Shown here in pieces: positions 1 through 64,000 of a DNA stretch of 64,000 nucleotides. The translations under genes were made by a program, and so were the position numbers. The stretch is from an uncultured Nitrososphaerales archaeon (lineage in GTDB: Archaea > Thermoproteota > Nitrososphaeria > Nitrososphaerales > Nitrososphaeraceae): positions 96,001 through 160,000 of the forward strand of contig CAVOHZ010000008.1 in NCBI GenBank assembly GCA_963695855.1, written 5' to 3'. Each line of letters opens with the position of its first letter. Positions within the stretch are counted from its first letter, which is position 1. The notes beneath the pieces were generated by a model. That model searched no databases. It was not told the DNA's origin and saw only the letters and a program-made list of their open reading frames with translations.

Positions 1-318
1 AATGTTTAGTAAAAAAAGGCTAACCCATGTTGAATTCGAGGTTTTAGGTATATTTTGTGACCAACTATCAAAAGAATTGGCTGGTTTTTTTGAGGCCAAG
101 GACTTTTTATTGGAATAAGAATTTCTAAAATATTTCTTGAGAAAAAAGAACTATAAAAACATTTAAAATAATACAAAACTAACAAACAATTTGTAAATTA
201 CTGACTTCTGTTTTAATTTCATGTTTATATTCCTATTTTATAATCAAAATTTTATAATTATTTCAAATAAAATTTGCAGGAAAATTCACATTCTGCTGAT
301 ATTATTTGACTGCTTTTA

Positions 319-819
319 TTATGTAGCCTTTTTCTTTGACATTTCTGCGCAGAAACCTTCGGCTGCTTTTTTAATCTCATCTAGAGAAAGGTCTTTCTTA
401 TGAGTTGCTATTGACCATTGATATCCAAATGGATCTTTTATCAATCCAACACGGTCTCCCCAGAATGCATCGTTGACTGGGTGTACTACAGTGGCACCTG
501 CAGATACAGCCTGATTAAAAGTTGAATCTACATCATTGACATATAGATAAAGCCAAACTGGATTTCCTCCAACAGATTGAGGTGAAAAAGATTTCATTTC
601 TTGGGATTCCTCAGATAACATAATAGCAGAATCTCCTATTATAATTTCTGCGTGCATGATAGTCTTATTATCAGGTCCATACATGCGATGACGTTCTTCC
701 GCATTGAATGATTTTTTATAAAATTCTATTGCACGTTCTGCATCTTTTATGATTATAAAAGGTGTAATGGTATGGTAGCCATCTGGTACTGGTTTTACAT
801 TAGCTGTCATATTTGTCAT
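319..819 (-). CDS. VOC/glyoxalase family protein (PhnB-like)
   Basis: Motifs 'AIEFYKKSF', 'IMHAEIIIGDS' and 'FWGDRVGLIKDPFGYQW'. Confidence 0.9.
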   Translation of the reverse strand: MTNMTANVKPVPDGYHTITPFIIIKDAERAIEFYKKSFNAEERHRMYGPDNKTIMHAEIIIGDSAIMLSEESQEMKSFSPQSVGGNPVWLYLYVNDVDSTFNQAVSAGATVVHPVNDAFWGDRVGLIKDPFGYQWSIATHKKDLSLDEIKKAAEGFCAEMSKKKAT

Positions 820-972
820 AATTATTATTACTTTATTTAAAAATATCCTAAAGAGACTAAATAGAAAATATTTTAAAAGAATTCTAATAATTTAGGTTTA
901 GTATATTAGACTATACTCTCATTGTAAGGAGAATTTGTTCTGTTTGGTTTTAAACTACATATTACGAATTAA

Positions 973-1036
973 TTTCACATCCATAAAACTTGGGATGGGA
1001 CCAACATTTAGGTCAAATTTGTTTCACATCCCACTG
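973..1036 (+). repeat. att-like site 1 (A-type left arm, core truncated after CCACTG)
   Basis: tgggaccaacatttaggtcaaatttgtttcacatcccactg. Confidence 0.85.
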
Positions 1037-1197
1037 AAAAAGATACAAAAATGTAGCTAATCTGCCGAATACTTTGTGATTCATAATTAACTATTTAATT
1101 TAATAATAATGTTTTAATAATATACTTATTTTTTTGAATGTAAAAACGGCAATGGATTTTTTATAATCTTTAAATTGTATAATCAATATTTCAGATT

Positions 1198-2297
1198 GTG
1201 AGAGCAGCCATTTTCGAGAAACAAGGATTTGAGAATCTCAAAATCAAAGGTGATGTGGAAAACCCTAAAGTTTTAGACTGTGATGTTTTAATTAAAGTTA
1301 TAGTAGCAGCAGTAAATCCTATTGATTATTATGTGATTTCTGGTTATAAAACAATACAACAACAAAAGGAAACAGACCAACTACGAAAACAAAAAGCTCC
1401 TCAAACAACAGAACTACCAGTAAATCCTCTTCCCCATATCCCAGGAGAGGAGTTTGTGGGAGTAGTTGAAAAGGTAGGATCTCATGTTAGAACAATAAAG
1501 AAAGGCGATAGAGTTGCTATCTATACCAGAGTTTTTGATAATACTTGTGATATGTGTATTAGTGGTAATGAAATGCTGTGTAGAAACGGTGGCATAATGA
1601 GTGTTCTTAATAATGGAGGTTTTTCTGATTATATTTCAGTTCCTGAAAGAAATGTATTTAAAATTCCTGATAATATTGATTGGTATTCAGCTGTAAGCTT
1701 GTCAGTATCAGGATTAACTGCATTTGATGCCTTGAATGAGTCACAATTAAAGATTAATGATTCATTACTCATTTTTGGTGCATCGGGAAATACAGGTATG
1801 ATGGCAGTACAATTAGGTAAGAGAATGGGATCTAGAGTTATTGCAGTTTCAACAAAAAAGTGGATTAAAGATGAATATGGTGCAGATTATCTAATTACAG
1901 ATTATGATAATGTAATAGATAAAGTTAAAGAGATAACTAATGGAATAATGACAGATGTTGTAATAAATTCTCTTGGCAGCGATACCTGGAAAGATAGTTT
2001 TTCTTCAATTGGAGTTAATGGCAGATGTATTTCTTTTGGTACATTGACTGGAAGTAATGTAGAATTAAACATACAGGAATTATATTCAAAGCAGTAAAAT
2101 TAATTGGATCTAATAGAGGAAATATAGAAGAATTTAGAGAATTGATAGAATTTATATCATATTCTAGTACAATTAATGATCCCTTAAAAATTAAAGTTTG
2201 GAAAAGATTTAACCTTGAAAATATAGAACAAGCCTTTGAGGCTCTTAATGAGAGGAAAAGAGAAGGAAGAGTGCTATTGGATATAAATAAAGAATAA
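1198..2297 (+). pseudogene. Zn-binding alcohol dehydrogenase, frameshifted near 2095
   Basis: C-x2-C-x7-C Zn loop and GASGNTG. After the TAA at 2097 another frame continues KLIGSNRG...REGRVLLDINKE* to 2297. Confidence 0.85.
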
Positions 2298-2623
2298 TTA
2301 AGTTGGAAAAAAATACTTGATAATAAAAGTACAATAGATTATAAAATATAACAGTTATTGTTATTTTATATTCGATATAAAATAGAAATTTCTATAGACA
2401 TCTAATCTTAAATAGGAAGTAACATTTTGAATATTATTGGTTTTAGAGATGGTACATTAAGATATAATTAGCAATGATATATTCAAAAAGCTAATTATTA
2501 GAGTAATAAAATTATAATAAGTAGAACATTTATTTCCTTTTTTATTGTTTAACTTATATTATTGATACCACTTAAATTGATTAAATTTCAATAACTATTA
2601 AAAATATTTTAACTCCTTCTCGA

Positions 2624-2700
2624 GGGACCAAAAAATAGGTCAAATTTGTTTCACATCCCACTGGCCCCATAGTGATATTAGTTCTCTAATTGGATTCACT
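2624..2700 (+). repeat. att-like site 2 (A arm + core + R1 arm, the integrase leader)
   Basis: gggaccaaaaaataggtcaaatttgtttcacatcccactggccccat-agtgatattagttctctaattggattcact. Confidence 0.9.
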
Positions 2701-2731
2701 CGAAACAAAAATAAGGTGAACCAAGAAAAAA

Positions 2732-2995
2732 ATGAAATTTGAACAAAGTTTTGAAGAATCTAGTGCTTATTCATTATTTCTGTTTGCAGTTAGAACACAG
2801 GTAACAAGAAACTATTACCTGAGAAGGTTAAGAATTTTTTTCAATTTTATTAACTTAGAACCAGATAAACCAATGGAAGAACGATGTAATTATCTTGCTA
2901 AAAAAGGAACAAAAGATCCTAATTGGGTTCTGAGCTGTATAATAAAATTCTTGCAATTTCAAAAAGAAAGGGTAGAAAAGGTGTCATCTCTCTAG
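2732..2995 (+). pseudogene. Tyrosine integrase family 1, N-terminal fragment
   Basis: Closely similar to the N-terminus of 11512 (YYLRRLRIFFN, FLQFQK.RVEK), then truncated. Confidence 0.85.
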
Positions 2996-4050
2996 AGGCA
3001 TTCATAATATCCATACGCATTATCATAATTACAATACTGAATGAATTACTCGAGGGACATGATTTCTCTTTTACGAAGTGCCTGAATTAGATTCCTACTA
3101 TTATAGGTAATTTTTGGCCAACTTTTATTAATCGAAAAAATAAAATATTATTTACCTCAATATATTAAGGTAAGTGACGAGTACTTAAAAATATATAAAA
3201 GTTATAGTAAACCGACATATATGCCTAATAGTAACCTTTTAGCAATCAATAATAAATATATTAATACCATTATTTTAGAAGTATGTTGTATAACACATAT
3301 TAATGATAATGTCATATTATTATTATGAGAATAACTCATCGTCCTAAGATAAAAAAGGATCAGAGCAAAGAAAGGCAAAAGCTAAATAGTACATCTGAAT
3401 CCTATAATAGGGCTAAGGCAATAATTGCTTCTGTCTATGGGTTAGATATTATAGAAGACGAACCTATAAGATCTAGATAGGACAACAAATTTTAACATTA
3501 GGATTTCTATGATTAATGGCATTTATTTCAATGGTATATGCGTTGTTAGTTTCAAAATAACCGACAAGTATGTGATTCAAGGGACAAAATGTCTTCTTCG
3601 GGGGTATCAGCATCAAGATATTAACAGGAACGATAATCTACAAAATTCGTCGCAGATAATGAGATGCATTTTTGAAATTCACTAAAAATTAGACAGATAT
3701 ATAAAATTTCGTTTTAATTTTTTTATGGTAAACTCTATCTCGATTGACCTATTGGCTATGACGTCTTATTTTTAATTAAATTATTGTTATTGTGAAGATC
3801 GGCAAAATCATAATATTATTACCGTATCTAGGATATATAATTCTTATAAGAAAAAAATCTCTTAAAATAAACTATAATAATAGTATTGAAAATATTATAA
3901 CTGATCGAGTACTGACCGGTTGATGGTCATTATTGGAGGAGTGAAAATCTAATTATAACCTATAAGTTAATAGCTTTCGGAAATAGAAATTGCTTATAGC
4001 TTACAATCTATAATATTTTGAGTCCATTTTTAGTACCAATATCAAAACGG

Positions 4051-4085
4051 AAACCACTGGCCCCATATAGTATAAGGGGACAGTT
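4051..4085 (+). repeat. att-like site 3 (core + R2 arm)
   Basis: aaaccactggccccatatagtataaggggacagtt. Confidence 0.85.
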
Positions 4086-4387
4086 AATATTCATAAAGAT
4101 AACTTCATAATTTCTAGATATTAATTTTAATATTCTATCTTCTTAATCAAGTATAATTGCTTACATGAGGATAATTTTGGGATAGGCTTTAAATCTAAAA
4201 TTTAGTTTTATCTATCCTAAAAATAGGGTAAAAAAATCCTGGCAGCCCGACGAGCCAGTAATTTTCTCGGGTATATCCACTTCACTTCTTCTTCTAGCTT
4301 TCCTTAGTCTCCTTTACCTTGTTATTATTGTAATTGCAAATATATTACCTTCAATTATACAAATAAATACATCATACAAACATAAAT

Positions 4388-5056
4388 ATGACTCTTCACT
4401 GGACAACATTATCTACGTTTATATACCTTAGTAACGTATATATAATTATGACAACAAAAGAAGAAATAAGAAGAACCGAAAATATAGCTGTAAATGAACC
4501 AGAATTTAATGAAAGAAATGCAACTAAATTTAATAAAGACCACAGTAATTTCAATGAAAGAACAAATAAAGACTACAATAACACCTTAAATCAACAACAA
4601 GATATAATAAACAAGACACTCGACAACACCTTACACAATATAAAGAGAGCTACTGATGAAGCTACACGAGAAATTCCAAAATACACACAACGTATTGCTG
4701 AATATCAAGAACAAACCATTCAGACTATAAAAGACATTGCCTCTGACTTTATTGAAGCAGAAAAAGAAGTAGTAAACTCTTTTCACTCACAACAAGTAGA
4801 TAAAAAAAGTGGTGTAAACTTCACCGGACTATGGGACTTGTATAATCCACAGAAAATTGTTGAAGGTCATGCAGTACTGGTGAATAACTTTACAAGTTAC
4901 CTGTTAAATACGAGTAGTCTCATAAACAATGCTCTAGCATCAAACATGAGGGTATACAATACAGCATTAGAACAAACACGCGACAATCTAAAGGATTTGG
5001 TAAGAACAAATACCAGTTACATAAAATCAGTAGGACAATCAGTCAATAGACAGTGA
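4388..5056 (+). CDS. Amphipathic helical hypothetical protein (possibly phasin-like); real start probably near 4448
   Basis: Long ORF, Q/N/E-rich helical pattern. Confidence 0.65.
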   Translation: MTLHWTTLSTFIYLSNVYIIMTTKEEIRRTENIAVNEPEFNERNATKFNKDHSNFNERTNKDYNNTLNQQQDIINKTLDNTLHNIKRATDEATREIPKYTQRIAEYQEQTIQTIKDIASDFIEAEKEVVNSFHSQQVDKKSGVNFTGLWDLYNPQKIVEGHAVLVNNFTSYLLNTSSLINNALASNMRVYNTALEQTRDNLKDLVRTNTSYIKSVGQSVNRQ

Positions 5057-5078
5057 TTTACCAGTAACTAAAAATCGA

Positions 5079-5100
5079 CTAGGTTAAATATTTAACCTAG
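5079..5100. other. Perfect 22-bp palindrome between convergent genes (terminator or operator candidate)
   Basis: ctaggttaaatatttaacctag. Confidence 0.5.
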
Positions 5101-5253
5101 CCTAATAATCTTTGGTATTTTTTTAAATTATACCTTTATTAATATTTATTTTATTTTCTAAACAAATTAACAAGTATTATTTTACTAAGAAGAACTATGA
5201 AAATCGAATAATTATATGCTATTATTTGTTATTACCATTACTATTTTCTTTTT

Positions 5254-5580
5254 TCAAAATCTATTCACACTAATATAATACATCATTATCTCTTTTTGTC
5301 GAAACCTCTCTTTTAACTTCTCTTTGTATCCACTTAAAAGATTGTTATTTTCTTTTCGATCTTCACATATAACATGGTATATAGTATTTTCATCATTATA
5401 CAAAATGTCTGAATCTGGATCCTTCCAACTTCCAAGTATAGTATGTTCATCAGCAGAACATCCGCCAAACATTTCAACTAATTCATTAAAAGTGTCAACA
5501 AATTTTGATTTTTCTACTGGTTGTTTATTGTTATAATATAACGGTAAATAAATATCTACTCTGATTGAGGCTGATGACAA
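5254..5580 (-). CDS. Small conserved-looking hypothetical protein
   Basis: Motif pattern 'YLPLYYN...ELVEMFGGCS...GSW...LKERFRQKEI'. Confidence 0.7.
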   Translation of the reverse strand: MSSASIRVDIYLPLYYNNKQPVEKSKFVDTFNELVEMFGGCSADEHTILGSWKDPDSDILYNDENTIYHVICEDRKENNNLLSGYKEKLKERFRQKEIMMYYISVNRF

Positions 5581-5593
5581 CTTACATTGAATT

Positions 5594-5788
5594 TTATGGA
5601 TTCTTTTGAATTGTATAATTTATACCCATAGTATCTAAAATTTTACTGTAGTTCCTATTTATAGTATATTTATGTTGTCCTGTACTCTTTATAGGAATTT
5701 TTTTTGACAATAATATATAGAATCCTTCTACTTCTTCCTCTCTGGAATTGAAGGATATTGTTAATAAGCTAGATTCTAGATTCTGCAT
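5594..5788 (-). CDS. Small hypothetical protein, co-oriented 13 bp upstream of 5254..5580
   Basis: ATG start, operon-like spacing. Confidence 0.55.
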   Translation of the reverse strand: MQNLESSLLTISFNSREEEVEGFYILLSKKIPIKSTGQHKYTINRNYSKILDTMGINYTIQKNP

Positions 5789-5872
5789 ATCACTATTACT
5801 ATTCGTATTGGTAAGGACTGAATATATGTTTTTATCTCAAATCTATGTCTAAACGATGTTTAAAGTATTGAA

Positions 5873-6040
5873 TGGTCTCACTTTATGGAGGGCTTCAAAT
5901 CCCACTGATTTGACTACGAAGGCATATGGACCCATTTTTATAATGAAATATGGAATATATAATGCTAATTAAAAATACATTTTTTAGGTCAAATTTGTTT
6001 CACAAACCACTGGCCCCATTGAACTCTGGGTTCCAATCCT
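5873..6040 (+). repeat. Double att-like site 4 (B arm+core, ~80-bp linker, A arm+core, R3 arm)
   Basis: tggtctcactttatggagggcttcaaatcccactg ... taggtcaaatttgtttcacaaaccactggccccattgaactc; linker shared with 30686-30827. Confidence 0.9.
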
Positions 6041-6115
6041 ATCTTTATCAGAATTCATAAAGCAATAATTATATAAACTAGGAATTAATCTTTACTTTTT
6101 TTATCATTTATTTTG

Positions 6116-6313
6116 CTTTGTTGCCTAACTCGTTCTTCCTAACACATTTAGCTAACCTATTTTAGTCATATTATGTTACCTGGAAGAAATACAATGAATC
6201 TCTAGTGAGAAGAGGAGAAATATTATTTGATTTTGATGTTATTGATAACTGGAATACTGAACTAGATGTGATGAACAAGGACAAGAAAGGTAGAAAATTC
6301 GTATATCCAGATT
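6116..6313 (+). mobile_element. IS5-family left-end fragment
   Basis: Matches the left end and first codons of the IS at 57606 (W..YNESLV.RGE.L.DFD.IDNWNTEL). Confidence 0.85.
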
Positions 6314-6402
6314 TGGAAATTTATCGAAAAATTATTATTTGAAATAGAATAAGAATCCAAATGTCTAATTTCTTAACTATTATCATATCCTTTTTCTAAG
6401 AA

Positions 6403-8361
6403 TTATTTTTCTGCATGTTCTGTCAGAGTTTTTAATCTTGTTATATCTCTTTTGAAGAATAGGTCTAAAAACCAGTCAAACATAACTCTCAATTTTTTTT
6501 CAGTAGTTGGAAGATTTCCCCAATAATATAGCCTCCAGAATATCCACCCAATAAAACCTTGAATTTTATATCCAAATACTAAGCCTACACCATTTCTTTT
6601 TCCTATAAGCGCCATCATACCTTTAGTTCTGTAATTAAGAACTAATTCTTCTTTCTTATTGCATTTCTTTGAATATATTTCATTGATTATATTGTTAGAT
6701 GCTATTCTTGCTTCCCTTAATGCATGTTGAGCTGTAGGTGGATATGGTTGTCCAGTATTAGGATCTATTATAAAAGCACAATCTCCTAATGCAAAAATAT
6801 TAGTATATCCATTTATTTTCAGGTTTTCATTAGTAATTATTTTTCCTGATTTATTATGTTCGCAATTTAGAGTCCTTATAATGTTACTCGGTTTAACACC
6901 CCCAGCCCAAACTACTGTATAACTCCATATTTTTTCTTCATTTAATTTCACATAATTCTCACCTATTTCTTTGACTCTTGTATTTAAGATAATTTGAACT
7001 CCATTTTTTTCTAGTTTGTTTAAGGCAAATTCTGATAAATCATTTGAAACTTCTGGTAAAATTCGCGAACCTGAATTTATCAAGATTATTTTAATACATT
7101 TTAGATCAATGTTGTGATAATACTGTTTTACAGAATCACGAACAAAATCATTTAATTCTCCAACAGTTTCTATACCCGAAAAACCGCCTCCTACCACTAC
7201 CAATGTCATTAAATTTTTTTGTAATTCTATATTTCCATATTCCATATCAGCTTGCTCCAGCATATTTATAACATGATCTCTCAATAACAATGCATCACCA
7301 ATAGTCTTTATGGTGAACGCATTTTTAGATTCTCTTTCTAAGTCAAAAAAATTGGTCTCTCCTCCAAGCGCTAAAACTAGATAATCATATTTTAGAACTT
7401 TGATTTTATCATTTAATATATTGGAATATTTCCCTATTTTATATCTTAAAGATACTTCCTTTGCTTCAAGATTTATAGAATCAATATTTGCTTCATAAAA
7501 TCTAGCTCTTTTACAAAATGATCTGATGGGTGTAATTATATGTCTTGTTTCTATTGCACTTGCGGCTACTTCTGGGAGCATAGGAGTAAAGAGAAAAAAA
7601 TTATCTCTACTTACAATGGTTATATCTACATCAATGTTATCTTGAAATTCTTTTTGTAACTGTTGTAACACTTCTATTCCTGCAAATCCGCCACCCAGAA
7701 TCACAATCTTTTTTAGTGTTATTGGTTTGGTGCCATGTATTAGTTCAATATGTTTTTGATATGAATCAATTCTACCGAAAGATATATGGCATTTTGCACA
7801 CCTATATCGAGTACCAAATTTTGTAGAAAGGCTAGAGGAAACAAGACCTACAGTAATACCAAAAATGAGGTGGGTAATTAGTGAACTTATGAAAACAGTT
7901 GACAATCGTGATGAAAGTTCATATTCGATTAATTCTTGTTCATTCTGAGTCAATTTATATATTGTATTTATTGTTTCGGGTGCAATAACAAATTGATATA
8001 CTGGTATAAAGAAAATTATGAATACTACGATACCCGCAAAAATTCCATATATAATTCCATTGGATGGTTTACTAATATTTAATATTCCAGTTTTATATAA
8101 GAAGATGCCTATAACCACCCCGATTGAAATAGCAGTCACCATGTGTATTCCTATTCCTGCTATAATTACAGCATCTGAAGAATACACTCCAATAACATGT
8201 CCAAATACTATCCATGATAAGTAATAAGGCATTCCCATAACCACTTCAAAAATTGTTTTTGGAATAACAAATACAATTGCACCTACAATAGCTCCAACTA
8301 TTACAAAAAATATTTCTCTCTTTAGAGAAAAATCTATTTTTACTTTATTGTGATTGTTCAT
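6403..8361 (-). CDS. Type II NADH dehydrogenase-like flavoprotein with N-terminal membrane domain and C2H2 Zn finger
   Basis: GGGFAG, FLFTPML, VGGGFSGIE, ALGD and PPTAQHA motifs; N-terminal TM helices; CAKC-x12-HIELIH. Confidence 0.9.
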   Translation of the reverse strand: MNNHNKVKIDFSLKREIFFVIVGAIVGAIVFVIPKTIFEVVMGMPYYLSWIVFGHVIGVYSSDAVIIAGIGIHMVTAISIGVVIGIFLYKTGILNISKPSNGIIYGIFAGIVVFIIFFIPVYQFVIAPETINTIYKLTQNEQELIEYELSSRLSTVFISSLITHLIFGITVGLVSSSLSTKFGTRYRCAKCHISFGRIDSYQKHIELIHGTKPITLKKIVILGGGFAGIEVLQQLQKEFQDNIDVDITIVSRDNFFLFTPMLPEVAASAIETRHIITPIRSFCKRARFYEANIDSINLEAKEVSLRYKIGKYSNILNDKIKVLKYDYLVLALGGETNFFDLERESKNAFTIKTIGDALLLRDHVINMLEQADMEYGNIELQKNLMTLVVVGGGFSGIETVGELNDFVRDSVKQYYHNIDLKCIKIILINSGSRILPEVSNDLSEFALNKLEKNGVQIILNTRVKEIGENYVKLNEEKIWSYTVVWAGGVKPSNIIRTLNCEHNKSGKIITNENLKINGYTNIFALGDCAFIIDPNTGQPYPPTAQHALREARIASNNIINEIYSKKCNKKEELVLNYRTKGMMALIGKRNGVGLVFGYKIQGFIGWIFWRLYYWGNLPTTEKKLRVMFDWFLDLFFKRDITRLKTLTEHAEK

Positions 8362-8686
8362 TATTATGGTTTATTGTAGTTGCTCATTATAAAATATCAC
8401 ACGCTCTACAAATCGTTTATTAATTTCCACGAAAATGTCTTTATATTTGAATGCAAGAATTACTAAGAAACATCTGATTGTTATTTATGTTTCTAGTTAA
8501 ACTATTCATTAGATATAATCTCTCCTGACAAAGGAATATTGGTAGTATATAGATAAAATAAAAATATGATTTGTAAATGAGAATGACTGTTGTTGTAGAA
8601 AAATTGAGGATGATATTTGTTATGTATTATCTTTTGCACATAATAAGTATCAGTTATTGTTTTTGCTGTTTCTGTTCTTATCATAT

Positions 8687-9334
8687 TCATACATTTGGTT
8701 TAGGTAGTACCAATATTTGACCAGCCATATTAGGCAAGTGCACATGGCAGACGTAATTTATGATTCCGGGATTGTTTGCTACGAATGAAACAGTATTGAT
8801 TTGTCCTCTCTTAAGTTCAAAGGTTCCTATTCCATCTACAGTAATTACATGATGTGCTCCTTGTACTCCTATAAAATGAAGAGTGACTTTATCGCCTTGG
8901 TTAACAACTATTTGATCTGGAGTGAATGTAAATGATCTAAAGTCCCAAGCTCCTGCTTTATTTGGTTCTGTTATCTTGAATCCTCCTCCAGTTGGTATAG
9001 TCGAATTTACAGGAGGCTGCTCTGCTGGATGTAGTGGAGTATTCTGGGGACAAGTATCACATTTTACGGCAGCGTTTATGTTTGTCATTCCATCAAAATG
9101 TACTGTATTTATCCAGAATTCTTTGTTGGTTGTTTGATTTGGAACTACTGTCTTGAATGTAGTAACATTTGATGCCGATGGCATAGTAGTTGTCTTAGAG
9201 GGATAATTTTCTGCGAATGTCTTCTGCAGTGTTTGCCCGCTAATTTCAGTTAATACAGCGGTTGTTGATATAACAGCCATGAAGGTCATTGCTATCAGCC
9301 ACATTTGTTGTGAGCTGATTTTTTTCTTATTCAT
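8687..9334 (-). CDS. Exported cupredoxin (blue-copper) protein
   Basis: Signal/TM segment; FTPDQIVVNQGDKV, His in GAHH, C-x2-H-x3-M (YVCHVHLPNM). Confidence 0.85.
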   Translation of the reverse strand: MNKKKISSQQMWLIAMTFMAVISTTAVLTEISGQTLQKTFAENYPSKTTTMPSASNVTTFKTVVPNQTTNKEFWINTVHFDGMTNINAAVKCDTCPQNTPLHPAEQPPVNSTIPTGGGFKITEPNKAGAWDFRSFTFTPDQIVVNQGDKVTLHFIGVQGAHHVITVDGIGTFELKRGQINTVSFVANNPGIINYVCHVHLPNMAGQILVLPKPNV

Positions 9335-9370
9335 GTCTAGAATATTAGTTATATTTATTTTATTTAAGCA

Positions 9371-9808
9371 TTGGTTAACGTCGTTAACATTAAAATGATA
9401 AAATATAATGAATCCAATACGTTTTATAAAATGAAAACAAAACTAAATTCAGTAGATGATCAAATTCCAGAGAAAAGAAAAATTACAATAAATGTTCCAG
9501 TATATGATGCTAAAGATATTGAGGACATGAATGTGGTAGCGATGATAAAAGGTGAGTATCAGATAAAAACAATTGATGTACAGGATGAATTAAAGAACAA
9601 AGAAAGCGGCAACAAGGATGGAAGAATTTTAGTACCGTTTATATTTGATAGACAGACAGAAGCCGGACCAATACAACCAGGAGACATGTTCTTTGGATGT
9701 GCAAGCTCTGATGAATTTCCTAACCAAAATTCAGATTGTGAAAAAAGAATCCTGAAAAATCTAAATGGATTTAATGCAATATGCGCAAGAAAGGACAATA
9801 GTTGTTGA
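9371..9808 (+). CDS. Hypothetical protein
   Basis: 145-aa ORF, start uncertain. Confidence 0.55.
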   Translation: MVNVVNIKMIKYNESNTFYKMKTKLNSVDDQIPEKRKITINVPVYDAKDIEDMNVVAMIKGEYQIKTIDVQDELKNKESGNKDGRILVPFIFDRQTEAGPIQPGDMFFGCASSDEFPNQNSDCEKRILKNLNGFNAICARKDNSC

Positions 9809-10177
9809 ATTTCTTTTCTTTATAGAAATAGATATACCATAACAATATCCATCCATCTGTTTCAAGTATTATCCAAAATCATAATCGAATTGGTATATAT
9901 ATAATCAATAATACTAACTGTACAGTTGAAGGAACAATGTAGTAGAGAACTGTTGGAGACAGGGTAAATGTAATACACTTTCTTATTATTGAGCTATGCA
10001 TGATCACCTTAAAAATACAATTTATATAATATTATAAAATCAAAAAGTTTAACCTAAATATCACAAACTATCTCAAGTCTATGAGGCTAATGTTTGTTAC
10101 TATACTTAGTCTAATAGTCAATCAAATCAAAAATAACAAATATCTTAAAAAGATAGAATCATTATATATATTTATAA

Positions 10178-10768
10178 TTGAATTTAAAAATAATACCAAA
10201 TTTCTACAGTGAAAACTATGTTTTTACTATAATAATACCGATTCTAATTGTGATAGCTAGTGTATCCATTCCTAGTATTTTTAATACTTTATCAGTAGAT
10301 GGTCAAACCTCTTCTTTGTCGAGTTTTGATATTTCCCAATGTGATCAAGTAATAAATGCTACTTCTTCAAGAGGGATGACACATGGAAGTATAACTAACG
10401 ACTGTATAAACGGAACGAATGGTAATGACATTTTGTTTGGAGGATTGGGTTATGATATATTAAACGGAAACGAAGGGGATGATGAACTAATAGGCGATTC
10501 TGGAAACGATAAATTGTATGGGGGAGCAGGAGATGATGATTTAGTTGGTAATTCAGGAGATGATCTACTTGACGGTGGAGATGGAAATGATATACTTAAA
10601 GGAAATAAAGGTGATGATAAATTGATAGGAGGAAATGGTGATGATACCTTGATAGGTAATTCAGGTGCTGATTTTTATATATGTGGACCAGGAAATGATA
10701 TAGCAGTACAGTTTAACACTTTGGAAGGAGATAAAAAAACAGTAGATTGTGAAACAGTAACAAGATGA
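10178..10768 (+). CDS. Hemolysin-type (RTX) calcium-binding repeat protein
   Basis: Tandem G-x-x-G-x-D-x-L nonapeptides after an N-terminal TM segment. Confidence 0.9.
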   Translation: MNLKIIPNFYSENYVFTIIIPILIVIASVSIPSIFNTLSVDGQTSSLSSFDISQCDQVINATSSRGMTHGSITNDCINGTNGNDILFGGLGYDILNGNEGDDELIGDSGNDKLYGGAGDDDLVGNSGDDLLDGGDGNDILKGNKGDDKLIGGNGDDTLIGNSGADFYICGPGNDIAVQFNTLEGDKKTVDCETVTR

Positions 10769-11135
10769 AAGTTATGATATGAGTGAGTTTGATGTTTCCT
10801 TCAATTTGATACTTTGTCATTGGTTTCAAGAAAAACAAAAAGTTATTAGTTCTAGCTAAGATTGATATTAATACCTACCTCAATTGACATTTAGGTTTAT
10901 AATACTTGACTCAGATGTTTGTTCATATGTTTATCTCTGTGTTAAGTTACCAAGGATTCTACAAGTTATGGAAGAGAAAGGAAAGAATTGACAAAATTAT
11001 TTATATTGCTAAAATAATAAAATTAGAAATGAATAGAATCTCTGATTGCATCAAAGGTTCTAGTTTCATTGTTCTATTATCTTTCCTTGTTCTAATATTT
11101 TACCTTGGTAAATGATGGAAAAAGAAATCTTCACA

Positions 11136-11448
11136 ACTCGTTTTAAGTCTTCTAAATAATCACTTCTACAGATAGGATCTCCTGGATCTCGTATATGCAT
11201 TTCACAGTACTCCAAAGTCTGGAGTTATGGTACATAGTAAAGATAATCTGTATGTGCCTGATACATATAATCAACGTACACAACAATTTAAGTTATCACA
11301 ACATTGGCAATTCAAAATCTGAAAATGATATTGAATGAGTTAGAATAATAGCTAAAATGATATTTATAAAAACAAATTAATTTAATAAAATTTTATTGTG
11401 GGTCCAAAATAAAGGACATATTTGTTTCACATCCCACTGGCCCCATTG
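11136..11448 (+). repeat. ~310-bp direct repeat of 63042-63354, ending at att-like site 5
   Basis: Near-identical sequence from actcgttttaagtc to ccactggccccattg; contains an NHL-repeat fragment. Confidence 0.9.
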
Positions 11449-11476
11449 TGATATTAGTTCTCTAATTGGATTCACT
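11399..11476 (+). repeat. att-like site 5 (A arm + core + R1 arm)
   Basis: tgggtccaaaataaaggacatatttgtttcacatcccactggccccattgtgatattagttctctaattggattcact. Confidence 0.9.
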
Positions 11477-11511
11477 CATAAAAATAAAAAAATAGGCGAA
11501 TCAAAAAATAA

Positions 11512-12746
11512 ATGAAAATAACAGAACAAAGTTTAGAAGAATCTAATGCATATTCCTTATTTGTATATGCAATTAGATCACAAGTTACAAGAGATTACTA
11601 TCTTAGAAGATTGAGAATTTTCTTTAATTATATTAATTTAGAACTTGATAAAACAATTGAAGAAAGATGTAACTGTTTTGCAGATAAGGGAACCAATGAT
11701 CCTACTTGGGCATTTAATTCCATCTTAAGATTTTTACAATTCCAAAAAGATCGAGTAGAAAAAGAAGAGATAACAGGAGCGACATTAAGAAATTTCATAA
11801 AAGCAATCAAATTATTTTGCGAAATGTCTGATATTCCCATTCCTTGGAAGAAAATTACAAGAGGACTGCCAAAAATCAGAAGATATGCAGATGATAGAGT
11901 ACCAACGATAGAAGAGATACAACAACTTTGTGAATATCCTGACCGACGAATCAAAGGAATTGTGTATACAATGGCATCTTCAGGAATAAGATTAGGAGCA
12001 TGGGATTATCTACTCTGGAAAGATATTCAACCAATAAACGTCAGGGCAAGATAGTAGCAGCAAAAATTATTGTTTATGCTGGAGACGATAAAGAATATTT
12101 TTCATTTATTACTCCAGAAGCATACTATGAACTCCAAAAATGGATGCAGTATAGGCAAGACAGTGGTGAGGAAATTCATGAAAATAGTTGGGTAATGAGA
12201 CAGTTATGGGATACAAAAAAAGGTTATTATCATCATGGAACTATAAAAAATCCAGAAAAACTCAAATCTTCAGGCCTTAAGCGATTGATGGAAGATGATC
12301 TATGGACGCAAGGTATTAGAAAAAAATCTAACTTAAAAAGAAATAGATATGAATTTGAATCAGACCATGGATTTAGAAAATGGTTTAAAACTAGATGCGA
12401 AATCTCTGGAATGAAAAGCATTAACATAGAGATTTTGATGGGTCATTCAATAGGAATTTCTGATTCCTATTATAAAATAACACAAGATGAACTATTAATG
12501 GAATATTTGAAAGCATCAGATTATTTGATGATAAGCAATGAAAATCAAATACAAAAACAATATAACAAGATACAAATACAAAATCAAAATGACTTTAAAT
12601 TTATAGAAGGCAAATTATTTGAAAAAGAGAACGAAATAGAAGTATTAAATCGTAATGACCAAAATAAATCTGATGCTATTGCAGCATTAGCAGATAAAAT
12701 TGATGAATTGGTATTAGAAATTGAACGATTAAAAAGAAGTCGATAA
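11512..12746 (+). pseudogene. Tyrosine integrase family 1, full length with one frameshift near 12040
   Basis: SSGIRLGAW (R), HGFRK (HxxR), LMGH and DSYY (Y) split over two overlapping ORFs; C-terminal coiled coil. Confidence 0.9.
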
Positions 12747-12802
12747 ATTGCTTGAACTTCCCCCACTCCCCCTATAGCGCACCATAACTTTTTTATGTAA
12801 AT

Positions 12803-13303
12803 ATGGGTAAGGATATATATTTGAGATCAAATAGTGACCATGACTACTCTCATATAAAAAATAGTACCCCCTCTGATATACTCCAAAACTCTAATTTGTC
12901 TGAGGAAAAGCAAATTTTTTCTTCTGATGCTCAAATTATGGAGTATGTAAAATCTAAAGGGATCCAAGCTAGAACTGGCGTAGAGGAAAAAAATTTTGGA
13001 ATATTTATTCTAAAGGAATTAATTGACAATGCATCAGATTTTATTGAAGATCACGTATCAACATTTTTAGAAAAAGATGAAAAGCAGACAATAGAGATAA
13101 TAATAGATCAAATAGACTCAATAACAAAAATTAGAGTTATTAATTCGAATGCAGAAATAGATGTTTTTTCTGAAGATCTCGTTAGGAAAATATTTAATTT
13201 TAACAAATTTTATAGTAGTAAACGAAATAGATATCAAATTAGTAGAGGGGCTCTCGGCGATGCATTAAAAGAAGTTTTATGTGTACCTTATGCATTTAGA
13301 TAA
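12803..13303 (+). pseudogene. GHKL ATPase (TopoVI-B-like), truncated
   Basis: N-box 'LKELIDNA' and 'SRGALGDALK' G-box; protein ends just after. Confidence 0.7.
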
Positions 13304-14421
13304 GAAAGGTAATGACAATGAAGAGCTAATAGTAGAAACGGATAAAATACAAAACCTAAATAGAAACAATGCCTTATTTATAGTAGATTTCAATGGTAAA
13401 ATGCAAGGAAAAGATCCTATAACAGGTAAAATAAAGACACTTAAGGATATTAATGCAATTGCATTATTCAATAAATCTCAACAGACAATAGATTTTAACT
13501 CAGGTAACAGTCTCGCTATATCTGCTGTACTAAAATCCTAATCAAAATCATTGTTGATTCCAACAGCAGAAGCAGCAGAAGCAATAATAAGAAAAAGAAG
13601 TAAATTTTGTAAAGTTTAATTGATGAGATATATATTTATTTGTGTCTGTTGTATTTAGTTAGATAGGTAAGCATGACCTAAACAAAAAACAGATACAAAT
13701 ATATATTACAAATGTGATTTCTCACAAATTACTTTTTCTTATTGCTGCCAGAAAAAAAGAGAATAATAAGTAGAAATAATAACTGTTTAGGTAATGCTTA
13801 CATATACTTCTTCTACTAGCCGCTAAAAGCACACGATGTTCTCAAAGAACGTCTAGTTTTCTAAGGGATATATTCGTGAAGTGCTCCCAATCGAAGCAAA
13901 ACAAATGGCGCATGCTGTTAGACAAAAAAAGAAATTTGAAGAATCAGTTCCTCAAACCCCTAGCGCATTAGAAGAATTTCGACAAAAGAAAGGTAAAACT
14001 AGTCGAACCTGGCGAAGAGGATTCTACTTTTGCAATGGCACCAGAAACAATTGGATTAGTCTACAATGTAGAAGAAATTACAGCAGAACCTCATCGAATC
14101 TATGAAAATCTTAATTGAATAATAAAACAATATAAAGAACAATTTAGGAACGTGTTAATATGAATTTTTTTAATTTTTTAGTCTTTAGTATTTTAATTAG
14201 TAAATGATTTTCTGTTAGATATATTCATACCGATAATTGGACAGAACTAAAATTTCGTATTTGGATTATAGTCTTTGTCGATAGTATATTCATAGTTTTT
14301 ATTTATGAATTTCTGTACATAAATCTTATATATATTGTATAAGCATAACTGTTATGGTTATCCAGTTTGCGAAATCAAGAAAATATGATAAACTTCTAAA
14401 TATTACGATCGTGAGCCACAT

Positions 14422-15435
14422 ATGGCAGTAGCAAATGTAGCAGCAGTAGTAGCAGTAATAAAAGCTATTTATGACCTTAGCAAGGAAATGAGTAAGGATA
14501 CGATAGATGTATTGACAAGTCTTAATTCTAGTCGTTCCGTTGTTTTGATCGTTGCCAATGCTACAGGTTTACCTTTAAGATTAGTCAATACTCATCATGA
14601 CCACGGCAATTTTGCAACAAGTCCTGAAGCCACTATTGAGCCTGGTAAGCCTGGTGTATTTGGTTCTGTCAATAAGGCGAATAGCATTGGCACTGGGACT
14701 GAAGGGAACGCGACTTTTGGTAACGCAAACGGCCTAAATTTTAGAATTTCATGGGATAATCCTTTTATCGGTGGTAATGAGTCTAGCGCAGTTACGTCTG
14801 GAAACGACGGACTTTATAGGGCAATCGCTACAACGGGCGCTGGAGATCAGAAGGCTGAAATGCGCTATACATTACTACAGTATCCCCATCCTATTATAGG
14901 CGCAATAAGAGGGAAATATAGTCAGATAGGATGGGAATCATCTCTATTAGGATTTCCTACTACAGCGGAAAAACCTACGTCCGATAATGTAGGCAGATTT
15001 CAAGCATTTGAAGGAGGCACGATCTATCATCATCCAGATGCTAAGATTGGTGCTCATGTTGTTTGGGGTTTAATAGGTCAGAGATGGCAGGCGTTAGGTG
15101 CAGAAAAATTTGGTTATCCTATTACTGATGAAACAGCTACATCAGACGGAGTCGGTAGATTTAATCATTTTAGAGCGTTTAAAGATGGTAAGACACCTGA
15201 AAGTTCAATTTATTGGGATCCAGAAACAGGCGCTTGGGAAATATTTGGAGCAATAAGAGATAAATGGATTTCAATGGGGTCGGAAAAAGGTATAGGATTT
15301 CCGCTCGATCATGAAATGAAAGTAATACCTGCTCATCCACCACCAGGAACTCAACCTATTCCCCGCAAAATACAAAAATTCCAAAGAGGAAGTTTAATTT
15401 GGAACAGTCAAACTGGTCAAGTATCACAAGAATGA
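14422..15435 (+). CDS. Aegerolysin/Cry34-like domain fused to LGFP repeats
   Basis: 'RSVVLIVAN...HG...GTEG...ISWDNPFIGGN', then 'GAIRGKY..GWESSLLGFPTTAE...GRFQAFEGGTIY' repeats; visibly higher GC. Confidence 0.75.
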   Translation: MAVANVAAVVAVIKAIYDLSKEMSKDTIDVLTSLNSSRSVVLIVANATGLPLRLVNTHHDHGNFATSPEATIEPGKPGVFGSVNKANSIGTGTEGNATFGNANGLNFRISWDNPFIGGNESSAVTSGNDGLYRAIATTGAGDQKAEMRYTLLQYPHPIIGAIRGKYSQIGWESSLLGFPTTAEKPTSDNVGRFQAFEGGTIYHHPDAKIGAHVVWGLIGQRWQALGAEKFGYPITDETATSDGVGRFNHFRAFKDGKTPESSIYWDPETGAWEIFGAIRDKWISMGSEKGIGFPLDHEMKVIPAHPPPGTQPIPRKIQKFQRGSLIWNSQTGQVSQE

Positions 15436-15984
15436 AATCGGGCTAACCCGATGCGGTCGAATCATAGTGAAGTCTTCGAGTTGACTCGCTGTCCAGTTCC
15501 TATTGCACAACATATGAATAAATTTCTCTTTACCTACTCATTCTCCTCAGGATACTTTTCTAATCTTCAATAAATCCGTCCACTTATTCCATTTAATTGT
15601 CTGTCTGTCTGTCTGTCTTATTATGTGCTTCTATCTTGCTTTGTTTTTCTTATAAAAATGATATATATTTTTAGGGGTTATTTTTTCATTGGCTTTTGTT
15701 CCTAGACCCATCTATAATTTTACTTTTTTGTCACTAAAGATAAACCTACAGTCAATTTTTTTCTCCAGTAAACTCCTGGTTTATTATTATTAAAAGAAGA
15801 GAATATTAAAAGCAGATTCAAAAAGATAGAACTGTATTCGACGTTTTTAAATTCACACTAGTTAAAAAAACAAGCGCAGATTAAGAAACAAAGATAGAAT
15901 TACAGGATAAACCAAAGTAAGAGAAAATTTTTTCTCTTCTGAAAATTTTATTGCTAAATAACTAATATAATAAATCTAATAATT

Positions 15985-16002
15985 TTTTTCGGCGCCGAAA
16001 AA
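15985..16002. repeat. Palindrome TTTTTCGGCGCCGAAAAA (copy 1)
   Basis: Same palindrome at 32579-32602. Confidence 0.8.
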
Positions 16003-16371
16003 TATTATAGATAATAATGTCCCTTTTTTATTCATTGAATATGCTACAGGAAATTCTTTTTAGTGAGCCGTTTTTTACTAATATTCATGAGATAGGTCAA
16101 AAAAATTGATGGGCCGAGGAGATATGGGCCTCTTTATGTGACAGAGTTTTTTGCCCTCGGAAAATCTAGATTTCTTTTATACTAATTCACAAGGGGAGGT
16201 ATTGCATTTTATAAGGTTACCTTTATAGTTCAAGTTACTATCTTTTTTGTTTTATAAATAAATAGTAAAATAATTATGAAAATCTAAGTTAGTCAGATAA
16301 TCAGTTTAAGTATATAACAACAATAACAACAATTTATTTTAATAGCAGTATTCATATAATAGTTTTTAATA

Positions 16372-17223
16372 ATGCATCGTTCTTTAGATTCTAGAGAATT
16401 TAAGTTAATATTAAAGCCAGAAATATTTCGAAACTTAAATGAAGGTGTTAAAAAGATCCAAAAAATAATTGACTCAAAAGTTGATAACTTAAATGGCAAA
16501 TTTAAACCTGATATTGATATAAAACCAAAATATAGAAGAACATATTACTTGGATACAGTCAATTACAAATTAAGATCCAAAAATTTCTTTTTGAGAGTAA
16601 GAGAAGATAAAGAATCAAAAAAATATACTATTACATTAAAATGCAGACATCCTGACAGGTACATATCAGCAGCATATGATCTTTCAGGTCCGAATCATAA
16701 AATTAAATTCGAAGAAGATATAATTGCTCCACATGTAAGTAAATTTTCTATTTCAGCTGAGTTTAATGATGATGAAGAACCAGAAATCAACAATCTGGAA
16801 GACCTGATAAAAATCTTTCCAGGATTACGTAAATATGATCTTGGTGAAGGAAGACTGGAGAAGGTAAATAAATTTGAGGCTAAAGAAATTTCAGTTGAGC
16901 TTGGAAAGATTTCATATAGCGATAAGAATGGGGAAGGTTATGATAATGAAATTAAAACATTTCTAAATTTCTGGTATTTACCAAAACCAAAGAAGGAAAA
17001 GATGCCATTAATTGTGGAATTTACTTATGATTATTCTGCAATAAATAAAAAGGAGGAAGAAGAAAAAAATAAAAGCAATAAAGTGAAAATATCAATTGAG
17101 GAATTTCCTTTATTTGTTGTAAGAAATACATACGAATTGTACAGTTCATTACAGGACACAAAAGTAGTAGATCTGAAATCTTCAAAAACAAAAACAGAAT
17201 TTGCATATCAATACAAATTATAG
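16372..17223 (+). CDS. CYTH/VTC-like superfamily protein
   Basis: ExK motif 'SREFKL', 'YYLDT', 'FLRVR', 'ITLKCR'. Confidence 0.65.
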   Translation: MHRSLDSREFKLILKPEIFRNLNEGVKKIQKIIDSKVDNLNGKFKPDIDIKPKYRRTYYLDTVNYKLRSKNFFLRVREDKESKKYTITLKCRHPDRYISAAYDLSGPNHKIKFEEDIIAPHVSKFSISAEFNDDEEPEINNLEDLIKIFPGLRKYDLGEGRLEKVNKFEAKEISVELGKISYSDKNGEGYDNEIKTFLNFWYLPKPKKEKMPLIVEFTYDYSAINKKEEEEKNKSNKVKISIEEFPLFVVRNTYELYSSLQDTKVVDLKSSKTKTEFAYQYKL

Positions 17224-17405
17224 ACGATTTTCGTCTCTGTTACTCTAAGAAAAGTTTATCTCCCTCTTTCAATCCATTAATAAAATAATTTTTTGAAATG
17301 AAAATTTTTGAAATGGCTTCATATGTCATTATTAGTTGATTTTCTGTTCAATGAGTGTCACTTCACTAATATTTCTCTGATACATCTTTAGTTTGCAGGA
17401 AAATT

Positions 17406-17515
17406 ACTGATCTCACTTTATAGAAGGGTTCAATCCATAGAATTATCATGGGACCAAAATTCATGTCAAATTTGTTTCACATCCCACCGGCTCCATATAG
17501 TATAAGGGGACAGTT
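17406..17515 (+). repeat. Double att-like site 6 (B arm, short linker, A arm+core, R2 arm)
   Basis: actgatctcactttatagaagggttcaatccatagaattatcatgggacc...tttcacatcccaccggctccatatagtataaggggacagtt. Confidence 0.9.
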
Positions 17516-17562
17516 AAAATATAAGAATATTATGTAAGAGAATAAAACAAGATACGTATTAC

Positions 17563-17676
17563 GGCCCTGTTAACTTAAGGATAAAGTAATGTGTATATTC
17601 TACTTTTATATTATGTTCTATGCTCAATTTCAAAAGAATTTTTCAATTTATTTCATAAATTTTCCTTAACTTAACA
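17563..17676. mobile_element. IS6-like MITE (copy 1, right end eroded)
   Basis: ggccctgttaacttaagg ... ccttaacttaaca; homologous to 38257-38377. Confidence 0.7.
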
Positions 17677-18009
17677 TCTATGAAAATCTCTATCTGTATC
17701 AGGTCATCCTTATGTTCCTGTTAAGCGTAATATTCTATTATAATTCATCATATTAAAAATTATCTAAAATAGCATATGCTATACTTGTTACTTTCCCTTG
17801 ATTTTGCTTTTTTTCATTCTTTTTTTATTTTATTTTCTTTTTTTTATGTCGGCTAACAGGCGGCAAACATCTATTCACCTTCTTTATGAGGTAGTAGTAT
17901 AGCCGCTCGGATATTGGTTCAGTCAGAGCCTCACTCTCGTACGGAGTATGTTAACTTTGAACCTAGCCTGAATACAGAAGGGATTGGTACCCAATAAAGA
18001 TTTTCATAT

Positions 18010-18285
18010 AGTCAGAGCCATTTTTAGCATAGGAGAATAGTCTATCTTTGTAAACAGACCTTCTATTCCATTATTATCATTGAATTTATGAATCCACTTC
18101 CTAATTGTTTTGTCGTAAGTGTTGGTCATCTCTCTTATCTCTGGTACTGTGTACCCGTCATTAGCAAGTATAATTTTTATTCTATATTTTATTTCTGGAT
18201 TTGTATCCCATGCAAAAGAGTATACAGTTTGTTTATCTCTTTATCTGTAATTTCTCTGATGGGAGTTATCTTACCACACCACTGA
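18010..18285 (-). pseudogene. IS630-like transposase HTH fragment
   Basis: Manual translation RIKIILANDGYTVPEIREMTNTYDKTIRKWIHKFND..GIEGLF, with stops. Confidence 0.6.
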
Positions 18286-18408
18286 GTAAAATACACTCAG
18301 CTAAAGTACTACCTATCAGAAATAATTTGTCAAAAAGGTAAATGGTAGTTTACTATAATTGTCAATCTATGCATTTACATAACTCTTAACTTAACGTAGC
18401 CATTAAGA

Positions 18409-19491
18409 CTATTTGGTTAATTCAAAGTGATCTATTATTTTATCATTATCATTTGAGTGAAATTCTCCTACTATTTTTGTACCATTATTTTCCAATTCTA
18501 AATTAAGAAATCCAAAATCGTCTTCGTCCTGTATTACATAATAATCTTCTCTATCCACAATCTCTTTTAGTTTATCTCCTGCAGTACCGACAGTTAGAAA
18601 TATGATACCATTCGGATTATGATAATAGTTAGGGTTAGGATAATCTTGAGATATAGAATTATTTTCTAGAGTTCTAGTATAGATATATTCTAGGTCAGTT
18701 TCCTCATCATATATTGTTACAATTTTAACTTTATTTGGTTTATAAGTTACATAGTCATTAGTTAGTGGATATGTCCTTTCATAATATTGGTTATGACTTG
18801 AAATTACCAAATCTACATTATATTTTTCAAAGAGAGGATGATAGGTATCTCTAAGTTCTTGTGCAATATCCAGATCATTTCTAGTAGAATATAATGGTTT
18901 ATGACTATGAACTATTATCCAATCAATAGTTTGGTTCTTGGATGTTTTTTCTAGATCATTTTTGATAAATTCGTATTGCTTACTTCCTTCTTCAAAAGGA
19001 TGTTCGGTAGACAAACTTATGAAATGAATATTTCGAAAGTCATGTGAATAATATGGATTTGTTAAATTATGGTATTTAACAAGTTGTGTATATATTTTTT
19101 TAAATTCAACATCATGGTTTCCTATAGCAATTTCCATCTTGTTCTTTATAGGCTCTGACATTTCAGCCCAGCATTTGATAGATTGTACATCTTTCACATG
19201 ATCTCCAGTAGTAATTATCAGTTCAGGATTAATAGAAATTATATTTTCAATAGTATTTTGTGTTTCATCATTACAGTAAAAATCGCCAACAGCAACTATA
19301 TTGATATCATTGTTTTGATCATCGTTTATTGTTAATTGAGAAAAATCGGATTGTTGGCCATACACTATTACATTATTCATATAAAAAGAAAAAAATAATA
19401 ATAAAAAAGATATTACTGCAATTTTTATATTATTATTAAAGATTCTAATTTGAGAATAAAAAAAACTATTATTATTACCATTGTGTGGCAT
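18409..19491 (-). CDS. Metallophosphoesterase (purple acid phosphatase-like), exported
   Basis: VGD, TGD, GNHD, HKPLY and SHNQYYERT motifs. Confidence 0.9.
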   Translation of the reverse strand: MPHNGNNNSFFYSQIRIFNNNIKIAVISFLLLFFSFYMNNVIVYGQQSDFSQLTINDDQNNDINIVAVGDFYCNDETQNTIENIISINPELIITTGDHVKDVQSIKCWAEMSEPIKNKMEIAIGNHDVEFKKIYTQLVKYHNLTNPYYSHDFRNIHFISLSTEHPFEEGSKQYEFIKNDLEKTSKNQTIDWIIVHSHKPLYSTRNDLDIAQELRDTYHPLFEKYNVDLVISSHNQYYERTYPLTNDYVTYKPNKVKIVTIYDEETDLEYIYTRTLENNSISQDYPNPNYYHNPNGIIFLTVGTAGDKLKEIVDREDYYVIQDEDDFGFLNLELENNGTKIVGEFHSNDNDKIIDHFELTK

Positions 19492-20120
19492 ATCAATTAA
19501 TGATTTTATCCTTAGTCTTCGAATTTAATAGTTTTATGACATCATTCTGTAATGAGATAATATTAAATAATTCGATATTGTTAAATGAAAAATATTTCTG
19601 GAATCAAAATATTATGGATAATCATGAAACTGGAATCTTTTGCAATATACCTGTAAATTGTACTTTTTTACACCCATCAACTTCCTTATTCATCTCTTAT
19701 ACATATTGTTGCTGCATTGATTATATACTGGCTAACTTAATTGCGTGTATTCTGTGATATTGGAAAATATCAATTTCAAGTGTAATAAACATTTTTTATC
19801 CAAAGAATTTGTAAATGAATTTTTGTTAGTCAGTATAGTAATGGGTTTTCTGTTACTCGATGGAGCATTATCTCTATTGACTAACACCTTGATAGGCACT
19901 TTTGCCATGTTTGGATAAGTATCCATTTATTATCTTATAAAGATCGTTCTCTAAATTCCTCAACTATTTGGAAAGATTCGATTTTGTATAATTAATGCCT
20001 TGGTTATTTTTATATTTGTATTTAGAAGAATCTAATCGTATGTATTATCGCATGTAGTAGTATTATTAGTCCTAGTAATTTCTATGTTTAATAATTTTAG
20101 AAATGTATGATGATTAAATT

Positions 20121-20231
20121 ACTGGTCCCACTTTATAGAAGGGTTCAAATCCATAGAACTATCATGGGGCCGAAATTCATGTCAAATTTGTTTCAAATCC
20201 CACTGGCCCCATATAGTATAAGGGGACTGTT
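20121..20231 (+). repeat. Double att-like site 7 (B arm, short linker, A arm+core, R2 arm)
   Basis: actggtcccactttatagaagggttcaaatccatagaactatcatggggccgaaattcatgtcaaatttgtttcaaatcccactggccccatatagtataaggggactgtt. Confidence 0.92.
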
Positions 20232-20912
20232 GAAGTATAAGAATATTATGTAAAACAATAGATCAAGAAATGTATTCCTTTATTTTTATTTTACATTTAA
20301 ATAGACATACTTGTATGGTAGTCGAGTCCCACTCCCGGCGCTCAACTCGTGGGTTGTTTAAGAACACCATTTTATTGCCTAAAATCTGCAATGTTGAATA
20401 CAAGAAGAATAAGAGTTTTCGGTACCCGTATTTTTCATGTCTGATGCTTGTCCCCAGAGATATTATGGTGCAAGTGGCAGGTTATTTATCTAATGTAATA
20501 ACTAAAATATGTAAAACTACCGAAAGCAGGAAGGATCTTGAAAACAAGCAAGAATATATGACTACATATCAAGGAATGAATTCCCTAGAAAGTTAAAACC
20601 TATTAGCGGAAGATAAATAGATTAATAAGTTGACCAGATAATGTAGATATTATAAACATAGATATAAAAATTAAGATTGATAGAATGAGAAAAATAAGTT
20701 CAAGCACTGTAATAGTTCTGATATCAGACCTTAATTCTTTATACTCTTCTAATAAAGCTCGTGTTTTGATATTATCTTGACTATGAAATTCGTTCAACCA
20801 ACAGAATTAACATCTAGTATGTAAATATACATATCTTTGAACAATATTTTAAAATTTATCATACTATTAGTCATATGTATAAAATATTATATCCATTTAC
20901 AAGTAATTATAA

Positions 20913-22559
20913 TTGATAAATAAAAATAAATTTCTGTGGGGTGCATCAACTTCTTCTTATCAAGTAGAAGGAGCAATAACAAAAAATGATTGGCATATCT
21001 TTACAACCTCTGAAAAAATAAAGAAAAGAATATCAAATTTAACTAAACCCAATTTATTCTATAACGGAACTAATCAGGTTTTTTTACAACCAGCCGGTGA
21101 TGCGTGTCGAGTATGGGATCCGCTTTATTATAAAGAGGATTTTGATATAGCCAAAAAACTAGGAATGAATGCTATTAAATTAAGCATAGAATGGTCGAGA
21201 GTAGAACCTGAAAGAGATGAGTGGAATGAAAATGCAATTGATCATTACAAGACAATGTTAAAATATATAGTAGAAAAAGGCCTAAGACCTGTTGTAACAT
21301 TAAATCATATAACTTTGCCAATATGGATACTAACACCACCAACAGAATTTAAAAAGAGAATATTTCAATTCTTTTTGCCATCACCTTATTCAGATATTCC
21401 TTTATCAGAACCTCCTTCTTCTGATCCATATTGGAGATCTTTTAGGGGATGGGAAAATGATAAAACTATTGAAGAATTCACTAAATATGTATCAAGAATA
21501 GTTCAAGAATTCAAAAATTTAGTTGATTATTGGATAACACTATCTGAACCTATTTCTTTAATAGGTGGAGGTTATATATCTGGAATTTGGTCTCCAGGCT
21601 TTTTTCTAGATGGAAATCGAAGTAAAAAAGTATTACATAACCTTATAGAAGCACATATACAAGCCTATAATATAATAAAAGAATTTGATGATGTTGATGC
21701 AGATAATGATGGAAACACAAGTATTGTAGGATGTTCACATATGATGATTAATGTATGTCCTGCTACATCAAAAAAATCTTTAGGAATAACTATTAAAGAT
21801 AACGAGAATAATATTAATGCAGCCAAGAAATTCGACTATTTCGTTAATGATTATTTTCTAAATGCAATAATAAAAGGAGAAGAAGATGTAAACTACTTAA
21901 ATAGCTTAGAAATAGGAAACAAATATAGCAAAAATTTTTTAATTCATAAAAATTGGATTAATAAATTAGATTTTATAGGTTTAAACTATTATCGCAAAAT
22001 GGTTGTTTATGAGAATAAAATAGTTTCTTTATCTTCAGCAAAATTCGTAGGAGGAGCTGTTATAACTAATCTTCATACTCAACGTAAAAGAAGAATAGAT
22101 GATAATACTATTTTAAATGATTTAGGATGGGAAATTTATCCTATTGGACTTTACAATATGAGTAAAAAAATTAATAATAAATGCGCAAATATTCCAATTA
22201 TTATAACTGAAAATGGTATAGCAGATAAAAATGATAAAAATCGTGGTCCGTTTATTATAGCACATCTTGAACAAGTAAGAAGAGCAATTAATGATGGAAT
22301 AAATATTATTGGTTACCTACATTGGTCTTTATTAGATAACTATGAATGGCAGGAAGGTTACAGGGAAGAAGGCAAATTTGGTTTATTATATATTGACCAT
22401 GAAAATTCTGATTTTAAAAGATCGATAACAAAGGGAGCAAACATATACAGCTTTATTATAAAAAAATCTATAAATGCTAATGAAAAAATTAATAGTTCTG
22501 CAATAATAGAGGCTAAGAAAACTTTTGGAGTATTTACAGAAGAAGGGACATTAATGTAA
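20913..22559 (+). CDS. Glycoside hydrolase family 1 (beta-glycosidase)
   Basis: FLWGASTSSYQVEG, SIEWSRVEP, TLSEP acid/base, ITENG nucleophile, WSLLDNYEW. Confidence 0.93.
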   Translation: MINKNKFLWGASTSSYQVEGAITKNDWHIFTTSEKIKKRISNLTKPNLFYNGTNQVFLQPAGDACRVWDPLYYKEDFDIAKKLGMNAIKLSIEWSRVEPERDEWNENAIDHYKTMLKYIVEKGLRPVVTLNHITLPIWILTPPTEFKKRIFQFFLPSPYSDIPLSEPPSSDPYWRSFRGWENDKTIEEFTKYVSRIVQEFKNLVDYWITLSEPISLIGGGYISGIWSPGFFLDGNRSKKVLHNLIEAHIQAYNIIKEFDDVDADNDGNTSIVGCSHMMINVCPATSKKSLGITIKDNENNINAAKKFDYFVNDYFLNAIIKGEEDVNYLNSLEIGNKYSKNFLIHKNWINKLDFIGLNYYRKMVVYENKIVSLSSAKFVGGAVITNLHTQRKRRIDDNTILNDLGWEIYPIGLYNMSKKINNKCANIPIIITENGIADKNDKNRGPFIIAHLEQVRRAINDGINIIGYLHWSLLDNYEWQEGYREEGKFGLLYIDHENSDFKRSITKGANIYSFIIKKSINANEKINSSAIIEAKKTFGVFTEEGTLM

Positions 22560-23257
22560 CTTAAATGGATTAAAATTTAAAAAATAACAAATCACTTAGT
22601 AATGTAAATTTTTGGGAAAAATTAAGTTCAAAAACCGTTTAAATGTATTATTTTATAAAACTTTTTAAATTTCGTCTATTTTCTTTTGTAAGAATTTTAG
22701 GGTTACATAAAATGTTTATGAATTATGCATTAGGCCTCTAACATAATATAAGAAGTTATAACATTCGCAATTTTACTACAAATACGGAGTTTTGTTGTGT
22801 GGTCATTTTGCCTAGTCGTAAATTTATTTATTATTATGATAGATATAATATTAATGGATTTAGAAAAAATAAAGATATCTTGTCTAATGTATAGTAGTTG
22901 ATTGATTCAAAGATACTTTATAGCACTATAATTATCCTCTGTGGTTCACCTGATGCTGTTGGACTTGCATAAGCTATATTACATTCAAAAGATTGACTAA
23001 CCGTATCAACTCCTAATTGAATGAGACAACCATAAACTACAGAACCTGTTTTCACCAGATTATCCATGGCTATGGGAACATCTACCATTTTGAGGAGAAA
23101 ATGAATCTTCTTGACCTGGTTGAATAACAGCCTTAGATCAACTTTTTTCATTTGAATTTCTTTGTCGGTACTTATCAGATCAACTCTTATTTTTAACAGA
23201 AAGAATACAAGAAATAGAAAGAAAACAATCAAAATAATATGTAAATTTATCTATTAA

Positions 23258-23301
23258 AAGGGTTCTCTGGGATTTGAACCCTTCTATAAAGTGGGAACAG
23301 T
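23258..23301 (-). repeat. att-like site 8 (B arm+core, inverted)
   Basis: Reverse complement reads actgttcccactttatagaagggttcaaatcccagagaaccctt. Confidence 0.88.
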
Positions 23302-23479
23302 ACTTTGTGATTTGAATATATATGCACTATATTCGATTAACATTATTAGACTGAAACCGAATTGGCAGTATAATGACCTATTTTCCAGAACCAATTCGTA
23401 ATCTCTCCTTAAAAGGTCTTTTATCGATAAATCTTATCATATCATATTTGGGTTTGATGTATGGCTAGAAGAGTTCAGG

Positions 23480-23935
23480 TTACGGTTCTTGTTCTTCTCT
23501 CCAGCCCCATATCCCCTTCTTTTTCCATCTTATATAAGCAAAAATCCAAGTCTTGATCATTAACCCTACATCATATGAGCTATAGTCACTTGACCAATCT
23601 TCATCAGGTTTTAGATAACAGATAGTATTGTCTATGAACATATGGGGAGTTTGTGTTGGATCAAGATCAGGTTCTATTATACGTACTTTAGGAGGAAACA
23701 AAGGATAGTCTTGAACATATTCTATTAGAAAAATAAAGCATGTTTTTTCAAAGCTTCCTTCAATTTGAAGTTGTGTTACAGGTAATTCAATTACTAACCC
23801 AATATTCCCATTGTCCATAATGTGAAACTTCCATCTGGTATTCAATTCAAATGCTCCGGCTATCTCGTTTGCTTCGTATTGTATACTTCTATCACCATTT
23901 CCTACTACATTAATTGAGTTGTTCAAGTTAATCAC
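23480..23935 (-). CDS. E2 (UBC-fold) ubiquitin-conjugating-like protein
   Basis: 'DYPLFPPKVRI...PHMFIDNTICYL...W' matches the UBC YPxxPP / H-x6-C pattern. Confidence 0.85.
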   Translation of the reverse strand: MINLNNSINVVGNGDRSIQYEANEIAGAFELNTRWKFHIMDNGNIGLVIELPVTQLQIEGSFEKTCFIFLIEYVQDYPLFPPKVRIIEPDLDPTQTPHMFIDNTICYLKPDEDWSSDYSSYDVGLMIKTWIFAYIRWKKKGIWGWREEQEP

Positions 23936-25184
23936 TTGTTGGAATGCCTTTGGAACATATTTGGCAGTCGGGTATCCGTTCTAATATACGGTCTTCCTGA
24001 TATAAGACAAATGTTTCTACTTTATGATCAGGTAGGTTCTTATTAAACCAATAATAAATATCGGACTTGAATGATCCATCCATGTCTTTTTCTTCTAATA
24101 AAGTACTCAAAATAAATTTTACCGTTGGCAGGGTTATAAGATCAATATCTATTCCTAGCCCTGGTTGTGTCAACATGTCCTTTATATCTCTTCCATAATT
24201 TTTAATATAATTTTTATCTATAATTTGTGGCTTTTGAAATATTGTGTCATCACCATATTTTTTATATATACATCTATAACATATGGATTTTTTACGTGGG
24301 TCTATCCTTATCATTATTCCTCCAGTGATTTTTTCAAATGCACCTGCAAATATAATTGGTATATTTCTTCTGTAACCAAATTCATTAATCGATTCATTCA
24401 TGATATTGTCTCCTGTAGCAGAAACTATAAGGTCAGCCTTAGACAATAAATGATCAAAAAAATCTTCTATATTTCTATTTTCTCTAGAAAAAGGTTTTTC
24501 GATTGTAGTAATGTTAATTATAGGAACTCTGTCTAGAATATAATCTTTAACGGCTAATGTTTTGTATCGTCCAACATCCTTCAAAGAACAAATATGCCTA
24601 ACTATATTATGATCCATTATAACATCACCATCTATTAAAGTTAAATTTCCTACTCCACTCTTAGCTAGATGCAATGCTATTAATGAACCACCAGAACCTA
24701 GCCCTATTATTGCAACGTTTTTTTTATTAATTATTGATAACGGATATTCAGGAGTAGCAATCCTGAGATATAAATTTGAATAATCCTGTATAATAACAAG
24801 TATTTCGTATAAATTATTAGTCTCACTATCTTTGATAAAAATTTTTAAAGAACTTTCCTCTATTAATTCTTTCAAAGATATTTTAAATTGAGGAAGATCT
24901 GATATATTAAAAGTTAAATGAGAGTTGGCTAATATAATATTACCTAGATTGGGTAACTGATACGGTCGTGTGTTGTTGACGATTTGATCAATTCTTTGTA
25001 TTTGATATGTTGATTCATCAATGATAAAACCATTAACGGAAAATAGAAACTTTTCATTATTTTGGAATTTTTTGTCTAATAATATTTCTTTAACAGGAGG
25101 AAATATAACTAGAAATATAGTTTTTGTGTTTGTATTTGTTTTATCCTTATTATATAATATTAATTTATGATCTCTCATTGACAT
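23928..25184 (-). CDS. ThiF/MoeB/E1-like adenylyltransferase
   Basis: IIGLGSGGS..A..LAKSGVG.LTLIDGD...NIVRH; CYRC and C-terminal CQIC Zn motifs. Confidence 0.92.
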   Translation of the reverse strand: MSMRDHKLILYNKDKTNTNTKTIFLVIFPPVKEILLDKKFQNNEKFLFSVNGFIIDESTYQIQRIDQIVNNTRPYQLPNLGNIILANSHLTFNISDLPQFKISLKELIEESSLKIFIKDSETNNLYEILVIIQDYSNLYLRIATPEYPLSIINKKNVAIIGLGSGGSLIALHLAKSGVGNLTLIDGDVIMDHNIVRHICSLKDVGRYKTLAVKDYILDRVPIINITTIEKPFSRENRNIEDFFDHLLSKADLIVSATGDNIMNESINEFGYRRNIPIIFAGAFEKITGGIMIRIDPRKKSICYRCIYKKYGDDTIFQKPQIIDKNYIKNYGRDIKDMLTQPGLGIDIDLITLPTVKFILSTLLEEKDMDGSFKSDIYYWFNKNLPDHKVETFVLYQEDRILERIPDCQICSKGIPTSD

Positions 25185-26178
25185 TTTTAGCTTTCTCCTT
25201 TAAATAAATATTGGATAAAGAAAAAGCTTTTAAACCTGTAAATACATTTTTTAACCTCCTTTTCAAGACACTAATTCTTGTCTTATCACTTAGATGAGAA
25301 GTCTTATCACTTAGATGAGAAGTCTTATCAATATAATATTGTGATCTATCCACCATATTTTTTATTTTAGGCAATAATTCTACTCTATTAAAAAAAATAT
25401 CTGAAAATAGAATTTCTTCAACTATTTTAGTAAATTTACGATCTAATGTAACGCCGATACTAATTCTATCATTCATAGATATATTGAGATGTGGAAATTT
25501 AATAAATACAGAATAGACAATTTTATCCTTTGAAGTATACCAATTATCATTTGAACTGTAAATTTCTTCATAAAATAATTTATAATTCCGAGACTTATTA
25601 GATTGTGAATGGAGAAATGTTTTGCCAGTATAGTCTTTCAAATTTTTCGATAGATTGTCAACGAAATTTCGAACGTTTATTGTTTTACCATTAAAAAATT
25701 TATTTGACTGTTGTATATTAGTTATCCTCTTTATTTGAAGATCTTTTTTAACAAATTCATTTTTATCAAAATAATAATTAGTGGCTATGAGATTATAATC
25801 ATAATCATAAAAATCTATTATTAATGATAAATAGTTTCGTTTATGGCTATTCTGTAAGAGAAACAACTCAGCTTGTTTATCATCACCATTACTGGGACCG
25901 CCATATCCTAAATGCTTATGCCAATTTCCTAGATAAGTCAGATTATTTCTTTCCATTTGTTTGGTTATATTTATTGCAAAATCTTCATCCATTTCAAAAT
26001 AGACAGGTGTTCTTTTTGCATTAGCTGATGGTAACTGAATTATTTTTAAGATTATTAGATATTCTCCTATGATCCTACCAAAAAGTAATCCACCTGTTTC
26101 AACGTTTTTGTGACTATTACTTTCTTCGATGATATCATCAATTGTATTCTCTGTTATGATTAACTTGTTATGACTCAT
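25165..26178 (-). CDS. JAB/MPN+ metallopeptidase domain protein
   Basis: ETGGLLFG and GNWHKH...PSNGD (JAMM motif). Confidence 0.88.
   Translation of the reverse strand: MSHNKLIITENTIDDIIEESNSHKNVETGGLLFGRIIGEYLIILKIIQLPSANAKRTPVYFEMDEDFAINITKQMERNNLTYLGNWHKHLGYGGPSNGDDKQAELFLLQNSHKRNYLSLIIDFYDYDYNLIATNYYFDKNEFVKKDLQIKRITNIQQSNKFFNGKTINVRNFVDNLSKNLKDYTGKTFLHSQSNKSRNYKLFYEEIYSSNDNWYTSKDKIVYSVFIKFPHLNISMNDRISIGVTLDRKFTKIVEEILFSDIFFNRVELLPKIKNMVDRSQYYIDKTSHLSDKTSHLSDKTRISVLKRRLKNVFTGLKAFSLSNIYLKEKAKNVNERS
25280..25330. repeat. 21-bp tandem repeat (about 2.4 copies) in the JAB gene
   Basis: gtcttatcacttagatgagaa x2 + gtcttatca; encodes DKTSHLS repeats. Confidence 0.9.
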
Positions 26179-26333
26179 TGTAATGTATAAAAATGTTTAA
26201 TATTGGGAATGGTTACTTTGCCTGTATCGACATCAACCATATTATCTTCATCTTTTCTTCTAAGAACTACTTCTGCAGCTTTATTTTTTATCCCTTCTAA
26301 ATCTTCAAACACATGCTTCAAATCTCTGGGCAT
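26175..26333 (-). CDS. 52-aa peptide, first gene of the JAB-E1-E2 operon (absent from the ORF track)
   Basis: Manual translation MPRDLKHVFEDLEGIKNKAAEVVLRRKDEDNMVDVDTGKVTIPNIKHFYTLQ*; its TGA overlaps the JAB ATG (ATGA); TATA-like box upstream. Confidence 0.72.
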   Translation of the reverse strand: MPRDLKHVFEDLEGIKNKAAEVVLRRKDEDNMVDVDTGKVTIPNIKHFYTLQ

Positions 26334-26353
26334 GATATTATATATTAATAAGA

Positions 26354-26363
26354 TATATTTAAG
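26354..26363 (-). promoter_or_regulatory. Putative TATA box of the peptide-JAB-E1-E2 operon
   Basis: cttaaatata on the minus strand, 21-30 nt upstream of ATG 26333; weak given the AT-richness. Confidence 0.4.
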
Positions 26364-26402
26364 CTCTGTTAATTTAAGCTATATTCACTTCTTCCATTCA
26401 AT

Positions 26403-26655
26403 TCGTTAATAAAATAATTCTCCAATATTGTATCATTATACATAGAAAGGAAGAATTGTAACCAGCTATAAACGTGAAATAGATTGCATTCATTTGTGAT
26501 ACATGAATAGTAATCATGGATAGTAATCATCAAAAGATTCAGTCCGATCCTTGAAATACTGGTTAACTCTTTCCATCACATTTTTCTGAAATGGTGAATG
26601 TAGATAATGTTTTAATTCAATTACGTTACATGCTTTATCGTACCATCATATACCA
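26403..26655 (-). mobile_element. IS6 transposase C-terminal remnant
   Basis: Homologous to 57151-57425 (MERVNQYFKDRTESFDDY). Confidence 0.8.
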
Positions 26656-26659
26656 CGCA

Positions 26660-27276
26660 GATTCCCGCTTGACATTTAAAAGCTGATTATGTTGAAACAT
26701 GTAATTGTGATTATGGCTGTCCATGTAATTTCAACGGGGTTCCTACGTATGGTTTTTGTAGAGATTTACTATTATATCATATAAGAGAAGGAAATTATAG
26801 AGTTATAAAATTAGATGGTTTAGATGTATTTAGTGCATGTTCTTGGCAAGGCAATACCTGAAGGAAATGGCACAATGCAACTCTATATTACTAAAAAATC
26901 ATTGGAAGATAATAATGCAAAACATGCATTAATTGATATATTTTCAGGTAAAGCTAAAGGAGAAGATCCTTTTGCTATCTTTGCAGGGACAATAAAATAT
27001 TTTCTTGAACCTCAATTTGTAGATATCAATGTCAAGATAGATGGAAAGAAAAGTAGTTTCTCTGTTCCCGATATCATGGATGTACAATTAGAAAGTTTTA
27101 TAAATCCTGTAACTGGGGAAGAACAAGATACAAAGATACAACTACCAAAAGGGTTTATTTGGAAACTTGCAGAAGCAGCAAAAACAAAGATAATGCGTAT
27201 TACTACTCCAAGTTTAAATTTTGATGATTCTGGCAAGAGTTCATTTTATTCAGTTGTAGAGTATAGAGGACCATAA
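26660..27276 (+). pseudogene. DUF1326-like protein, 5' end disrupted and frameshifted
   Basis: Manual translation ADYVETCNCDYGCPCNFNG.PTYGFC upstream of ORF 26824; sits next to DUF2182, the usual partner. Confidence 0.75.
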
Positions 27277-27395
27277 CTGTAGTAATAATAATAAATTCTC
27301 TATCTTCGGATTTCAAATTTGATTGGAGTGGATCATAATTTTAGTAAGTAATTAAGGTTAAGTATTTTAAAGTAATTAAGGTAAAATATTTTATA

Positions 27396-28211
27396 GTGTA
27401 TAAAGTACAAAAAATAATTCTTGTATCTCTAATCTTTGCTTCTTTGATAGCATGGATGTTCTCTATCAGGCAACCTGCCATAATGATGGATACCATGATA
27501 ACACTAAATCCTATTACAGTATTGCTATTTACTTTAGTCTGGACAGTAGGAATGGTTGCCATGATGTTTCCAGCTATTGTTCCTATGGTGTTATTGTATA
27601 ATCGATTGATAATTGCAGAGAATAAGAGTGATTATCTTTTTGATATTTCTAAACAAAAAAATAAGCGACAATTTCCATTAATCTTTTCCATTAATTATTC
27701 TGTAATGACGATAGTTTTTGTTACATCTTATCTTTTAGTGTGGTCATTAACTGGAATTTTACTCTTGTTGTCTTGGTCTTTCTTAATGAATAACTTCTTC
27801 ATAACTTATGGAGCAAAAGAATTAGATATTGTGTATGGATTGCTACTTGTTATTACTGGGCTATACCAATTTAGTTCATTAAAAGGAAAGTGTCTGGGAT
27901 ATTGTGAATCTCCTTTAGCCTTCTTTACGAGGAGATGGAAAGGAAATGGGATAAGAGGTGCAATAAAAATGGGAACATATCATGGACTATATTGCTTAGG
28001 GTGTTGTTGGCCTTATTTTCTATTAATGGTAGCATTAGGATGGATGAATATAGCATGGATGGGTCTATTTGCTGGAATAATATTTGGAGAAAAAATATGG
28101 TCAAAGGGAATATGGATATCCAGGTTTTCAGGAATTGCTTTTGCTATTGTAGGAACCCTGACTATTTTTGGAATGATTACATTGCATAATGATATTATAA
28201 ATATGCGTTAG
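27396..28211 (+). CDS. DUF2182 metal-binding membrane protein
   Basis: 'AMMFP', 'YQFSSLK..CL..C..P', 'GLYCLGCCW', 'EK' motifs. Confidence 0.88.
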   Translation: MYKVQKIILVSLIFASLIAWMFSIRQPAIMMDTMITLNPITVLLFTLVWTVGMVAMMFPAIVPMVLLYNRLIIAENKSDYLFDISKQKNKRQFPLIFSINYSVMTIVFVTSYLLVWSLTGILLLLSWSFLMNNFFITYGAKELDIVYGLLLVITGLYQFSSLKGKCLGYCESPLAFFTRRWKGNGIRGAIKMGTYHGLYCLGCCWPYFLLMVALGWMNIAWMGLFAGIIFGEKIWSKGIWISRFSGIAFAIVGTLTIFGMITLHNDIINMR

Positions 28212-28466
28212 TAAATTCATTTTGTCAAAAAGAAGATGATTCTATAGTGTTATAAGATTAATTATAAAAATATCTTTTAAGAATCGAGTTCGCCTAAATA
28301 TTCAGTAAGCTAGTCTGGAGTGGACTCGTCAATGAGTAGGGTTCGACTTGTATTTAGCTTTTATTATTAGAAACTTATTTTGAATTAATAATAATAAATA
28401 TTATTATAATAATAAGTTTGACTGTACATTTCCGAGAATATTATAGAAGCACATGAACGTAAAATT

Positions 28467-28531
28467 TGGGGCAAAAATTTAGGTCAGATTTGTTTCACAT
28501 CCCACTGACCCCATTTATAAATGGATTCATA
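28467..28531 (+). repeat. att-like site 9 (A arm+core, R4 arm)
   Basis: tggggcaaaaatttaggtcagatttgtttcacatcccactgaccccatttataaatggattcata. Confidence 0.88.
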
Positions 28532-28584
28532 TACTTTTTGTGTATCATACCATTTGTAGAAAAAAAGGAGGAATAAACCGGTGA

Positions 28585-28885
28585 ATGCTTATGAAACTAA
28601 TTAATACCATTGGAAAAATTCAAACGGTTCCAAATTCTACTACTAAATAAATATTAAATAAATTTCTTGGATATATGAAAGGTAATGGTTCTTCTTACTA
28701 TCATCAAAATAATAATCTAAAAGTTGTTATTCCATTTGCCATTTATTTGGATCCATTACTACATTCTATAATATCAATAAAAAAGAACAAATACTATCAT
28801 TTCTAAACATAAAAATAAAGAATCAAGAAGATGACCCAGATAAGAGATGGATTACAACATGGAACAATCACCTGGCTACATGTTA
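28585..28885 (+). pseudogene. Integrase family 2, N-terminal remnant
   Basis: MKLINTIGKI...YMKGNGSS..HQNNNLKV...DPDKRWITTWNNHL; paralog of 30906; stops and frameshifts. Confidence 0.7.
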
Positions 28886-28956
28886 GCAATCATAAGATTC
28901 ATCGAAAATCGCTGAATAGCGAAATACAGGATCGTAGAATTCTATAATAGGTTCTA

Positions 28957-30051
28957 TTATACGAAAGAAACATGTGAAAGGAACAAGTCGTCAAAAAATT
29001 GAATAAAATCCTTATTATTAATAACATCATCTCCAAATATCCCAAAGCTTATTACTTTGCCATTTCCATATTCCAATTCATAAGCAGCTATAAGATAATT
29101 GTACATAGATTGAGCTTTATAATCTATTAAAATATTTACATTTGGATTGGTTATATATTGCTCTTCGTGATGAACGTATGAAAATGGATTGTTATTAAAA
29201 TCAATAGAACATGAACTACCACAACCGAAATTACTACCCACCCATTCAGTAGTTTCATCAGCCCATCTTTCTTTAATATCTCTCCAAGCCTTTTCTCCAT
29301 CGAAAGCCCAACGATGTCCTTGAACGAGTGTGATCTGCTGATCCATTGGATCATAAATAACTTCAGTATAGAATACATTTGAATCAAGTAAAATAAGGAT
29401 ACCGCCGTTTTCTACAAATTTTTTGAAGCTATAGTATTCTTCTTGAGTTACATATTCTTGGTGTCCTAGAATAATAAATTTATAGAGATTTTCGGCTTTC
29501 TCACTAAACAATAAACCATTATGTATATCTATGTCCGTTAAAAATGATACTTCCATATTCGGGGACAGGAATGAGATGCGATCAGCTAAATGTTTTAAAC
29601 CACTAGACTTCTTATTTAAAAATGCTAGTTCCTTGGTAGGAACCTGAGATGATAATAACTGAAGATCTGTAGTTACGAATTCATTTTGAGTAACTTTGCC
29701 ATATTTTTTAAAAAAAATATAAAATGAGTTGTCATAGGCTGCCATAGTGAAGGTAGGCAATACAAAGGCTATTTTGTTATCCTTTTCTTGGCTAAAAGGA
29801 GTAACGATAGATTTTCTATCCTCTTCAAGTGTTGGGCCACTTTTATATGAACGAAAATCTTTTATAATTTCTTTTAAATAGTAATTTTGGATAATTGTGT
29901 TATCTAAATTTTTTTCATCCATTTCGCTTGCATATTCATCTTCAAAATCATAATAAGTCTTCTCACTTTGCGAAAAAGTATTACCAACGGAGAGTATAGA
30001 TGAAGAAAAGATCAGAATAACAGACAGTGCCAAATTAAAAGTAATAAGCAC
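28957..30051 (-). CDS. Exported protein, N,N-dimethylformamidase beta-subunit-like domain
   Basis: PTFT.AAY, LGHQEYVT, FVENGG.L..LDSN.FY pattern; signal peptide. Confidence 0.6.
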   Translation of the reverse strand: MLITFNLALSVILIFSSSILSVGNTFSQSEKTYYDFEDEYASEMDEKNLDNTIIQNYYLKEIIKDFRSYKSGPTLEEDRKSIVTPFSQEKDNKIAFVLPTFTMAAYDNSFYIFFKKYGKVTQNEFVTTDLQLLSSQVPTKELAFLNKKSSGLKHLADRISFLSPNMEVSFLTDIDIHNGLLFSEKAENLYKFIILGHQEYVTQEEYYSFKKFVENGGILILLDSNVFYTEVIYDPMDQQITLVQGHRWAFDGEKAWRDIKERWADETTEWVGSNFGCGSSCSIDFNNNPFSYVHHEEQYITNPNVNILIDYKAQSMYNYLIAAYELEYGNGKVISFGIFGDDVINNKDFIQFFDDLFLSHVSFV

Positions 30052-30685
30052 AATTACTTATTCCAAAAATTATTTAAATAGGGAATGTAGGACTCTCTCT
30101 ATACATTTGTTAATGCTTTCTTACAGTTAGTATCTTATTTTTTCTTATATAGTGACAATATAAAATAAAATTATATCCTTATATTCTTAGTAACAAATCT
30201 ACAAACGGTAACTTTTAAAAATCGGATCGTTATATAATCTACATACATCAATAACATATCTTATCAATTTATCATGGTCCATAAATCCATGAACCATGCA
30301 ACAAGGCAGGAAAGTTATCAAATTTAATTAGAGAGAATAACAAGTATTATGTCAGTTGGAAATGAGTTTTCCACTCGTTACCTCTCTAGAAGCATATATT
30401 GCTGAATTAGAAGCTAAAATATCGAATGTGATAATCACAAAAAAACTAAATAACAATCGAAAATACAAATTACAAAAGACGTTATTAGATTCTAATTCAA
30501 GAGGCAATCAAGATCAGACTTAAATAGATCATCCTGAAGCAATATTTTAAGGAAATTTATCAACGACTAAAAGAAAGATAAGTTCTGTTTGTTATTTGAT
30601 CCAATAACGAAAAATCCATTTGCTTTATAATATTGAAATAAGTACGGGATTAACTGTTATTAAAAAATCTTTAATCTAAAGAAGT

Positions 30686-30845
30686 AACTGGTCGCACTTT
30701 ATAGAAGGGTTCACATCCTACTGGTTTGACTACGAAGCCATTGAACCCACTTTTATAATGAAATATATAATGCTAATTAAAAATCCATTTTTTAGGTCAA
30801 ATTTGTTTCACATCCCACTGGCCCCATTATATAAGTGGGGTCATA
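30686..30845 (+). repeat. Double att-like site 10 (B arm+core, linker, A arm+core, R4 arm)
   Basis: aactggtcgcactttatagaagggttcacatcctactgg ... taggtcaaatttgtttcacatcccactggccccattatataagtggggtcata. Confidence 0.92.
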
Positions 30846-30905
30846 TACTTTGAATTTGATATTAGAATTTGTAAAGAAGGATAAGAGTAAGAGTAAAGAA
30901 AGAAA

Positions 30906-31380
30906 ATGTCACTAAAACTATCTACAACAATAGGAAAGATTAAGAATATTCTTAATACAAAAAATATAGAGATTATAAATGAATTCCTTGAGTATATGAG
31001 AAGTAATAATTCTTCAGAACATCATCAAAATAACAATTTAAAGGTCGAAATATCATTTAGTAATTTTATAGGTAAAGATAAATCTTTTTATGGCATCAAT
31101 AAAAAAGAACAAATTAGAATTTCTTAATACTAAAATTAAAAACTATGAGGAAGCTTCTGATAAAAGATAGATAACTACTTGAAATAACTATCTAAATAGG
31201 TTTAGACTATTTTATAGATGGTTGTATAATCATGAGAAAGATATTGATCATGAAAATTGGCAAACTCCTGAATTAAAATAAAGAATAAAAAAAGTAAAAG
31301 AATATCCTCATACCTAGAAAGGGAAATTTGGGAAAAAATCAATTATTATCAATAATCTAATACGAGCCTTATACTAGGAA
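30906..31380 (+). pseudogene. Integrase family 2, N-terminal remnant
   Basis: EFLEYMRSNNSSEHHQNNNLK, then broken frames NNYLNRFRLFYRWLYN...SSYLEREIW (SAM-like integrase N-domain). Confidence 0.72.
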
Positions 31381-31482
31381 TGAGGTCGCTTGGAAATTTA
31401 GAATACAAATGTCATAAAACATCAAATAATAGATAGCTAAAAATGTATCTACGATCTTTGGTTAGTCAGTATATTTTGGGAA

Positions 31483-32346
31483 TTAATCATAGACATATCC
31501 CAAATCTATTGTTTTACGTAATTCAGATTCATTGTAAGTCCAAGGATCCATTATTGCATCATTACCATTGAGAGAAGGATGTAAATTCAGATGGTCTTCT
31601 TGCCACTGACTCCATATACGATCAATATTGGCATGATGTAACCAAAATAAAATATCAACAGGAGATAAGCTAGTAGCCATGATGCCTCCTACCCAGCGGT
31701 GAAGTCTATTATGTGTATCGGTTTCTAATCCAAATGTTCTATATTTCCAGCCTTCTAGTGCATCAGTAAATTTTGTGAAAGTTTGTTGTTGTTTTACTAT
31801 ATTTATATCACTTGAAGGGGGTAATCTATTAGCATTCGGATCTAAACCTGGTCTTCTTTGAACGTTTCTTGGTATGCCTTCAACAACTACGGTCGGAGTA
31901 AAATTTTTTAGCCAATCGGGAATATCTGTGTCTACAGTCCAATCCCAATATGGAATATATAGAGAAGGATTCCATGCCCTTAACCCTTGTTCTAATTCAA
32001 ATACATACGCTCTATGCCAAGGCAAAAATCTTTGTGCTCCAACCTGAGGTCTTGGCATTTGTGGGTGTCCATGCATATTGTGATCCATGTTTGCATGATA
32101 GGATGCAAGATTACCATATTCTCCAAGGTTTATTAAAATTTCTATTCCTTCTAAAAACAATTCTTTTTCTTCTCTTGCCATTTGAGATTGATTTTTTCTA
32201 ACTAATGGTTCTGCAGTTAATCTTCTAATTTCTTCATCATCATGTGGTGTAAAAAAAAACATAGACAAATGTGAATGTCGATGCTGTGCTTCCATATTTT
32301 TTGTTCTTAATGCAAAGTCAGGTATATTCATATCTTTAATTTGCAC
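31483..32346 (-). CDS. Tyrosinase family (type-3 copper) protein
   Basis: CuA H...H...FLPWHR; CuB HNRLHRWVGG...D.LFWLHHANIDRIW. Confidence 0.93.
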   Translation of the reverse strand: MQIKDMNIPDFALRTKNMEAQHRHSHLSMFFFTPHDDEEIRRLTAEPLVRKNQSQMAREEKELFLEGIEILINLGEYGNLASYHANMDHNMHGHPQMPRPQVGAQRFLPWHRAYVFELEQGLRAWNPSLYIPYWDWTVDTDIPDWLKNFTPTVVVEGIPRNVQRRPGLDPNANRLPPSSDINIVKQQQTFTKFTDALEGWKYRTFGLETDTHNRLHRWVGGIMATSLSPVDILFWLHHANIDRIWSQWQEDHLNLHPSLNGNDAIMDPWTYNESELRKTIDLGYVYD

Positions 32347-32578
32347 ACATATTTATTAAGATTATCGGTATTCGCATTTAATAAATTCGACAAATATTTT
32401 CCTTATTAATAGATATTATATAATGATAATTGAATAAATTGAATATTTATTTTTACAGGACATATTATCACATATTATAATAACAGGATTGTAATTTTAG
32501 AATACTTCTTTTAAAATCTTAATAATCGTATAATAGGATAATAATGTCTCATTACAATAAAAAAATTCTTAATATTGT

Positions 32579-32602
32579 AATTTTTTCGGCGCCGAAAAAA
32601 TT
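32579..32602. repeat. 24-bp perfect palindrome (copy 2)
   Basis: aattttttcggcgccgaaaaaatt. Confidence 0.85.
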
Positions 32603-32875
32603 CTTAGAATTTGAAAAATATTTTAAGATGTAAGATATAACTTATATCATCATATTGTGATTTATCCATGTTTTTATATTAGTGTGATAATTTGGTATTT
32701 GTATTACTTATTGTATTTGGTGGTTAAATTTAAATAAGATATATTTTAATTACATATATAAAAGAAATTTTTTATTAAATGAACATTGTTATTTTTATTT
32801 AATTTTATTTGCTTTCAAATTTGATAATAAAAATTTTCACGATTTATTAAGAGCAATATATTTTTATATTATTAT

Positions 32876-33799
32876 TTGAAGAGTGTATTTATGACTAAAA
32901 AATTTAATTATGGATACATAATAGGTATTGCAATTAGTGTATTGTTTTTACTAATAAGTACTAATGGTATAGCTGCACAAGATCAAACTAATACTACTAA
33001 TACTATCGCACGACAAAATCAAACTAATACTACTACTATAGCTGGAGGACTGAATCAATTTAATCCAGTTCCATTTAACCAGATACCATTAGTTGTAATA
33101 AATCATACAAATGGCCAATACAAATTTGGAGCCGATTTTTCTCTTGATTTTGGAGGTCTCCCAGTAATAGACCATGATATCAGTGCTACAGCTGTTCCTA
33201 ATATGCGATTAGATAAAGATGATACTAACTTAGCTCTTGAATTACAATGTGATCCTGACGACAGATGTGATGCAAGTTTAGCCCCTGATAATGTTAAAGT
33301 ATATTTAACATCTATTTCTATATCTGATAATAATATTGCAGAAAATTCTATCCCAACACTGGAACTTGGAAGTAATGATTGTGGTAATCTTTCTATAGAG
33401 GATTGTGCAAACTTTGATTTTACTATTCCTAGAAATATAGTTCTTCAAGAATATAAAATTGTAGTAGAGATGTCTTTTGATGAAGCAGAATGGATATTTA
33501 TAAATTCTGTTGAAATAGTAGATTCAACATCTATAGCAAACAACAATGTGGAAGTTAGATGTGGTGATCTTGTTATCGATCTCATAACATGGGATCTGCT
33601 AATAGGTGGAACAGATGAACCGACAAGGACAAATATTGAAGATATATTAGGTGATGAGAATGTATCACCTGCTTTAATAGATGATATAATTGATTCACAT
33701 CTTGAAAGACTATTAGTAGAGGCTAAAAATAAATGTAATAATCTTGATGAAAATGTAAAACGAGTACTTCAAGAAGTAGACTTTGAGTATCTTCCATAA
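32876..33799 (+). CDS. Exported hypothetical protein
   Basis: Signal peptide, N-x-T sequon repeats, Cys pairs. Confidence 0.7.
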   Translation: MKSVFMTKKFNYGYIIGIAISVLFLLISTNGIAAQDQTNTTNTIARQNQTNTTTIAGGLNQFNPVPFNQIPLVVINHTNGQYKFGADFSLDFGGLPVIDHDISATAVPNMRLDKDDTNLALELQCDPDDRCDASLAPDNVKVYLTSISISDNNIAENSIPTLELGSNDCGNLSIEDCANFDFTIPRNIVLQEYKIVVEMSFDEAEWIFINSVEIVDSTSIANNNVEVRCGDLVIDLITWDLLIGGTDEPTRTNIEDILGDENVSPALIDDIIDSHLERLLVEAKNKCNNLDENVKRVLQEVDFEYLP

Positions 33800-33814
33800 T
33801 TCCTTTTTTTAATC

Positions 33815-34131
33815 CTCAATTTACTGACGAAAATGCTACGTGTATGATTATTGGGACCGATTCTTTTGTTATGCTTTTAGTTGAAAAATTTTTTAAAAAT
33901 TTTACCAATAAAGAGATTTGTGATGCTACACAAGATACTGAGGTAATATTGGCATTATCTGCAAAAAGCAGAGAACAAGTTGATAATATGATAACAAAGG
34001 TAATTGAAGCTGGAGGCAAAGAATATATGAAATCACAAGATTATGGCTGGATGTATCATCGTAGTTTTGAAGACATCAATGGACACATCTGGGAAATAGT
34101 TTACACGGATGAAAGTTCAATACCAAAATAG
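33815..34131 (+). pseudogene. VOC/glyoxalase family protein, 5'-truncated
   Basis: PQFTDENATCMII...EVILALSAKSREQVD...DYGWMYHRSFEDINGHIWE. Confidence 0.75.
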
Positions 34132-34268
34132 AAGTTACTAAGAATATTTTTAATTATTTACCTAAGTAATATTAAAATAAATAGAAAAGGTAAGTATTAG
34201 TTTCATAAGAGAATCAACCTTATCTAAAATATTGTTGTATGCAGTTGCTGTCTATAAGTTTCATAGTA

Positions 34269-34333
34269 GGACCATAATTTAGGTCACATTTGTTTCAAAT
34301 CCCACTGGCCCCATACAGTATAAGGGGTCAGTT
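34269..34333 (+). repeat. att-like site 11 (A arm+core, R2 arm)
   Basis: ggaccataatttaggtcacatttgtttcaaatcccactggccccatacagtataaggggtcagtt. Confidence 0.9.
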
Positions 34334-34489
34334 GAATTATTAAAGTTTTATTACAGTAGACAGAATGGTAATTGAAAGATATTATTACAATAACAGAAGT
34401 TTTACATTATAACATTTACATGAAATAGAATATTGTCAATTACAGATATAGAACAAAACAATCCAAATAAGACAAATTTCATTTGAAAA

Positions 34490-34531
34490 ATGGATTCTGT
34501 AGGATTTGAACCCTTCAATAAAGTGGGACCA
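34490..34531 (-). repeat. att-like site 12 (B arm+core, inverted)
   Basis: Reverse complement reads tggtcccactttattgaagggttcaaatcctacagaatccat. Confidence 0.87.
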
Positions 34532-34639
34532 TCTAACGTATAATGTTGATATAAAAATTTAACAATAATTGTAGAAAATTACATAAGAAAAAAAACAGAA
34601 TACACATTGATAGAACATAAGACAAAGAAGAAAGCAATT

Positions 34640-35350
34640 AACACATATCAACCAATACAATGTGTTTTAGAAATTCACCGTCTATTACACAAATGGGGTT
34701 TCAAATCTAAAGTACCGCAAAAAAGGTTTGTAAATACTGCCTCAGCAAATGACAAAATGAAATTCAAAAAAGAGTAAAACAGATTCTAGCCAATTTAAAA
34801 TCAGACTGGTGGACTGTACTTGTACAGGATGAATCCATCTTTGTATATGATTATCTGATAAGAAGAAAGAAATGGATTTCTAAATGCAAACGTCCCAAAA
34901 TAACTGTAACAGGTTCCAGAAAAAGAACAATTGTATTTCGCTGTCTATTCTTTAGACGTAAACAACTATTCAAACAATATGATAAATTTAACAGCAAGAC
35001 GTTTGTTGATTATCTAAATAAAACAGGTACAGAAAGAAAGAAAGATTTGGTAAAATTGCAATTTTTGTTGATAGAGCAACACCACACTGTTCAAAGATAA
35101 CAAGAAAGAGAGTTTCTTGATGCGAATAAAGATACTATCAGATTAGAATATTTTCCTGTTGGATCTCCAGAATTTGATGCAGTAGAAGAATGTTGGAGAC
35201 AGGAGGGTAAGTATCATATACTTTCTACTTATTATTCTACATTTGATTTTCTAATAGATACAATTTAGTATTATTATAGGACTAGAGGATTTAATCTGGA
35301 TATTGTGAAATATCTGATGAGAATAATAGATTAGCGAGATTATGTTAGTC
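34640..35350 (+). mobile_element. Degraded IS630-family transposase
   Basis: Manual translation LLHKWGFKSKVPQKRF, VQDESIF, TVTGS, FVDRATPH, YFPVGSPEFDAVEECWRQ. Confidence 0.8.
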
Positions 35351-35452
35351 AGTATAGTAAAGAAATTAATTCTTCTTGTAAATAATTGGAATGTTAGAAT
35401 AGTTTAAAATCCTTAGAGACCATATATTACCATTATCATGCAGGCCTAGAAA

Positions 35453-36949
35453 ATGAATGAAAATAATGGTTTCTCCAATTCCGATAATGGAACAGAATTA
35501 AAATGTTCATTGTGTAAAGAACCCCTGCGTAATGAAAAAGATTGGGAAATGACTAAAGAAGTAATAGATGGTTCTACATACTTTTTTCATACTCATAAAT
35601 GTTTTAACGTATACAAGAGATTGGAGGACTTTTATGGTAAAAATATTAAAAATTTTAATATTAAAAATTTTATTGGAAATACACAATTTGTTTTTGATAC
35701 TTTCTGGGATAAAGCCATTCCTACTTCAGATGAAATTCAAGAAATAAAAAAAAATAATAATGAATCCATTAAACCATCCCTCAAAGTAATTGAGAACCCT
35801 GAAGAAGCAATAAGAACTGCTATTAATCTTGTTCAATCTGCAGAGGATGAAGTATTACTACTTTTTTCTTCAGCAAACGGATTTTATAGGAGAATGGTAT
35901 TGGGAGATGGTTTTCTTACTTTACAAAGATTACAAGATATGACCAAAGGTAACATAAAATTAAGAATTCTAACACCTTTTGATAAAAAGATTGTTGATGC
36001 AGCTAGCAAATTAATGGCTAAAGGAGTACATATTAAGTATTTACCAGAAACACTGTATTTAACAGTCACATTTTTGATAGTGGACAGGAAATTCTCTATG
36101 ACAGCCGAACTAGCAAACGATTATACAGAAATTCCTGCTGAATCGCTAGGGCTCTCAACCTTCTCTAATAGTAAAGCAACAGTATTATACTATATTTCTA
36201 TGTTTGAGAACTTGTGGAAACAGTCAGACCTTTATGAAAAGGCGGAAAATCTCTATGAGAAATTAAAAAAAACAAACGAAATACAAATACAATTTATTAA
36301 AGAAACAGCACATGAGATTGGAAATCCAACCCAGTCTATTTTAGGCCTAGCAGAAGTTATACTTTCTAACAAAAACCTTGACGTTGGTCATATAGATGAT
36401 TTAATCAAAATAATTATAAAGAATGCAAAAAAAATTAAGTTACTTACAGATAATATATTAGAGGCTGCCCGTATTGAAAGTCACCTTTTATCTCTTGAGA
36501 TGGAAGAATTTGATCTTGTAGAGTTAGTAAAAGATTTACTAAAAGATCTGAATAACCAAATTCAAAATAAAAAGATTAGTTTAATTTTAAAATGCAAAGA
36601 AGATTCAATTTTGCTAGTTGCAGATAAATTGCGTTTAAACCAAGTTTTTTTAAACATTATCAATAATGCTGTAAATGTTTCACAAGCAGGAGAAATTATT
36701 GTATTTTTAGAAAGACAATACAAAAACACGGTATTGGTAAGAATAACAGATAAAGGGCCAGGAATTTCATCAAATATAAAGGATACACTCTTTACTAAAT
36801 TTGTAACAGGCTCAAAATCAGGATCTGGTCTAGGTCTCTACATTTGCAAAAATATTATAGAAAAACATGGTGGAAAAATATGGGCTGAGAATAATCAGAA
36901 CAAAGGAGCAAATTTTAATTTTATTATACCTATTACATCTAAGCAGTAA
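35453..36949 (+). CDS. Cytoplasmic sensor histidine kinase (copy 1)
   Basis: H-box AHEIGNP, N-box LNQVFLNIINNA, DKGPGI, GSGLGLYI. Confidence 0.92.
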   Translation: MNENNGFSNSDNGTELKCSLCKEPLRNEKDWEMTKEVIDGSTYFFHTHKCFNVYKRLEDFYGKNIKNFNIKNFIGNTQFVFDTFWDKAIPTSDEIQEIKKNNNESIKPSLKVIENPEEAIRTAINLVQSAEDEVLLLFSSANGFYRRMVLGDGFLTLQRLQDMTKGNIKLRILTPFDKKIVDAASKLMAKGVHIKYLPETLYLTVTFLIVDRKFSMTAELANDYTEIPAESLGLSTFSNSKATVLYYISMFENLWKQSDLYEKAENLYEKLKKTNEIQIQFIKETAHEIGNPTQSILGLAEVILSNKNLDVGHIDDLIKIIIKNAKKIKLLTDNILEAARIESHLLSLEMEEFDLVELVKDLLKDLNNQIQNKKISLILKCKEDSILLVADKLRLNQVFLNIINNAVNVSQAGEIIVFLERQYKNTVLVRITDKGPGISSNIKDTLFTKFVTGSKSGSGLGLYICKNIIEKHGGKIWAENNQNKGANFNFIIPITSKQ

Positions 36950-38256
36950 AATATATTTCAAATGTTAAATAAGCATCTTTATTGCCTACCTGTCTGACTT
37001 ATTAGATGGATCTGGCATTAAGCGAACCGCTATTCTTTTCTTACAATCTTACCAAACATTATTTATCTATTATCGCAGATGGGTTTACGCTTACTTTGGA
37101 CCTTGCATAAATAGGCTATCCTACAAATTACGCCATCCTCCTAGTTGAAGTTGGAAGAAATCAGAAGACTACAAGTTTTCTCATGTTTTTGGAAAAATTC
37201 ATTGTCCACGTCCGGATTTGATTTTAGAAGATAAATCAATAAATATCAACAATGGCAAAAACTCGATTGTTCTAGAATTTAATAACACTGGTTTATACAA
37301 TTTAAATGTGAAAGCTGAACTATTAAAAAAGATCTTTCTAATGATGATGATAATTTATCAATTAATTTTAGTCAGGGAAATCAATTTAATCTATTAAACG
37401 GAAAAGGTGTACTTCCAATGGACATTATTGCTAATTCTAATAATAACCAAAAAAATCTTGTTATTCCCTTTATCTATCTTATAGTGTTATAGGTGAAAAT
37501 GATTTTATCGAATCTGGTCTTAATAATTCACTAACCACGAAAACATATACAATAAAATACTTTACTTGAATCTTAACCTTCTTAATGAAAGGAATCGGTT
37601 AATTAATTTTGATGAAATTCCCTCCGAATATATTGCAATATTTGTTGGAGCTGTATTCATCTACTATCTACCTATATTCTTCAACTGGATAATATACTAT
37701 AAATTTTATAAATACTTCTTACTAAACTATAAAAATGTAGGTGGAAAAAAACTAAAATCAAAAGATATTGTAAATTTATTATTTTATGTTAGAATTCAGT
37801 ATAAATTTTTCATAAGATTTTTTGCCAGTGTAATCTATCAAAACCTAATTTTACATAGACACCATTAATTAGACTAATGGCAAAAGATATTCCCAAGAAG
37901 AATACAAAACAATTTATTCATAGTATAGTTTGGTTTGCTGTTGTACTTCCTGTAATGGGAATATCAAATCCTATGTGGTTTTTGAATCCCTCATTTTCAC
38001 AAAAATTTGACAATAATAAAGAAATATTTTTAACTGCTCTGTGTAGACCAATTAGGAATATTAAAACATAAGGAACCAAATTAAACCCATCAAATTAAAT
38101 TTATTTGAAAAATTTTAATCTATCTAATCTATCTAAATTAAATGATAAATAAATTATGATAAATAAAAATGATAATTACAACCAATTTTATCATTACACG
38201 TTAGTAATAAATTTGATAATATAGCATATTCAATATATAATCTTCATTACAATTAC

Positions 38257-38377
38257 GGGCTCTCTTAAGATAAGGATAAAGCCATAGATATTTTCTACTT
38301 ATCTATTATGTTCTGTGCTCATTTTTTCCAACTTTTTTCGATTTAATTTATGATTTCTCCTTAGCTTAACAGAACCC
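38257..38377. mobile_element. IS6-like MITE (copy 2)
   Basis: gggctctcttaagataagg ... ccttagcttaacagaaccc terminal inverted repeats. Confidence 0.75.
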
Positions 38378-38491
38378 AAAATGTTAAAGAAGTTTAATTA
38401 CTAATAGCAAGAGCAAAAAACTCGAGTAATACAAACCTAAACAAAGAATTTTAAAAAACTTAACAGAGTCTAACTAATTGATAACAATCCT

Positions 38492-39721
38492 TTAGAAATT
38501 AAAATCGAATTTCAAAGGCTCAGTATATGCCAACTTTTCCAGGGTTTTTCTTTCACCTTGTTCTATTAATTTTTTTGTTGTTTTAGTTGAGAAATCTGCA
38601 TTCTGGAACATTGTAGGCGACTCTGATTCACTTCTTGTAATTCTTGTAACAGATTTTATTTCTGCACCATAGTTTTCAATTAGATTAGTATACTCTTCTT
38701 TTATTTTTTTTAATTCCTCTTCTTTTATTTTGGTTTTATCTGTATATTTTTCGAGTATATCATATAATTTTTCTACTAGGTTTATATGTCTAGTTATTAA
38801 CTTTGACAATTGTATATTGTACATATCTTTGTCGCAGAATAAAATCTCTTTATAACGATTAATGACTTCAACCATATTTGTGGGAAGACGATCTATCTGT
38901 TGGGGATAGTTCTCTACAATAAAAATATTTTTATCATTTCTTGGAGATACAAAAAGAACCTCTCTAATTGGTGTATTACTAAGTAGGCTTCCATCCCAAC
39001 CATATACATTGTCTTCTACCTTAACCCAAGGAAATCCATAAATTGGATAACCAGAACAAGCTAGGATATGTTTTGCCTTAATTTCTGTTAGAGTATTATC
39101 AAAAACAAGAGGTTTTCCAGTCATAACATTTACAGCAGTCATAATAAGTCGGTAAACATTTGGTTTTTCTTCTTGCGTGGCAGCTAGATTTAATTTTTTA
39201 TAATCAATATACTTTTCAAGTGTTTTTTCAAGCGGAGAATGATCATATATATAAGTCCAATTCTTTGGATCAAAATAACTACGCTCATCCGTTTTTCTTA
39301 TTAGACTAGAACTATTTCCCAATTGCCACCTAGGAACAAACATTTTTGGTACTCCAAAAATTGCAGCGTTTACAGAAGCTGACGCTATTTTTTTGACCAA
39401 ATATTCTTTATTATAAGAGTCCCACTCATACATCCATAAATCCGGAATAAGCTGTATATTACTTTCACTTACTTCAAGCCAAAAATCCTCTAAATCTTTT
39501 TCTGGTTGATCGCTTTTACTACCTGCAATGATGGCAGCATTTACAGCACCTATAGAAGTACCAGCAACTATATCTATTTTTATTTTTTGTTTTACTAGTG
39601 CCTTAAACACACCGCAGGCAAAAGATCCGAAAGAGCCACCTCCTTGCATAATAAGAACATTTTCTAAAGATCTTGTTCTTTTATGTCTTGGTGGGCTTGC
39701 TTCTTTTATTTCATAACTCAT
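38492..39721 (-). CDS. Patatin-like phospholipase
   Basis: QGGGSFG, GTSIG nucleophile elbow, WDGS. Confidence 0.92.
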   Translation of the reverse strand: MSYEIKEASPPRHKRTRSLENVLIMQGGGSFGSFACGVFKALVKQKIKIDIVAGTSIGAVNAAIIAGSKSDQPEKDLEDFWLEVSESNIQLIPDLWMYEWDSYNKEYLVKKIASASVNAAIFGVPKMFVPRWQLGNSSSLIRKTDERSYFDPKNWTYIYDHSPLEKTLEKYIDYKKLNLAATQEEKPNVYRLIMTAVNVMTGKPLVFDNTLTEIKAKHILACSGYPIYGFPWVKVEDNVYGWDGSLLSNTPIREVLFVSPRNDKNIFIVENYPQQIDRLPTNMVEVINRYKEILFCDKDMYNIQLSKLITRHINLVEKLYDILEKYTDKTKIKEEELKKIKEEYTNLIENYGAEIKSVTRITRSESESPTMFQNADFSTKTTKKLIEQGERKTLEKLAYTEPLKFDFNF

Positions 39722-39843
39722 TATATAATATCTTTAAATTCATTATTATTATTTTTTTCATAATTATTAAATTACATTTAAAATTATTTAATAATAAATT
39801 CCTGCTAATAACTTTATGTAAATATTGAGATCAATATCCATTA

Positions 39844-40210
39844 GTGAAATATGACTGGGGTGTAACGACGTATGATTGTATCCCAGATGCACAAGAATCA
39901 TGGGGACATGGGATAATAGAATATCGAAAATGGAAAGAAAATGAATTAGTTCTTGATGCTGGTTGCGGTTCTGGAAGATTAACCAAGATAGCATCATTTA
40001 AAGTTCCACAACGAAAACTTATTGCAGTAGATCTTGATTCAGCTATGATAAGACTTGAAAACTTAAAATCTTCTAATATTGAATTTATCAAAATGGATGT
40101 TTCTCAATTAGAACTTGGAGAAAAAGTAGATGTTATATTTTCAAATACCGTATTACATTGGATTCTAAATCATAAAAAAAGTCTTTGAACGCTTCTGGAA
40201 AATTCTAAAA
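39844..40210 (+). pseudogene. SAM-dependent methyltransferase, truncated
   Basis: VLDAGCGSG, DVIFSNTVLHW. Confidence 0.8.
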
Positions 40211-40334
40211 CTCCATTGGATTTTCAATCGTTATACAATTTCTTAAATTTATATTTGATTTAATAATATTATTTATCACTTTATAAATGGAGGTATTTCC
40301 TTATCATTTATTATTTTGATATATATTATTTTGA

Positions 40335-41054
40335 GGCTGTGTTAACTTAAGACTATTTCGCCTCCAATTTTGAATACAATATTGTTTCTGATTTTTGCAT
40401 TATACAGATAAACAAATAATTTGATCCAATTGTATACATGCTGTAGATCACAATTTTGTATATTATTACAAGGATAGTAATCATCAAAACATTCTGTTCT
40501 ATCCTTGAAATACTGTATTACTCTTTCTATAAAGCTCTTCTCTAAAGGTGAATGCAATCTAAGTTTCAGATTTAAAAAGTTGCATGCTTGTGGATACCAT
40601 GTACCACCACCATCTGTGTACACTGCGTGTTTTCCATATTTATCTATCAAAGAATGAATAAAATTCTCTGCTACAAACATGTTTCTCACTTCTGAAATGT
40701 AGATTCCAGGCGCAGATTTGTCAATTGGTTCAATACAGATCCCCAACCAAAAATGTTGATTACCAATCTGAATTATAGTTTCATCTATCATGAACGCTGA
40801 TACTCTTTTTCTCTTGTAAATCTGCAATGAACCAAACCGTTGAATCCAATCCCATACAGCAACATGACTTCTCTTTTGGTCCTTAAAAGGTTCCAATGCT
40901 TTGGATGTATTTCGCAGACTGAGGTCAAGAAAGTACAAATACAAAGAGTACATTACTATACATGTGGATGTTCTATTTCTGACAAATCTTAACAACATAT
41001 ATTGTCAGAATAGAACCTTCACAGCTATAACTCTTTCCTTAAGTTATCAGGACC
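40335..41054 (-). mobile_element. IS6-family element (transposase 40342..40998)
   Basis: IDET, YTDGG, IER DDE motifs; TIRs ggctgtgttaactt / aagttatcaggacc. Confidence 0.9.
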
Positions 41055-41410
41055 ATTTAATCCTATTAGCATCATTTAGTGTATTTGTTCCTCATCACTC
41101 TCCTCCATCTCTATTAAACCCATTCCCAAACATCCAACGTAAGTCATATGAAATTGGACAGTGGATTAGTATTATTATTATAATTGTAATTCCAATCGCT
41201 GTATTAATTTCGATAATCCTAATAATAAAAAAGATCTAATATTCATGACTTATCTGTTTGTGATTCTAATATATTTAAATTAGCATCGGAAACTAATTTG
41301 TAGATGTTGAATGAAGTTACATTTAACAAATATAGAATGAATACTTTAAGAGATTACCTAACTATTATTTAATACTAAAAATAGGAAATAAATGATAGAA
41401 TTAATAAAAA

Positions 41411-41956
41411 CTAATATTCATCCTTATTATAATTAATAATACAATTTTTAGTTAATTTGTTACTAATTGAATAATAAGCCCATATTAAAATTGCTATAGA
41501 TAAGAGTCGAAGAGGTGTCTGATAATTTGATAGGAAAGTTAATGCAGTTATACCTATTCCACCCAATGTCGAAACAAGAAGTAGACCAATTGAAGAACAA
41601 CTAGCACAAACACTAGAAATTATGCTTATACTTGACCATGAAAAAATTGAAGTAAGATTTATTCTCAATTTTGAGTGTTTGAAAACATATACGTTCATAG
41701 TAATTATTATGCCTAGAAGAATAGCCGTTGTATTTGAAATAACAAAACTTACAATTGCATCATCTGGAAGATAAAATATTACTATTGGTGAAAAGAATAA
41801 CAATTGGTCAAATATATTAAAGAGAATCCAGAATACAGATGCTACTATTACCGCTACTAATACGTAAAACCATCTTGAAAAGACCATGTTGAAGGAAAGA
41901 ATGAGGGAATTCTGTCTATTAATTATTGATGATGGCTTTATCTTTTTATCTCTCAT
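41411..41956 (-). CDS. Membrane protein with CxxC, partner of the DsbA gene
   Basis: Several TM segments, CASC motif, 7 bp from the DsbA gene. Confidence 0.75.
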   Translation of the reverse strand: MRDKKIKPSSIINRQNSLILSFNMVFSRWFYVLVAVIVASVFWILFNIFDQLLFFSPIVIFYLPDDAIVSFVISNTTAILLGIIITMNVYVFKHSKLRINLTSIFSWSSISIISSVCASCSSIGLLLVSTLGGIGITALTFLSNYQTPLRLLSIAILIWAYYSISNKLTKNCIINYNKDEY

Positions 41957-41963
41957 TTATATG

Positions 41964-42776
41964 TTAACTTCCCGCTAATTTCTTATTAATTATTACTTGA
42001 AGTGATGGGAAAGGATATGCTCCTACTAATACCTCTTTGTTGGTTCCATCACGATTTTCAATTATTAAAGTAGGTGTTCCCTGATAGCCTGATCCGAACG
42101 CAAAATTTGTATCACTTTCAATTAAAGATTTGTATTTTTGGGTGTCAAGACAAGAATTAAATTTTTGTTTATCTATTCTAGGTATTTCACTAGCAAATTT
42201 TTTCAAATTTTCAACACTAACCCAACCAGAATTTTCTTCACCTTGATTCAAGTAGAGTTTATTATAATAGTTCCAAAACTTTCCTTGATCATTTGCACAT
42301 TGAGAAGCAAGGGCAGCATTAAAGGAGTCAGAACCATGAGTCACAAAATGCTTAAACACAAAGTTTACTTTGCCTGTTTGAAAGTATTTTGTGTTAAGCA
42401 ATGGTTCAGTTTGTTTTGCAAATCTACCACAAAAATGACATTGAAAATCGCCAAATTCTACTATCGTAATAGGAGCAGACAGATTTCCATAAACTGGAGA
42501 GCCCATGCTTTTAACTGCTGATAGCGAAAGATCCCTGACTTGTGACTCGTTGATTACTTTTATATCTGAATGTGAGGAAGCAGGTGAAAAACCATTCTTC
42601 ATATTCATATTCTCTTCCATTGCATGTTCTTCTTCTTCTGTCTCGTGTCCAGTTTCAATACCGAATGCTAAAAAACTTGTCCATCTTTTTTCTAAATGAG
42701 GATAGTAGAAATAAACTAATGAAAATATCAGGATTGATGTAGTCACTATGTATAAGGTAAAAAATCTCATTATCAT
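41964..42776 (-). CDS. DsbA/thioredoxin_4 family oxidoreductase
   Basis: APITIVEFGDFQCHFC, GTPT. Confidence 0.92.
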   Translation of the reverse strand: MIMRFFTLYIVTTSILIFSLVYFYYPHLEKRWTSFLAFGIETGHETEEEEHAMEENMNMKNGFSPASSHSDIKVINESQVRDLSLSAVKSMGSPVYGNLSAPITIVEFGDFQCHFCGRFAKQTEPLLNTKYFQTGKVNFVFKHFVTHGSDSFNAALASQCANDQGKFWNYYNKLYLNQGEENSGWVSVENLKKFASEIPRIDKQKFNSCLDTQKYKSLIESDTNFAFGSGYQGTPTLIIENRDGTNKEVLVGAYPFPSLQVIINKKLAGS

Positions 42777-42890
42777 TAGTCATACTTAAATTTTAAAACT
42801 ATATTAATTCTTTATTAAATCAGTTATGATTGATCTTAACTTTGTTATGATTGCAGTTTTATATCTTGGTAGAATTATTATTCACATCAG

Positions 42891-43725
42891 ATGTCTAGTG
42901 AAAAAGAAAATTTTGAAAATTTTAATGATATTTATAATCCTCACCAGTCCTTGATACTTACTACTAGATTTGGTATTGCATCTGCAAAATTAGTTCATTC
43001 GGTTGAAAAGAATCTATATGTAGTTATGGCTATAATTGTCTCAATTACAGTCTTGTCAATACCTAATATTAGAGCATTTTGGATTTTTTTATTCAGAGGA
43101 TGTTGATTATCATGTTGATGTCATTCTCTCAATTATACTTGTATTAGTATTAGCACCATTGATTAGTTTGGTTATAAAATCAAGAAAAGCGATTGATAAG
43201 TGGAATGATATGTTTGAGAAAAATACTATAACTACGTCTATGAAAATCATAATGGCAAACAGAAGTAAAGAAGAAGCCTTGAAGGCAGTAGTATTATCAA
43301 TTGGACAAATAACTGAACCTTATAAGGAATACAAGGAATCAACTAAATCGGATTTAACAGAATTCCTAAATGTATCAGTTGACAAAAATACCATATTTGA
43401 TGTTGCTATGATTGCTGACAATCTTCCTTCTACAACTAGGCTTAAAAAGATCTTAGATGAATTTGGAATGATATTAATCAAAGTAATTGATGGAACTGTA
43501 GATAAAAAAACCGTCGAAAATCTTATAAAATCTTTAGGTTCATATGTATCTAATACAAGTTACAATATTGGATTAGTAATTTTAATTGGAGAAGAAATAT
43601 CAGAGGAAGCGCAACTATTTGTAAATCAAATTAACAATAATAAAAGAATCAAAATAGACCAAATCATCCTAATGAGTAAACCGTCTTTAAATCCACAAGA
43701 ACAATTTACAACTAATTTTACCTAA
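42891..43725 (+). pseudogene. Membrane-anchored hypothetical protein, apparently frameshifted (two overlapping ORFs)
   Basis: ORFs 42891..43106 and 43036..43725 appear to be parts of one gene. Confidence 0.5.
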
Positions 43726-43749
43726 TCTATTGGTATTACTGATTATTAT

Positions 43750-44085
43750 CGTCCAAATCTGAAATATTTCTTGCATATTCTAGATAATGTTTTATCCAAC
43801 TTGAATAAGCCTCTTTTCCTTTTTCAGTTATTTGGTAAAACGTTGAGGCTGAAGATATAGTCAATTTTTTTATATATCCATTACTTTCTAGCAGTGAAAT
43901 TATAAGATTTACTCTATCTGGTCTTTGTTTCTTTATAAGTGGAGTATTATTAATAATATTATATTTTGATACTGGTATATTGTAAGAATTTAGATATAGG
44001 TATTCTAAAATCGAGAGGCTTGTAAACTCTGATGAAAATCTCTTTTTCTTAAAGTGTATTCTATGTTTATCCTCTCTATTGATTC
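43750..44085 (-). pseudogene. Winged-helix regulator remnant
   Basis: Manual translation SILEYLYLNSYNIPVSKYNII...RVNLIISLLESNGYIKK...FYQITEK. Confidence 0.5.
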
Positions 44086-44547
44086 AATGAAACAATATCA
44101 CGAGTTACATATAGAATTTATTGTAATTATCTTGATTTTGTAAGATGGCTAACATATAAAATAAGATGCTATTTACAATCAAATTCAATTATAATAAACA
44201 TAATCCATACAAAACAAAAATTACATACAAAACAAAAATCTACAATCAAATGCTCTTCTCATTTTAAGAATGACCTCTAAGACTATTAGAATCTGTCAGG
44301 ATGGTAAAAAATTAACGATGAGGTAAGACTTATGTTAAAATTAATTTTTATTTATGGAAACTTTTCCAACAACAACATTTACTAAGAATACAACCCTGGC
44401 AACCATAAGGAGACGGACTAACCCTACAGTCATCGATATCACAAAAACAATCGGCACATTTCATACTAAATTATAAAATTTTTCTAGGATATAAAATTTA
44501 AGAATTATGATAAACCGAGAAAGTAGGAATCCAAATAATTTCCTATT

Positions 44548-44898
44548 TTATCTTGGGGCATAGAATATTATAATTGCTCCAAAAACTGCAACTAATGAAC
44601 CAATCATCTCATATCTATCCGGTCTTTTTTTATCTACAAGCATTCCCCATAGAATAGAAGAGATTATAAAAATTCCTCCATAGGCTGCATATACTCTTCC
44701 AAAATGGGCTGGTTGAAGTGTAGGAATTATACCATATACAAACAGAATAATACCACCAAGTAAACCTAATGCAATTGTTCTCTTCTGTCGTATCCACAAC
44801 CAAACTAAATATCCACCACCTATTTCCATCATGGCTGCCACAAAAAATAACAACCCTGAAACAATTGGATTTAGTGTTGTTATTTCTTCGATTGCCAT
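44548..44898 (-). CDS. ynfA: YnfA/UPF0060 SMR-family membrane protein
   Basis: EIGGGYLVWLW, FGRVYAAYGGIFI, PDRY. Confidence 0.9.
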   Translation of the reverse strand: MAIEEITTLNPIVSGLLFFVAAMMEIGGGYLVWLWIRQKRTIALGLLGGIILFVYGIIPTLQPAHFGRVYAAYGGIFIISSILWGMLVDKKRPDRYEMIGSLVAVFGAIIIFYAPR

Positions 44899-45254
44899 AA
44901 TGTCTTTTCTTCCCCCTTACGAGGTATGTAATAAATTATGATAACACCAATCAGAGCAATAATAGTGCCTATAATATCATATCTATCAGGGGCAATTCCT
45001 TCAAAAGACCATCCCCATAATATAGACATTATAATGAAAATTCCTCCATAGGCTGCATAAATCCTATGAAAGTGGGATGGTTGAAAAGTAGGCACAATTC
45101 CATACAAAAATAAAACAAATCCTCCTAATGCTCCAAGCATCCAACTCATACCTTCCCTAAACCAAAGCCAAACTAGATAACCGCCTCCTATTTCAAAAAG
45201 ACCTGCAAGGAAAAAGAGAAATAAAGTTATTAAAATTTTATTAGAGTTAATCAT
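44880..45254 (-). CDS. ynfA: YnfA/UPF0060 SMR-family membrane protein (tandem paralog)
   Basis: EIGGGYLVWLW, RIYAAYGG, PDRYD. Confidence 0.9.
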   Translation of the reverse strand: MINSNKILITLFLFFLAGLFEIGGGYLVWLWFREGMSWMLGALGGFVLFLYGIVPTFQPSHFHRIYAAYGGIFIIMSILWGWSFEGIAPDRYDIIGTIIALIGVIIIYYIPRKGEEKTLWQSKK

Positions 45255-45291
45255 CTTAATATTTGATTTTAAACTTTTTAGTTACTATTAA

Positions 45292-45594
45292 ATGAACTTG
45301 GGAAATTCAAAAATTTCAAATTTGCATATTGAACCTATAATATCTGTCAGAAAGAATGCAAGTGGTAAAACTAGAAAATGCAAATCTAGAAATGAACAGG
45401 TACATCTGATTCAAAATATTGGATATGAAAAATACAAACAACTAAAAAACACAGGACAAATATGGATTGCTGAAGTAGTCTTCTCATCATTAAAACGAGT
45501 ACTGGGAGAACATTTGATGTCAAAGAAATTCAGTAAGCAAAAAACAGAGACTGTTCTTAAAATAATGTTGTATAACAAGTTTATCTCATTATAA
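45292..45594 (+). pseudogene. IS5-family transposase C-terminal fragment
   Basis: VRKNA, W.AEVVFSSLKRVLGE, LYN; similar to the C-terminus of 57667. Confidence 0.8.
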
Positions 45595-45853
45595 CACATT
45601 TTGTTTATGAATAGACTAATATTATTGTTGAATTAAACTACACACTAAATTAAAAGAAAAGATAGGTATTAAATATCTTAGATAAAATATCTTTTTCCAT
45701 GTGAAAAATCAAAAATTTTTCTGTATTTTTTATCATATTATGTAGAAATTAATAATTAGATATCAATAATTCGTGTGAACATTCGGAATATTCAAATAGT
45801 TTAAAACTCATAGGGATCATTATATTACCATAATCATGCAGGTCTAGAAAAAA

Positions 45854-47341
45854 ATGAATGAAAATATAGACTTCTCCAATTCCAACAAAGAAACTGAATT
45901 AAAATGTTCCTTGTATAAAGAACCACTGCTTACTGAAAAAAATGAGGAAATCATTCAAGTAATAGATGGTTCTCTATACTTTTTTCATACTCATAAATGT
46001 TTTAACGTGTACAAGGGATTGGATAACTTTTATGGTAAAAATATTAAAAATTTTATTGGAAATAAACAATTTGTTTTTGATTCTTTCTGGGATAAAGCCA
46101 TTCCTACTTCAGATGAAATTCAAGAAATAAAAAAAAATAATAATAAATCCAGTAAACCAAGTCTCAAAGTAATCAAGAACCCTAAAGAAGTAATAAGAAC
46201 TGCTATTAATCTTGTTCAATCTGCAGAGGATGAAGTATTACTACTTTTTTCTTCAGCAAACGGATTTTATAGGAGAATGGTATTGGGAGATGGTTTCCTT
46301 GCTTTGCAAAGATTACAAGACACTACCAAAGGTAATATAAAATTAAGAATTCTAACACCTTTTGATAAAAAGATTGTTGATGCAGTTAATAGATTAAAGA
46401 CTCAAGGAGTACATATTAGGTATTTACCAGAAGCACTCTATTTAACAGTCACATTTTTGATAGTAGACAGAAAATTCTCTATGACTGCTGAACTAGTAAA
46501 CGATTATACAGAAATTCCTGCTGAATCGCTAGGGCTCTCAACCTTCTCTAATAGTAAATCAACGGTATTATATTATATTTCTATGTTTGAGAACTTGTGG
46601 AAACAGTCAGACCTTTATAAAAAGGCGGAAAATCTTTATGAGCAATTAAAAAAAACAAATGAAACACAAATACAATTTATTAAAGAAACAGCACACGAGA
46701 TTCGAAATCCAATCCAGTCTATTTTAGGCCTCGCAGAAGTTATGCTTTCTAAGCAGAACCTTGATGTTGGTCATATAGAGGATTTAGTCAAAATAATTAT
46801 AAAGAATGCTAAAAAAATTAAATTTCTTACAGATAATATATTGGAGGCTGCACGTATTGACAGTCACCTTTTAACTCTTAATATGGAAGAATTTGATCTT
46901 GTGGAGTTAGTAGAAGATTTACTAAAAGATTTGAAAAACCAAATTCGAAATAAAAAGATTAGTTTAATTTTAAAATGCAAAGAAGATTCAATTTTGCTAG
47001 TTGCAGATAAATTGCGTTTAAATCAAGTTTTTTTAAACATTATCAATAATGCTATAAATGTGTCACAAAAAGGACAAATTATTGTATTTTTAGAAAGACA
47101 AAACAACAACACTGTATTGGTAAGAATAATAGATAAAGGCCCAGGCATTCCATCAAATATAAAGGATAAACTCTTTACTAAATTTGTAACAGGCTCAAAA
47201 TCAGGAACTGGCCTAGGTCTCTACATTTGTAAAAATATTATCGAAAAACATGGTGGAAAGATATGGGGGGAGAACAATAAGAACAAAGGTGCAAATTTTA
47301 ATCTTACGATACCTATGACAGCTCAGTTAAGTAAACAATAA
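45854..47341 (+). CDS. Cytoplasmic sensor histidine kinase (copy 2)
   Basis: AHEIRNP, N/G boxes; close paralog of 35453..36949. Confidence 0.92.
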   Translation: MNENIDFSNSNKETELKCSLYKEPLLTEKNEEIIQVIDGSLYFFHTHKCFNVYKGLDNFYGKNIKNFIGNKQFVFDSFWDKAIPTSDEIQEIKKNNNKSSKPSLKVIKNPKEVIRTAINLVQSAEDEVLLLFSSANGFYRRMVLGDGFLALQRLQDTTKGNIKLRILTPFDKKIVDAVNRLKTQGVHIRYLPEALYLTVTFLIVDRKFSMTAELVNDYTEIPAESLGLSTFSNSKSTVLYYISMFENLWKQSDLYKKAENLYEQLKKTNETQIQFIKETAHEIRNPIQSILGLAEVMLSKQNLDVGHIEDLVKIIIKNAKKIKFLTDNILEAARIDSHLLTLNMEEFDLVELVEDLLKDLKNQIRNKKISLILKCKEDSILLVADKLRLNQVFLNIINNAINVSQKGQIIVFLERQNNNTVLVRIIDKGPGIPSNIKDKLFTKFVTGSKSGTGLGLYICKNIIEKHGGKIWGENNKNKGANFNLTIPMTAQLSKQ

Positions 47342-47994
47342 AAGTTATTTCAAATACTGAATATGATCCTTATTGACTACCTGTCTGATCTATACTCTAT
47401 ACTCTTATAAGATGGATTTGGCGTACAGTCATTACTAGAGTCATAATGTATCTTTCAGATAGATAGATCCTAGATCTAATTGAAAGATGAAAAAATTAAA
47501 TTGGAAGATATTTGAACGTTCATTATTGGAAACTGCAATTTCTGCTATTCTTTTTCTTTCTTTTATGGTATTTCTTTTTTATTTTCTGTATATGGATTTT
47601 CGCCTAAATTGAAAACTGAATGATTCAGCAATGAAATAGAAAATTACATATATTATGGTATAAATGACGGTTACAATAATAACACTCAAAAAGATTTAGA
47701 AAAAAATATCAATATAGATAGAGTATATGTAACAAGTAATGGTACTCATCTTGAAATAAAATTATTATTTAATGATTTTTTAACCAAACTTAAAAATGTA
47801 TTATTAAATAATAGTACTGTTCCACAGAATCTTTTTATTAACATATTTATCGATTCAGATGATGATCAAACAACAAGTTCTTAGGTTATAATTATAGATA
47901 TTTGTTAACTCATAATATTGCAAATTCTTATAATGATAGGAATGATAATAAGTTAAATTCCATTACAAACTTTTCTCTATTGAAGAATGTAGAT

Positions 47995-48490
47995 GCTATG
48001 CTTTAATCCAATTACTTCACATGCTTCATCATATCATGTATCACCATCAGTATAAACTGGATGTCTTCCATATTTTTCAACTAATGATCTAATGAACTTT
48101 TCAGCGACAAACAGGTTTCTCCCCTCTGAAATGTAGATTCCAAGCATAGAATTGTGTACAGGTGCTATACAAAACCATAACAAAAATGTTGACTACCAAT
48201 TTGAACAACAGTTTCATTTACTATGAATGCTGTAACTCTTTTCATCTTGTGAATGGGATACTCTGCAAACATTTGAATCCAATTCCAGATACGGTTATAG
48301 ATAGGAACGTAACCTATTTTACCATCCTTGAAGTAATGCTCTTGATTTATTACGTAAACAAACCAAGAAAATAAAGACAGAATACATAACAAGAATACTG
48401 GAAGTTCTATTTCTTTGAAATAATCTAGTTTTCATTAGATTAGAAATAAAATATTCACAGCTAAAGGTATATCACGAAGTTAACAGGTCC
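47995..48490 (-). mobile_element. Degraded IS6 element
   Basis: KRVTAFIVNETVVQIG, KYGRHPVYTDG; TIR aagttaacaggtcc. Confidence 0.8.
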
Positions 48491-48508
48491 CTACGATCAT
48501 TCAAAATA

Positions 48509-49027
48509 TTGAAAAATGAAGAAAGGACAAATTACAATAAGCTTAAAGAAGAGACAAGAAAAACAATAGATGGACAAAAAGTGAGCGAGTCTTTAGAACA
48601 AAATCAAAAGAATGCTGCTGCTTCTTTTGCATGGACTTGGAAAGGTTGGTTCCTCTTTATATTAGGTAAAGTTGAGGAAGCTAGAAAGTGTTATGACAAG
48701 TCTATAGAGTTAGATCCTGTGAATCTATATGGATGGAGTGGAAAATTATGGACTAATTTTATCCTTGGAAAAGTCGCCGATCTTATAGAAACTACTGAAA
48801 AAGTTACCGAAATAAATTCCGAGAATAAGTACGCATGGAACATAAAAGGTTGCACTAATTTTATCCTAGGAAAAGTCAATAAATCCTTAGATTGCTATGA
48901 GAAATATATCGAAATAGATAAGAGATATGGTCAATCTGTACCTCATGGAACACTTGAACCTGATATTCAGCATGGAACTTCATCTCCAGATACCATAATA
49001 GGAGGAGGTGGTAATGATATATTCTAG
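48509..49027 (+). CDS. TPR-repeat protein
   Basis: AWxxKG...LG..EEA..CYDKSIELDP repeats. Confidence 0.8.
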   Translation: MKNEERTNYNKLKEETRKTIDGQKVSESLEQNQKNAAASFAWTWKGWFLFILGKVEEARKCYDKSIELDPVNLYGWSGKLWTNFILGKVADLIETTEKVTEINSENKYAWNIKGCTNFILGKVNKSLDCYEKYIEIDKRYGQSVPHGTLEPDIQHGTSSPDTIIGGGGNDIF

Positions 49028-49736
49028 TTCTTTTGATAGTAATCGTCTAATTACAGTAGATACAATTACTGTAGATGATCATTCTCGTTTAACCATAACA
49101 AGGAAGCTAAAGAAAGTAGTACCTATAAAGCCTAAAGATACCATAACTGTATACCAGGATAGATATAACAAGGATTTAATCTTTGTAATACAACATCATG
49201 AATCAAATACAACAGATCGATTCATTATTAAAACTAAAAGCACCAGCAGTACTCATGCATTTCATAATACTAAGACAATAAAGAAAAATCAAGAAGAAGA
49301 AAGCATTTCCAATCAATATGTAAAGAAAAAGGACACTTTACATGATATCAATATTCTTATTGTCGATGATGATGAAGTAATATTAGAAACGTTTGAATTT
49401 TTCTTAAACTCTGAAGGTTATCAGAATGTTCAAATATTTTCAGACTCAAAAAAGGCCGTAAAGCGTTTTGTTCAATTGAAAAAAACAGACTATTATGAAT
49501 TGGCTATAATTGATATAAGAATGCCAGTTATAAATGGAATTCAGCTGTATCAAATTCTCACAATAATCAATCCTACTATGAAAGTGCTTTTCGTAACTGC
49601 TCTTGATGCAGTAGCTGAATTGAGAAGTCTATACAAAATCAAAAAAGAGGATATTATAGAAAAGCCTTGTGATGGTGATCAGTTTATCAAAAAAATAAAT
49701 GATACAGTTTTAAAAATATTTGAATCTAAAGAATAG
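49008..49736 (+). CDS. Response regulator receiver with N-terminal AbrB-like domain
   Basis: ILIVDDD, IIDIRMP.INGI, VTA, KP; N-terminal 'TVDDHSRLTI...IKPKDTI'. Confidence 0.85.
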   Translation: MVMIYSSSFDSNRLITVDTITVDDHSRLTITRKLKKVVPIKPKDTITVYQDRYNKDLIFVIQHHESNTTDRFIIKTKSTSSTHAFHNTKTIKKNQEEESISNQYVKKKDTLHDINILIVDDDEVILETFEFFLNSEGYQNVQIFSDSKKAVKRFVQLKKTDYYELAIIDIRMPVINGIQLYQILTIINPTMKVLFVTALDAVAELRSLYKIKKEDIIEKPCDGDQFIKKINDTVLKIFESKE

Positions 49737-50344
49737 TTTAAGAAAGCATGCAGATAAGACAATATAGACAGTAGTAAATTCTCAAAAAGGCCATAGCCAA
49801 TATCTGGAACATTAAACAAGATAAGTCCCATTGAGAGAAAGTTTAGGAATTTGTGTTATCTTTTGTCGGTAGATTACTTACTTTTGAGAAAGGTAATAAA
49901 AAGTACATCATCAACAATATCATAATAAAAATATATATGAAAACTACCTTCTCCAACATCTTCAATTCATACAACACACGAAGATGATACACACCAAAAA
50001 AAATACTGAAGGTTTGGAAAATAATTGAAATAATATATTTCCACTGACAAAACATTCTGTTTCTTCAATAAGCAATGGGTATACTAATTTCTTAACTCTA
50101 AATGTTCTAAAGAGGGACGTAATATGATTTCTAAATATAGTTTCTAGTGCATTAAAAAATATCTAAAACCACCCATTTATGGTATGCTTTTTTAAAGTAT
50201 AATAGATTATAAGAAAACTTAATATGTTTATAACAAGAATGTTATAGATTTATTTGCAATTTTCTAAATTTTCTAAGAAATATTAAAAAGTATAAAAGAT
50301 TTTGATAGCAATAGTATATAATATAAAATAGGTGATTCCAAGTT

Positions 50345-51592
50345 ATGGTAACGAAATCTTCTAGTTTTCTCGTACTTTTTTTAACTACTTTAGGAATGAT
50401 TACTTCTATTATTCCAACAATAGACGCACAAAAAGTTATTCCTAACGACGTAAATCCAATGCAACTACCACAACAACTACCACAACAGCAACAGCAAGGA
50501 CAGCAATCCCAATTCCAATACAATACCCAAGACTTTCAAACATTCACTAAATACATGGATATGTACAATGAGTTATATCCTCCTCAACCACAACAACCAA
50601 CACCACAACAACAAGGCTCGAATTATTACGACTTTCTGACATTCATGCAATATTTACAATATTACGACAACCTGTATGGCCAGAAAGATTATATCATAAA
50701 GCATTATCATGATGACGATGATAATGATGATAATGATTACAAATACAAGTACAAATACAAATACAAGAACGAATATGAAAACTGGAAGAAGCACGATGGA
50801 CACGGAGATGGAAAAAAGAGTAATTACCCAAGTAAGCAATTTCATCCAATAACTAAAACTAAAGCTACAAATACAATCGAACAGGAATGTAAGCAAAATA
50901 CCGGTAAAATGAACAATGGAAAATGTGATATCAAAAATCCAGATGACCAGATAGAATTTGAACATGAACTAGCAGATGAAGGACTGTGGCCTGAATATAC
51001 TGTAGCACAACAAGCACAAAATTTTCTTAGTGAAGCAAATGTAGAGAAAAGTATTGGATTTCCTGGAGAATATGAACCGGGCTACAAAAAAACAGATGCA
51101 CAAAAAAGAGCTGAAGAAGCAGAATTTGTAGCAGAGCTGGAAGATGATTTACAAGATGCAAATACACCAGAACAAAAAGAAAAGATACAGAGTCAAATAA
51201 AGCAAGCTAAAGAAAAGTTTGGTCTAAATGATGATGAAACTGAAAAACAACCTGAACCAACAGAAGTTAATAATGTTAGCCCTCAAGTTGACCTTGTCCA
51301 ACAACAACAAGTACAAGAACAACAACCACAAATACACTATTCACAAGGTTCATACGAAGAGGAACTAAGTTCAGATGATACTGAAGGAAGTTCATATGAA
51401 GAGGAGGAAAGTGATGATAATAGTGAACCAAGTTCATATGAAGAGGAAGAGAGTTCAGATGAGGAAAGTGATGATAGTGGCGATGATGATAGTAGTGAGG
51501 AAAGTGATGATAGTAGTGACGATAGTGACGATGGAGGCGGAGACGACGGTGGAGACGACGGAGGCGGAGACGACGGCGGAGGAGAAGAATAA
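50345..51592 (+). CDS. Exported low-complexity protein (Q-rich, YK repeats, acidic D/E/S/G tail)
   Basis: Signal peptide and compositional blocks. Confidence 0.75.
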   Translation: MVTKSSSFLVLFLTTLGMITSIIPTIDAQKVIPNDVNPMQLPQQLPQQQQQGQQSQFQYNTQDFQTFTKYMDMYNELYPPQPQQPTPQQQGSNYYDFLTFMQYLQYYDNLYGQKDYIIKHYHDDDDNDDNDYKYKYKYKYKNEYENWKKHDGHGDGKKSNYPSKQFHPITKTKATNTIEQECKQNTGKMNNGKCDIKNPDDQIEFEHELADEGLWPEYTVAQQAQNFLSEANVEKSIGFPGEYEPGYKKTDAQKRAEEAEFVAELEDDLQDANTPEQKEKIQSQIKQAKEKFGLNDDETEKQPEPTEVNNVSPQVDLVQQQQVQEQQPQIHYSQGSYEEELSSDDTEGSSYEEEESDDNSEPSSYEEEESSDEESDDSGDDDSSEESDDSSDDSDDGGGDDGGDDGGGDDGGGEE

Positions 51593-52155
51593 GCTTCTTT
51601 TTTTTTATTTATTTATCATATCTAAAAGTCGTACCAAAGAACCCCTGATTTCTTGAATTTCTTGTAGTATTATATTTTCCCCCGCTATTCCGGCTAGGAT
51701 TTCTTAACGGATTGTTATTAGGATCATTTGCTTTTGCTTTATGTTCTGCTTTATTTATCTTGTTAACCCACATTTGATCTATTACGAGTAAATCAGCTAA
51801 ATGTTCGGGATATAATATTGTGTCTCTTTATTCATAGAAATAATGATATTGAAAAGGCATAATTCCATGTTGTTTGTTATACCACATATTCCAAGCTTCT
51901 ATTTCTTAGTGTGAAAGTTTCTCCCCCAAAGTCTTGGAATCATTTGACATTATCCACTCTTCGAGGGTTGTTGAAAATAAGCGATTCCATGCACAGCACG
52001 CATTAAACAAGCTACCAGAATGGAACGAGTACCCCAAATGTCTTGTTCCATTAAATCGGGATTTAAGAAAATTTTTCATTAGTTAATTGAACAGAATGTA
52101 TTAATTATTGGAAATATACAACTCTAGCAAATAAGGGTCTGTAATAACGGTAACT

Positions 52156-52746
52156 ATGAAAAAATCTCCAAAATGGGTGAGAGCAGCCCAAATCATACTT
52201 GGTGTTTTAGCTATCATACTTGCAATTGTTGCACTAACAAATTCAGGTCTAAAGATTTTGCTCATTTTAATAGCTATAGTTTTAGTTATTACAGGATTTG
52301 AAAAAACTATTACTGGATTGTTTATTGCTCATAACTTACGATTCTTCACCATAGGATTAGGAGTATTAACTATTATTCTAGCAGGATTGGCATTGACATA
52401 TCCTATAGCAGCTGCTAGAGTACTTCTATTAATTTTGGGATTTTCATTGATGGTAGATGGGTTTTCACGAATAGCTGATGGATTGACCAATAAATCTGAC
52501 AAGAGACTAGTTAGAGGATTTACTATCGCAGTAGGAATATTAGGCATCATAATTTCTGTTGGTATTAATATCATTCCTTTCTGGGGTAAATTATTTATTA
52601 GTAAATTAATAGCAATAGATTTGATAATTATAGGAATACAGATGATTACAACTGGAACTGTTAATGTAGAAGCCGGAAAAAAAAAGTTAAAGGAAAAGGT
52701 AAAAAAAATCTTTCAAAGACATGAACAGAGTGAAGAAAAGAAATAG
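52156..52746 (+). CDS. HdeD/DUF308 family membrane protein
   Basis: About 6 TM segments with a repeated 'GVL.IIL' pattern. Confidence 0.8.
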   Translation: MKKSPKWVRAAQIILGVLAIILAIVALTNSGLKILLILIAIVLVITGFEKTITGLFIAHNLRFFTIGLGVLTIILAGLALTYPIAAARVLLLILGFSLMVDGFSRIADGLTNKSDKRLVRGFTIAVGILGIIISVGINIIPFWGKLFISKLIAIDLIIIGIQMITTGTVNVEAGKKKLKEKVKKIFQRHEQSEEKK

Positions 52747-53042
52747 TACGTAAAAGGAAATTTCTTGTAAATTATTTTTAATAGTGTGGATGCTATAGAA
52801 TCTGGTCTTTTTATATATGAAGCAGGTTATAGATAAAATCGTTTTAATGACTCAAATCTTTTAGTATATTTAATTTCTCTATATAATGACTAGGCTCAAA
52901 GTCATTATGTTGTTGAGACTTACGAAATTATGTGTAAAATGATTATAAAAATACAAAAAAAATTTTTCTGAAATAAAGAATTGTAATTATGAAATAAATT
53001 TCAATTTTGTAAATGATTTTACAACAATATTAATATATCCTA

Positions 53043-53118
53043 GGGCCAAAATTTAGGTCAAATTTGTTTTACAAACCACTGCCCCCCGTTGTGACAATAG
53101 TTCTAAAATTGGATTCAT
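53043..53118 (+). repeat. att-like site 13 (degenerate A arm+core, R1 arm, no integrase following)
   Basis: gggccaaaatttaggtcaaatttgttttacaaaccactgccccccgttgtgacaatagttctaaaattggattca. Confidence 0.82.
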
Positions 53119-53289
53119 TTATAGATATTAAGAACAATTGATTTTTCTAATTGCAATCAAAATATCCCAGTCTAGAAATAAATAAAAACTTTTTTAGAAA
53201 CAGAAAGAATATGTAATCCTTATTTCATCATTCACTTCCATGATTGTCTTTTTGAGATTAATATTACAATTCTACTAATTAATTACAAC

Positions 53290-53595
53290 CTATTTACTAT
53301 CAACCGCCTCTATTATCATACCTATATTACTAACTATGTAATTTGATACATATGGCAGAGCTGCGTTGATGTCATTAGTTGAAAAACCTTGTTGCCTAGC
53401 AATACATCTGAAATTTGCTCTTATACCACCAATTACATATCCTATGTAAAAATCTGTATTACGCCTCACCAGTCTATCTTCTCCAATTCTTTCAAACGTG
53501 TCCTCAAGTTGGTCTCTGCCAGCTTTAAATTCTGCTATTGTAGCATTAAGTGCCTCAAAAGATAATATAAGCATTTGATTATCATTGAATGTCAT
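53290..53595 (-). CDS. Hypothetical protein
   Basis: 101-aa ATG ORF with protein-like composition. Confidence 0.6.
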   Translation of the reverse strand: MTFNDNQMLILSFEALNATIAEFKAGRDQLEDTFERIGEDRLVRRNTDFYIGYVIGGIRANFRCIARQQGFSTNDINAALPYVSNYIVSNIGMIIEAVDSK

Positions 53596-53768
53596 ATTAA
53601 CTAACTTCAGTGAGAGAAGTTAATATTTTTCGTTTCAAAGCCATTGAATTTTAATTCTTCATTTTCCTTTTTAAATTACATCCTTCTAGATAAGCTTTCA
53701 AAATAATTGCCTATATACAAAATACTTCTTAAAATCTTAACAATAAAAAAAGAAAATTTGAGATATGA

Positions 53769-54374
53769 TTATTTGCTGCTTTTATTTTCTGGTATTGTTG
53801 TACCTGCAGTTGTCATTGACTGCCCTTGCAATTTCATTGGTTCAAAAACGATCCCAAATAATGGTTTGTCACCAAAATGATTTTGTAATTTTGACTGATC
53901 TAACATGATGTTAACAACTTCATGATTATCGACTTTTATTGTGATAGGAACTTCATTAACTGGACTATTTTTCATAGTAACTGTGACTGTTCCTTTGTAT
54001 ACTGGCATATTGGCTTCTTTAGTTGACTCCTTTAATACAAAGTTTGAAATCTCGTGCATATGTTTTTCTATACCATCAGGTTTCACCATATGTAATGTGG
54101 CATCGAACAAAGCTTTATTAGTTTCGCTAAATTGTGTACTGTTTATAACGTTGGTTTTAAAATGTCCTGATATTAACCATTCTGTTTTTCCAGCTTTATC
54201 TTGAACCATTCCAATAATTTGTCCATAACCGAGTCCTTTTTCGTTCATTCCTTTATTATATCCAATAGGATAGGCAAAGGTCATTTTATTTAGTGATGGC
54301 GCTGCGAATATTAAAATAAACGCTACTGCGACACTTGCATAGACTATCGTTGATTTGTAGGTTTTATTTAGCAT
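53769..54374 (-). CDS. Exported hypothetical protein
   Basis: Signal peptide; 'MVKPDGIEKHMHEISNF', 'NHFGDKPLFG'. Confidence 0.7.
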   Translation of the reverse strand: MLNKTYKSTIVYASVAVAFILIFAAPSLNKMTFAYPIGYNKGMNEKGLGYGQIIGMVQDKAGKTEWLISGHFKTNVINSTQFSETNKALFDATLHMVKPDGIEKHMHEISNFVLKESTKEANMPVYKGTVTVTMKNSPVNEVPITIKVDNHEVVNIMLDQSKLQNHFGDKPLFGIVFEPMKLQGQSMTTAGTTIPENKSSK

Positions 54375-54446
54375 TAATAGTATTGTGTCTTGATTGTTTA
54401 TATATATGAGTAAACCAAGTTAATATATATATATATCATCACAACA

Positions 54447-54660
54447 GCCTCTGTTAATTTAAGCAGCAAAAGCGATAGCTAAGAACATTCTGTTTATTAT
54501 ATGAAATCAAATTTGAAAAAAATAAAACATCTTCTTTTATTGTAATGTATTCTCTTTATCTATACATTCTTGGTTGTTTAAGTAATAAATACCTGTAAAG
54601 CATTGAGGCCATTTAAAGATCAGAATCGAAGTCATGTTGCTGTTTGGGAATGCATTCAAT
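54447..54660 (+). mobile_element. IS6 left-end remnant
   Basis: gcctctgttaattt TIR; IVMYSLYLYILG...KDQNRSHVAVW. Confidence 0.75.
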
Positions 54661-54769
54661 GAATTCAAACTATTATTCTTCTATTGTGATAGTTATTACA
54701 CTTAAAACATGAACTACAAATATAAATTTTGATATTATGCATATAATAGCAGGAAAAAAGAATAGAAAT

Positions 54770-55160
54770 ATGTCTACACTTTCAAAAACTCTTACATTAC
54801 GAATTCCCCCCAATATAATTTAACATGCTTTAAAGAATACAAGATTAGAAATCCTTTTTTCTGAATTTTTCATAGACATAAAAAGAAAAATTATATCTGA
54901 TAAAATAAATAAGGAGATTAATTTTAGTACAATAACTGAAGGAAAACAGATTGAAATTATTGAAACATTCAAATTTAAAATATCTAATAATAACAGAACA
55001 ATTGTCGAATATAATACTGAAACAAAAAGTATAGAAGAAAACAATATAATATTAGAATCTATAGTACATACACATGTAGCTAATATTTTATATTCACTTT
55101 TGATGCTTGAGACAGGGTATATTAATGGCATATTAGAAAATAAGGAAAAAAATAAATAAT
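54770..55160 (+). pseudogene. Hypothetical protein with an early in-frame TAA
   Basis: Manual translation MSTLSKTLTLRIPPNII*HALKNTRLE...LLMLETGYINGILE. Confidence 0.45.
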
Positions 55161-55365
55161 TCAATATGAAAAAGGAAAAAGTGTAAAGATTGCAAACTTC
55201 AAGATTTTATGAGCAATATAATAGATTCATATCTGCTTGGTGCTATTAACTAAATGGTATTACATTTCAAATAACAATATTAAATATGTTACCAAATCAA
55301 TTAATAAATATTGGATACGGGACCACCTAATCACAAACGGGTTCAGTAATATTATTTAGCTAAAT

Positions 55366-55403
55366 GTGTGGGATTTGAACCATTCTATAAAGTGGGACCA
55401 GTT
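55366..55403 (-). repeat. att-like site 14 (B arm+core, inverted)
   Basis: Reverse complement reads aactggtcccactttatagaatggttcaaatcccacac. Confidence 0.88.
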
Positions 55404-55637
55404 AATATTTTTTATTGCTTTGCTAATTTATTAGATTATCAATAATAAATCAGTTATATCATATTCTCAAGATTAATCTGTTCTGACATGTACCCAATCT
55501 AGTGCATCAGTTAAATAACTATCAAATAAGCAACATAACTGAACTCCTCTGCATCTAGTAATTTCACGAAATACTTAGGTCATTCAATCCAATGGTCCAT
55601 ATACAAATATTACATACTATGCAATTATTACTATTAA

Positions 55638-56825
55638 GTGGCTAATACAAAACAAATCTTAATTTTAGGAGCAGGTTTTGGAGGATTGACGTCAGCCAAC
55701 CTATTACGAAAGAGTCTTCAAAAGGAAGAATGTCAAATTACTGTCATTGACAAAAACCAGTATTTTATGATGGGCCTTGTGAACTTATGGGTACTAAATG
55801 GAACTAGAAGATTGGAGAATTCCCAAGTTGCTCTGAAAAAGCTAGAAGCTAAAGGAATTAAATTTTTGAATGATGAAATAATAAGGATAGATCCATCTGA
55901 AAATAGCGTTACTACTAAAACCAACCATAATAAATTACAATACGATTATTTGATAATAGCACTAGGTGCAGAACTTGCACCAGAACGAATCTATGGATTT
56001 GAGGATAATGGAAGTTGTTTTAACATATATGATGCTCAGCAAGTCCCAAGTCTGCGAGAAAAAATACTTTCTCTAACAAGTGGTCGTATAGTAATCTGTA
56101 TAGCGGATATTCCATATAAATGCCCGCCAGCACCTTATGAGGTGTCATTATTGATCAATGATATGTTGATTAAAAATGAAAGAAGAGATTCTATTGATTT
56201 GGATATATACGTACCAACACCAATTTCATTACCTGTAGCTGGAGCAAATATGAGTCAAGATGTTGTCAACTTGCTTAATGATAACCACATCAATTTCCAT
56301 CCTCTACATAAAATAAAAAAAGTATTAGATAAAAAAACAATAGAATTTGAAAATGGCAGTAAGACAAGCTATGACGTATTAGTACTAATTCCTCCTCATC
56401 AAGTTCCTCAAATCATCAAGAATTCTGATCTATCTGGAGACGGCGATCAACGTTGGATCAATGTTGACAAATTTACCCTTAGAACAAAATACAAGAATGT
56501 CTTTGCAATAGGCGACGTAACCGAGATTAGACTTGATAAAACCACAACCATTCCCAAAGCTGGAATATTTGCAGAGGGCGAAGCAAAGGTAGTCAGCCAG
56601 CAAATTATCAATGAAATTAAAAATAACAATAGCAATAAAGCACTTACAAAGTTTGATGGAAAAGGGTTTTGCTTTATGGAAATAGGAGATAAAAAAGCTG
56701 GATACATTTATGCAGACTTTTATAATGAAAGCGGTCCTACTACTAGGCTTGATTCACCGTCAGGCGAGTTCTATCAAAAGAAACTTGATTTTGAAAGAAG
56801 CAGATTAAACGAATGGTTGATGTGA
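55638..56825 (+). CDS. Sulfide:quinone oxidoreductase-like flavoprotein
   Basis: GAGFGG, YKCPPAPYE, AIGD, PKAG, GFCFME. Confidence 0.85.
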   Translation: MANTKQILILGAGFGGLTSANLLRKSLQKEECQITVIDKNQYFMMGLVNLWVLNGTRRLENSQVALKKLEAKGIKFLNDEIIRIDPSENSVTTKTNHNKLQYDYLIIALGAELAPERIYGFEDNGSCFNIYDAQQVPSLREKILSLTSGRIVICIADIPYKCPPAPYEVSLLINDMLIKNERRDSIDLDIYVPTPISLPVAGANMSQDVVNLLNDNHINFHPLHKIKKVLDKKTIEFENGSKTSYDVLVLIPPHQVPQIIKNSDLSGDGDQRWINVDKFTLRTKYKNVFAIGDVTEIRLDKTTTIPKAGIFAEGEAKVVSQQIINEIKNNNSNKALTKFDGKGFCFMEIGDKKAGYIYADFYNESGPTTRLDSPSGEFYQKKLDFERSRLNEWLM

Positions 56826-57143
56826 TAATAATATGACTTATTTAGTCCTAACACCTTCTTTTTTTAAGTTCCGCTATTTAATCAATAAATGCTTGCTTTT
56901 CAAAATTGGAAAGGAATAAAAATCCATTTAATATATAATATAATGTAAAAAAATTCTATTTTATATAACATAGGTATATTTAATATGTTACCTAGAATTA
57001 TTTACTTTGTAAATATTTGCATGAGTACATAAATGTTAACATGTTAAACCTGGGGCATACAACTGTGGATATAGCCAAGATATCAGATAAGGAGTAAGGT
57101 CACGTACAGACCACAAAACCGTAGAGAATAATATAGAATAACT

Positions 57144-58891
57144 GGCTGTGTTAATTTACGTTAATATCCACCTCCTTTAACCAAAAATAATTCTTATTAT
57201 TTGCTTTAGTATCATTATACATCGAAACAAAGAATTGTATCCAGTTATGTACATGAAATAGATTACATTCCTCTTTTTGCATACAAGGAGAGTAGTCATC
57301 AAAATTTTCTCTTCTGTCTTTCAAATACTGGTTGACTCTTTCCATCAAACTTTTCTGAAATGGTGAGTGTAGGTAGTGTTTTAATCCAATTACGTTACTT
57401 GCTTCATCATACCATGTACCACCATCTGTATACGCGGCATGTTTTCCATATTTTGATACAAGAGATCAGATCAAATAAATTTTTCAGCAATTATCATGTT
57501 TCTCTCCTCTGAGAGATAGATTCCAAGTATAGATTTATGAACAGGTTCAATACAAAACCATAACCAGAAGTGCTGGTTACCAATCTGAATAATAGTTTCA
57601 TCTATTGCCTTGTTGCACAACTTGTTCTTCTCAACACATTTAGCTAACCAATTCTAGTCATATTATGTGAACTGGAGAAATTACAACGAATCTCTTGTTA
57701 AACGTGGTGAGGTATTACTGGATTTTGATATTATAGATAACTGGAATACTGAACTAGAGAAGATGAATAAGGAAAAGGAAGGTAGGAAATTCGTATATCC
57801 AGATTCATTTGTCAAGTTATTGGGATACATGAGAGCATACTTTCACTTACCCTACAGACAAACTGAAGGAGTAGTAAGAGAACATGCTTCAAACACTTTG
57901 CCATCAATTCCAGATTATAGTAACATTAGCAGAAGAATAAATAGACTGGATATCAAGATTTCTGATGATATAACCAAATCTAACTTGCATGATGATAATT
58001 TTGTTATTGCAATTGATTCTACCGGTATAAAGGTATCTAAGAGGGGTGAATGGATTAGACACAAGTGGAATGTAAAAAGAGGATATCTAAAGATACATTT
58101 AGCAGTCGATATAAAAAAGAAGAGAATTCTATCATTAGATGTTACTAGTGAAGAAGTACATGATGTAAAAGTACTTCCAAAATTGGTTGATTATATAGCA
58201 ATAAAACAGAATAAGGTAATAGATACTGCTATCATGGATGGTTCCTATGATAGCAACAAGATCTTTCAGTTTCTATCATTTAAAGGCATACAACCAGCAA
58301 TAAAGGTAAGAAAGAATTCTAGATGCAGAAACAAGACCAATCATTACCTTAGAAACAAGATGGTGAAAATGCAGAAGAATGATTTGCAAGAATGGAAAGA
58401 TAGTGTACGCTATGGACAAAGATGGATGGTAGAATCTGTTTTTTCCTCTATGAAGAGAATGTTTGGTGAATATGTTACTGCTATCAGGTTAGAGAACATG
58501 ATAAGAGAGATAATGTTGAAAGCATCGTTGTATAACTGGTTTCAAAGTATAACTGTTACATAATTATCAATTATATAATAATGAGAACGATTGGTTAAAC
58601 GAGTTATGCAACAAACCATCCATCTATAATAAAAGCAGTTACTCTTTTTCTGTTATAGATTTGGCAGGATCCAAATCTCTGAATCCAATTCCAAACAGAA
58701 ACATAACTTCTCTTCTGATCTCTAAATATAGTTAGTGCCTTGGATGTTTTTCTTAAACTTAAACCAAGAAAGTATAGATAAAGATAATACATTACAATAA
58801 AAGAAGATGTTTTATTTCTATCAAATTTGATTTTCATAGTATATTTAGAACATTCTCAGCTATAGCTTTTACTGCTTATCTGAACAGAGCC
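57144..58891 (-). mobile_element. IS6 element interrupted by an IS5 insertion
   Basis: TIRs ggctgtgttaat / gaacagagcc; transposase halves at 58604..58837 and 57151..57600 split at IID/ET. Confidence 0.88.
57606..58618 (+). mobile_element. IS5 family (IS903-like) element, transposase 57667..58563
   Basis: AIDSTG, KIHLAVD, DGSYD, RWMVESVFSSMK; TIRs gccttgttgcacaact / agttatgcaacaaacc; 9-bp TSD ttcatctat/tccatctat. Confidence 0.92.
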
Positions 58892-59107
58892 TGCCCATGA
58901 GATCGATTAATTAAATTCTTAGTATTGTAAAGATTTCAAATTTAGTGAATCATTAATTAATGATAATGTAGATTTGAAATATTTTGTACTCTATCAATAA
59001 TTGACCTGTTAATAGAAAATTTATAATTAAATTAGACTTTATTTTAAATATACACCTTAACATAATAGAAGACTTATTTACAATATTTCATCATCGAGTT
59101 AATGAAA

Positions 59108-59410
59108 TCAATTCTTAATTATTTTTATTTTCTTTACTCCAACAGTATCAACAATATAGTAATCATCAGCTATTTGAATAATATCTCCAAGATCTATTTT
59201 ATTATGAGATTTCTTTTCCCTGAGAGGTATTCCAAAAGGCTTATCCTCTTCTTTAAATTTAAGCCAAATTCTACCTGGGTTTAAGATATTTTTGAATTCT
59301 GATTCCCATACTAAATCATATACAGTAAAGAGTGCTTGGCTACTAATTCTATTATTTTTAATTATCATTTCGATTTCAGGTTCTTTAAAGAAATACACCT
59401 TTACCTTCAT
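59108..59410 (-). CDS. Hypothetical protein
   Basis: 100-aa ORF, 'IDLGDIIQI...YYIVDTVG'. Confidence 0.6.
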   Translation of the reverse strand: MKVKVYFFKEPEIEMIIKNNRISSQALFTVYDLVWESEFKNILNPGRIWLKFKEEDKPFGIPLREKKSHNKIDLGDIIQIADDYYIVDTVGVKKIKIIKN

Positions 59411-59693
59411 AATTTATTTTTTTAGCTATTTTTTGTTATTTATTAATTATATGTTATTAACGGAACCTGACAATATGAAAATCTTCTAGTCTATGTCTTC
59501 ATGTGTGTTGTCTAGGTTCGAACTTATCGGTAGTGTAATATTTTATATAGTGGATCTTGTAAAATATTAATAATTAATTAATCTGACAAATGAATTTTAT
59601 AACAACTGTTTTAGCTAACTATAAGGTTGGACATATTCTCGAAAATTTTTAACCCAGAAAAATTAAAAGGATCTATTTTAAAGTAAAAAATGT

Positions 59694-59738
59694 AACTGGT
59701 CCCACTTTATAAAAGGGTTCAAATCCCACTGGCCCCAT
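59694..59738 (+). repeat. att-like site 15 (B arm joined directly to the full tRNA-like core)
   Basis: aactggtcccactttataaaagggttcaaatcccactggccccat. Confidence 0.92.
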
Positions 59739-59767
59739 TACAAACCTGTGTCTTCATTTAGACCCAT

Positions 59768-61065
59768 TTGCTATATATCATGCAAATAATGTCAATCCCT
59801 AATACATTCACAGAAATTATTTTAGAGGAAGGACACAAACAACTGACTCCCTATCTGATGTTCAAATATGCAATTAAAACAGAGATAACAAGAAAGTATT
59901 ATGAAAGAAGATTGAAAAAATTCTTTGACTTTATTGAATTTGAAATGATAGATAAAGACATTGAATACAGATCTAATAAATTTGTAGAAAAAGCAAAAGA
60001 TAATTCAAATTGGACATTAAGTCAGATAATTAGATTTTTACAATTTCAAAAAGAGAGAGTAGAAAAGAAAGAGATCACTGCTGGGACTCTAAAGAATTTT
60101 GTTAAGTCAATAAAGGTATTCTGTGAAATGTCTGATCTCTCAATTCCCTGGAAGAAAATTACAAGAGGGTTACCAAATGCAAGACAATCAGCAAACGATA
60201 GAGCTCCTACTATAGATGAGATACATAGACTGTTAGGATATCCCGATAGAAGAATAAAACCCATTGTCTACACAATGATATCATCTGGGATAAGGTTAGG
60301 AGCTTGGGATTATCTAAAATGGAAACATATTATTCCAATTAAGAATAAAGAAGGGGAGATAGTAGCAGCCAAGATAATTGTTTATGCTGGTGAAGTTGAT
60401 TAATATTATTGATTCATTACTGAAGAAGCTTATAACTCACTACTAGACTGGATAAAATCCAGAGAAGAATATGGTGAAAAGATTACTGGAGAATCTTGGT
60501 TGATGAGAGACATCTGGCAAACAACTAATGTAAACTACGGGGCTAAATGGGGATTAGCAACATATCCTAAAAAATTGAATAGTTATGCTATTAAGAGAAT
60601 ATTAGAGAGGGATTATGGTCAGAAGGCTTACGAAAAACACTTGAAAAAGGAGAAAAGAGACACGAATACAAAGCAGCTCATGGATTTAGAAAATTCTACA
60701 AAACTAGAACAGAACAAGTTATGCGTCCACTGAATGTAGAGATAACACTTGGTCACAATGTCGGACTTTCTGGGTCATATTACAAACCAACTGAGAAATT
60801 AATTTTAGAAGATTATCTTAAAGTAATAGATTTACTTACTTTAAATAATAATCAAAAAGTTCTAGAGAAAGAAATTAATAAGTTAAAAGAAAAGAGTCAA
60901 GATGATGAATATATTATAAAAGTCAAATTATGTGAGAAAGATGTACAAATTAAGGAACTTAAGAAAAGCGATAAAGTTAAAGAAGATGCATTAGCTCATG
61001 TATCGGATCAGTTGATGATATTAACTGAAAGAATTCAAGAGTTGGAGAGAAAACAATCAAAATAG
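59768..61065 (+). pseudogene. Tyrosine integrase family 1, disrupted by stops and a frameshift
   Basis: SSGIRLGAW; stops at about 60401 and 60410; HGFRKFYKT out of frame; LGHNVGLSGSYY. Confidence 0.9.
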
Positions 61066-61078
61066 ATCAGGATTAAAA

Positions 61079-61123
61079 GTGGGTTGTGTGGGATTTGAAC
61101 CCTTCTATAAAGTGAGACCAGTT
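61079..61123 (-). repeat. att-like site 16 (B arm+core, inverted)
   Basis: Reverse complement reads aactggtctcactttatagaagggttcaaatcccacacaacccac. Confidence 0.9.
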
Positions 61124-61475
61124 GATTTTTAAACACCCTTAAAACAAAGATTTGACGAAGACATATATTCGATCTTCACTATTAGAACAAGTAAAGTGAA
61201 ATACAAAATATACGTTTTTGTTTATTAACACATGTTGTACCCCAATGATAATGAATTATATCTCTACCATAATTTTCAAAGGATCTAATGAAATTTTCTA
61301 CTAAATAAAAAAAAAACATATTGTATAAATTAATTCTCAACAAGAAACGAAGATAGAATTACTATACCGTTTACAAGGACTAACAATCTCAAACACTATC
61401 CCAGATACAAAATGTTCTTGATTTACTATGCCTAGGATGCGCAAAAATTTTTCTACTTTATAATAAACACATAAA

Positions 61476-62252
61476 TTATTTTCGCATAGAAGAGAGGAAA
61501 TCGTTTTTTTCTTTAATAATCGGAAGATCCAATATTTCTTTAATAATCTCAATATGTTTATCAGGATTTTTATAAATCGAATTTAGTTTTTTATACAACA
61601 TGTTTGGATCAATTTTTATCCCACTCTTTCGTGATGCTCTCTTAAATGACCGATCAGAAATAACAATCCAATCATAATGGGTTGGAAGACTTGTTTTCGC
61701 TAAATTAGCGAATGATATTAACTTTGGTTTTTCCCTTAAATATTCCTGAATTTCAGCCTCCTTGACACCATAGTGAGAATAAAGTGATTCGTTTATCCGA
61801 GAAATTTTCTTATTAGTTGCATCAAGTTCTTCCCTTGCTTTTTTAATATAAGTAGGGATATCTTCTATGTTTAACTGATATTTCTTTTCAAATTGTAATA
61901 TTTTATTAATTTCAGTAAGAAACTTATCGTGCTCTATTACTAATCTAAAACTTTCTTTATCGGTAGATTCTAGAAAATTCTCAAAGAATGGACAAGTTAA
62001 ACTCAATTTATTTATTTTATTATATAGTCGAACTCCGGAAATTACATCAGAAAATCCTAAATTGTAACTCTTAAATTTTTTTGCAATCTCTCGTATGTAT
62101 GAAAAAATTTCATCATTTCTTGATGCCTCTGATGTTATTGTCGATATTGTTCCCACACTAACACCCAGCATCTTGCTAATTTCCGGGATTGAATATCCTT
62201 CCAAATATTTTCTAATACTATCAGATTTTATTACAGGAGGAATGGCCCGCAT
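61476..62252 (-). CDS. N-terminal HTH + coiled-coil protein (mobile-element associated)
   Basis: YLEGYSIPEISKMLGVSVGTISTI helix-turn-helix. Confidence 0.75.
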   Translation of the reverse strand: MRAIPPVIKSDSIRKYLEGYSIPEISKMLGVSVGTISTITSEASRNDEIFSYIREIAKKFKSYNLGFSDVISGVRLYNKINKLSLTCPFFENFLESTDKESFRLVIEHDKFLTEINKILQFEKKYQLNIEDIPTYIKKAREELDATNKKISRINESLYSHYGVKEAEIQEYLREKPKLISFANLAKTSLPTHYDWIVISDRSFKRASRKSGIKIDPNMLYKKLNSIYKNPDKHIEIIKEILDLPIIKEKNDFLSSMRK

Positions 62253-62562
62253 TTAAAAGAGCTTAAAAAATTGGCTTAAAAGGTTTGCTCTATTTAGCTA
62301 ATTTTCTCATATTAGAGACTTCCCTTGTAGAATGCGATATAGATTCATTATCATTTATACCGTTACAAAAAATTTGACAAATATATGAAAAATCTATAAC
62401 AATTTAAACTTCTATTACTTCAAATTAATTGATTTGTCGGATAGTATTCTGAGTTAGATAATCGATTATGGTTAATTGTGAAGTTTCAATTATCTTCATT
62501 GAATATAAGTAAAATTCAATTACTCTATCTAGTATCACTCTAATATGAGCACAAAACGGGCC

Positions 62563-62683
62563 ATTTGAAAGCTATTTGAAAGGTATTTGAAAACAATTAG
62601 AAAACAATTTGAAAACAATTTGAAAACAATCTGAAAACAATCTGAATACCATTAAATAATGATTTGAAAGGTATTTGAAAGAA
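62563..62683. repeat. 11-bp tandem repeat ATTTGAAA(ACA/GGT), 8+2 copies
   Basis: atttgaaagct atttgaaaggt atttgaaaaca attagaaaaca atttgaaaaca atttgaaaaca atctgaaaaca atctgaatacc ... atttgaaaggt atttgaaagaa. Confidence 0.9.
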
Positions 62684-62905
62684 TTTAACGGGTTTAAAAT
62701 TGAGTAGAATGAGCTCCCAGTATTATAAATAATGATAATCCATTCCGTTTTATCATTCTTAAATCAAATCAATCGATAAAATCTAATCATAAGTAATCAT
62801 CAAAAAAAAGATTCAGTTCTATCTTTTAAAATACTGCATTACCATTTAAATTAGACTCTTCTATTATTCTGTAGAAAGATAAAAGAATAACCTAATAGTT
62901 GTAAC

Positions 62906-63121
62906 TCATTCATCTTTTGAATCAAAAATTTTTTTTATTTCTTCATTTTGTTGTTTTACAATATGATCATCATCTTCCTCCTCAAATAAAAAAGGAAACG
63001 ATCTCCTCTCCTCTTGGGTTATAAATTTCTTAAATCTTCTTACTCGTTTTAAGTCTTCTAAATAATCACTTCTACAGATAGGATCTCCTGGATCTCGTAT
63101 ATGCATTTCACAGTACTCCAA
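62906..63121 (-). CDS. Small hypothetical protein or gene fragment
   Basis: 71-aa ORF, partly duplicated at 11136. Confidence 0.4.
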   Translation of the reverse strand: MEYCEMHIRDPGDPICRSDYLEDLKRVRRFKKFITQEERRSFPFLFEEEDDDHIVKQQNEEIKKIFDSKDE

Positions 63122-63304
63122 AATCTGGAGTTATGGTAGATAGTAAAGATAATCTGTATTTGCCTGATACATATAATCAACGTACACAACAATTTAAGTT
63201 ATCACAACATTGGCAATTCAAAATCTGAAAATGATATTGAATGAGTCAGAATAATAGCTAAAATGATATTTATAAAAACAAATTAATTTAATAAAATTTT
63301 ATTG

Positions 63305-63380
63305 TGGGTCCAAAATAAAGGACATATTCGTTTCACATCCCACTGGCCCCATTGAACTCTCAGTTCCAATTCTATATTTA
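63305..63380 (+). repeat. att-like site 17 (A arm+core, R3 arm)
   Basis: tgggtccaaaataaaggacatattcgtttcacatcccactggccccattgaactctcagttccaat. Confidence 0.9.
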
Positions 63381-63756
63381 ATAGAATTCAAGAAGTAATA
63401 AAAATTAATAAATAATCAAATAATAAACAAAAAGGATAAAATCCCTAATTATTAAACAAAATAAATAGTTTATATAAAAAATAAGATATTATATTGAAAA
63501 AAATTCAGAATTACAATTTAGCTTTCATATGTAAAAAATGTATATTATTAGAATGCAATTTAAAATTTCTATCAATTGTCATTATATATCTTAAACAAAT
63601 GAAATCTAATAGATAAAACATATAGAATATATACACATTAAAAAGTAACATTTCTATTCAAATTTATCAATGAAGACAAACTTCACATTGATAAGAAATA
63701 TAGAGAAAAAGATCTTTAGTAAGAAAAAAAGTTTATTATGGAAAAAATATTTCTCA

Positions 63757-64000
63757 TTATTGTAGATTAAATGGATTCACCATGGAAGGTAGGCGAGAAA
63801 GTAGATCCTTAGGTATCATATCATTGGATGGTTGAGTCTTCTTAATTGGATTGAGTTCGGCAGTACTCACAACTTCTGGAGTAAATACCTGAATTCTGAA
63901 ATTGCCAGAGTCAACAATAAAAGGTTTACCATCATTGTCTACTGTTACGTGTTCTGGTTCTGCAAGTTGACCATCTGCTGAACCTTCTTTTTCTGAACCA
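63757..64000 (-). CDS. NHL-repeat protein, 3' end (runs off the window)
   Basis: Manual translation GSADGQLAEPEHVTVDNDGKPFIVDSGNFRIQVF. Confidence 0.8.
   Translation of the reverse strand, partial: GSEKEGSADGQLAEPEHVTVDNDGKPFIVDSGNFRIQVFTPEVVSTAELNPIKKTQPSNDMIPKDLLSRLPSMVNPFNLQ

Follow-up and report, generated by a model that had tools for sequence, protein, structure and literature searches.

How did a 64,000-nucleotide stretch of DNA (the window) from a low-GC member of the Nitrososphaeraceae (soil ammonia-oxidising archaea) come to hold an array of short repeats resembling the 3' end of a tRNA, and are the gene blocks between them still being moved?

Repeat sites within the window

When scanned for with at most one mismatch, the motif TTCAMATCCCAC gave 16 matches in the window against a mean of 0.44 expected from 100 dinucleotide shuffles, where the maximum was 2 and none reached 16. 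A looser fuzzy search of the window for arms plus the 20-nt core recovered four sites missed by the 12-mer, namely a partial core at 4052, degenerate copies at 5999 and 53067, and the B-like arms at 17409 and 20124. The two scans yield 19 site loci, in agreement with the 17 loci and about 21 repeats of the initial annotation, whose coordinates mostly mark arm starts, 25-30 nt to the left of the 12-mer. The sites are indeed all intergenic, as had been claimed, none overlapping any of 85 ORFs of at least 70 aa. Successive sites are spaced by 97-6050 bp, with one exception of 18557 bp (median 2272 bp).

Most plus-strand sites consist of a class-A arm followed by a core and one of several right flanks. 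Such sites lie at 2624..2669 (full 20-nt tRNA-Pro 3' core, type-1 flank), 11400..11445 (full core, type 1), 28468..28513 (core variant TGACCCCA, type 3), 34268..34313 (perfect core, type 2) and 63306..63351 (full core, type 4). The arm is degenerate at 5973..6018 (core TTCACAAACCACTGGCCCCA, type 4), 30781..30826 (full core, type 3) and 53042..53087 (decayed core TTTTACAAACCACTGCCCCCC, type-1-like flank). The site at 997..1037 retains the class-A arm and the T-loop-like 12-mer of a truncated core, the acceptor part being replaced after CCCACTGA, and the site at 4052..4065 has the partial core ACCACTGGCCCCA followed by a type-2 flank. Class-B arms occur at 59698..59737, where a perfect core precedes a type-5 flank that is also found behind the true tRNA-Pro gene, and at 5874..5938, where the 12-mer is followed by a 22-nt insert and GGACCCATTTTT with no acceptor part; the site at 30690..30755 resembles the latter, insert included. 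Two composites join the classes through a linker: 17409..17495 (B-like arm, class-A arm, core CCCACCGGCTCCA) and 20124..20211 (class-B arm, class-A arm, perfect core), both followed by type-2 flanks.

Four further sites are inverted class-B copies (B2) on the minus strand. These are located at 23250..23298 (12-mer, AGAACCC and a T run, without acceptor part), 34482..34530 (also without acceptor part, and separated by 216 bp from the one at 34294), 55340..55399 (with an insert and GAACCC) and 61072..61119 (directly 3' of a broken integrase gene). All that these copies have in common (23270-98, 34502-30, 55371-99 and 61091-119) is a class-B arm together with the T-loop-like 12-mer. In correction of the initial annotation, the acceptor part TGGCCCCA is missing from all four.

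A tRNA-Pro gene and its integrases

Neither ARAGORN nor Rfam found a tRNA inside the window. An intron-bearing tRNA-Pro(GGG) gene ending in GTGGGTTCAAATCCCACTGGCCCCA is, however, located 4.4 kb upstream, at positions 91508-91603 of contig C8 in the genome studied (G000), and ARAGORN folds it with acceptor GGGGCTA/TGGCCCC and T arm GTGGG-TTCAAAT-CCCAC. To call its identity, candidate introns were deleted in 294 variants, of which 57 were called tRNA-Pro(GGG), the commonest result. The gene recurs in nine other species, where the exons are conserved and an insert of variable sequence occupies the corresponding position. Both the earlier guess of tRNA-Pro and the prediction of a tRNA at the island edge are therefore borne out by this gene. 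At the left edge, a related genome, G014, aligns at 96% as far as query base 1605, where the tRNA ends, and shows no relationship past that point; the match to G017 ends at the same base.

Allowing one mismatch, the 20-mer TTCAMATCCCACTGGCCCCA has 23 copies in the genome (none with a reversed-pattern control), compared with 0-7 in each of 80 other genomes of the family. Twelve of the 23 lie within C8:91.5-173.2 kb, all on the plus strand, which is that of the tRNA; this region is 2.3% of the genome (binomial 2.4e-14), and the motif is thus strongly clustered. The window is probably the central part of a genomic island that is anchored to the 3' end of tRNA-Pro and spans at least 82 kb. A right boundary was not found, C8:160-180 kb being still mosaic relative to G014 and G035.

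The five integrase remnants noted earlier were all recovered by tblastn, on the plus strand, and each starts 29-78 nt past the end of a core. Those at 2732..2995 (N-terminal, 87 aa) and 11512..12746 belong to the tRNA-Pro integrase family and are 71% identical; the latter is a near full-length pseudogene with one frameshift near 12000-12054, and its halves are 83% and 91% identical to P0001, an intact integrase from a relative in the same genus. The pseudogene at 59768..61065 is spread over three frames with stops, and its N-terminus is 60% identical to the 11512 copy. N-terminal remnants at 28564..28877 and 30906..31337 represent a second integrase family; a short stretch of the former reaches 70% identity with integrases beside a tRNA-Arg (C10:1147461) and at C8:2757. 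The same fixed order of core and integrase links the motif to tyrosine integrases in relatives, where this leader and an integrase come immediately after the true tRNA-Pro (G003:C297, G010:C146 and nine named Nitrososphaeraceae loci). The tRNA-Pro integrases are a divergent tyrosine-recombinase family; over 259 residues P0001 hits the archaeal XerA profile with E 3.6e-10, and it hits PF00589 with E 0.0014. All six matches to the family in the genome studied are broken, partial or interrupted by stops, and the island contains no intact integrase.

Accretion, decay and the alternatives

Breakpoints coincide with the core both between genomes, as at the tRNA end in G014 and G017, and within the genome studied, where 21 of 361 unique repeat-alignment ends fall in site windows covering 1.3% of the region. 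One module end has three copies (94-98% identity), each with a different neighbour on its right, and the 300 nt to the left of site 11400..11445 are 98% identical to 63042-63341. A complete 9-kb element with cargo genes is present in a relative (L062), bounded by the tRNA (attL, 9833) and by a class-A-type arm plus core (attR, 18882).

These observations are best explained, with a probability of roughly four in five, by tandem accretion of integrative elements targeting tRNA-Pro, followed by decay. Plasmid-like elements, with a tyrosine integrase gene close to the left end, would recombine their attP with the terminal 12-20 nt of the tRNA, the crossover probably falling inside ATCCCACTGGCCCCA. 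Every integration would restore the tRNA and leave a second copy of its tail at the far end of the element, where a conserved arm of 25-30 nt (class A or B) that belongs to the element itself would stand before it. Re-use of one target would stack elements head to tail, so that each internal junction should read as the arm of the left element, the tRNA 3' core, and the leader and integrase of the right element. Later, integrases would have been frameshifted or eroded from the 3' side, insertion sequences would have entered, and recombination between sites would have deleted, duplicated and reshuffled segments, the outcome being small blocks of 1-6 kb with unrelated cargo genes. This order of events is one that we infer, and the array is presumably now frozen in this genome. 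Since neither an excised circle nor an empty site was seen, recombination is likewise deduced rather than observed.

Contigs from soil are in keeping with accretion and decay. Among 74 of them, 78 class-A sites show at least five leader types (20, 20, 14, 8, 2 and 14 others), as expected from junctions between different elements, and integrase likeness ends at scattered positions 45-1111 nt past the core, which argues for erosion rather than for cassettes designed without an integrase. Heavy deletion must nevertheless be assumed, because the intervals in the window are far below both the 7-27 kb that separates sites on the same contig in relatives and the 17-kb median of thaumarchaeal cryptic integrated elements (Krupovic et al. 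2019, PMC6563490). Accretion does not account for the four inverted copies of type B2, for the B-A composites or for the inserts of 22 nt, and sites of both classes are also found away from any tRNA-Pro (e.g. C8:383 kb, C3 and C10).

It is conceivable, although we consider it unlikely, that the array is instead a living cassette system in which arm plus core is a minimal att and integrase-less modules of 1-6 kb are cut out and re-inserted in trans, the integrases being supplied by other loci of the cell or by incoming elements; such a system would be the archaeal analogue of cis-mobilisable elements, tycheposon cargo shuttles or integron cassettes. Cores that are still perfect lie 60-80 kb away from the tRNA, and the genome has 13 PF00589 matches elsewhere. 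A lone integrase-less unit of 1.09 kb (C8:383892-382785), with a class-B site on one side and a class-A site on the other, has copies at two places in the window (94-98% identity), and about 1 kb to the left of site 63306..63351 is 94% identical to this mini-element (C8:383743-382785). No integrase was seen with any right flank of type 2 or 4, and the module touching the true tRNA in G014 has none; simple decay explains both less neatly than transfer in trans. Of the soil contigs with room behind an exact class-A site, only 13 of 61 have an integrase homolog there and 48 have none; of the four contigs with two sites, three have them only 1.9-2.9 kb apart, and in contigs of other soil studies 33823 is joined to 17406 and 31174 to 20121 (sides of 56 and 32 letters), both joints falling at arm starts. 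Against such a system, the cognate integrase family is broken throughout this genome, and the scattered integrase cut points fit erosion better than a defined cassette boundary. Moreover, the blocks between sites are mosaics whose pieces lie on different contigs in a 96%-identical relative, a 4.7-kb block shared by the window and G035 has no sites at its ends in G035, and none of the 74 soil contigs is circular, nor was there any match in the viral contigs searched.

Two other readings fare worse. An origin of the sites as SINE- or MITE-like miniature repeats derived from a tRNA, as segmental duplications or as misassemblies, in each case unrelated to integrases, is very improbable. Of 27 places with class-B copies, 16 do lie outside the island, some copies form inverted pairs 180-220 bp apart, and the genus is rich in multi-copy repeats. 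However, the geometry of integrase and true tRNA is fixed across nine species, all 12 acceptor-bearing island copies share the strand of the tRNA, the contents of the blocks are mostly unrelated to one another, exact 30-mer junctions recur in independent soil assemblies, and in one run (X1) 83 of 204 contigs match the window at 99% or more. Neither the integron analogy nor the idea of a working capture platform from the initial annotation is supported, and an integron-like platform, in which a resident integrase and promoter would capture promoterless cassettes through folded attC-like sites, can be given almost no credence: small gene blocks do lie between short repeated sites, class A holds an inverted pair (TGGGRCCA ... 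TGGCCCCA) and the copy at 20162-20214 folds well (z -2.19), but only two of eight sites tested fold better than shuffles (z < -2) with no hairpin conserved across them, site conservation lying in sequence and not in fold, while a resident intI, attI and Pc are absent, the head of the array retains only a 39-residue integrase trace (C8:91647-91763), cargo genes occur in both orientations, and the array intermingles several integrase families with at least five leader types.

Comparison with known systems

The process of accretion followed by decay is already known, and this array is an unusually dense archaeal case. In the SSV-type elements of the Sulfolobales, whose "suicidal" integrase gene contains the att and is split on integration, integrated elements are likewise trapped at archaeal tRNA genes, but in our window the integrase starts 29-78 nt downstream of the core, which is thus not inside the gene. 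In streptococcal accretion-mobilisation, cis-mobilisable elements flanked by att sites and lacking an integrase lie in tandem with integrase-bearing ICEs, an arrangement similar to our att-flanked integrase-less segments; that system is bacterial and linked to conjugation, and its movement has been proven by experiment, whereas here movement is a possibility. The tandem islands of Dehalococcoides are described as integrating at the 3' end of ssrA (PMC3146451), again a single small-RNA gene, although the target is a tmRNA and the host a bacterium.

Closer parallels are the archaeal tandem elements at tRNA genes, for which it has been described that one site is used repeatedly in tandem and that integrated elements lose their integrase (PMC6563490; Badel et al. 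2021, PMC8371274). As here, a tyrosine integrase adjoins the att, the direct repeats are short and the targets are tRNA genes, intron-bearing ones included. The descriptions cited concern pairs of elements, compared with about 20 tRNA-tail copies at one tRNA in our case, and make no mention of class-A or class-B arms, B-A composites or inverted B2 sites.

The likeness to tycheposons suggested in the initial annotation is apt as an analogy. The tycheposons of Prochlorococcus are described as forming tRNA-adjacent islands in which successive integrations push older elements inward, with scattered partial tRNAs, integrase fragments and niche-related cargo (Hackl et al., bioRxiv 10.1101/2020.12.28.424599). 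An autonomous tycheposon there combines its cargo with an integrase and a small module for replication; the window lacks a replication module, but a relative (L034) has a Prim-Pol gene behind its integrase. The host here is an archaeon and the nearest integrase profile is the archaeal XerA, and we regard the array as an archaeal counterpart of tycheposon-type islands.

Identification of the tRNA-Pro target and anatomy of the sites

No tRNA was found in a search of the window, and the tRNA gene from which the repeated core derives is located 4.4 kb upstream of it on the same strand, where ARAGORN folds a tRNA (C8:91508-91603 in the source genome, G000) that ends in GTGGGTTCAAATCCCACTGGCCCCA. 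ARAGORN misreads the anticodon arm of this gene. When introns were removed in silico, tRNA-Pro(GGG) was the commonest call (57 of 294 variants), and removal by eye of a 20-nt insert after position 29 yields the anticodon loop CTGGGGC. The guess in the initial annotation that tRNA-Pro is the source of the core proved right, because nine named Nitrososphaeraceae assemblies contain this gene with its exons conserved, while their inserts, located at the same place, differ in sequence and length. The tail recurs at C6:177533, where only a partial tRNA is present. Rfam at the gathering threshold gave no matches in the window or in 40 kb of flanks and also missed the true tRNA-Pro, presumably due to its intron. 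Calling of tRNAs is unreliable in this genome owing to non-canonical introns; ARAGORN counts only 36 tRNAs, several with odd anticodon calls, in a genome that is 99.9% complete. Two further tRNA-like tails are repeated on the same contig. The 20-nt 3' end of an intron-bearing tRNA-Leu(CAA) gene outside the window (C8:73810-73918, minus strand) recurs exactly 22.9 kb downstream (C8:50910-73830), which probably represents another integrated element at a second tRNA. A different tail, GGGTT.GA.TCCCACTCCCGGCGC, is present as two direct copies 2.4 kb apart in the island (positions 4788 and 7179 of the extracted locus L002; C8:164788 and 167179), where ARAGORN calls no tRNA; the sequence may represent a tRNA with an intron and an insert of its own.

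The last 20 nt of the tRNA-Pro gene, TTCAMATCCCACTGGCCCCA, occur 23 times in G000 (3.55 Mb in 11 contigs, 31% G+C) when one mismatch is allowed. Mapping genome-wide, as had been advised, revealed a clustered rather than an even distribution, with 12 of the 23 copies, all on the strand of the tRNA, lying within C8:91.5-173.2 kb, which is 2.3% of the genome (binomial 2.4e-14). Class-B arms (see below) number 27 in G000, 11 of them inside the island. Among 80 other genomes of the family the 20-mer is found in 0-7 copies each, mostly the tRNA alone, many of these genomes being fragmented and repeats possibly hidden; the set includes two unpublished genomes (G107 and G069) on which no conclusion depends. 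No right edge of the island was located: the flanks of locus L062 from a relative show no synteny with C8, and C8:160-180 kb is still mosaic against the relatives G014 and G035.

Within the window, TTCAMATCCCAC with at most one mismatch is found 16 times, against 0.44 expected from shuffles. A fuzzy scan with the arms and the 20-nt core recovered more: the core at 4052 is partial, those at 5999 and 53067 are degenerate, and B-like arms are located at 17409 and 20124. Together the two scans give 19 site loci. Successive sites are 97-6050 bp apart (median 2.3 kb), with one exception of 18.6 kb, and all sites lie clear of ORFs of at least 70 aa, in agreement with the original description of all sites as intergenic. 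Two conserved left arms stand before the T-loop-like 12-mer of the core: class-A sites consist of TGGGRCCAAAATTTAGGTCAAATTTGT followed by TTCACATCCCAC, and class-B sites of (A)ACTGGTCCCACTTTATAGAAGGG followed by TTCAAATCCCAC. At 12 plus-strand sites the 12-mer leads into the acceptor part TGGCCCCA(T), either intact or decayed, and one of five recurrent right flanks, or leaders, comes next (type 1, three sites; type 2, four; type 3, two; type 4, two; type 5, one). Two sites are B-linker-A composites (17409-17495 and 20124-20211), an arrangement also found in another species (L032). The B2 forms, comprising the four sites on the minus strand together with those at 5874 and 30690 on the plus strand, possess the class-B arm and the 12-mer without the acceptor part and run on as (A)GAACCC and a T run, in some cases behind a 22-nt insert; comparison of the ORFs located 3' of the inverted B2 sites revealed no conserved family. 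In a relative (L082 1966-3772, from G035:C78), two convergent integrase genes are enclosed by a class-B and a class-A site in facing orientation; acceptor-bearing sites can thus stand inverted too, which suggests that inversions occur within such arrays.

Integrases, whole elements and breakpoints

Although the PF00589 profile has no match in C8:96001-160000, tblastn with the integrases of G000 and the window ORFs located five integrase remnants (2732-2995; 11512-12746, with one frameshift; 28564-28877; 30906-31337; and 59768-61065, in three frames). At all five the integrase starts 29-78 nt past the end of the core, which bears out the earlier statement that the remnants start within about 80 bp downstream of a site, and the same geometry is seen in nine loci of relatives. 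The remnants are 27-33% identical to the G000 integrases that score above the PF00589 cut-off. P0001, an intact homolog of these broken integrases from a relative in the same genus, matches the archaeal XerA profile NF040815 (E 3.6e-10, residues 41-299) and PF00589 (E 0.0014), both scores being below the family cut-offs, and from these matches the element encodes a tyrosine recombinase. A PDB sequence search with the integrase returned no match. Matches to P0001 at E <= 1e-40 are found in 15 of the 25 genus genomes searched, many of them as open frames of 400-440 aa; the six matches in G000 are all partial or contain stops, and only a 39-residue integrase trace lies behind its tRNA-Pro. At nine named loci a full tRNA-Pro is followed by a type-1 or type-5-like leader and then by an integrase, and in G003:C297 and G010:C146 the contig with the tRNA-Pro leads straight into an integrase of the same family. 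Several intact-integrase loci of G010, G012, G016 and G003 are on contigs that are too short, or have other tRNAs adjacent, to display both ends.

A whole element is represented by L062, in which a 9-kb stretch is bounded on one side by the tRNA (attL) and on the other by a class-A-type arm joined to TTCACAAACCACTGGCCCCA (attR), and encodes CoA-transferase, CBS, multicopper-oxidase and response-regulator genes as well as a fragmented integrase. It follows that class A is the arm of attP that the element itself carries. The 3' part of the tRNA-Pro gene represents attB, and its direct repeats flank the element in L062 and recur as the 12 directly oriented cores. In another locus (L034) a Prim-Pol gene (E 1.7e-6) is located behind the integrase, an arrangement typical of plasmid-like cryptic integrated elements; the window yielded no replication module (primase or helicase).

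Breakpoints between related genomes fall at the core, as had been anticipated. G014 and G000 are 96% identical as far as the final base of the tRNA, past which the sequences are unrelated, the match to G017 stops at the same base, and blocks of the window are spread over different contigs in G014, where several matches end in a site (e.g. 5902, 11448 and 5986). Of the unique ends of repeat alignments in G000, 21 of 361 fall in site windows, which make up 1.3% of the region. One module end is present in three copies of 94-98% identity with three different right neighbours (11125-11447, 62376-63353 and C8:383892-382785), the last being a free-standing 1.09-kb unit without an integrase. We considered G035:C27 as an empty site of this mini-element, as the outer flanks are ~0.5 kb apart there compared with 5.2 kb in G000, and rejected it: the two genomes differ there by a composite block that does not end at sites, one end being a multi-copy repeat, and this gives no proof that the mini-element moves alone. 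A 4.7-kb block is common to G000 and G035:C11, and in G035 neither end of it bears a recognisable site.

Exact 30-mer junctions were present in 74 soil contigs of the metagenome collection searched, where class A adjoins five or more leader types, as would be expected if the junctions lay between different elements. None of the 74 is circular, and viral contigs searched for exact class-A or class-B junctions contained none. Contigs from other soil studies (Logan) connect 33823 with 17406 and 31174 with 20121, both joints falling where an arm begins, and other strains or loci are a possible source; joints in soil runs with sides of fewer than 30 letters (17433>30742 and 22474>34294) are unreliable, and parts of the window without soil-run cover do not count as absent. 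No excised circle, empty site or activity was observed in the contig data.

Cargo of the island

The island encodes copper proteins, a tyrosinase with a chaperone, sulfide:quinone- and NDH-2-type oxidoreductases, a GH1 glycosidase, signalling genes and a ubiquitin-like module. The latter is a minus-strand operon (23480-26178) of E2-like (151 aa), ThiF/E1 (418 aa) and JAB deubiquitinase-like (337 aa) genes, bounded by an inverted B2 site (23270-23298). All three match the PADLOC models E2, E1-E2 and JAB, which represent CBASS-accessory or Bil-type ubiquitin-like conjugation modules, and no cyclase gene is present beside the operon. Copper-enzyme genes are distributed across separate att-delimited blocks, with DUF1326 and a PpoB2 copper chaperone at 26824-28211 and the tyrosinase two blocks on (31483-32346). 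The single site-free 18.6-kb interval contains two histidine-kinase paralogues (35453-36949 and 45854-47341) that are up to 94% identical over 300 nt in a repeat search, together with a patatin-like phospholipase, DsbA, two UPF0060 genes and a response regulator. A 21/42-nt periodic repeat (51348-51473) encodes acidic Ser/Glu/Asp-rich units inside a 415-aa ORF (50345-51592) that has no Pfam match. Several multi-copy repeats of 200-700 bp, which are IS ends or MITE-like (6114-6313, 17560-18390 and 57605-58563; also L014 12675-13390), occur tens of times in G000 and in each of the genus relatives searched. The segment 57667-58563 encodes an intact DDE_Tnp_1 transposase.

Origin of the island and comparison with known systems

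We read the island as the product of repeated integration at tRNA-Pro followed by decay and recombination between sites. Elements that target tRNA-Pro would have integrated again and again at this one gene, with crossover predicted within ATCCCACTGGCCCCA, because class-A sites keep TTCACAT where the tRNA has TTCAAAT; decay and exchange between sites would have come afterwards. Decay is indicated because every cognate integrase copy in G000 is broken, the integrase likeness in soil contigs ends at scattered points 45-1111 nt past the core, insertion sequences sit in the array and the blocks of the window are themselves mosaics.

Alternatively, the class-A and class-B units of arm and tRNA tail could be functional minimal att sites, and integrase-less cargo of 1-6 kb could be excised, swapped and re-inserted at tRNA-Pro in trans. 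We consider this unlikely, and retain it because the intervals in the window are much shorter than the same-contig spacing of 7-27 kb in relatives, type-2 and type-4 flanks are never seen with an integrase, a module touches the tRNA without an integrase in G014, and an integrase homolog lies behind the site in only 13 of the 61 soil contigs with enough room. If true, the island would serve soil ammonia-oxidising archaea as a cassette exchange that still works, and the TATA-like TTTATAGA of the class-B arm may act as an outward promoter, active only across a junction.

The island shows one tRNA-Pro gene in use as the landing pad of integrative elements whose family is widespread among Nitrososphaeraceae. 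These archaea are major soil nitrifiers, in which accessory-gene gain and loss is, to our knowledge, poorly known and for which we know of no genetic tools. The defined att sequence and the intact integrase candidates in relatives, among them open frames of 390-440 aa such as that at G010:C198, could be used for recombination assays and perhaps for such tools. A literature search found no description of this array, although the att-site tables of PMC6563490 may already list tRNA-Pro targets or arrays.

The analogy with an integron that was drawn initially fails, since the sites share no common fold, the genes are encoded in both directions and the array has no integrase at its head. An integron has a resident intI beside attI and the promoter Pc, attC sites that are folded imperfect palindromes, and promoterless cassettes in one orientation. 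In contrast, the tRNA here is followed by an integrase trace only, DNA folding gave z < -2 at only two of eight sites with predicted structures that differ among copies, on which ground attC-like hairpins were rejected, and ORFs between sites lie on both strands. Nor is the integrase of the SSV type, in which att lies inside the ORF and the gene is split on integration, because the core here is outside the ORF, upstream of the start codon. Instead the five remnants and the nine loci of relatives show the arrangement of non-partitioning tRNA-targeting elements, whose integrase gene lies beside att with att outside the ORF. The 1.09-kb unit at C8:383892-382785 and most window intervals resemble cis-mobilisable elements in being att-flanked segments without an integrase. 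In the part of the tycheposon report available to us (bioRxiv 10.1101/2020.12.28.424599), new elements push older ones inward, leaving partial tRNAs and fragmented integrases, and on that account the tycheposon island is the closest published picture: here too the island lies beside a tRNA and contains partial tRNA repeats and integrase fragments. In tycheposons a small replication module also adjoins the integrase, the position that the Prim-Pol gene has in L034; nothing of the kind was found in the window. Tycheposon integrases form their own tyrosine-recombinase clade; by profile match, the best profile for the integrase family here is archaeal XerA. Tandem integration at tRNA genes is known for archaea too, according to the portions of PMC6563490 and PMC8371274 consulted, and the array described here would extend tycheposon-style island building from marine cyanobacteria to archaea.

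Follow-up and report, generated by a model that had tools for sequence, protein, structure and literature searches.

A conserved peptide gene in a JAMM protease-E1-E2 operon of soil and Asgard archaea, and its candidate role as a non-ubiquitin-like tag

What the characterised E1/E2 conjugation systems transfer is, to our knowledge, always a beta-grasp protein, except in CBASS, where it is the tail of a whole enzyme. A minus-strand operon in a 64,000-nt stretch of contig CAVOHZ010000008.1 from an uncultured Nitrososphaerales archaeon (this whole stretch is called the window below) consists of four tightly coupled genes, for a 52-aa peptide, a JAMM/JAB protease, a Cap2-like E1 and a UBC-type E2 (Table 1), and raises the question of what these enzymes act on. 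The reading that we favour, with a rough probability of 0.6, is that the peptide is a disordered modifier which is trimmed by the JAB, adenylated by the E1 on its C-terminal Phe or Tyr and then passed to the cysteine of the E2.

All features of this minus-strand gene set that were described in a sequence-only reading of the window are present in the DNA: the TGA of the peptide gene overlaps the ATG of the JAB gene as ATGA, and the JAB gene (25165-26178) shares 20 nt with the E1 gene (23928-25184). The 8-nt overlap placed between the E1 and E2 genes holds if the E2 starts at the GTG at 23935, and is lost if it starts at an alternative TTG at 23926, 1 base past the E1 stop. A TATA-like element ahead of the peptide gene, with a AAATATAT-like element at the same distance in 11 relatives from the genus, is a candidate archaeal promoter that may give rise to a leaderless or near-leaderless operon transcript. 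RNA-library contigs from 4 runs in 2 studies span the small open reading frame (ORF) and reach into the JAB gene (for example X15 record 6, 25975-26323, with 3 differing letters); these contigs may include DNA carry-over.

Table 1. Features of the peptide-JAB-E1-E2 operon, in window coordinates
Feature	Position	Strand	Remarks and basis
TATA-like element TTAAATATAT	26353..26362	-	20-29 nt upstream of the peptide ATG; read from sequence
Peptide gene, 52 aa + stop	26175..26333	-	Proposed modifier precursor; encodes MPRDLKHVFEDLEGIKNKAAEVVLRRKDEDNMVDVDTGKVTIPNIKHFYTLQ
Peptide conserved core, residues 1-48, ending ...IKHF	26190-26333	-	Cross-locus comparison
Peptide variable tail YTLQ	26178-26189	-	Cross-locus comparison
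JAB/JAMM (MPN+) metalloprotease domain, residues 1-160 of 337 aa	25699..26178	-	Profile matches, model
JAB C-terminal alpha+beta domain (~residues 163-296) and low-confidence helical tail	25165..25698	-	Model secondary structure
E1 N-terminal beta-rich domain, residues 20-135	24780..25127	-	PADLOC E1-E2 profiles, VIA
E1 adenylation domain, ThiF/MoeB-type	23928..24752	-	ThiF 1.5e-27
E2, UBC-superfamily conjugating enzyme, 151 aa	23480..23935	-	PADLOC E2 7e-09
E2 catalytic Cys106 codon	23618-23620	-	Alignment

The small ORF is a real gene. When related loci with at least 160 nt of upstream sequence were searched for an ORF that begins with MPR and ends in H-[YF] plus 0-6 residues, 51 of the 53 had one just upstream of the JAB gene, between -20 and +150 nt relative to its start; the two misses are a locus in which the ORF lies 153 nt upstream (L060) and one in which it is frameshifted (L034). 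Of 2889 ORFs that are 28 aa or longer, 52 match the same signature, each of them upstream of a JAB gene; the set holds 26 distinct peptides and its members are not independent, since loci are shared between collections. This conservation is far more than chance would give. Amino-acid identity is 73-90% in all 11 of the related genus loci whose sequence covers the region, and the ORF is found again in distant clades, where a spacer of 12-153 nt takes the place of the overlap with the JAB gene seen in Nitrososphaeraceae. Strong purifying selection is evident from dN/dS values of 0.07-0.17 against the window copy (11 pairs of genus relatives) and a median of 0.25 over 66 pairs. The peptide also follows the enzymes: the E1 is present in 13 of the 24 genomes of the genus, the peptide in 12 of these 13 and in none of the 11 E1-negative genomes, and in the lone exception (G013) the E1 sits at a contig end. 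It is single-copy in the window's own genome, where a strict search for its C-terminal motif returned 1 match among 49298 frames.

The conserved upstream ORF and C-terminal motif that the sequence-only reading proposed to look for in homologous loci were found, the motif being H-[YF]. Residues M1-P2-R3, D34 and H47 are invariant in 17 sequences from all clades, and the universal H-[YF] is followed either by a stop codon or by a variable tail (TLQ, NDS, DS, LLNDP, FLL, GN, F, S or RN); the peptide ends exactly at HY in 8 of 10 matching Asgard genome loci. Such a C-terminus appears to behave like the end of a modifier, and the candidate, 32-54 aa across loci and ending in H-[YF] with or without a tail, is not a beta-grasp protein with a Gly-Gly end. 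The Asgard peptide, which is encoded in Hodarchaeota and Promethearchaeota genomes, is 33 aa long and usually ends exactly in ...KHY, is the best-conserved part of its module, with a median identity to the L077 copy of 94% versus 46% for JAB, 58% for E1, 66% for E2a and 77% for E2b (13 loci), so that it seems to be conserved as a housekeeping tag would be. The invariant MPR N-terminus has no explanation in the tagging model.

All three enzymes look active, as judged from the JAMM residues, E2 Cys/His and E1 motifs that they keep. The E2 is by its sequence a UBC-fold enzyme with a catalytic cysteine: H98, C106, W114, P82 and P89 are invariant in 21/21 sequences, His98 lies 8 residues N-terminal of Cys106, a YPxxPP motif is present, UQ_con matches 19 of the 21 members (best 4.2e-07), and the best PDB profile matches are UBE2A, Rad6 and UBE2W (~1e-04). 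It is encoded by a separate downstream gene in all loci, with 1-4 E2 genes in every locus that includes the downstream region. The protease has profile matches to Prok-JAB (1e-05) and PADLOC JAB (2.2e-12), and its E27, H87, H89, S96 and D99 are invariant in 19/19 sequences. Its model (pLDDT 82.6) has its nearest VIA fold match in P. furiosus JAMM1 (Z 17.4, rmsd 1.8, 128 aligned), also resembles Cap3 (9ild_A; Z 15.4, rmsd 2.6, 137 aligned) and is matched by Foldseek to a Caldiarchaeum Rpn11 homologue (1.8e-09); the NCBIfam Cap3 model gives it 17.6 bits against a cutoff of 200, and other JAMMs score equally high or higher. The best structural matches to its C-terminal part reach Z 5.6-6.7; this region carries a 21-nt tandem duplication in the window, and the domain is shortened in a sister clade with 222-223-aa JABs.

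The E1 (PADLOC E1-E2 match 2e-29) has a GxGxxG motif, N193/R196 and a Zn site, CxxC...CxxC, that is conserved in the alignment, and across 28 sequences there is no change at G161, G163, G165, G166, N193, R196 or D187. Its PDB profile matches are led by Cap2 (4.5e-16), followed by PaaA and MccB (both 6e-14) and ThiF (4e-12), so by profile the nearest solved relatives appear to be enzymes that act on extended peptide ends, not on beta-grasp domains. VIA also aligns the E1 with MoeB (Z 22.9, rmsd 2.9, 223 aligned), UBA5 (Z 22.4, rmsd 4.0, 234 aligned) and Atg7 (Z 21.7, rmsd 3.5, 246 aligned), but among the best 50 matches listed Cap2 7to3_A alone spans the N-terminal domain (chain 165-600 against model residues 20-399: Z 19.5, rmsd 5.7, 312 aligned). 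Together with PADLOC PDLC00854, in which protein residues 19-309 match profile positions 217-517, the model indicates that this domain is equivalent to the linker between the E2 and E1 domains of Cap2. None of the 28 sequences has a crossover-loop cysteine, the stretch from the first CxxC to QPGLG being free of Cys, and Cys199, found in 26/28, is not universal; with no catalytic cysteine conserved throughout, the E1 is unlikely to go through a classical E1~thioester step.

Co-folding of the E1 with peptide residues 1-48 and ATP gave a score of 0.51, and 0.00 for the best of 3 controls, but one of the runs (0.57, 0.51, 0.13) fell low and no interface was reported. The runs share at least 56% of contacts, and the partner pLDDT is 40-54. 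Of 157 solved complexes, 116 reach the mark used for co-folds, as do 2 of 215 mismatched pairs, but at scores of 0.60 or below just 18 of the 157 and both of the mismatched pairs do so, so that the model lends weak support to an E1-peptide pairing.

The mechanism that we infer, from its chemical steps and cleavage site to the existence and identity of targets, would be a self-contained, reversible tagging of proteins by ubiquitin-type enzymes, in which the tag is a short, probably disordered peptide and not a beta-grasp protein. One promoter would serve four translationally coupled genes, and the JAB would cut the 52-aa precursor directly after His47-Phe48; most Asgard genes already end at His-Tyr, so trimming would be needless there, and the Asgard JAB may act mainly as a de-conjugating isopeptidase. 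The Cap2-like E1 would bind the extended C-terminal stretch ...TIPNIKHF and adenylate its carboxylate with ATP. Because this E1 has no crossover-loop cysteine, Cys106 of the E2 would attack the acyl-adenylate directly, and the N-terminal Cap2-linker-like domain of the E1 would position the E2, which would then hand the peptide to an amino group, probably of a lysine, on target proteins, a step that the JAB could reverse. No target, E3 or reader gene is encoded in the locus. The sequence-only proposal of a short charged peptide as modifier or substrate of JAB, E1 and E2, trimmed by the JAB, is partly supported: homologous loci have the conserved upstream ORF with an H-[YF] end, and the chemistry is still something we infer.

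What such tagging would be for is a question in its own right. It had been suggested that the module may be antiviral and carried as the cargo of a cassette. A defence or conflict system of CBASS, Bil or Bub type, in which infection leads to the attachment of the peptide to proteins of the virus or the host, is a real possibility that we do not favour. That alternative is about function alone and is compatible with the tagging chemistry. As far as is known, and as the available text of the Cap2 and Bub papers agrees, all characterised prokaryotic E1/E2/JAB sets of this lineage are defence-linked. In addition, the distribution is patchy, the module occurring in 13 of the 24 genus genomes and in 14 of 301 sampled Asgard-phylum genomes; its flanking genes are not conserved, and transposase genes lie near it in 3 of 19 flank-scanned loci (L070, L052 and L059). 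The neighbours are nevertheless a mixed set of metabolic genes that share no defence theme: a scan of 76 flanking proteins from the 19 loci and of 20 neighbouring window ORFs turned up no defence-type gene, there is no effector, and PADLOC matches none of 17 peptide sequences. The E1 tree resolves into clean lineage-specific clades, and a peptide far more conserved than its enzymes is unlike a component of an arms race. A defence or cassette role is not supported. Our rough division of the possible cellular roles gives a little under half of the weight to regulation or proteostasis, about a third to conflict or defence and the rest to something else. The ubiquitin-like degree to which the peptide is conserved (94%, versus 46-77% for its enzymes), together with 2-4 E2 paralogues in some lineages, may point to a signal that is widely used in the cell, for degradation or regulation for example, and not to a defence switch with a single purpose.

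It is unlikely that the true substrate of the enzymes is another molecule, for instance a beta-grasp protein from a different locus or the tail of an unlinked protein, and that the peptide is a regulator, adaptor or pseudo-substrate inhibitor held on E1 or JAB until a signal. In favour of this alternative, the co-folding support for activation of the peptide is weak, and there are 10 first-look ThiF-type candidates in the window's genome. However, the peptide is strictly tied to the operon and its tail motif is found in no other genome frame, and variable tails after a fixed H-[YF], with some genes stopping there, are what is expected of a processed and activated end. As the sequence-only reading had noted for the immediate surroundings, the locus and scanned flanks show neither a beta-grasp modifier (Ubl) nor a CD-NTase or an E3, and they likewise gave no Ub, ThiS or MoaD family match; no homologous locus scanned carries a standard Ubl or CD-NTase, and the window's own genome (99.87% complete) has no SMODS/CD-NTase match.

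Slightly less probable still is that the peptide is itself the end product, its C-terminus being activated by the E1 for modification, as by MccB on MccA or in PaaA and pantocin, or for cyclisation, after the JAB had taken off a follower tail. The ranks of PaaA and MccB, next after Cap2 among the solved relatives by E1 profile, the conservation of both peptide ends (MPR... and ...H[YF]) and a LanM-like gene ~1.5 kb off on the other strand in one distant locus (L057) would fit such a pathway. Yet E2 genes with an invariant Cys accompany every module whose downstream region is included, and we know of no RiPP pathway of the MccB/PaaA type that uses an E2; genes for export, immunity or tailoring are not conserved beside the module, and the peptide is charged, with no Cys-rich or Ser/Thr-rich core. 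That the small ORF encodes no functional protein and is a mere leader controlling JAB translation, as its shortness, its overlap with the JAB start in Nitrososphaeraceae and its absence from an ORF track might suggest, is highly improbable given its low dN/dS, its prediction by several gene callers (33 database clusters) and the amino-acid conservation of an MPR start and H[YF] end across phyla in differing DNA contexts.

If the peptide is indeed the transferred unit, a free peptide of 33-52 aa would redefine the minimal modifier for E1/E2 chemistry, which could then do without the ubiquitin fold, and would provide a tag that is very small, can be genetically encoded and comes with a writer and an eraser. 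Nothing comparable to the peptide-JAB-E1-E2 system was found in the literature searched. We tentatively suggest, at somewhat less than even odds, that it represents a third kind of tag after beta-grasp Ubls and Pup, namely a disordered peptide of 30-50 residues ending in His-Tyr/Phe that is attached by E1-E2, removed by a JAMM protease and native to Hodarchaeales/Heimdall-group Asgard archaea and soil Nitrososphaeraceae. A soil archaeon and Asgard archaea would then share a ubiquitin-like system whose tag is a non-ubiquitin-like peptide, and the closest archaeal relatives of eukaryotes would contain a eukaryote-like UBC-type E2 working with a Cap2/ATG7-style E1, a combination that would bear on the diversification of ubiquitin-type signalling.

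Among known systems, type II CBASS provides the best solved sequence relative of the E1 adenylation domain, a linker that superposes on the E1 N-terminal domain and, in Cap3, a protease that the JAB resembles in fold, as it does other JAMMs. In the available text on Cap2, the tail that sits in the E1 active site is the disordered end of a CD-NTase, not a beta-grasp domain, and the E1 cysteine is dispensable in vitro (10.1101/2022.03.31.486616). The archaeal module differs from CBASS in having no CD-NTase in locus or genome and no effector, in a tail that is a free-standing gene product of 33-54 aa and in a JAB with an extra C-terminal domain. Its E2, a separate downstream gene and not part of an E2-E1 fusion, looks like a canonical UBC enzyme with His-x8-Cys spacing, YPxxPP and Trp, and its E1 keeps the linker and E1 part of Cap2. 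The 6A-MBL system, an E2-E1-JAB triple fusion with a metallo-beta-lactamase (MBL), does not fit (scores on the cap2_3 equivalog model of 71.6 bits for E1 and 37.5 for JAB against a cutoff of 320), and no MBL gene adjoins the module in the window.

The E1-like enzymes MccB (of microcin C7) and PaaA (of pantocin A) act on short ribosomal peptides, whose C-terminal region they adenylate, and match the fold of the E1 in VIA (Z 20.3, rmsd 3.9, 225 aligned and Z 19.7, rmsd 3.0, 208 aligned, respectively). Their pathways make small-molecule antibiotics with neither E2 nor JAB, whereas here both are always present. Pup carries a C-terminal GGQ/GGE motif and is attached through the side chain of a C-terminal Glu by a glutamine-synthetase-like ligase, not by E1/E2. 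Like Pup as it is generally described (PMC2588565), the peptide is a short, charged and probably disordered candidate tag with a conserved C-terminal end, but it has no sequence relation to Pup, ends in H-Y/F and shares its operon with E1, E2 and JAB instead of PafA and Dop.

The module is also similar to Bil/Bub-type systems, classes 6d/6e of Iyer et al. 2006 (PMC1779556), in which, as far as the available text goes, E1, E2 and peptidase are separate genes and a small modifier gene stands at the operon end, its product being matured by the peptidase (PMC11601596; PMC1779556). Bub is described there as using oxyester intermediates and a serine protease (PMC11601596), and both types use beta-grasp Ubl modifiers; the modifier here is too short for that fold, and its pLDDT in the co-fold was 40-54. 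The SAMP/UbaA/JAMM1 system and the Ub-E1-E2-RING-Rpn11 operons of Caldiarchaeum and Asgard species share archaeal hosts with the module, and the latter also share a UBC-superfamily E2. Neither fits it: a RING E3 belongs to the Caldiarchaeum type, SAMP lacks an E2, the E1 scores 46.1 bits on the SAMP-E1 model, whose cutoff is 450, and the modifiers of both are beta-grasp proteins ending in GG, unlike the peptide described here, in which a bulky aromatic residue stands where ubiquitin-type modifiers have their C-terminal Gly.

The best-supported reading of the four overlapping minus-strand genes is that they encode a peptide-tagging cascade, in which the modifier would be the product of the small ORF. 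When read back from the sequence (Nitrososphaeraceae, window GC content ~29%), the four-gene layout described by the sequence-only reading was present with all three of its overlaps, namely ATGA between the peptide and JAB genes, 20 nt between JAB and E1, and 8 nt between E1 and E2; an alternative E2 start is a TTG one base past the E1 stop. Pfam and PADLOC also confirmed its assignment of the larger genes to the JAB, ThiF/E1 and E2 families. A TATA-like element lies 20-29 nt 5' of the peptide ATG, and similar elements occur in relatives. Metatranscriptome contigs from 4 libraries and 2 studies span the peptide ORF into the JAB gene, with DNA carry-over possible; the RNA-library contigs (4 runs), which cannot show transcript ends, do not pass 26323 and leave the bin 26416-26500 uncovered.

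Coordinates of the operon genes and other features discussed (L numbers denote collected related loci)
Feature	Sequence	Coordinates	Strand	Description
Operon	window	23480-26333	-	peptide, JAB, E1, E2
Peptide ORF	window	26175-26333	-	52 aa
JAB protein	window	25165-26178	-	337 aa; Prok-JAB 1e-05 (Pfam), JAB 2.2e-12 (PADLOC)
E1	window	23928-25184	-	418 aa; ThiF 1.5e-27 (Pfam), E1-E2 2e-29 (PADLOC)
E2	window	23480-23935	-	151 aa; E2 7e-09 (PADLOC)
Tandem duplication	window	25281-25329	-	21-nt direct repeat, 3' part of JAB gene
Copper/phenol-oxidase-looking set	window	26824-32346		adjoins operon
DUF1326	window	26824-27276		part of set
PpoB2 copper chaperone	window	27396-28211		part of set
DMFA2_C-like protein	window	28957-30051	-	part of set
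Tyrosinase	window	31483-32346	-	part of set
Patatin-like phospholipase	window	38492-39721	-	
RTX-repeat protein	window	10178-10768	+	
JAB-E1 fusion P0119	L045	132-2159	+	676 aa
LanM-like lanthipeptide synthetase	L057	6399-8603	-	acidic clade
Small ORF	L017; L018; L019	1314-1544; 416-646; 515-733	+	72-76 aa, sister Nitrososphaeraceae clade
E2 paralogues	L059	1375-1821 (+); 1856-2281 (-); 5187-5606 (-)		acidic clade
Weak E2-like region	L059	7802-9040	-	413-aa protein

Across the 11 loci of the same genus that cover the region, amino acid identity of the peptide (73-90%) is comparable to that of E1 (78-84%) and E2 (78-87%) and above that of JAB (60-71%), and its dN/dS is 0.07-0.17 against the window copy (11 pairs), with a median of 0.25 over 66 pairs. 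The conserved block in the genus runs from Met1 to ...TIPNIKHF; beyond it come an aromatic residue and a tail that varies in sequence and length (TLQ, NDS, DS, SDT, NGT, LLNDP). A comparison of 17 peptides drawn from every clade shows M1, P2, R3, D34 and H47 unchanged throughout and P43 almost invariant; the charged middle varies in length. No other component is as well conserved as the peptide in Asgard loci: its median identity to the copy of the reference locus L077 (13 loci) is 94%, against 46% (JAB), 58% (E1) and 66% and 77% (the two E2 paralogues). Ubiquitin stands in the same relationship to its enzymes, and that the peptide outconserves its own enzymes argues for many simultaneous constraints on it. 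The window's genome contains one copy of the peptide gene, and no other frame there ends with the tail motif; the peptide has no family match in Pfam, PADLOC or NCBIfam. A word-index search for distant relatives returned close ones only (33 matches, 71-92% identity), an HMM scan of 1.84 billion representatives for fusions gave 10 matches, all of at most 86 aa and none in a larger protein, and the ESM Atlas provided no usable match.

By analyzing other genomes, it was found that the peptide travels with E1. In a first sample, E1 was found in 13 of the genus's 24 other genomes and in 0 of 36 from other genera, and a class-wide sample placed it in 3/7 genus genomes and 0/393 others. The peptide occurs in 12 of the 24 genus genomes, all 12 among the 13 E1 carriers, and in none of the 11 that lack E1. 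More distant E1 relatives (33-55% identity) reside on metagenome contigs and in named genomes ('Candidatus Hodarchaeota archaeon', 'Promethearchaeota archaeon' and, by database names, also Hodarchaeales and Heimdallarchaeota), and a small ORF lies directly 5' of JAB in all of the clades that contain them. The sequence-only reading had made its proposal depend on a conserved upstream small ORF with a C-terminal motif in homologous loci, and one is found: an ORF that starts MPR, ends H-[YF] plus 0-6 residues and lies -20 to +150 nt from the JAB start is present in 51 of the 53 loci that include the N-terminus of JAB and 160 nt or more upstream of the gene, although these loci overlap between collections, are not independent and contain 26 distinct peptides. 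In the two misses, the signature ORF is 153 nt upstream (L060) or split by a frameshift (L034). Of the 2889 ORFs of 28 aa or more in all these loci, 52 match the signature, every one of them upstream of a JAB gene.

An Asgard-phylum sample contains E1 in 14 of 301 genomes. The peptide is recognized by pattern at 10 of these 14 loci, and L084 adds one with a non-ATG start; L085 and L094 are without upstream sequence, and L095 is weak and probably encodes a different E1. In 8 of the 10 pattern-matching loci the peptide gene stops exactly after ...HY. The E1 tree resolves clean, strongly supported clades for the Nitrososphaeraceae genus, a sister Nitrososphaeraceae clade, Asgard (to which metagenome loci L049-L053 were assigned by similarity only) and an acidic clade (L055-L060). 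In one metagenomic relative JAB and E1 are fused (P0119), and a peptide ORF ending ...KHYRQ, cut by the contig end, lies directly 5' of the fusion.

Profile comparisons place E1 closest to Cap2 (4.5e-16), then PaaA and MccB (6e-14), both peptide-adenylating enzymes, and then ThiF and MoeB. The E1 model (pLDDT 76.8) has E1-fold matches at Z 20-23 and, of the 50 matches listed, Cap2 alone extends over the N-terminal domain as well. The Cap2 match (model residues 20-399 against 165-600; Z 19.5, rmsd 5.7, 312 aligned) spans this domain and PADLOC profile alignments agree, so that E1 in effect amounts to Cap2 minus the E2 domain. A particular tie to ATG7 was considered and rejected: the Atg7 C-terminal domain (Z 21.7) ties with MoeB and UBA5 (Z 22.4-22.9), and the N-domain matched Cap2 only among the matches listed. 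The E1 zinc site reads CxxC...CxxC, or CxxC...CxxH in Asgard; the crossover loop has no cysteine in any of 28 sequences, and Cys199 is present in 26 of them. His98, Cys106, Trp114 and a YPxxPP motif are kept in 21/21 E2 sequences, 19 of which match Pfam UQ_con, and the best solved relatives are eukaryotic UBC E2s. Nitrososphaeraceae loci have a single E2 gene and those of other clades two to four; for example, three full paralogues surround the module in L059, which also encodes a protein with a weakly E2-like region.

The JAMM residues of JAB (E27, H87, H89, S96, D99) are kept in 19/19 sequences, and its model (pLDDT 82.6) matches P. furiosus JAMM1 (Z 17.4, rmsd 1.8, 128 aligned), Cap3 (Z 15.4, rmsd 2.6, 137 aligned) and a Caldiarchaeum Rpn11 homologue. 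Residues 1-150 of this model (m7db091c898f0; MPN) also show middling matches to the Atg7 N-terminal domain (3vx8_A, Z 7.8, rmsd 3.6, 127 aligned; 3vh2_A, Z 6.9, rmsd 3.5, 119 aligned; 3ruj_A, Z 6.0, rmsd 3.5, 118 aligned), a likeness that may reflect a common arrangement only. At the JAB C-terminus is an extra alpha+beta domain, with no Pfam match in 16 members, no usable ESM Atlas match and best fold matches of only Z 5.6-6.7, such as DR_1245 (Z 6.7, rmsd 8.1, 110 aligned) and Med17 (Z 6.5, rmsd 2.6, 89 aligned). The proposal, from an 'SFPxxFPxGxIxID'-like motif, that it is an inactive E2/RWD/UEV domain was not supported; hhalign against the E2 alignment gave 5% probability. The tandem duplication in the JAB gene encodes SHLSDKT twice plus a partial third copy, is absent in aligned relatives and falls in the model's low-confidence helical tail.

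In the proposed peptide-tagging cascade, the chemistry of every step is inferred, as are the targets and the site of cleavage. JAB would trim the precursor after His47-Phe48, a site suggested because the peptide gene of some clades ends at H-Y; the Cap2-like E1 would adenylate the exposed carboxylate, the E2 cysteine would take the peptide straight from the adenylate and hand it on to targets, and JAB could reverse the link. Two unusual points of this scheme have precedent, since the Cap2 preprint describes a same-lineage E1 that binds a disordered tail without a terminal Gly-Gly, and an E1 cysteine that is dispensable in vitro (10.1101/2022.03.31.486616). Co-folding of E1, peptide residues 1-48 and ATP scored 0.51 (runs 0.57, 0.51, 0.13), with none of 3 controls above 0.00; contacts agree between runs to at least 56%, and pLDDT for the partner is 40 or more. 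Of 157 solved complexes, 116 reached the co-fold mark, as did 2 of 215 mismatches; at scores of 0.60 or below, only 18 of the 157 and both mismatches did so. The prediction lends weak support to the E1-peptide pairing. The invariant N-terminal MPR falls outside the proposed mechanism.

The sequence-only reading had also remarked on the lack of a nearby beta-grasp Ubl, CD-NTase or E3, and this holds: no beta-grasp, CD-NTase, RING or effector gene was found in the window neighbourhood, nor did one turn up in the 76 flanking proteins of 19 related loci, and SMODS had no match in the window's genome. Homologous loci with a standard Ubl or CD-NTase, which would have spoken against a peptide modifier, were likewise absent from this set. 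Flanking genes vary between genomes and are not conserved; eight window neighbours sought in larger related loci gave weak matches for one unrelated phosphoesterase only, and Pfam revealed no recurring partner among the 76 proteins. DUF1326, PpoB2 and DMFA2_C, of the copper/phenol-oxidase-looking set, were not conserved beside the operon in relatives, and tyrosinase likewise had no match. Transposase genes lie near the module in 3/19 loci. The patatin-like and RTX-repeat genes flank the operon at 12-13 kb on either side, with no evident link. In L057, the LanM-like synthetase lies 1.5 kb downstream on the other strand. The sister-clade ORF, ~290 nt 5' of the peptide gene, combines a hydrophobic N-terminus with a C-terminus rich in Gly, Cys and Trp, and may encode a small secreted peptide.

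Two roles are plausible for the operon: its patchy distribution and variable context fit an accessory module, and a tag used in cellular signalling or proteostasis would fit the peptide's extreme conservation and the lack of defence genes nearby.

Searches of the open full-text literature, supplements aside, found no account of archaeal E1/E2/JAB genes paired with a peptide modifier, and the available parts of Iyer et al. 2006 (PMC1779556), the Bub paper (PMC11601596) and the Cap2 preprint do not mention one. The system lacks defining features of every known family with which it was compared. Unlike CBASS, it has neither a CD-NTase nor an E2-E1 fusion; unlike the Bil, Bub, SAMP and Ub systems, it has no beta-grasp modifier ending in GG; and, in contrast to classical E1s, its crossover loop is without cysteine. 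In addition, its enzymes are not PafA-type ligases as in Pup, and its proteins score under the model cutoff for 6A-MBL. In its proposed mode of action the system resembles a ubiquitin-type cascade, with Cap2/Cap3 of CBASS as the closest counterpart.
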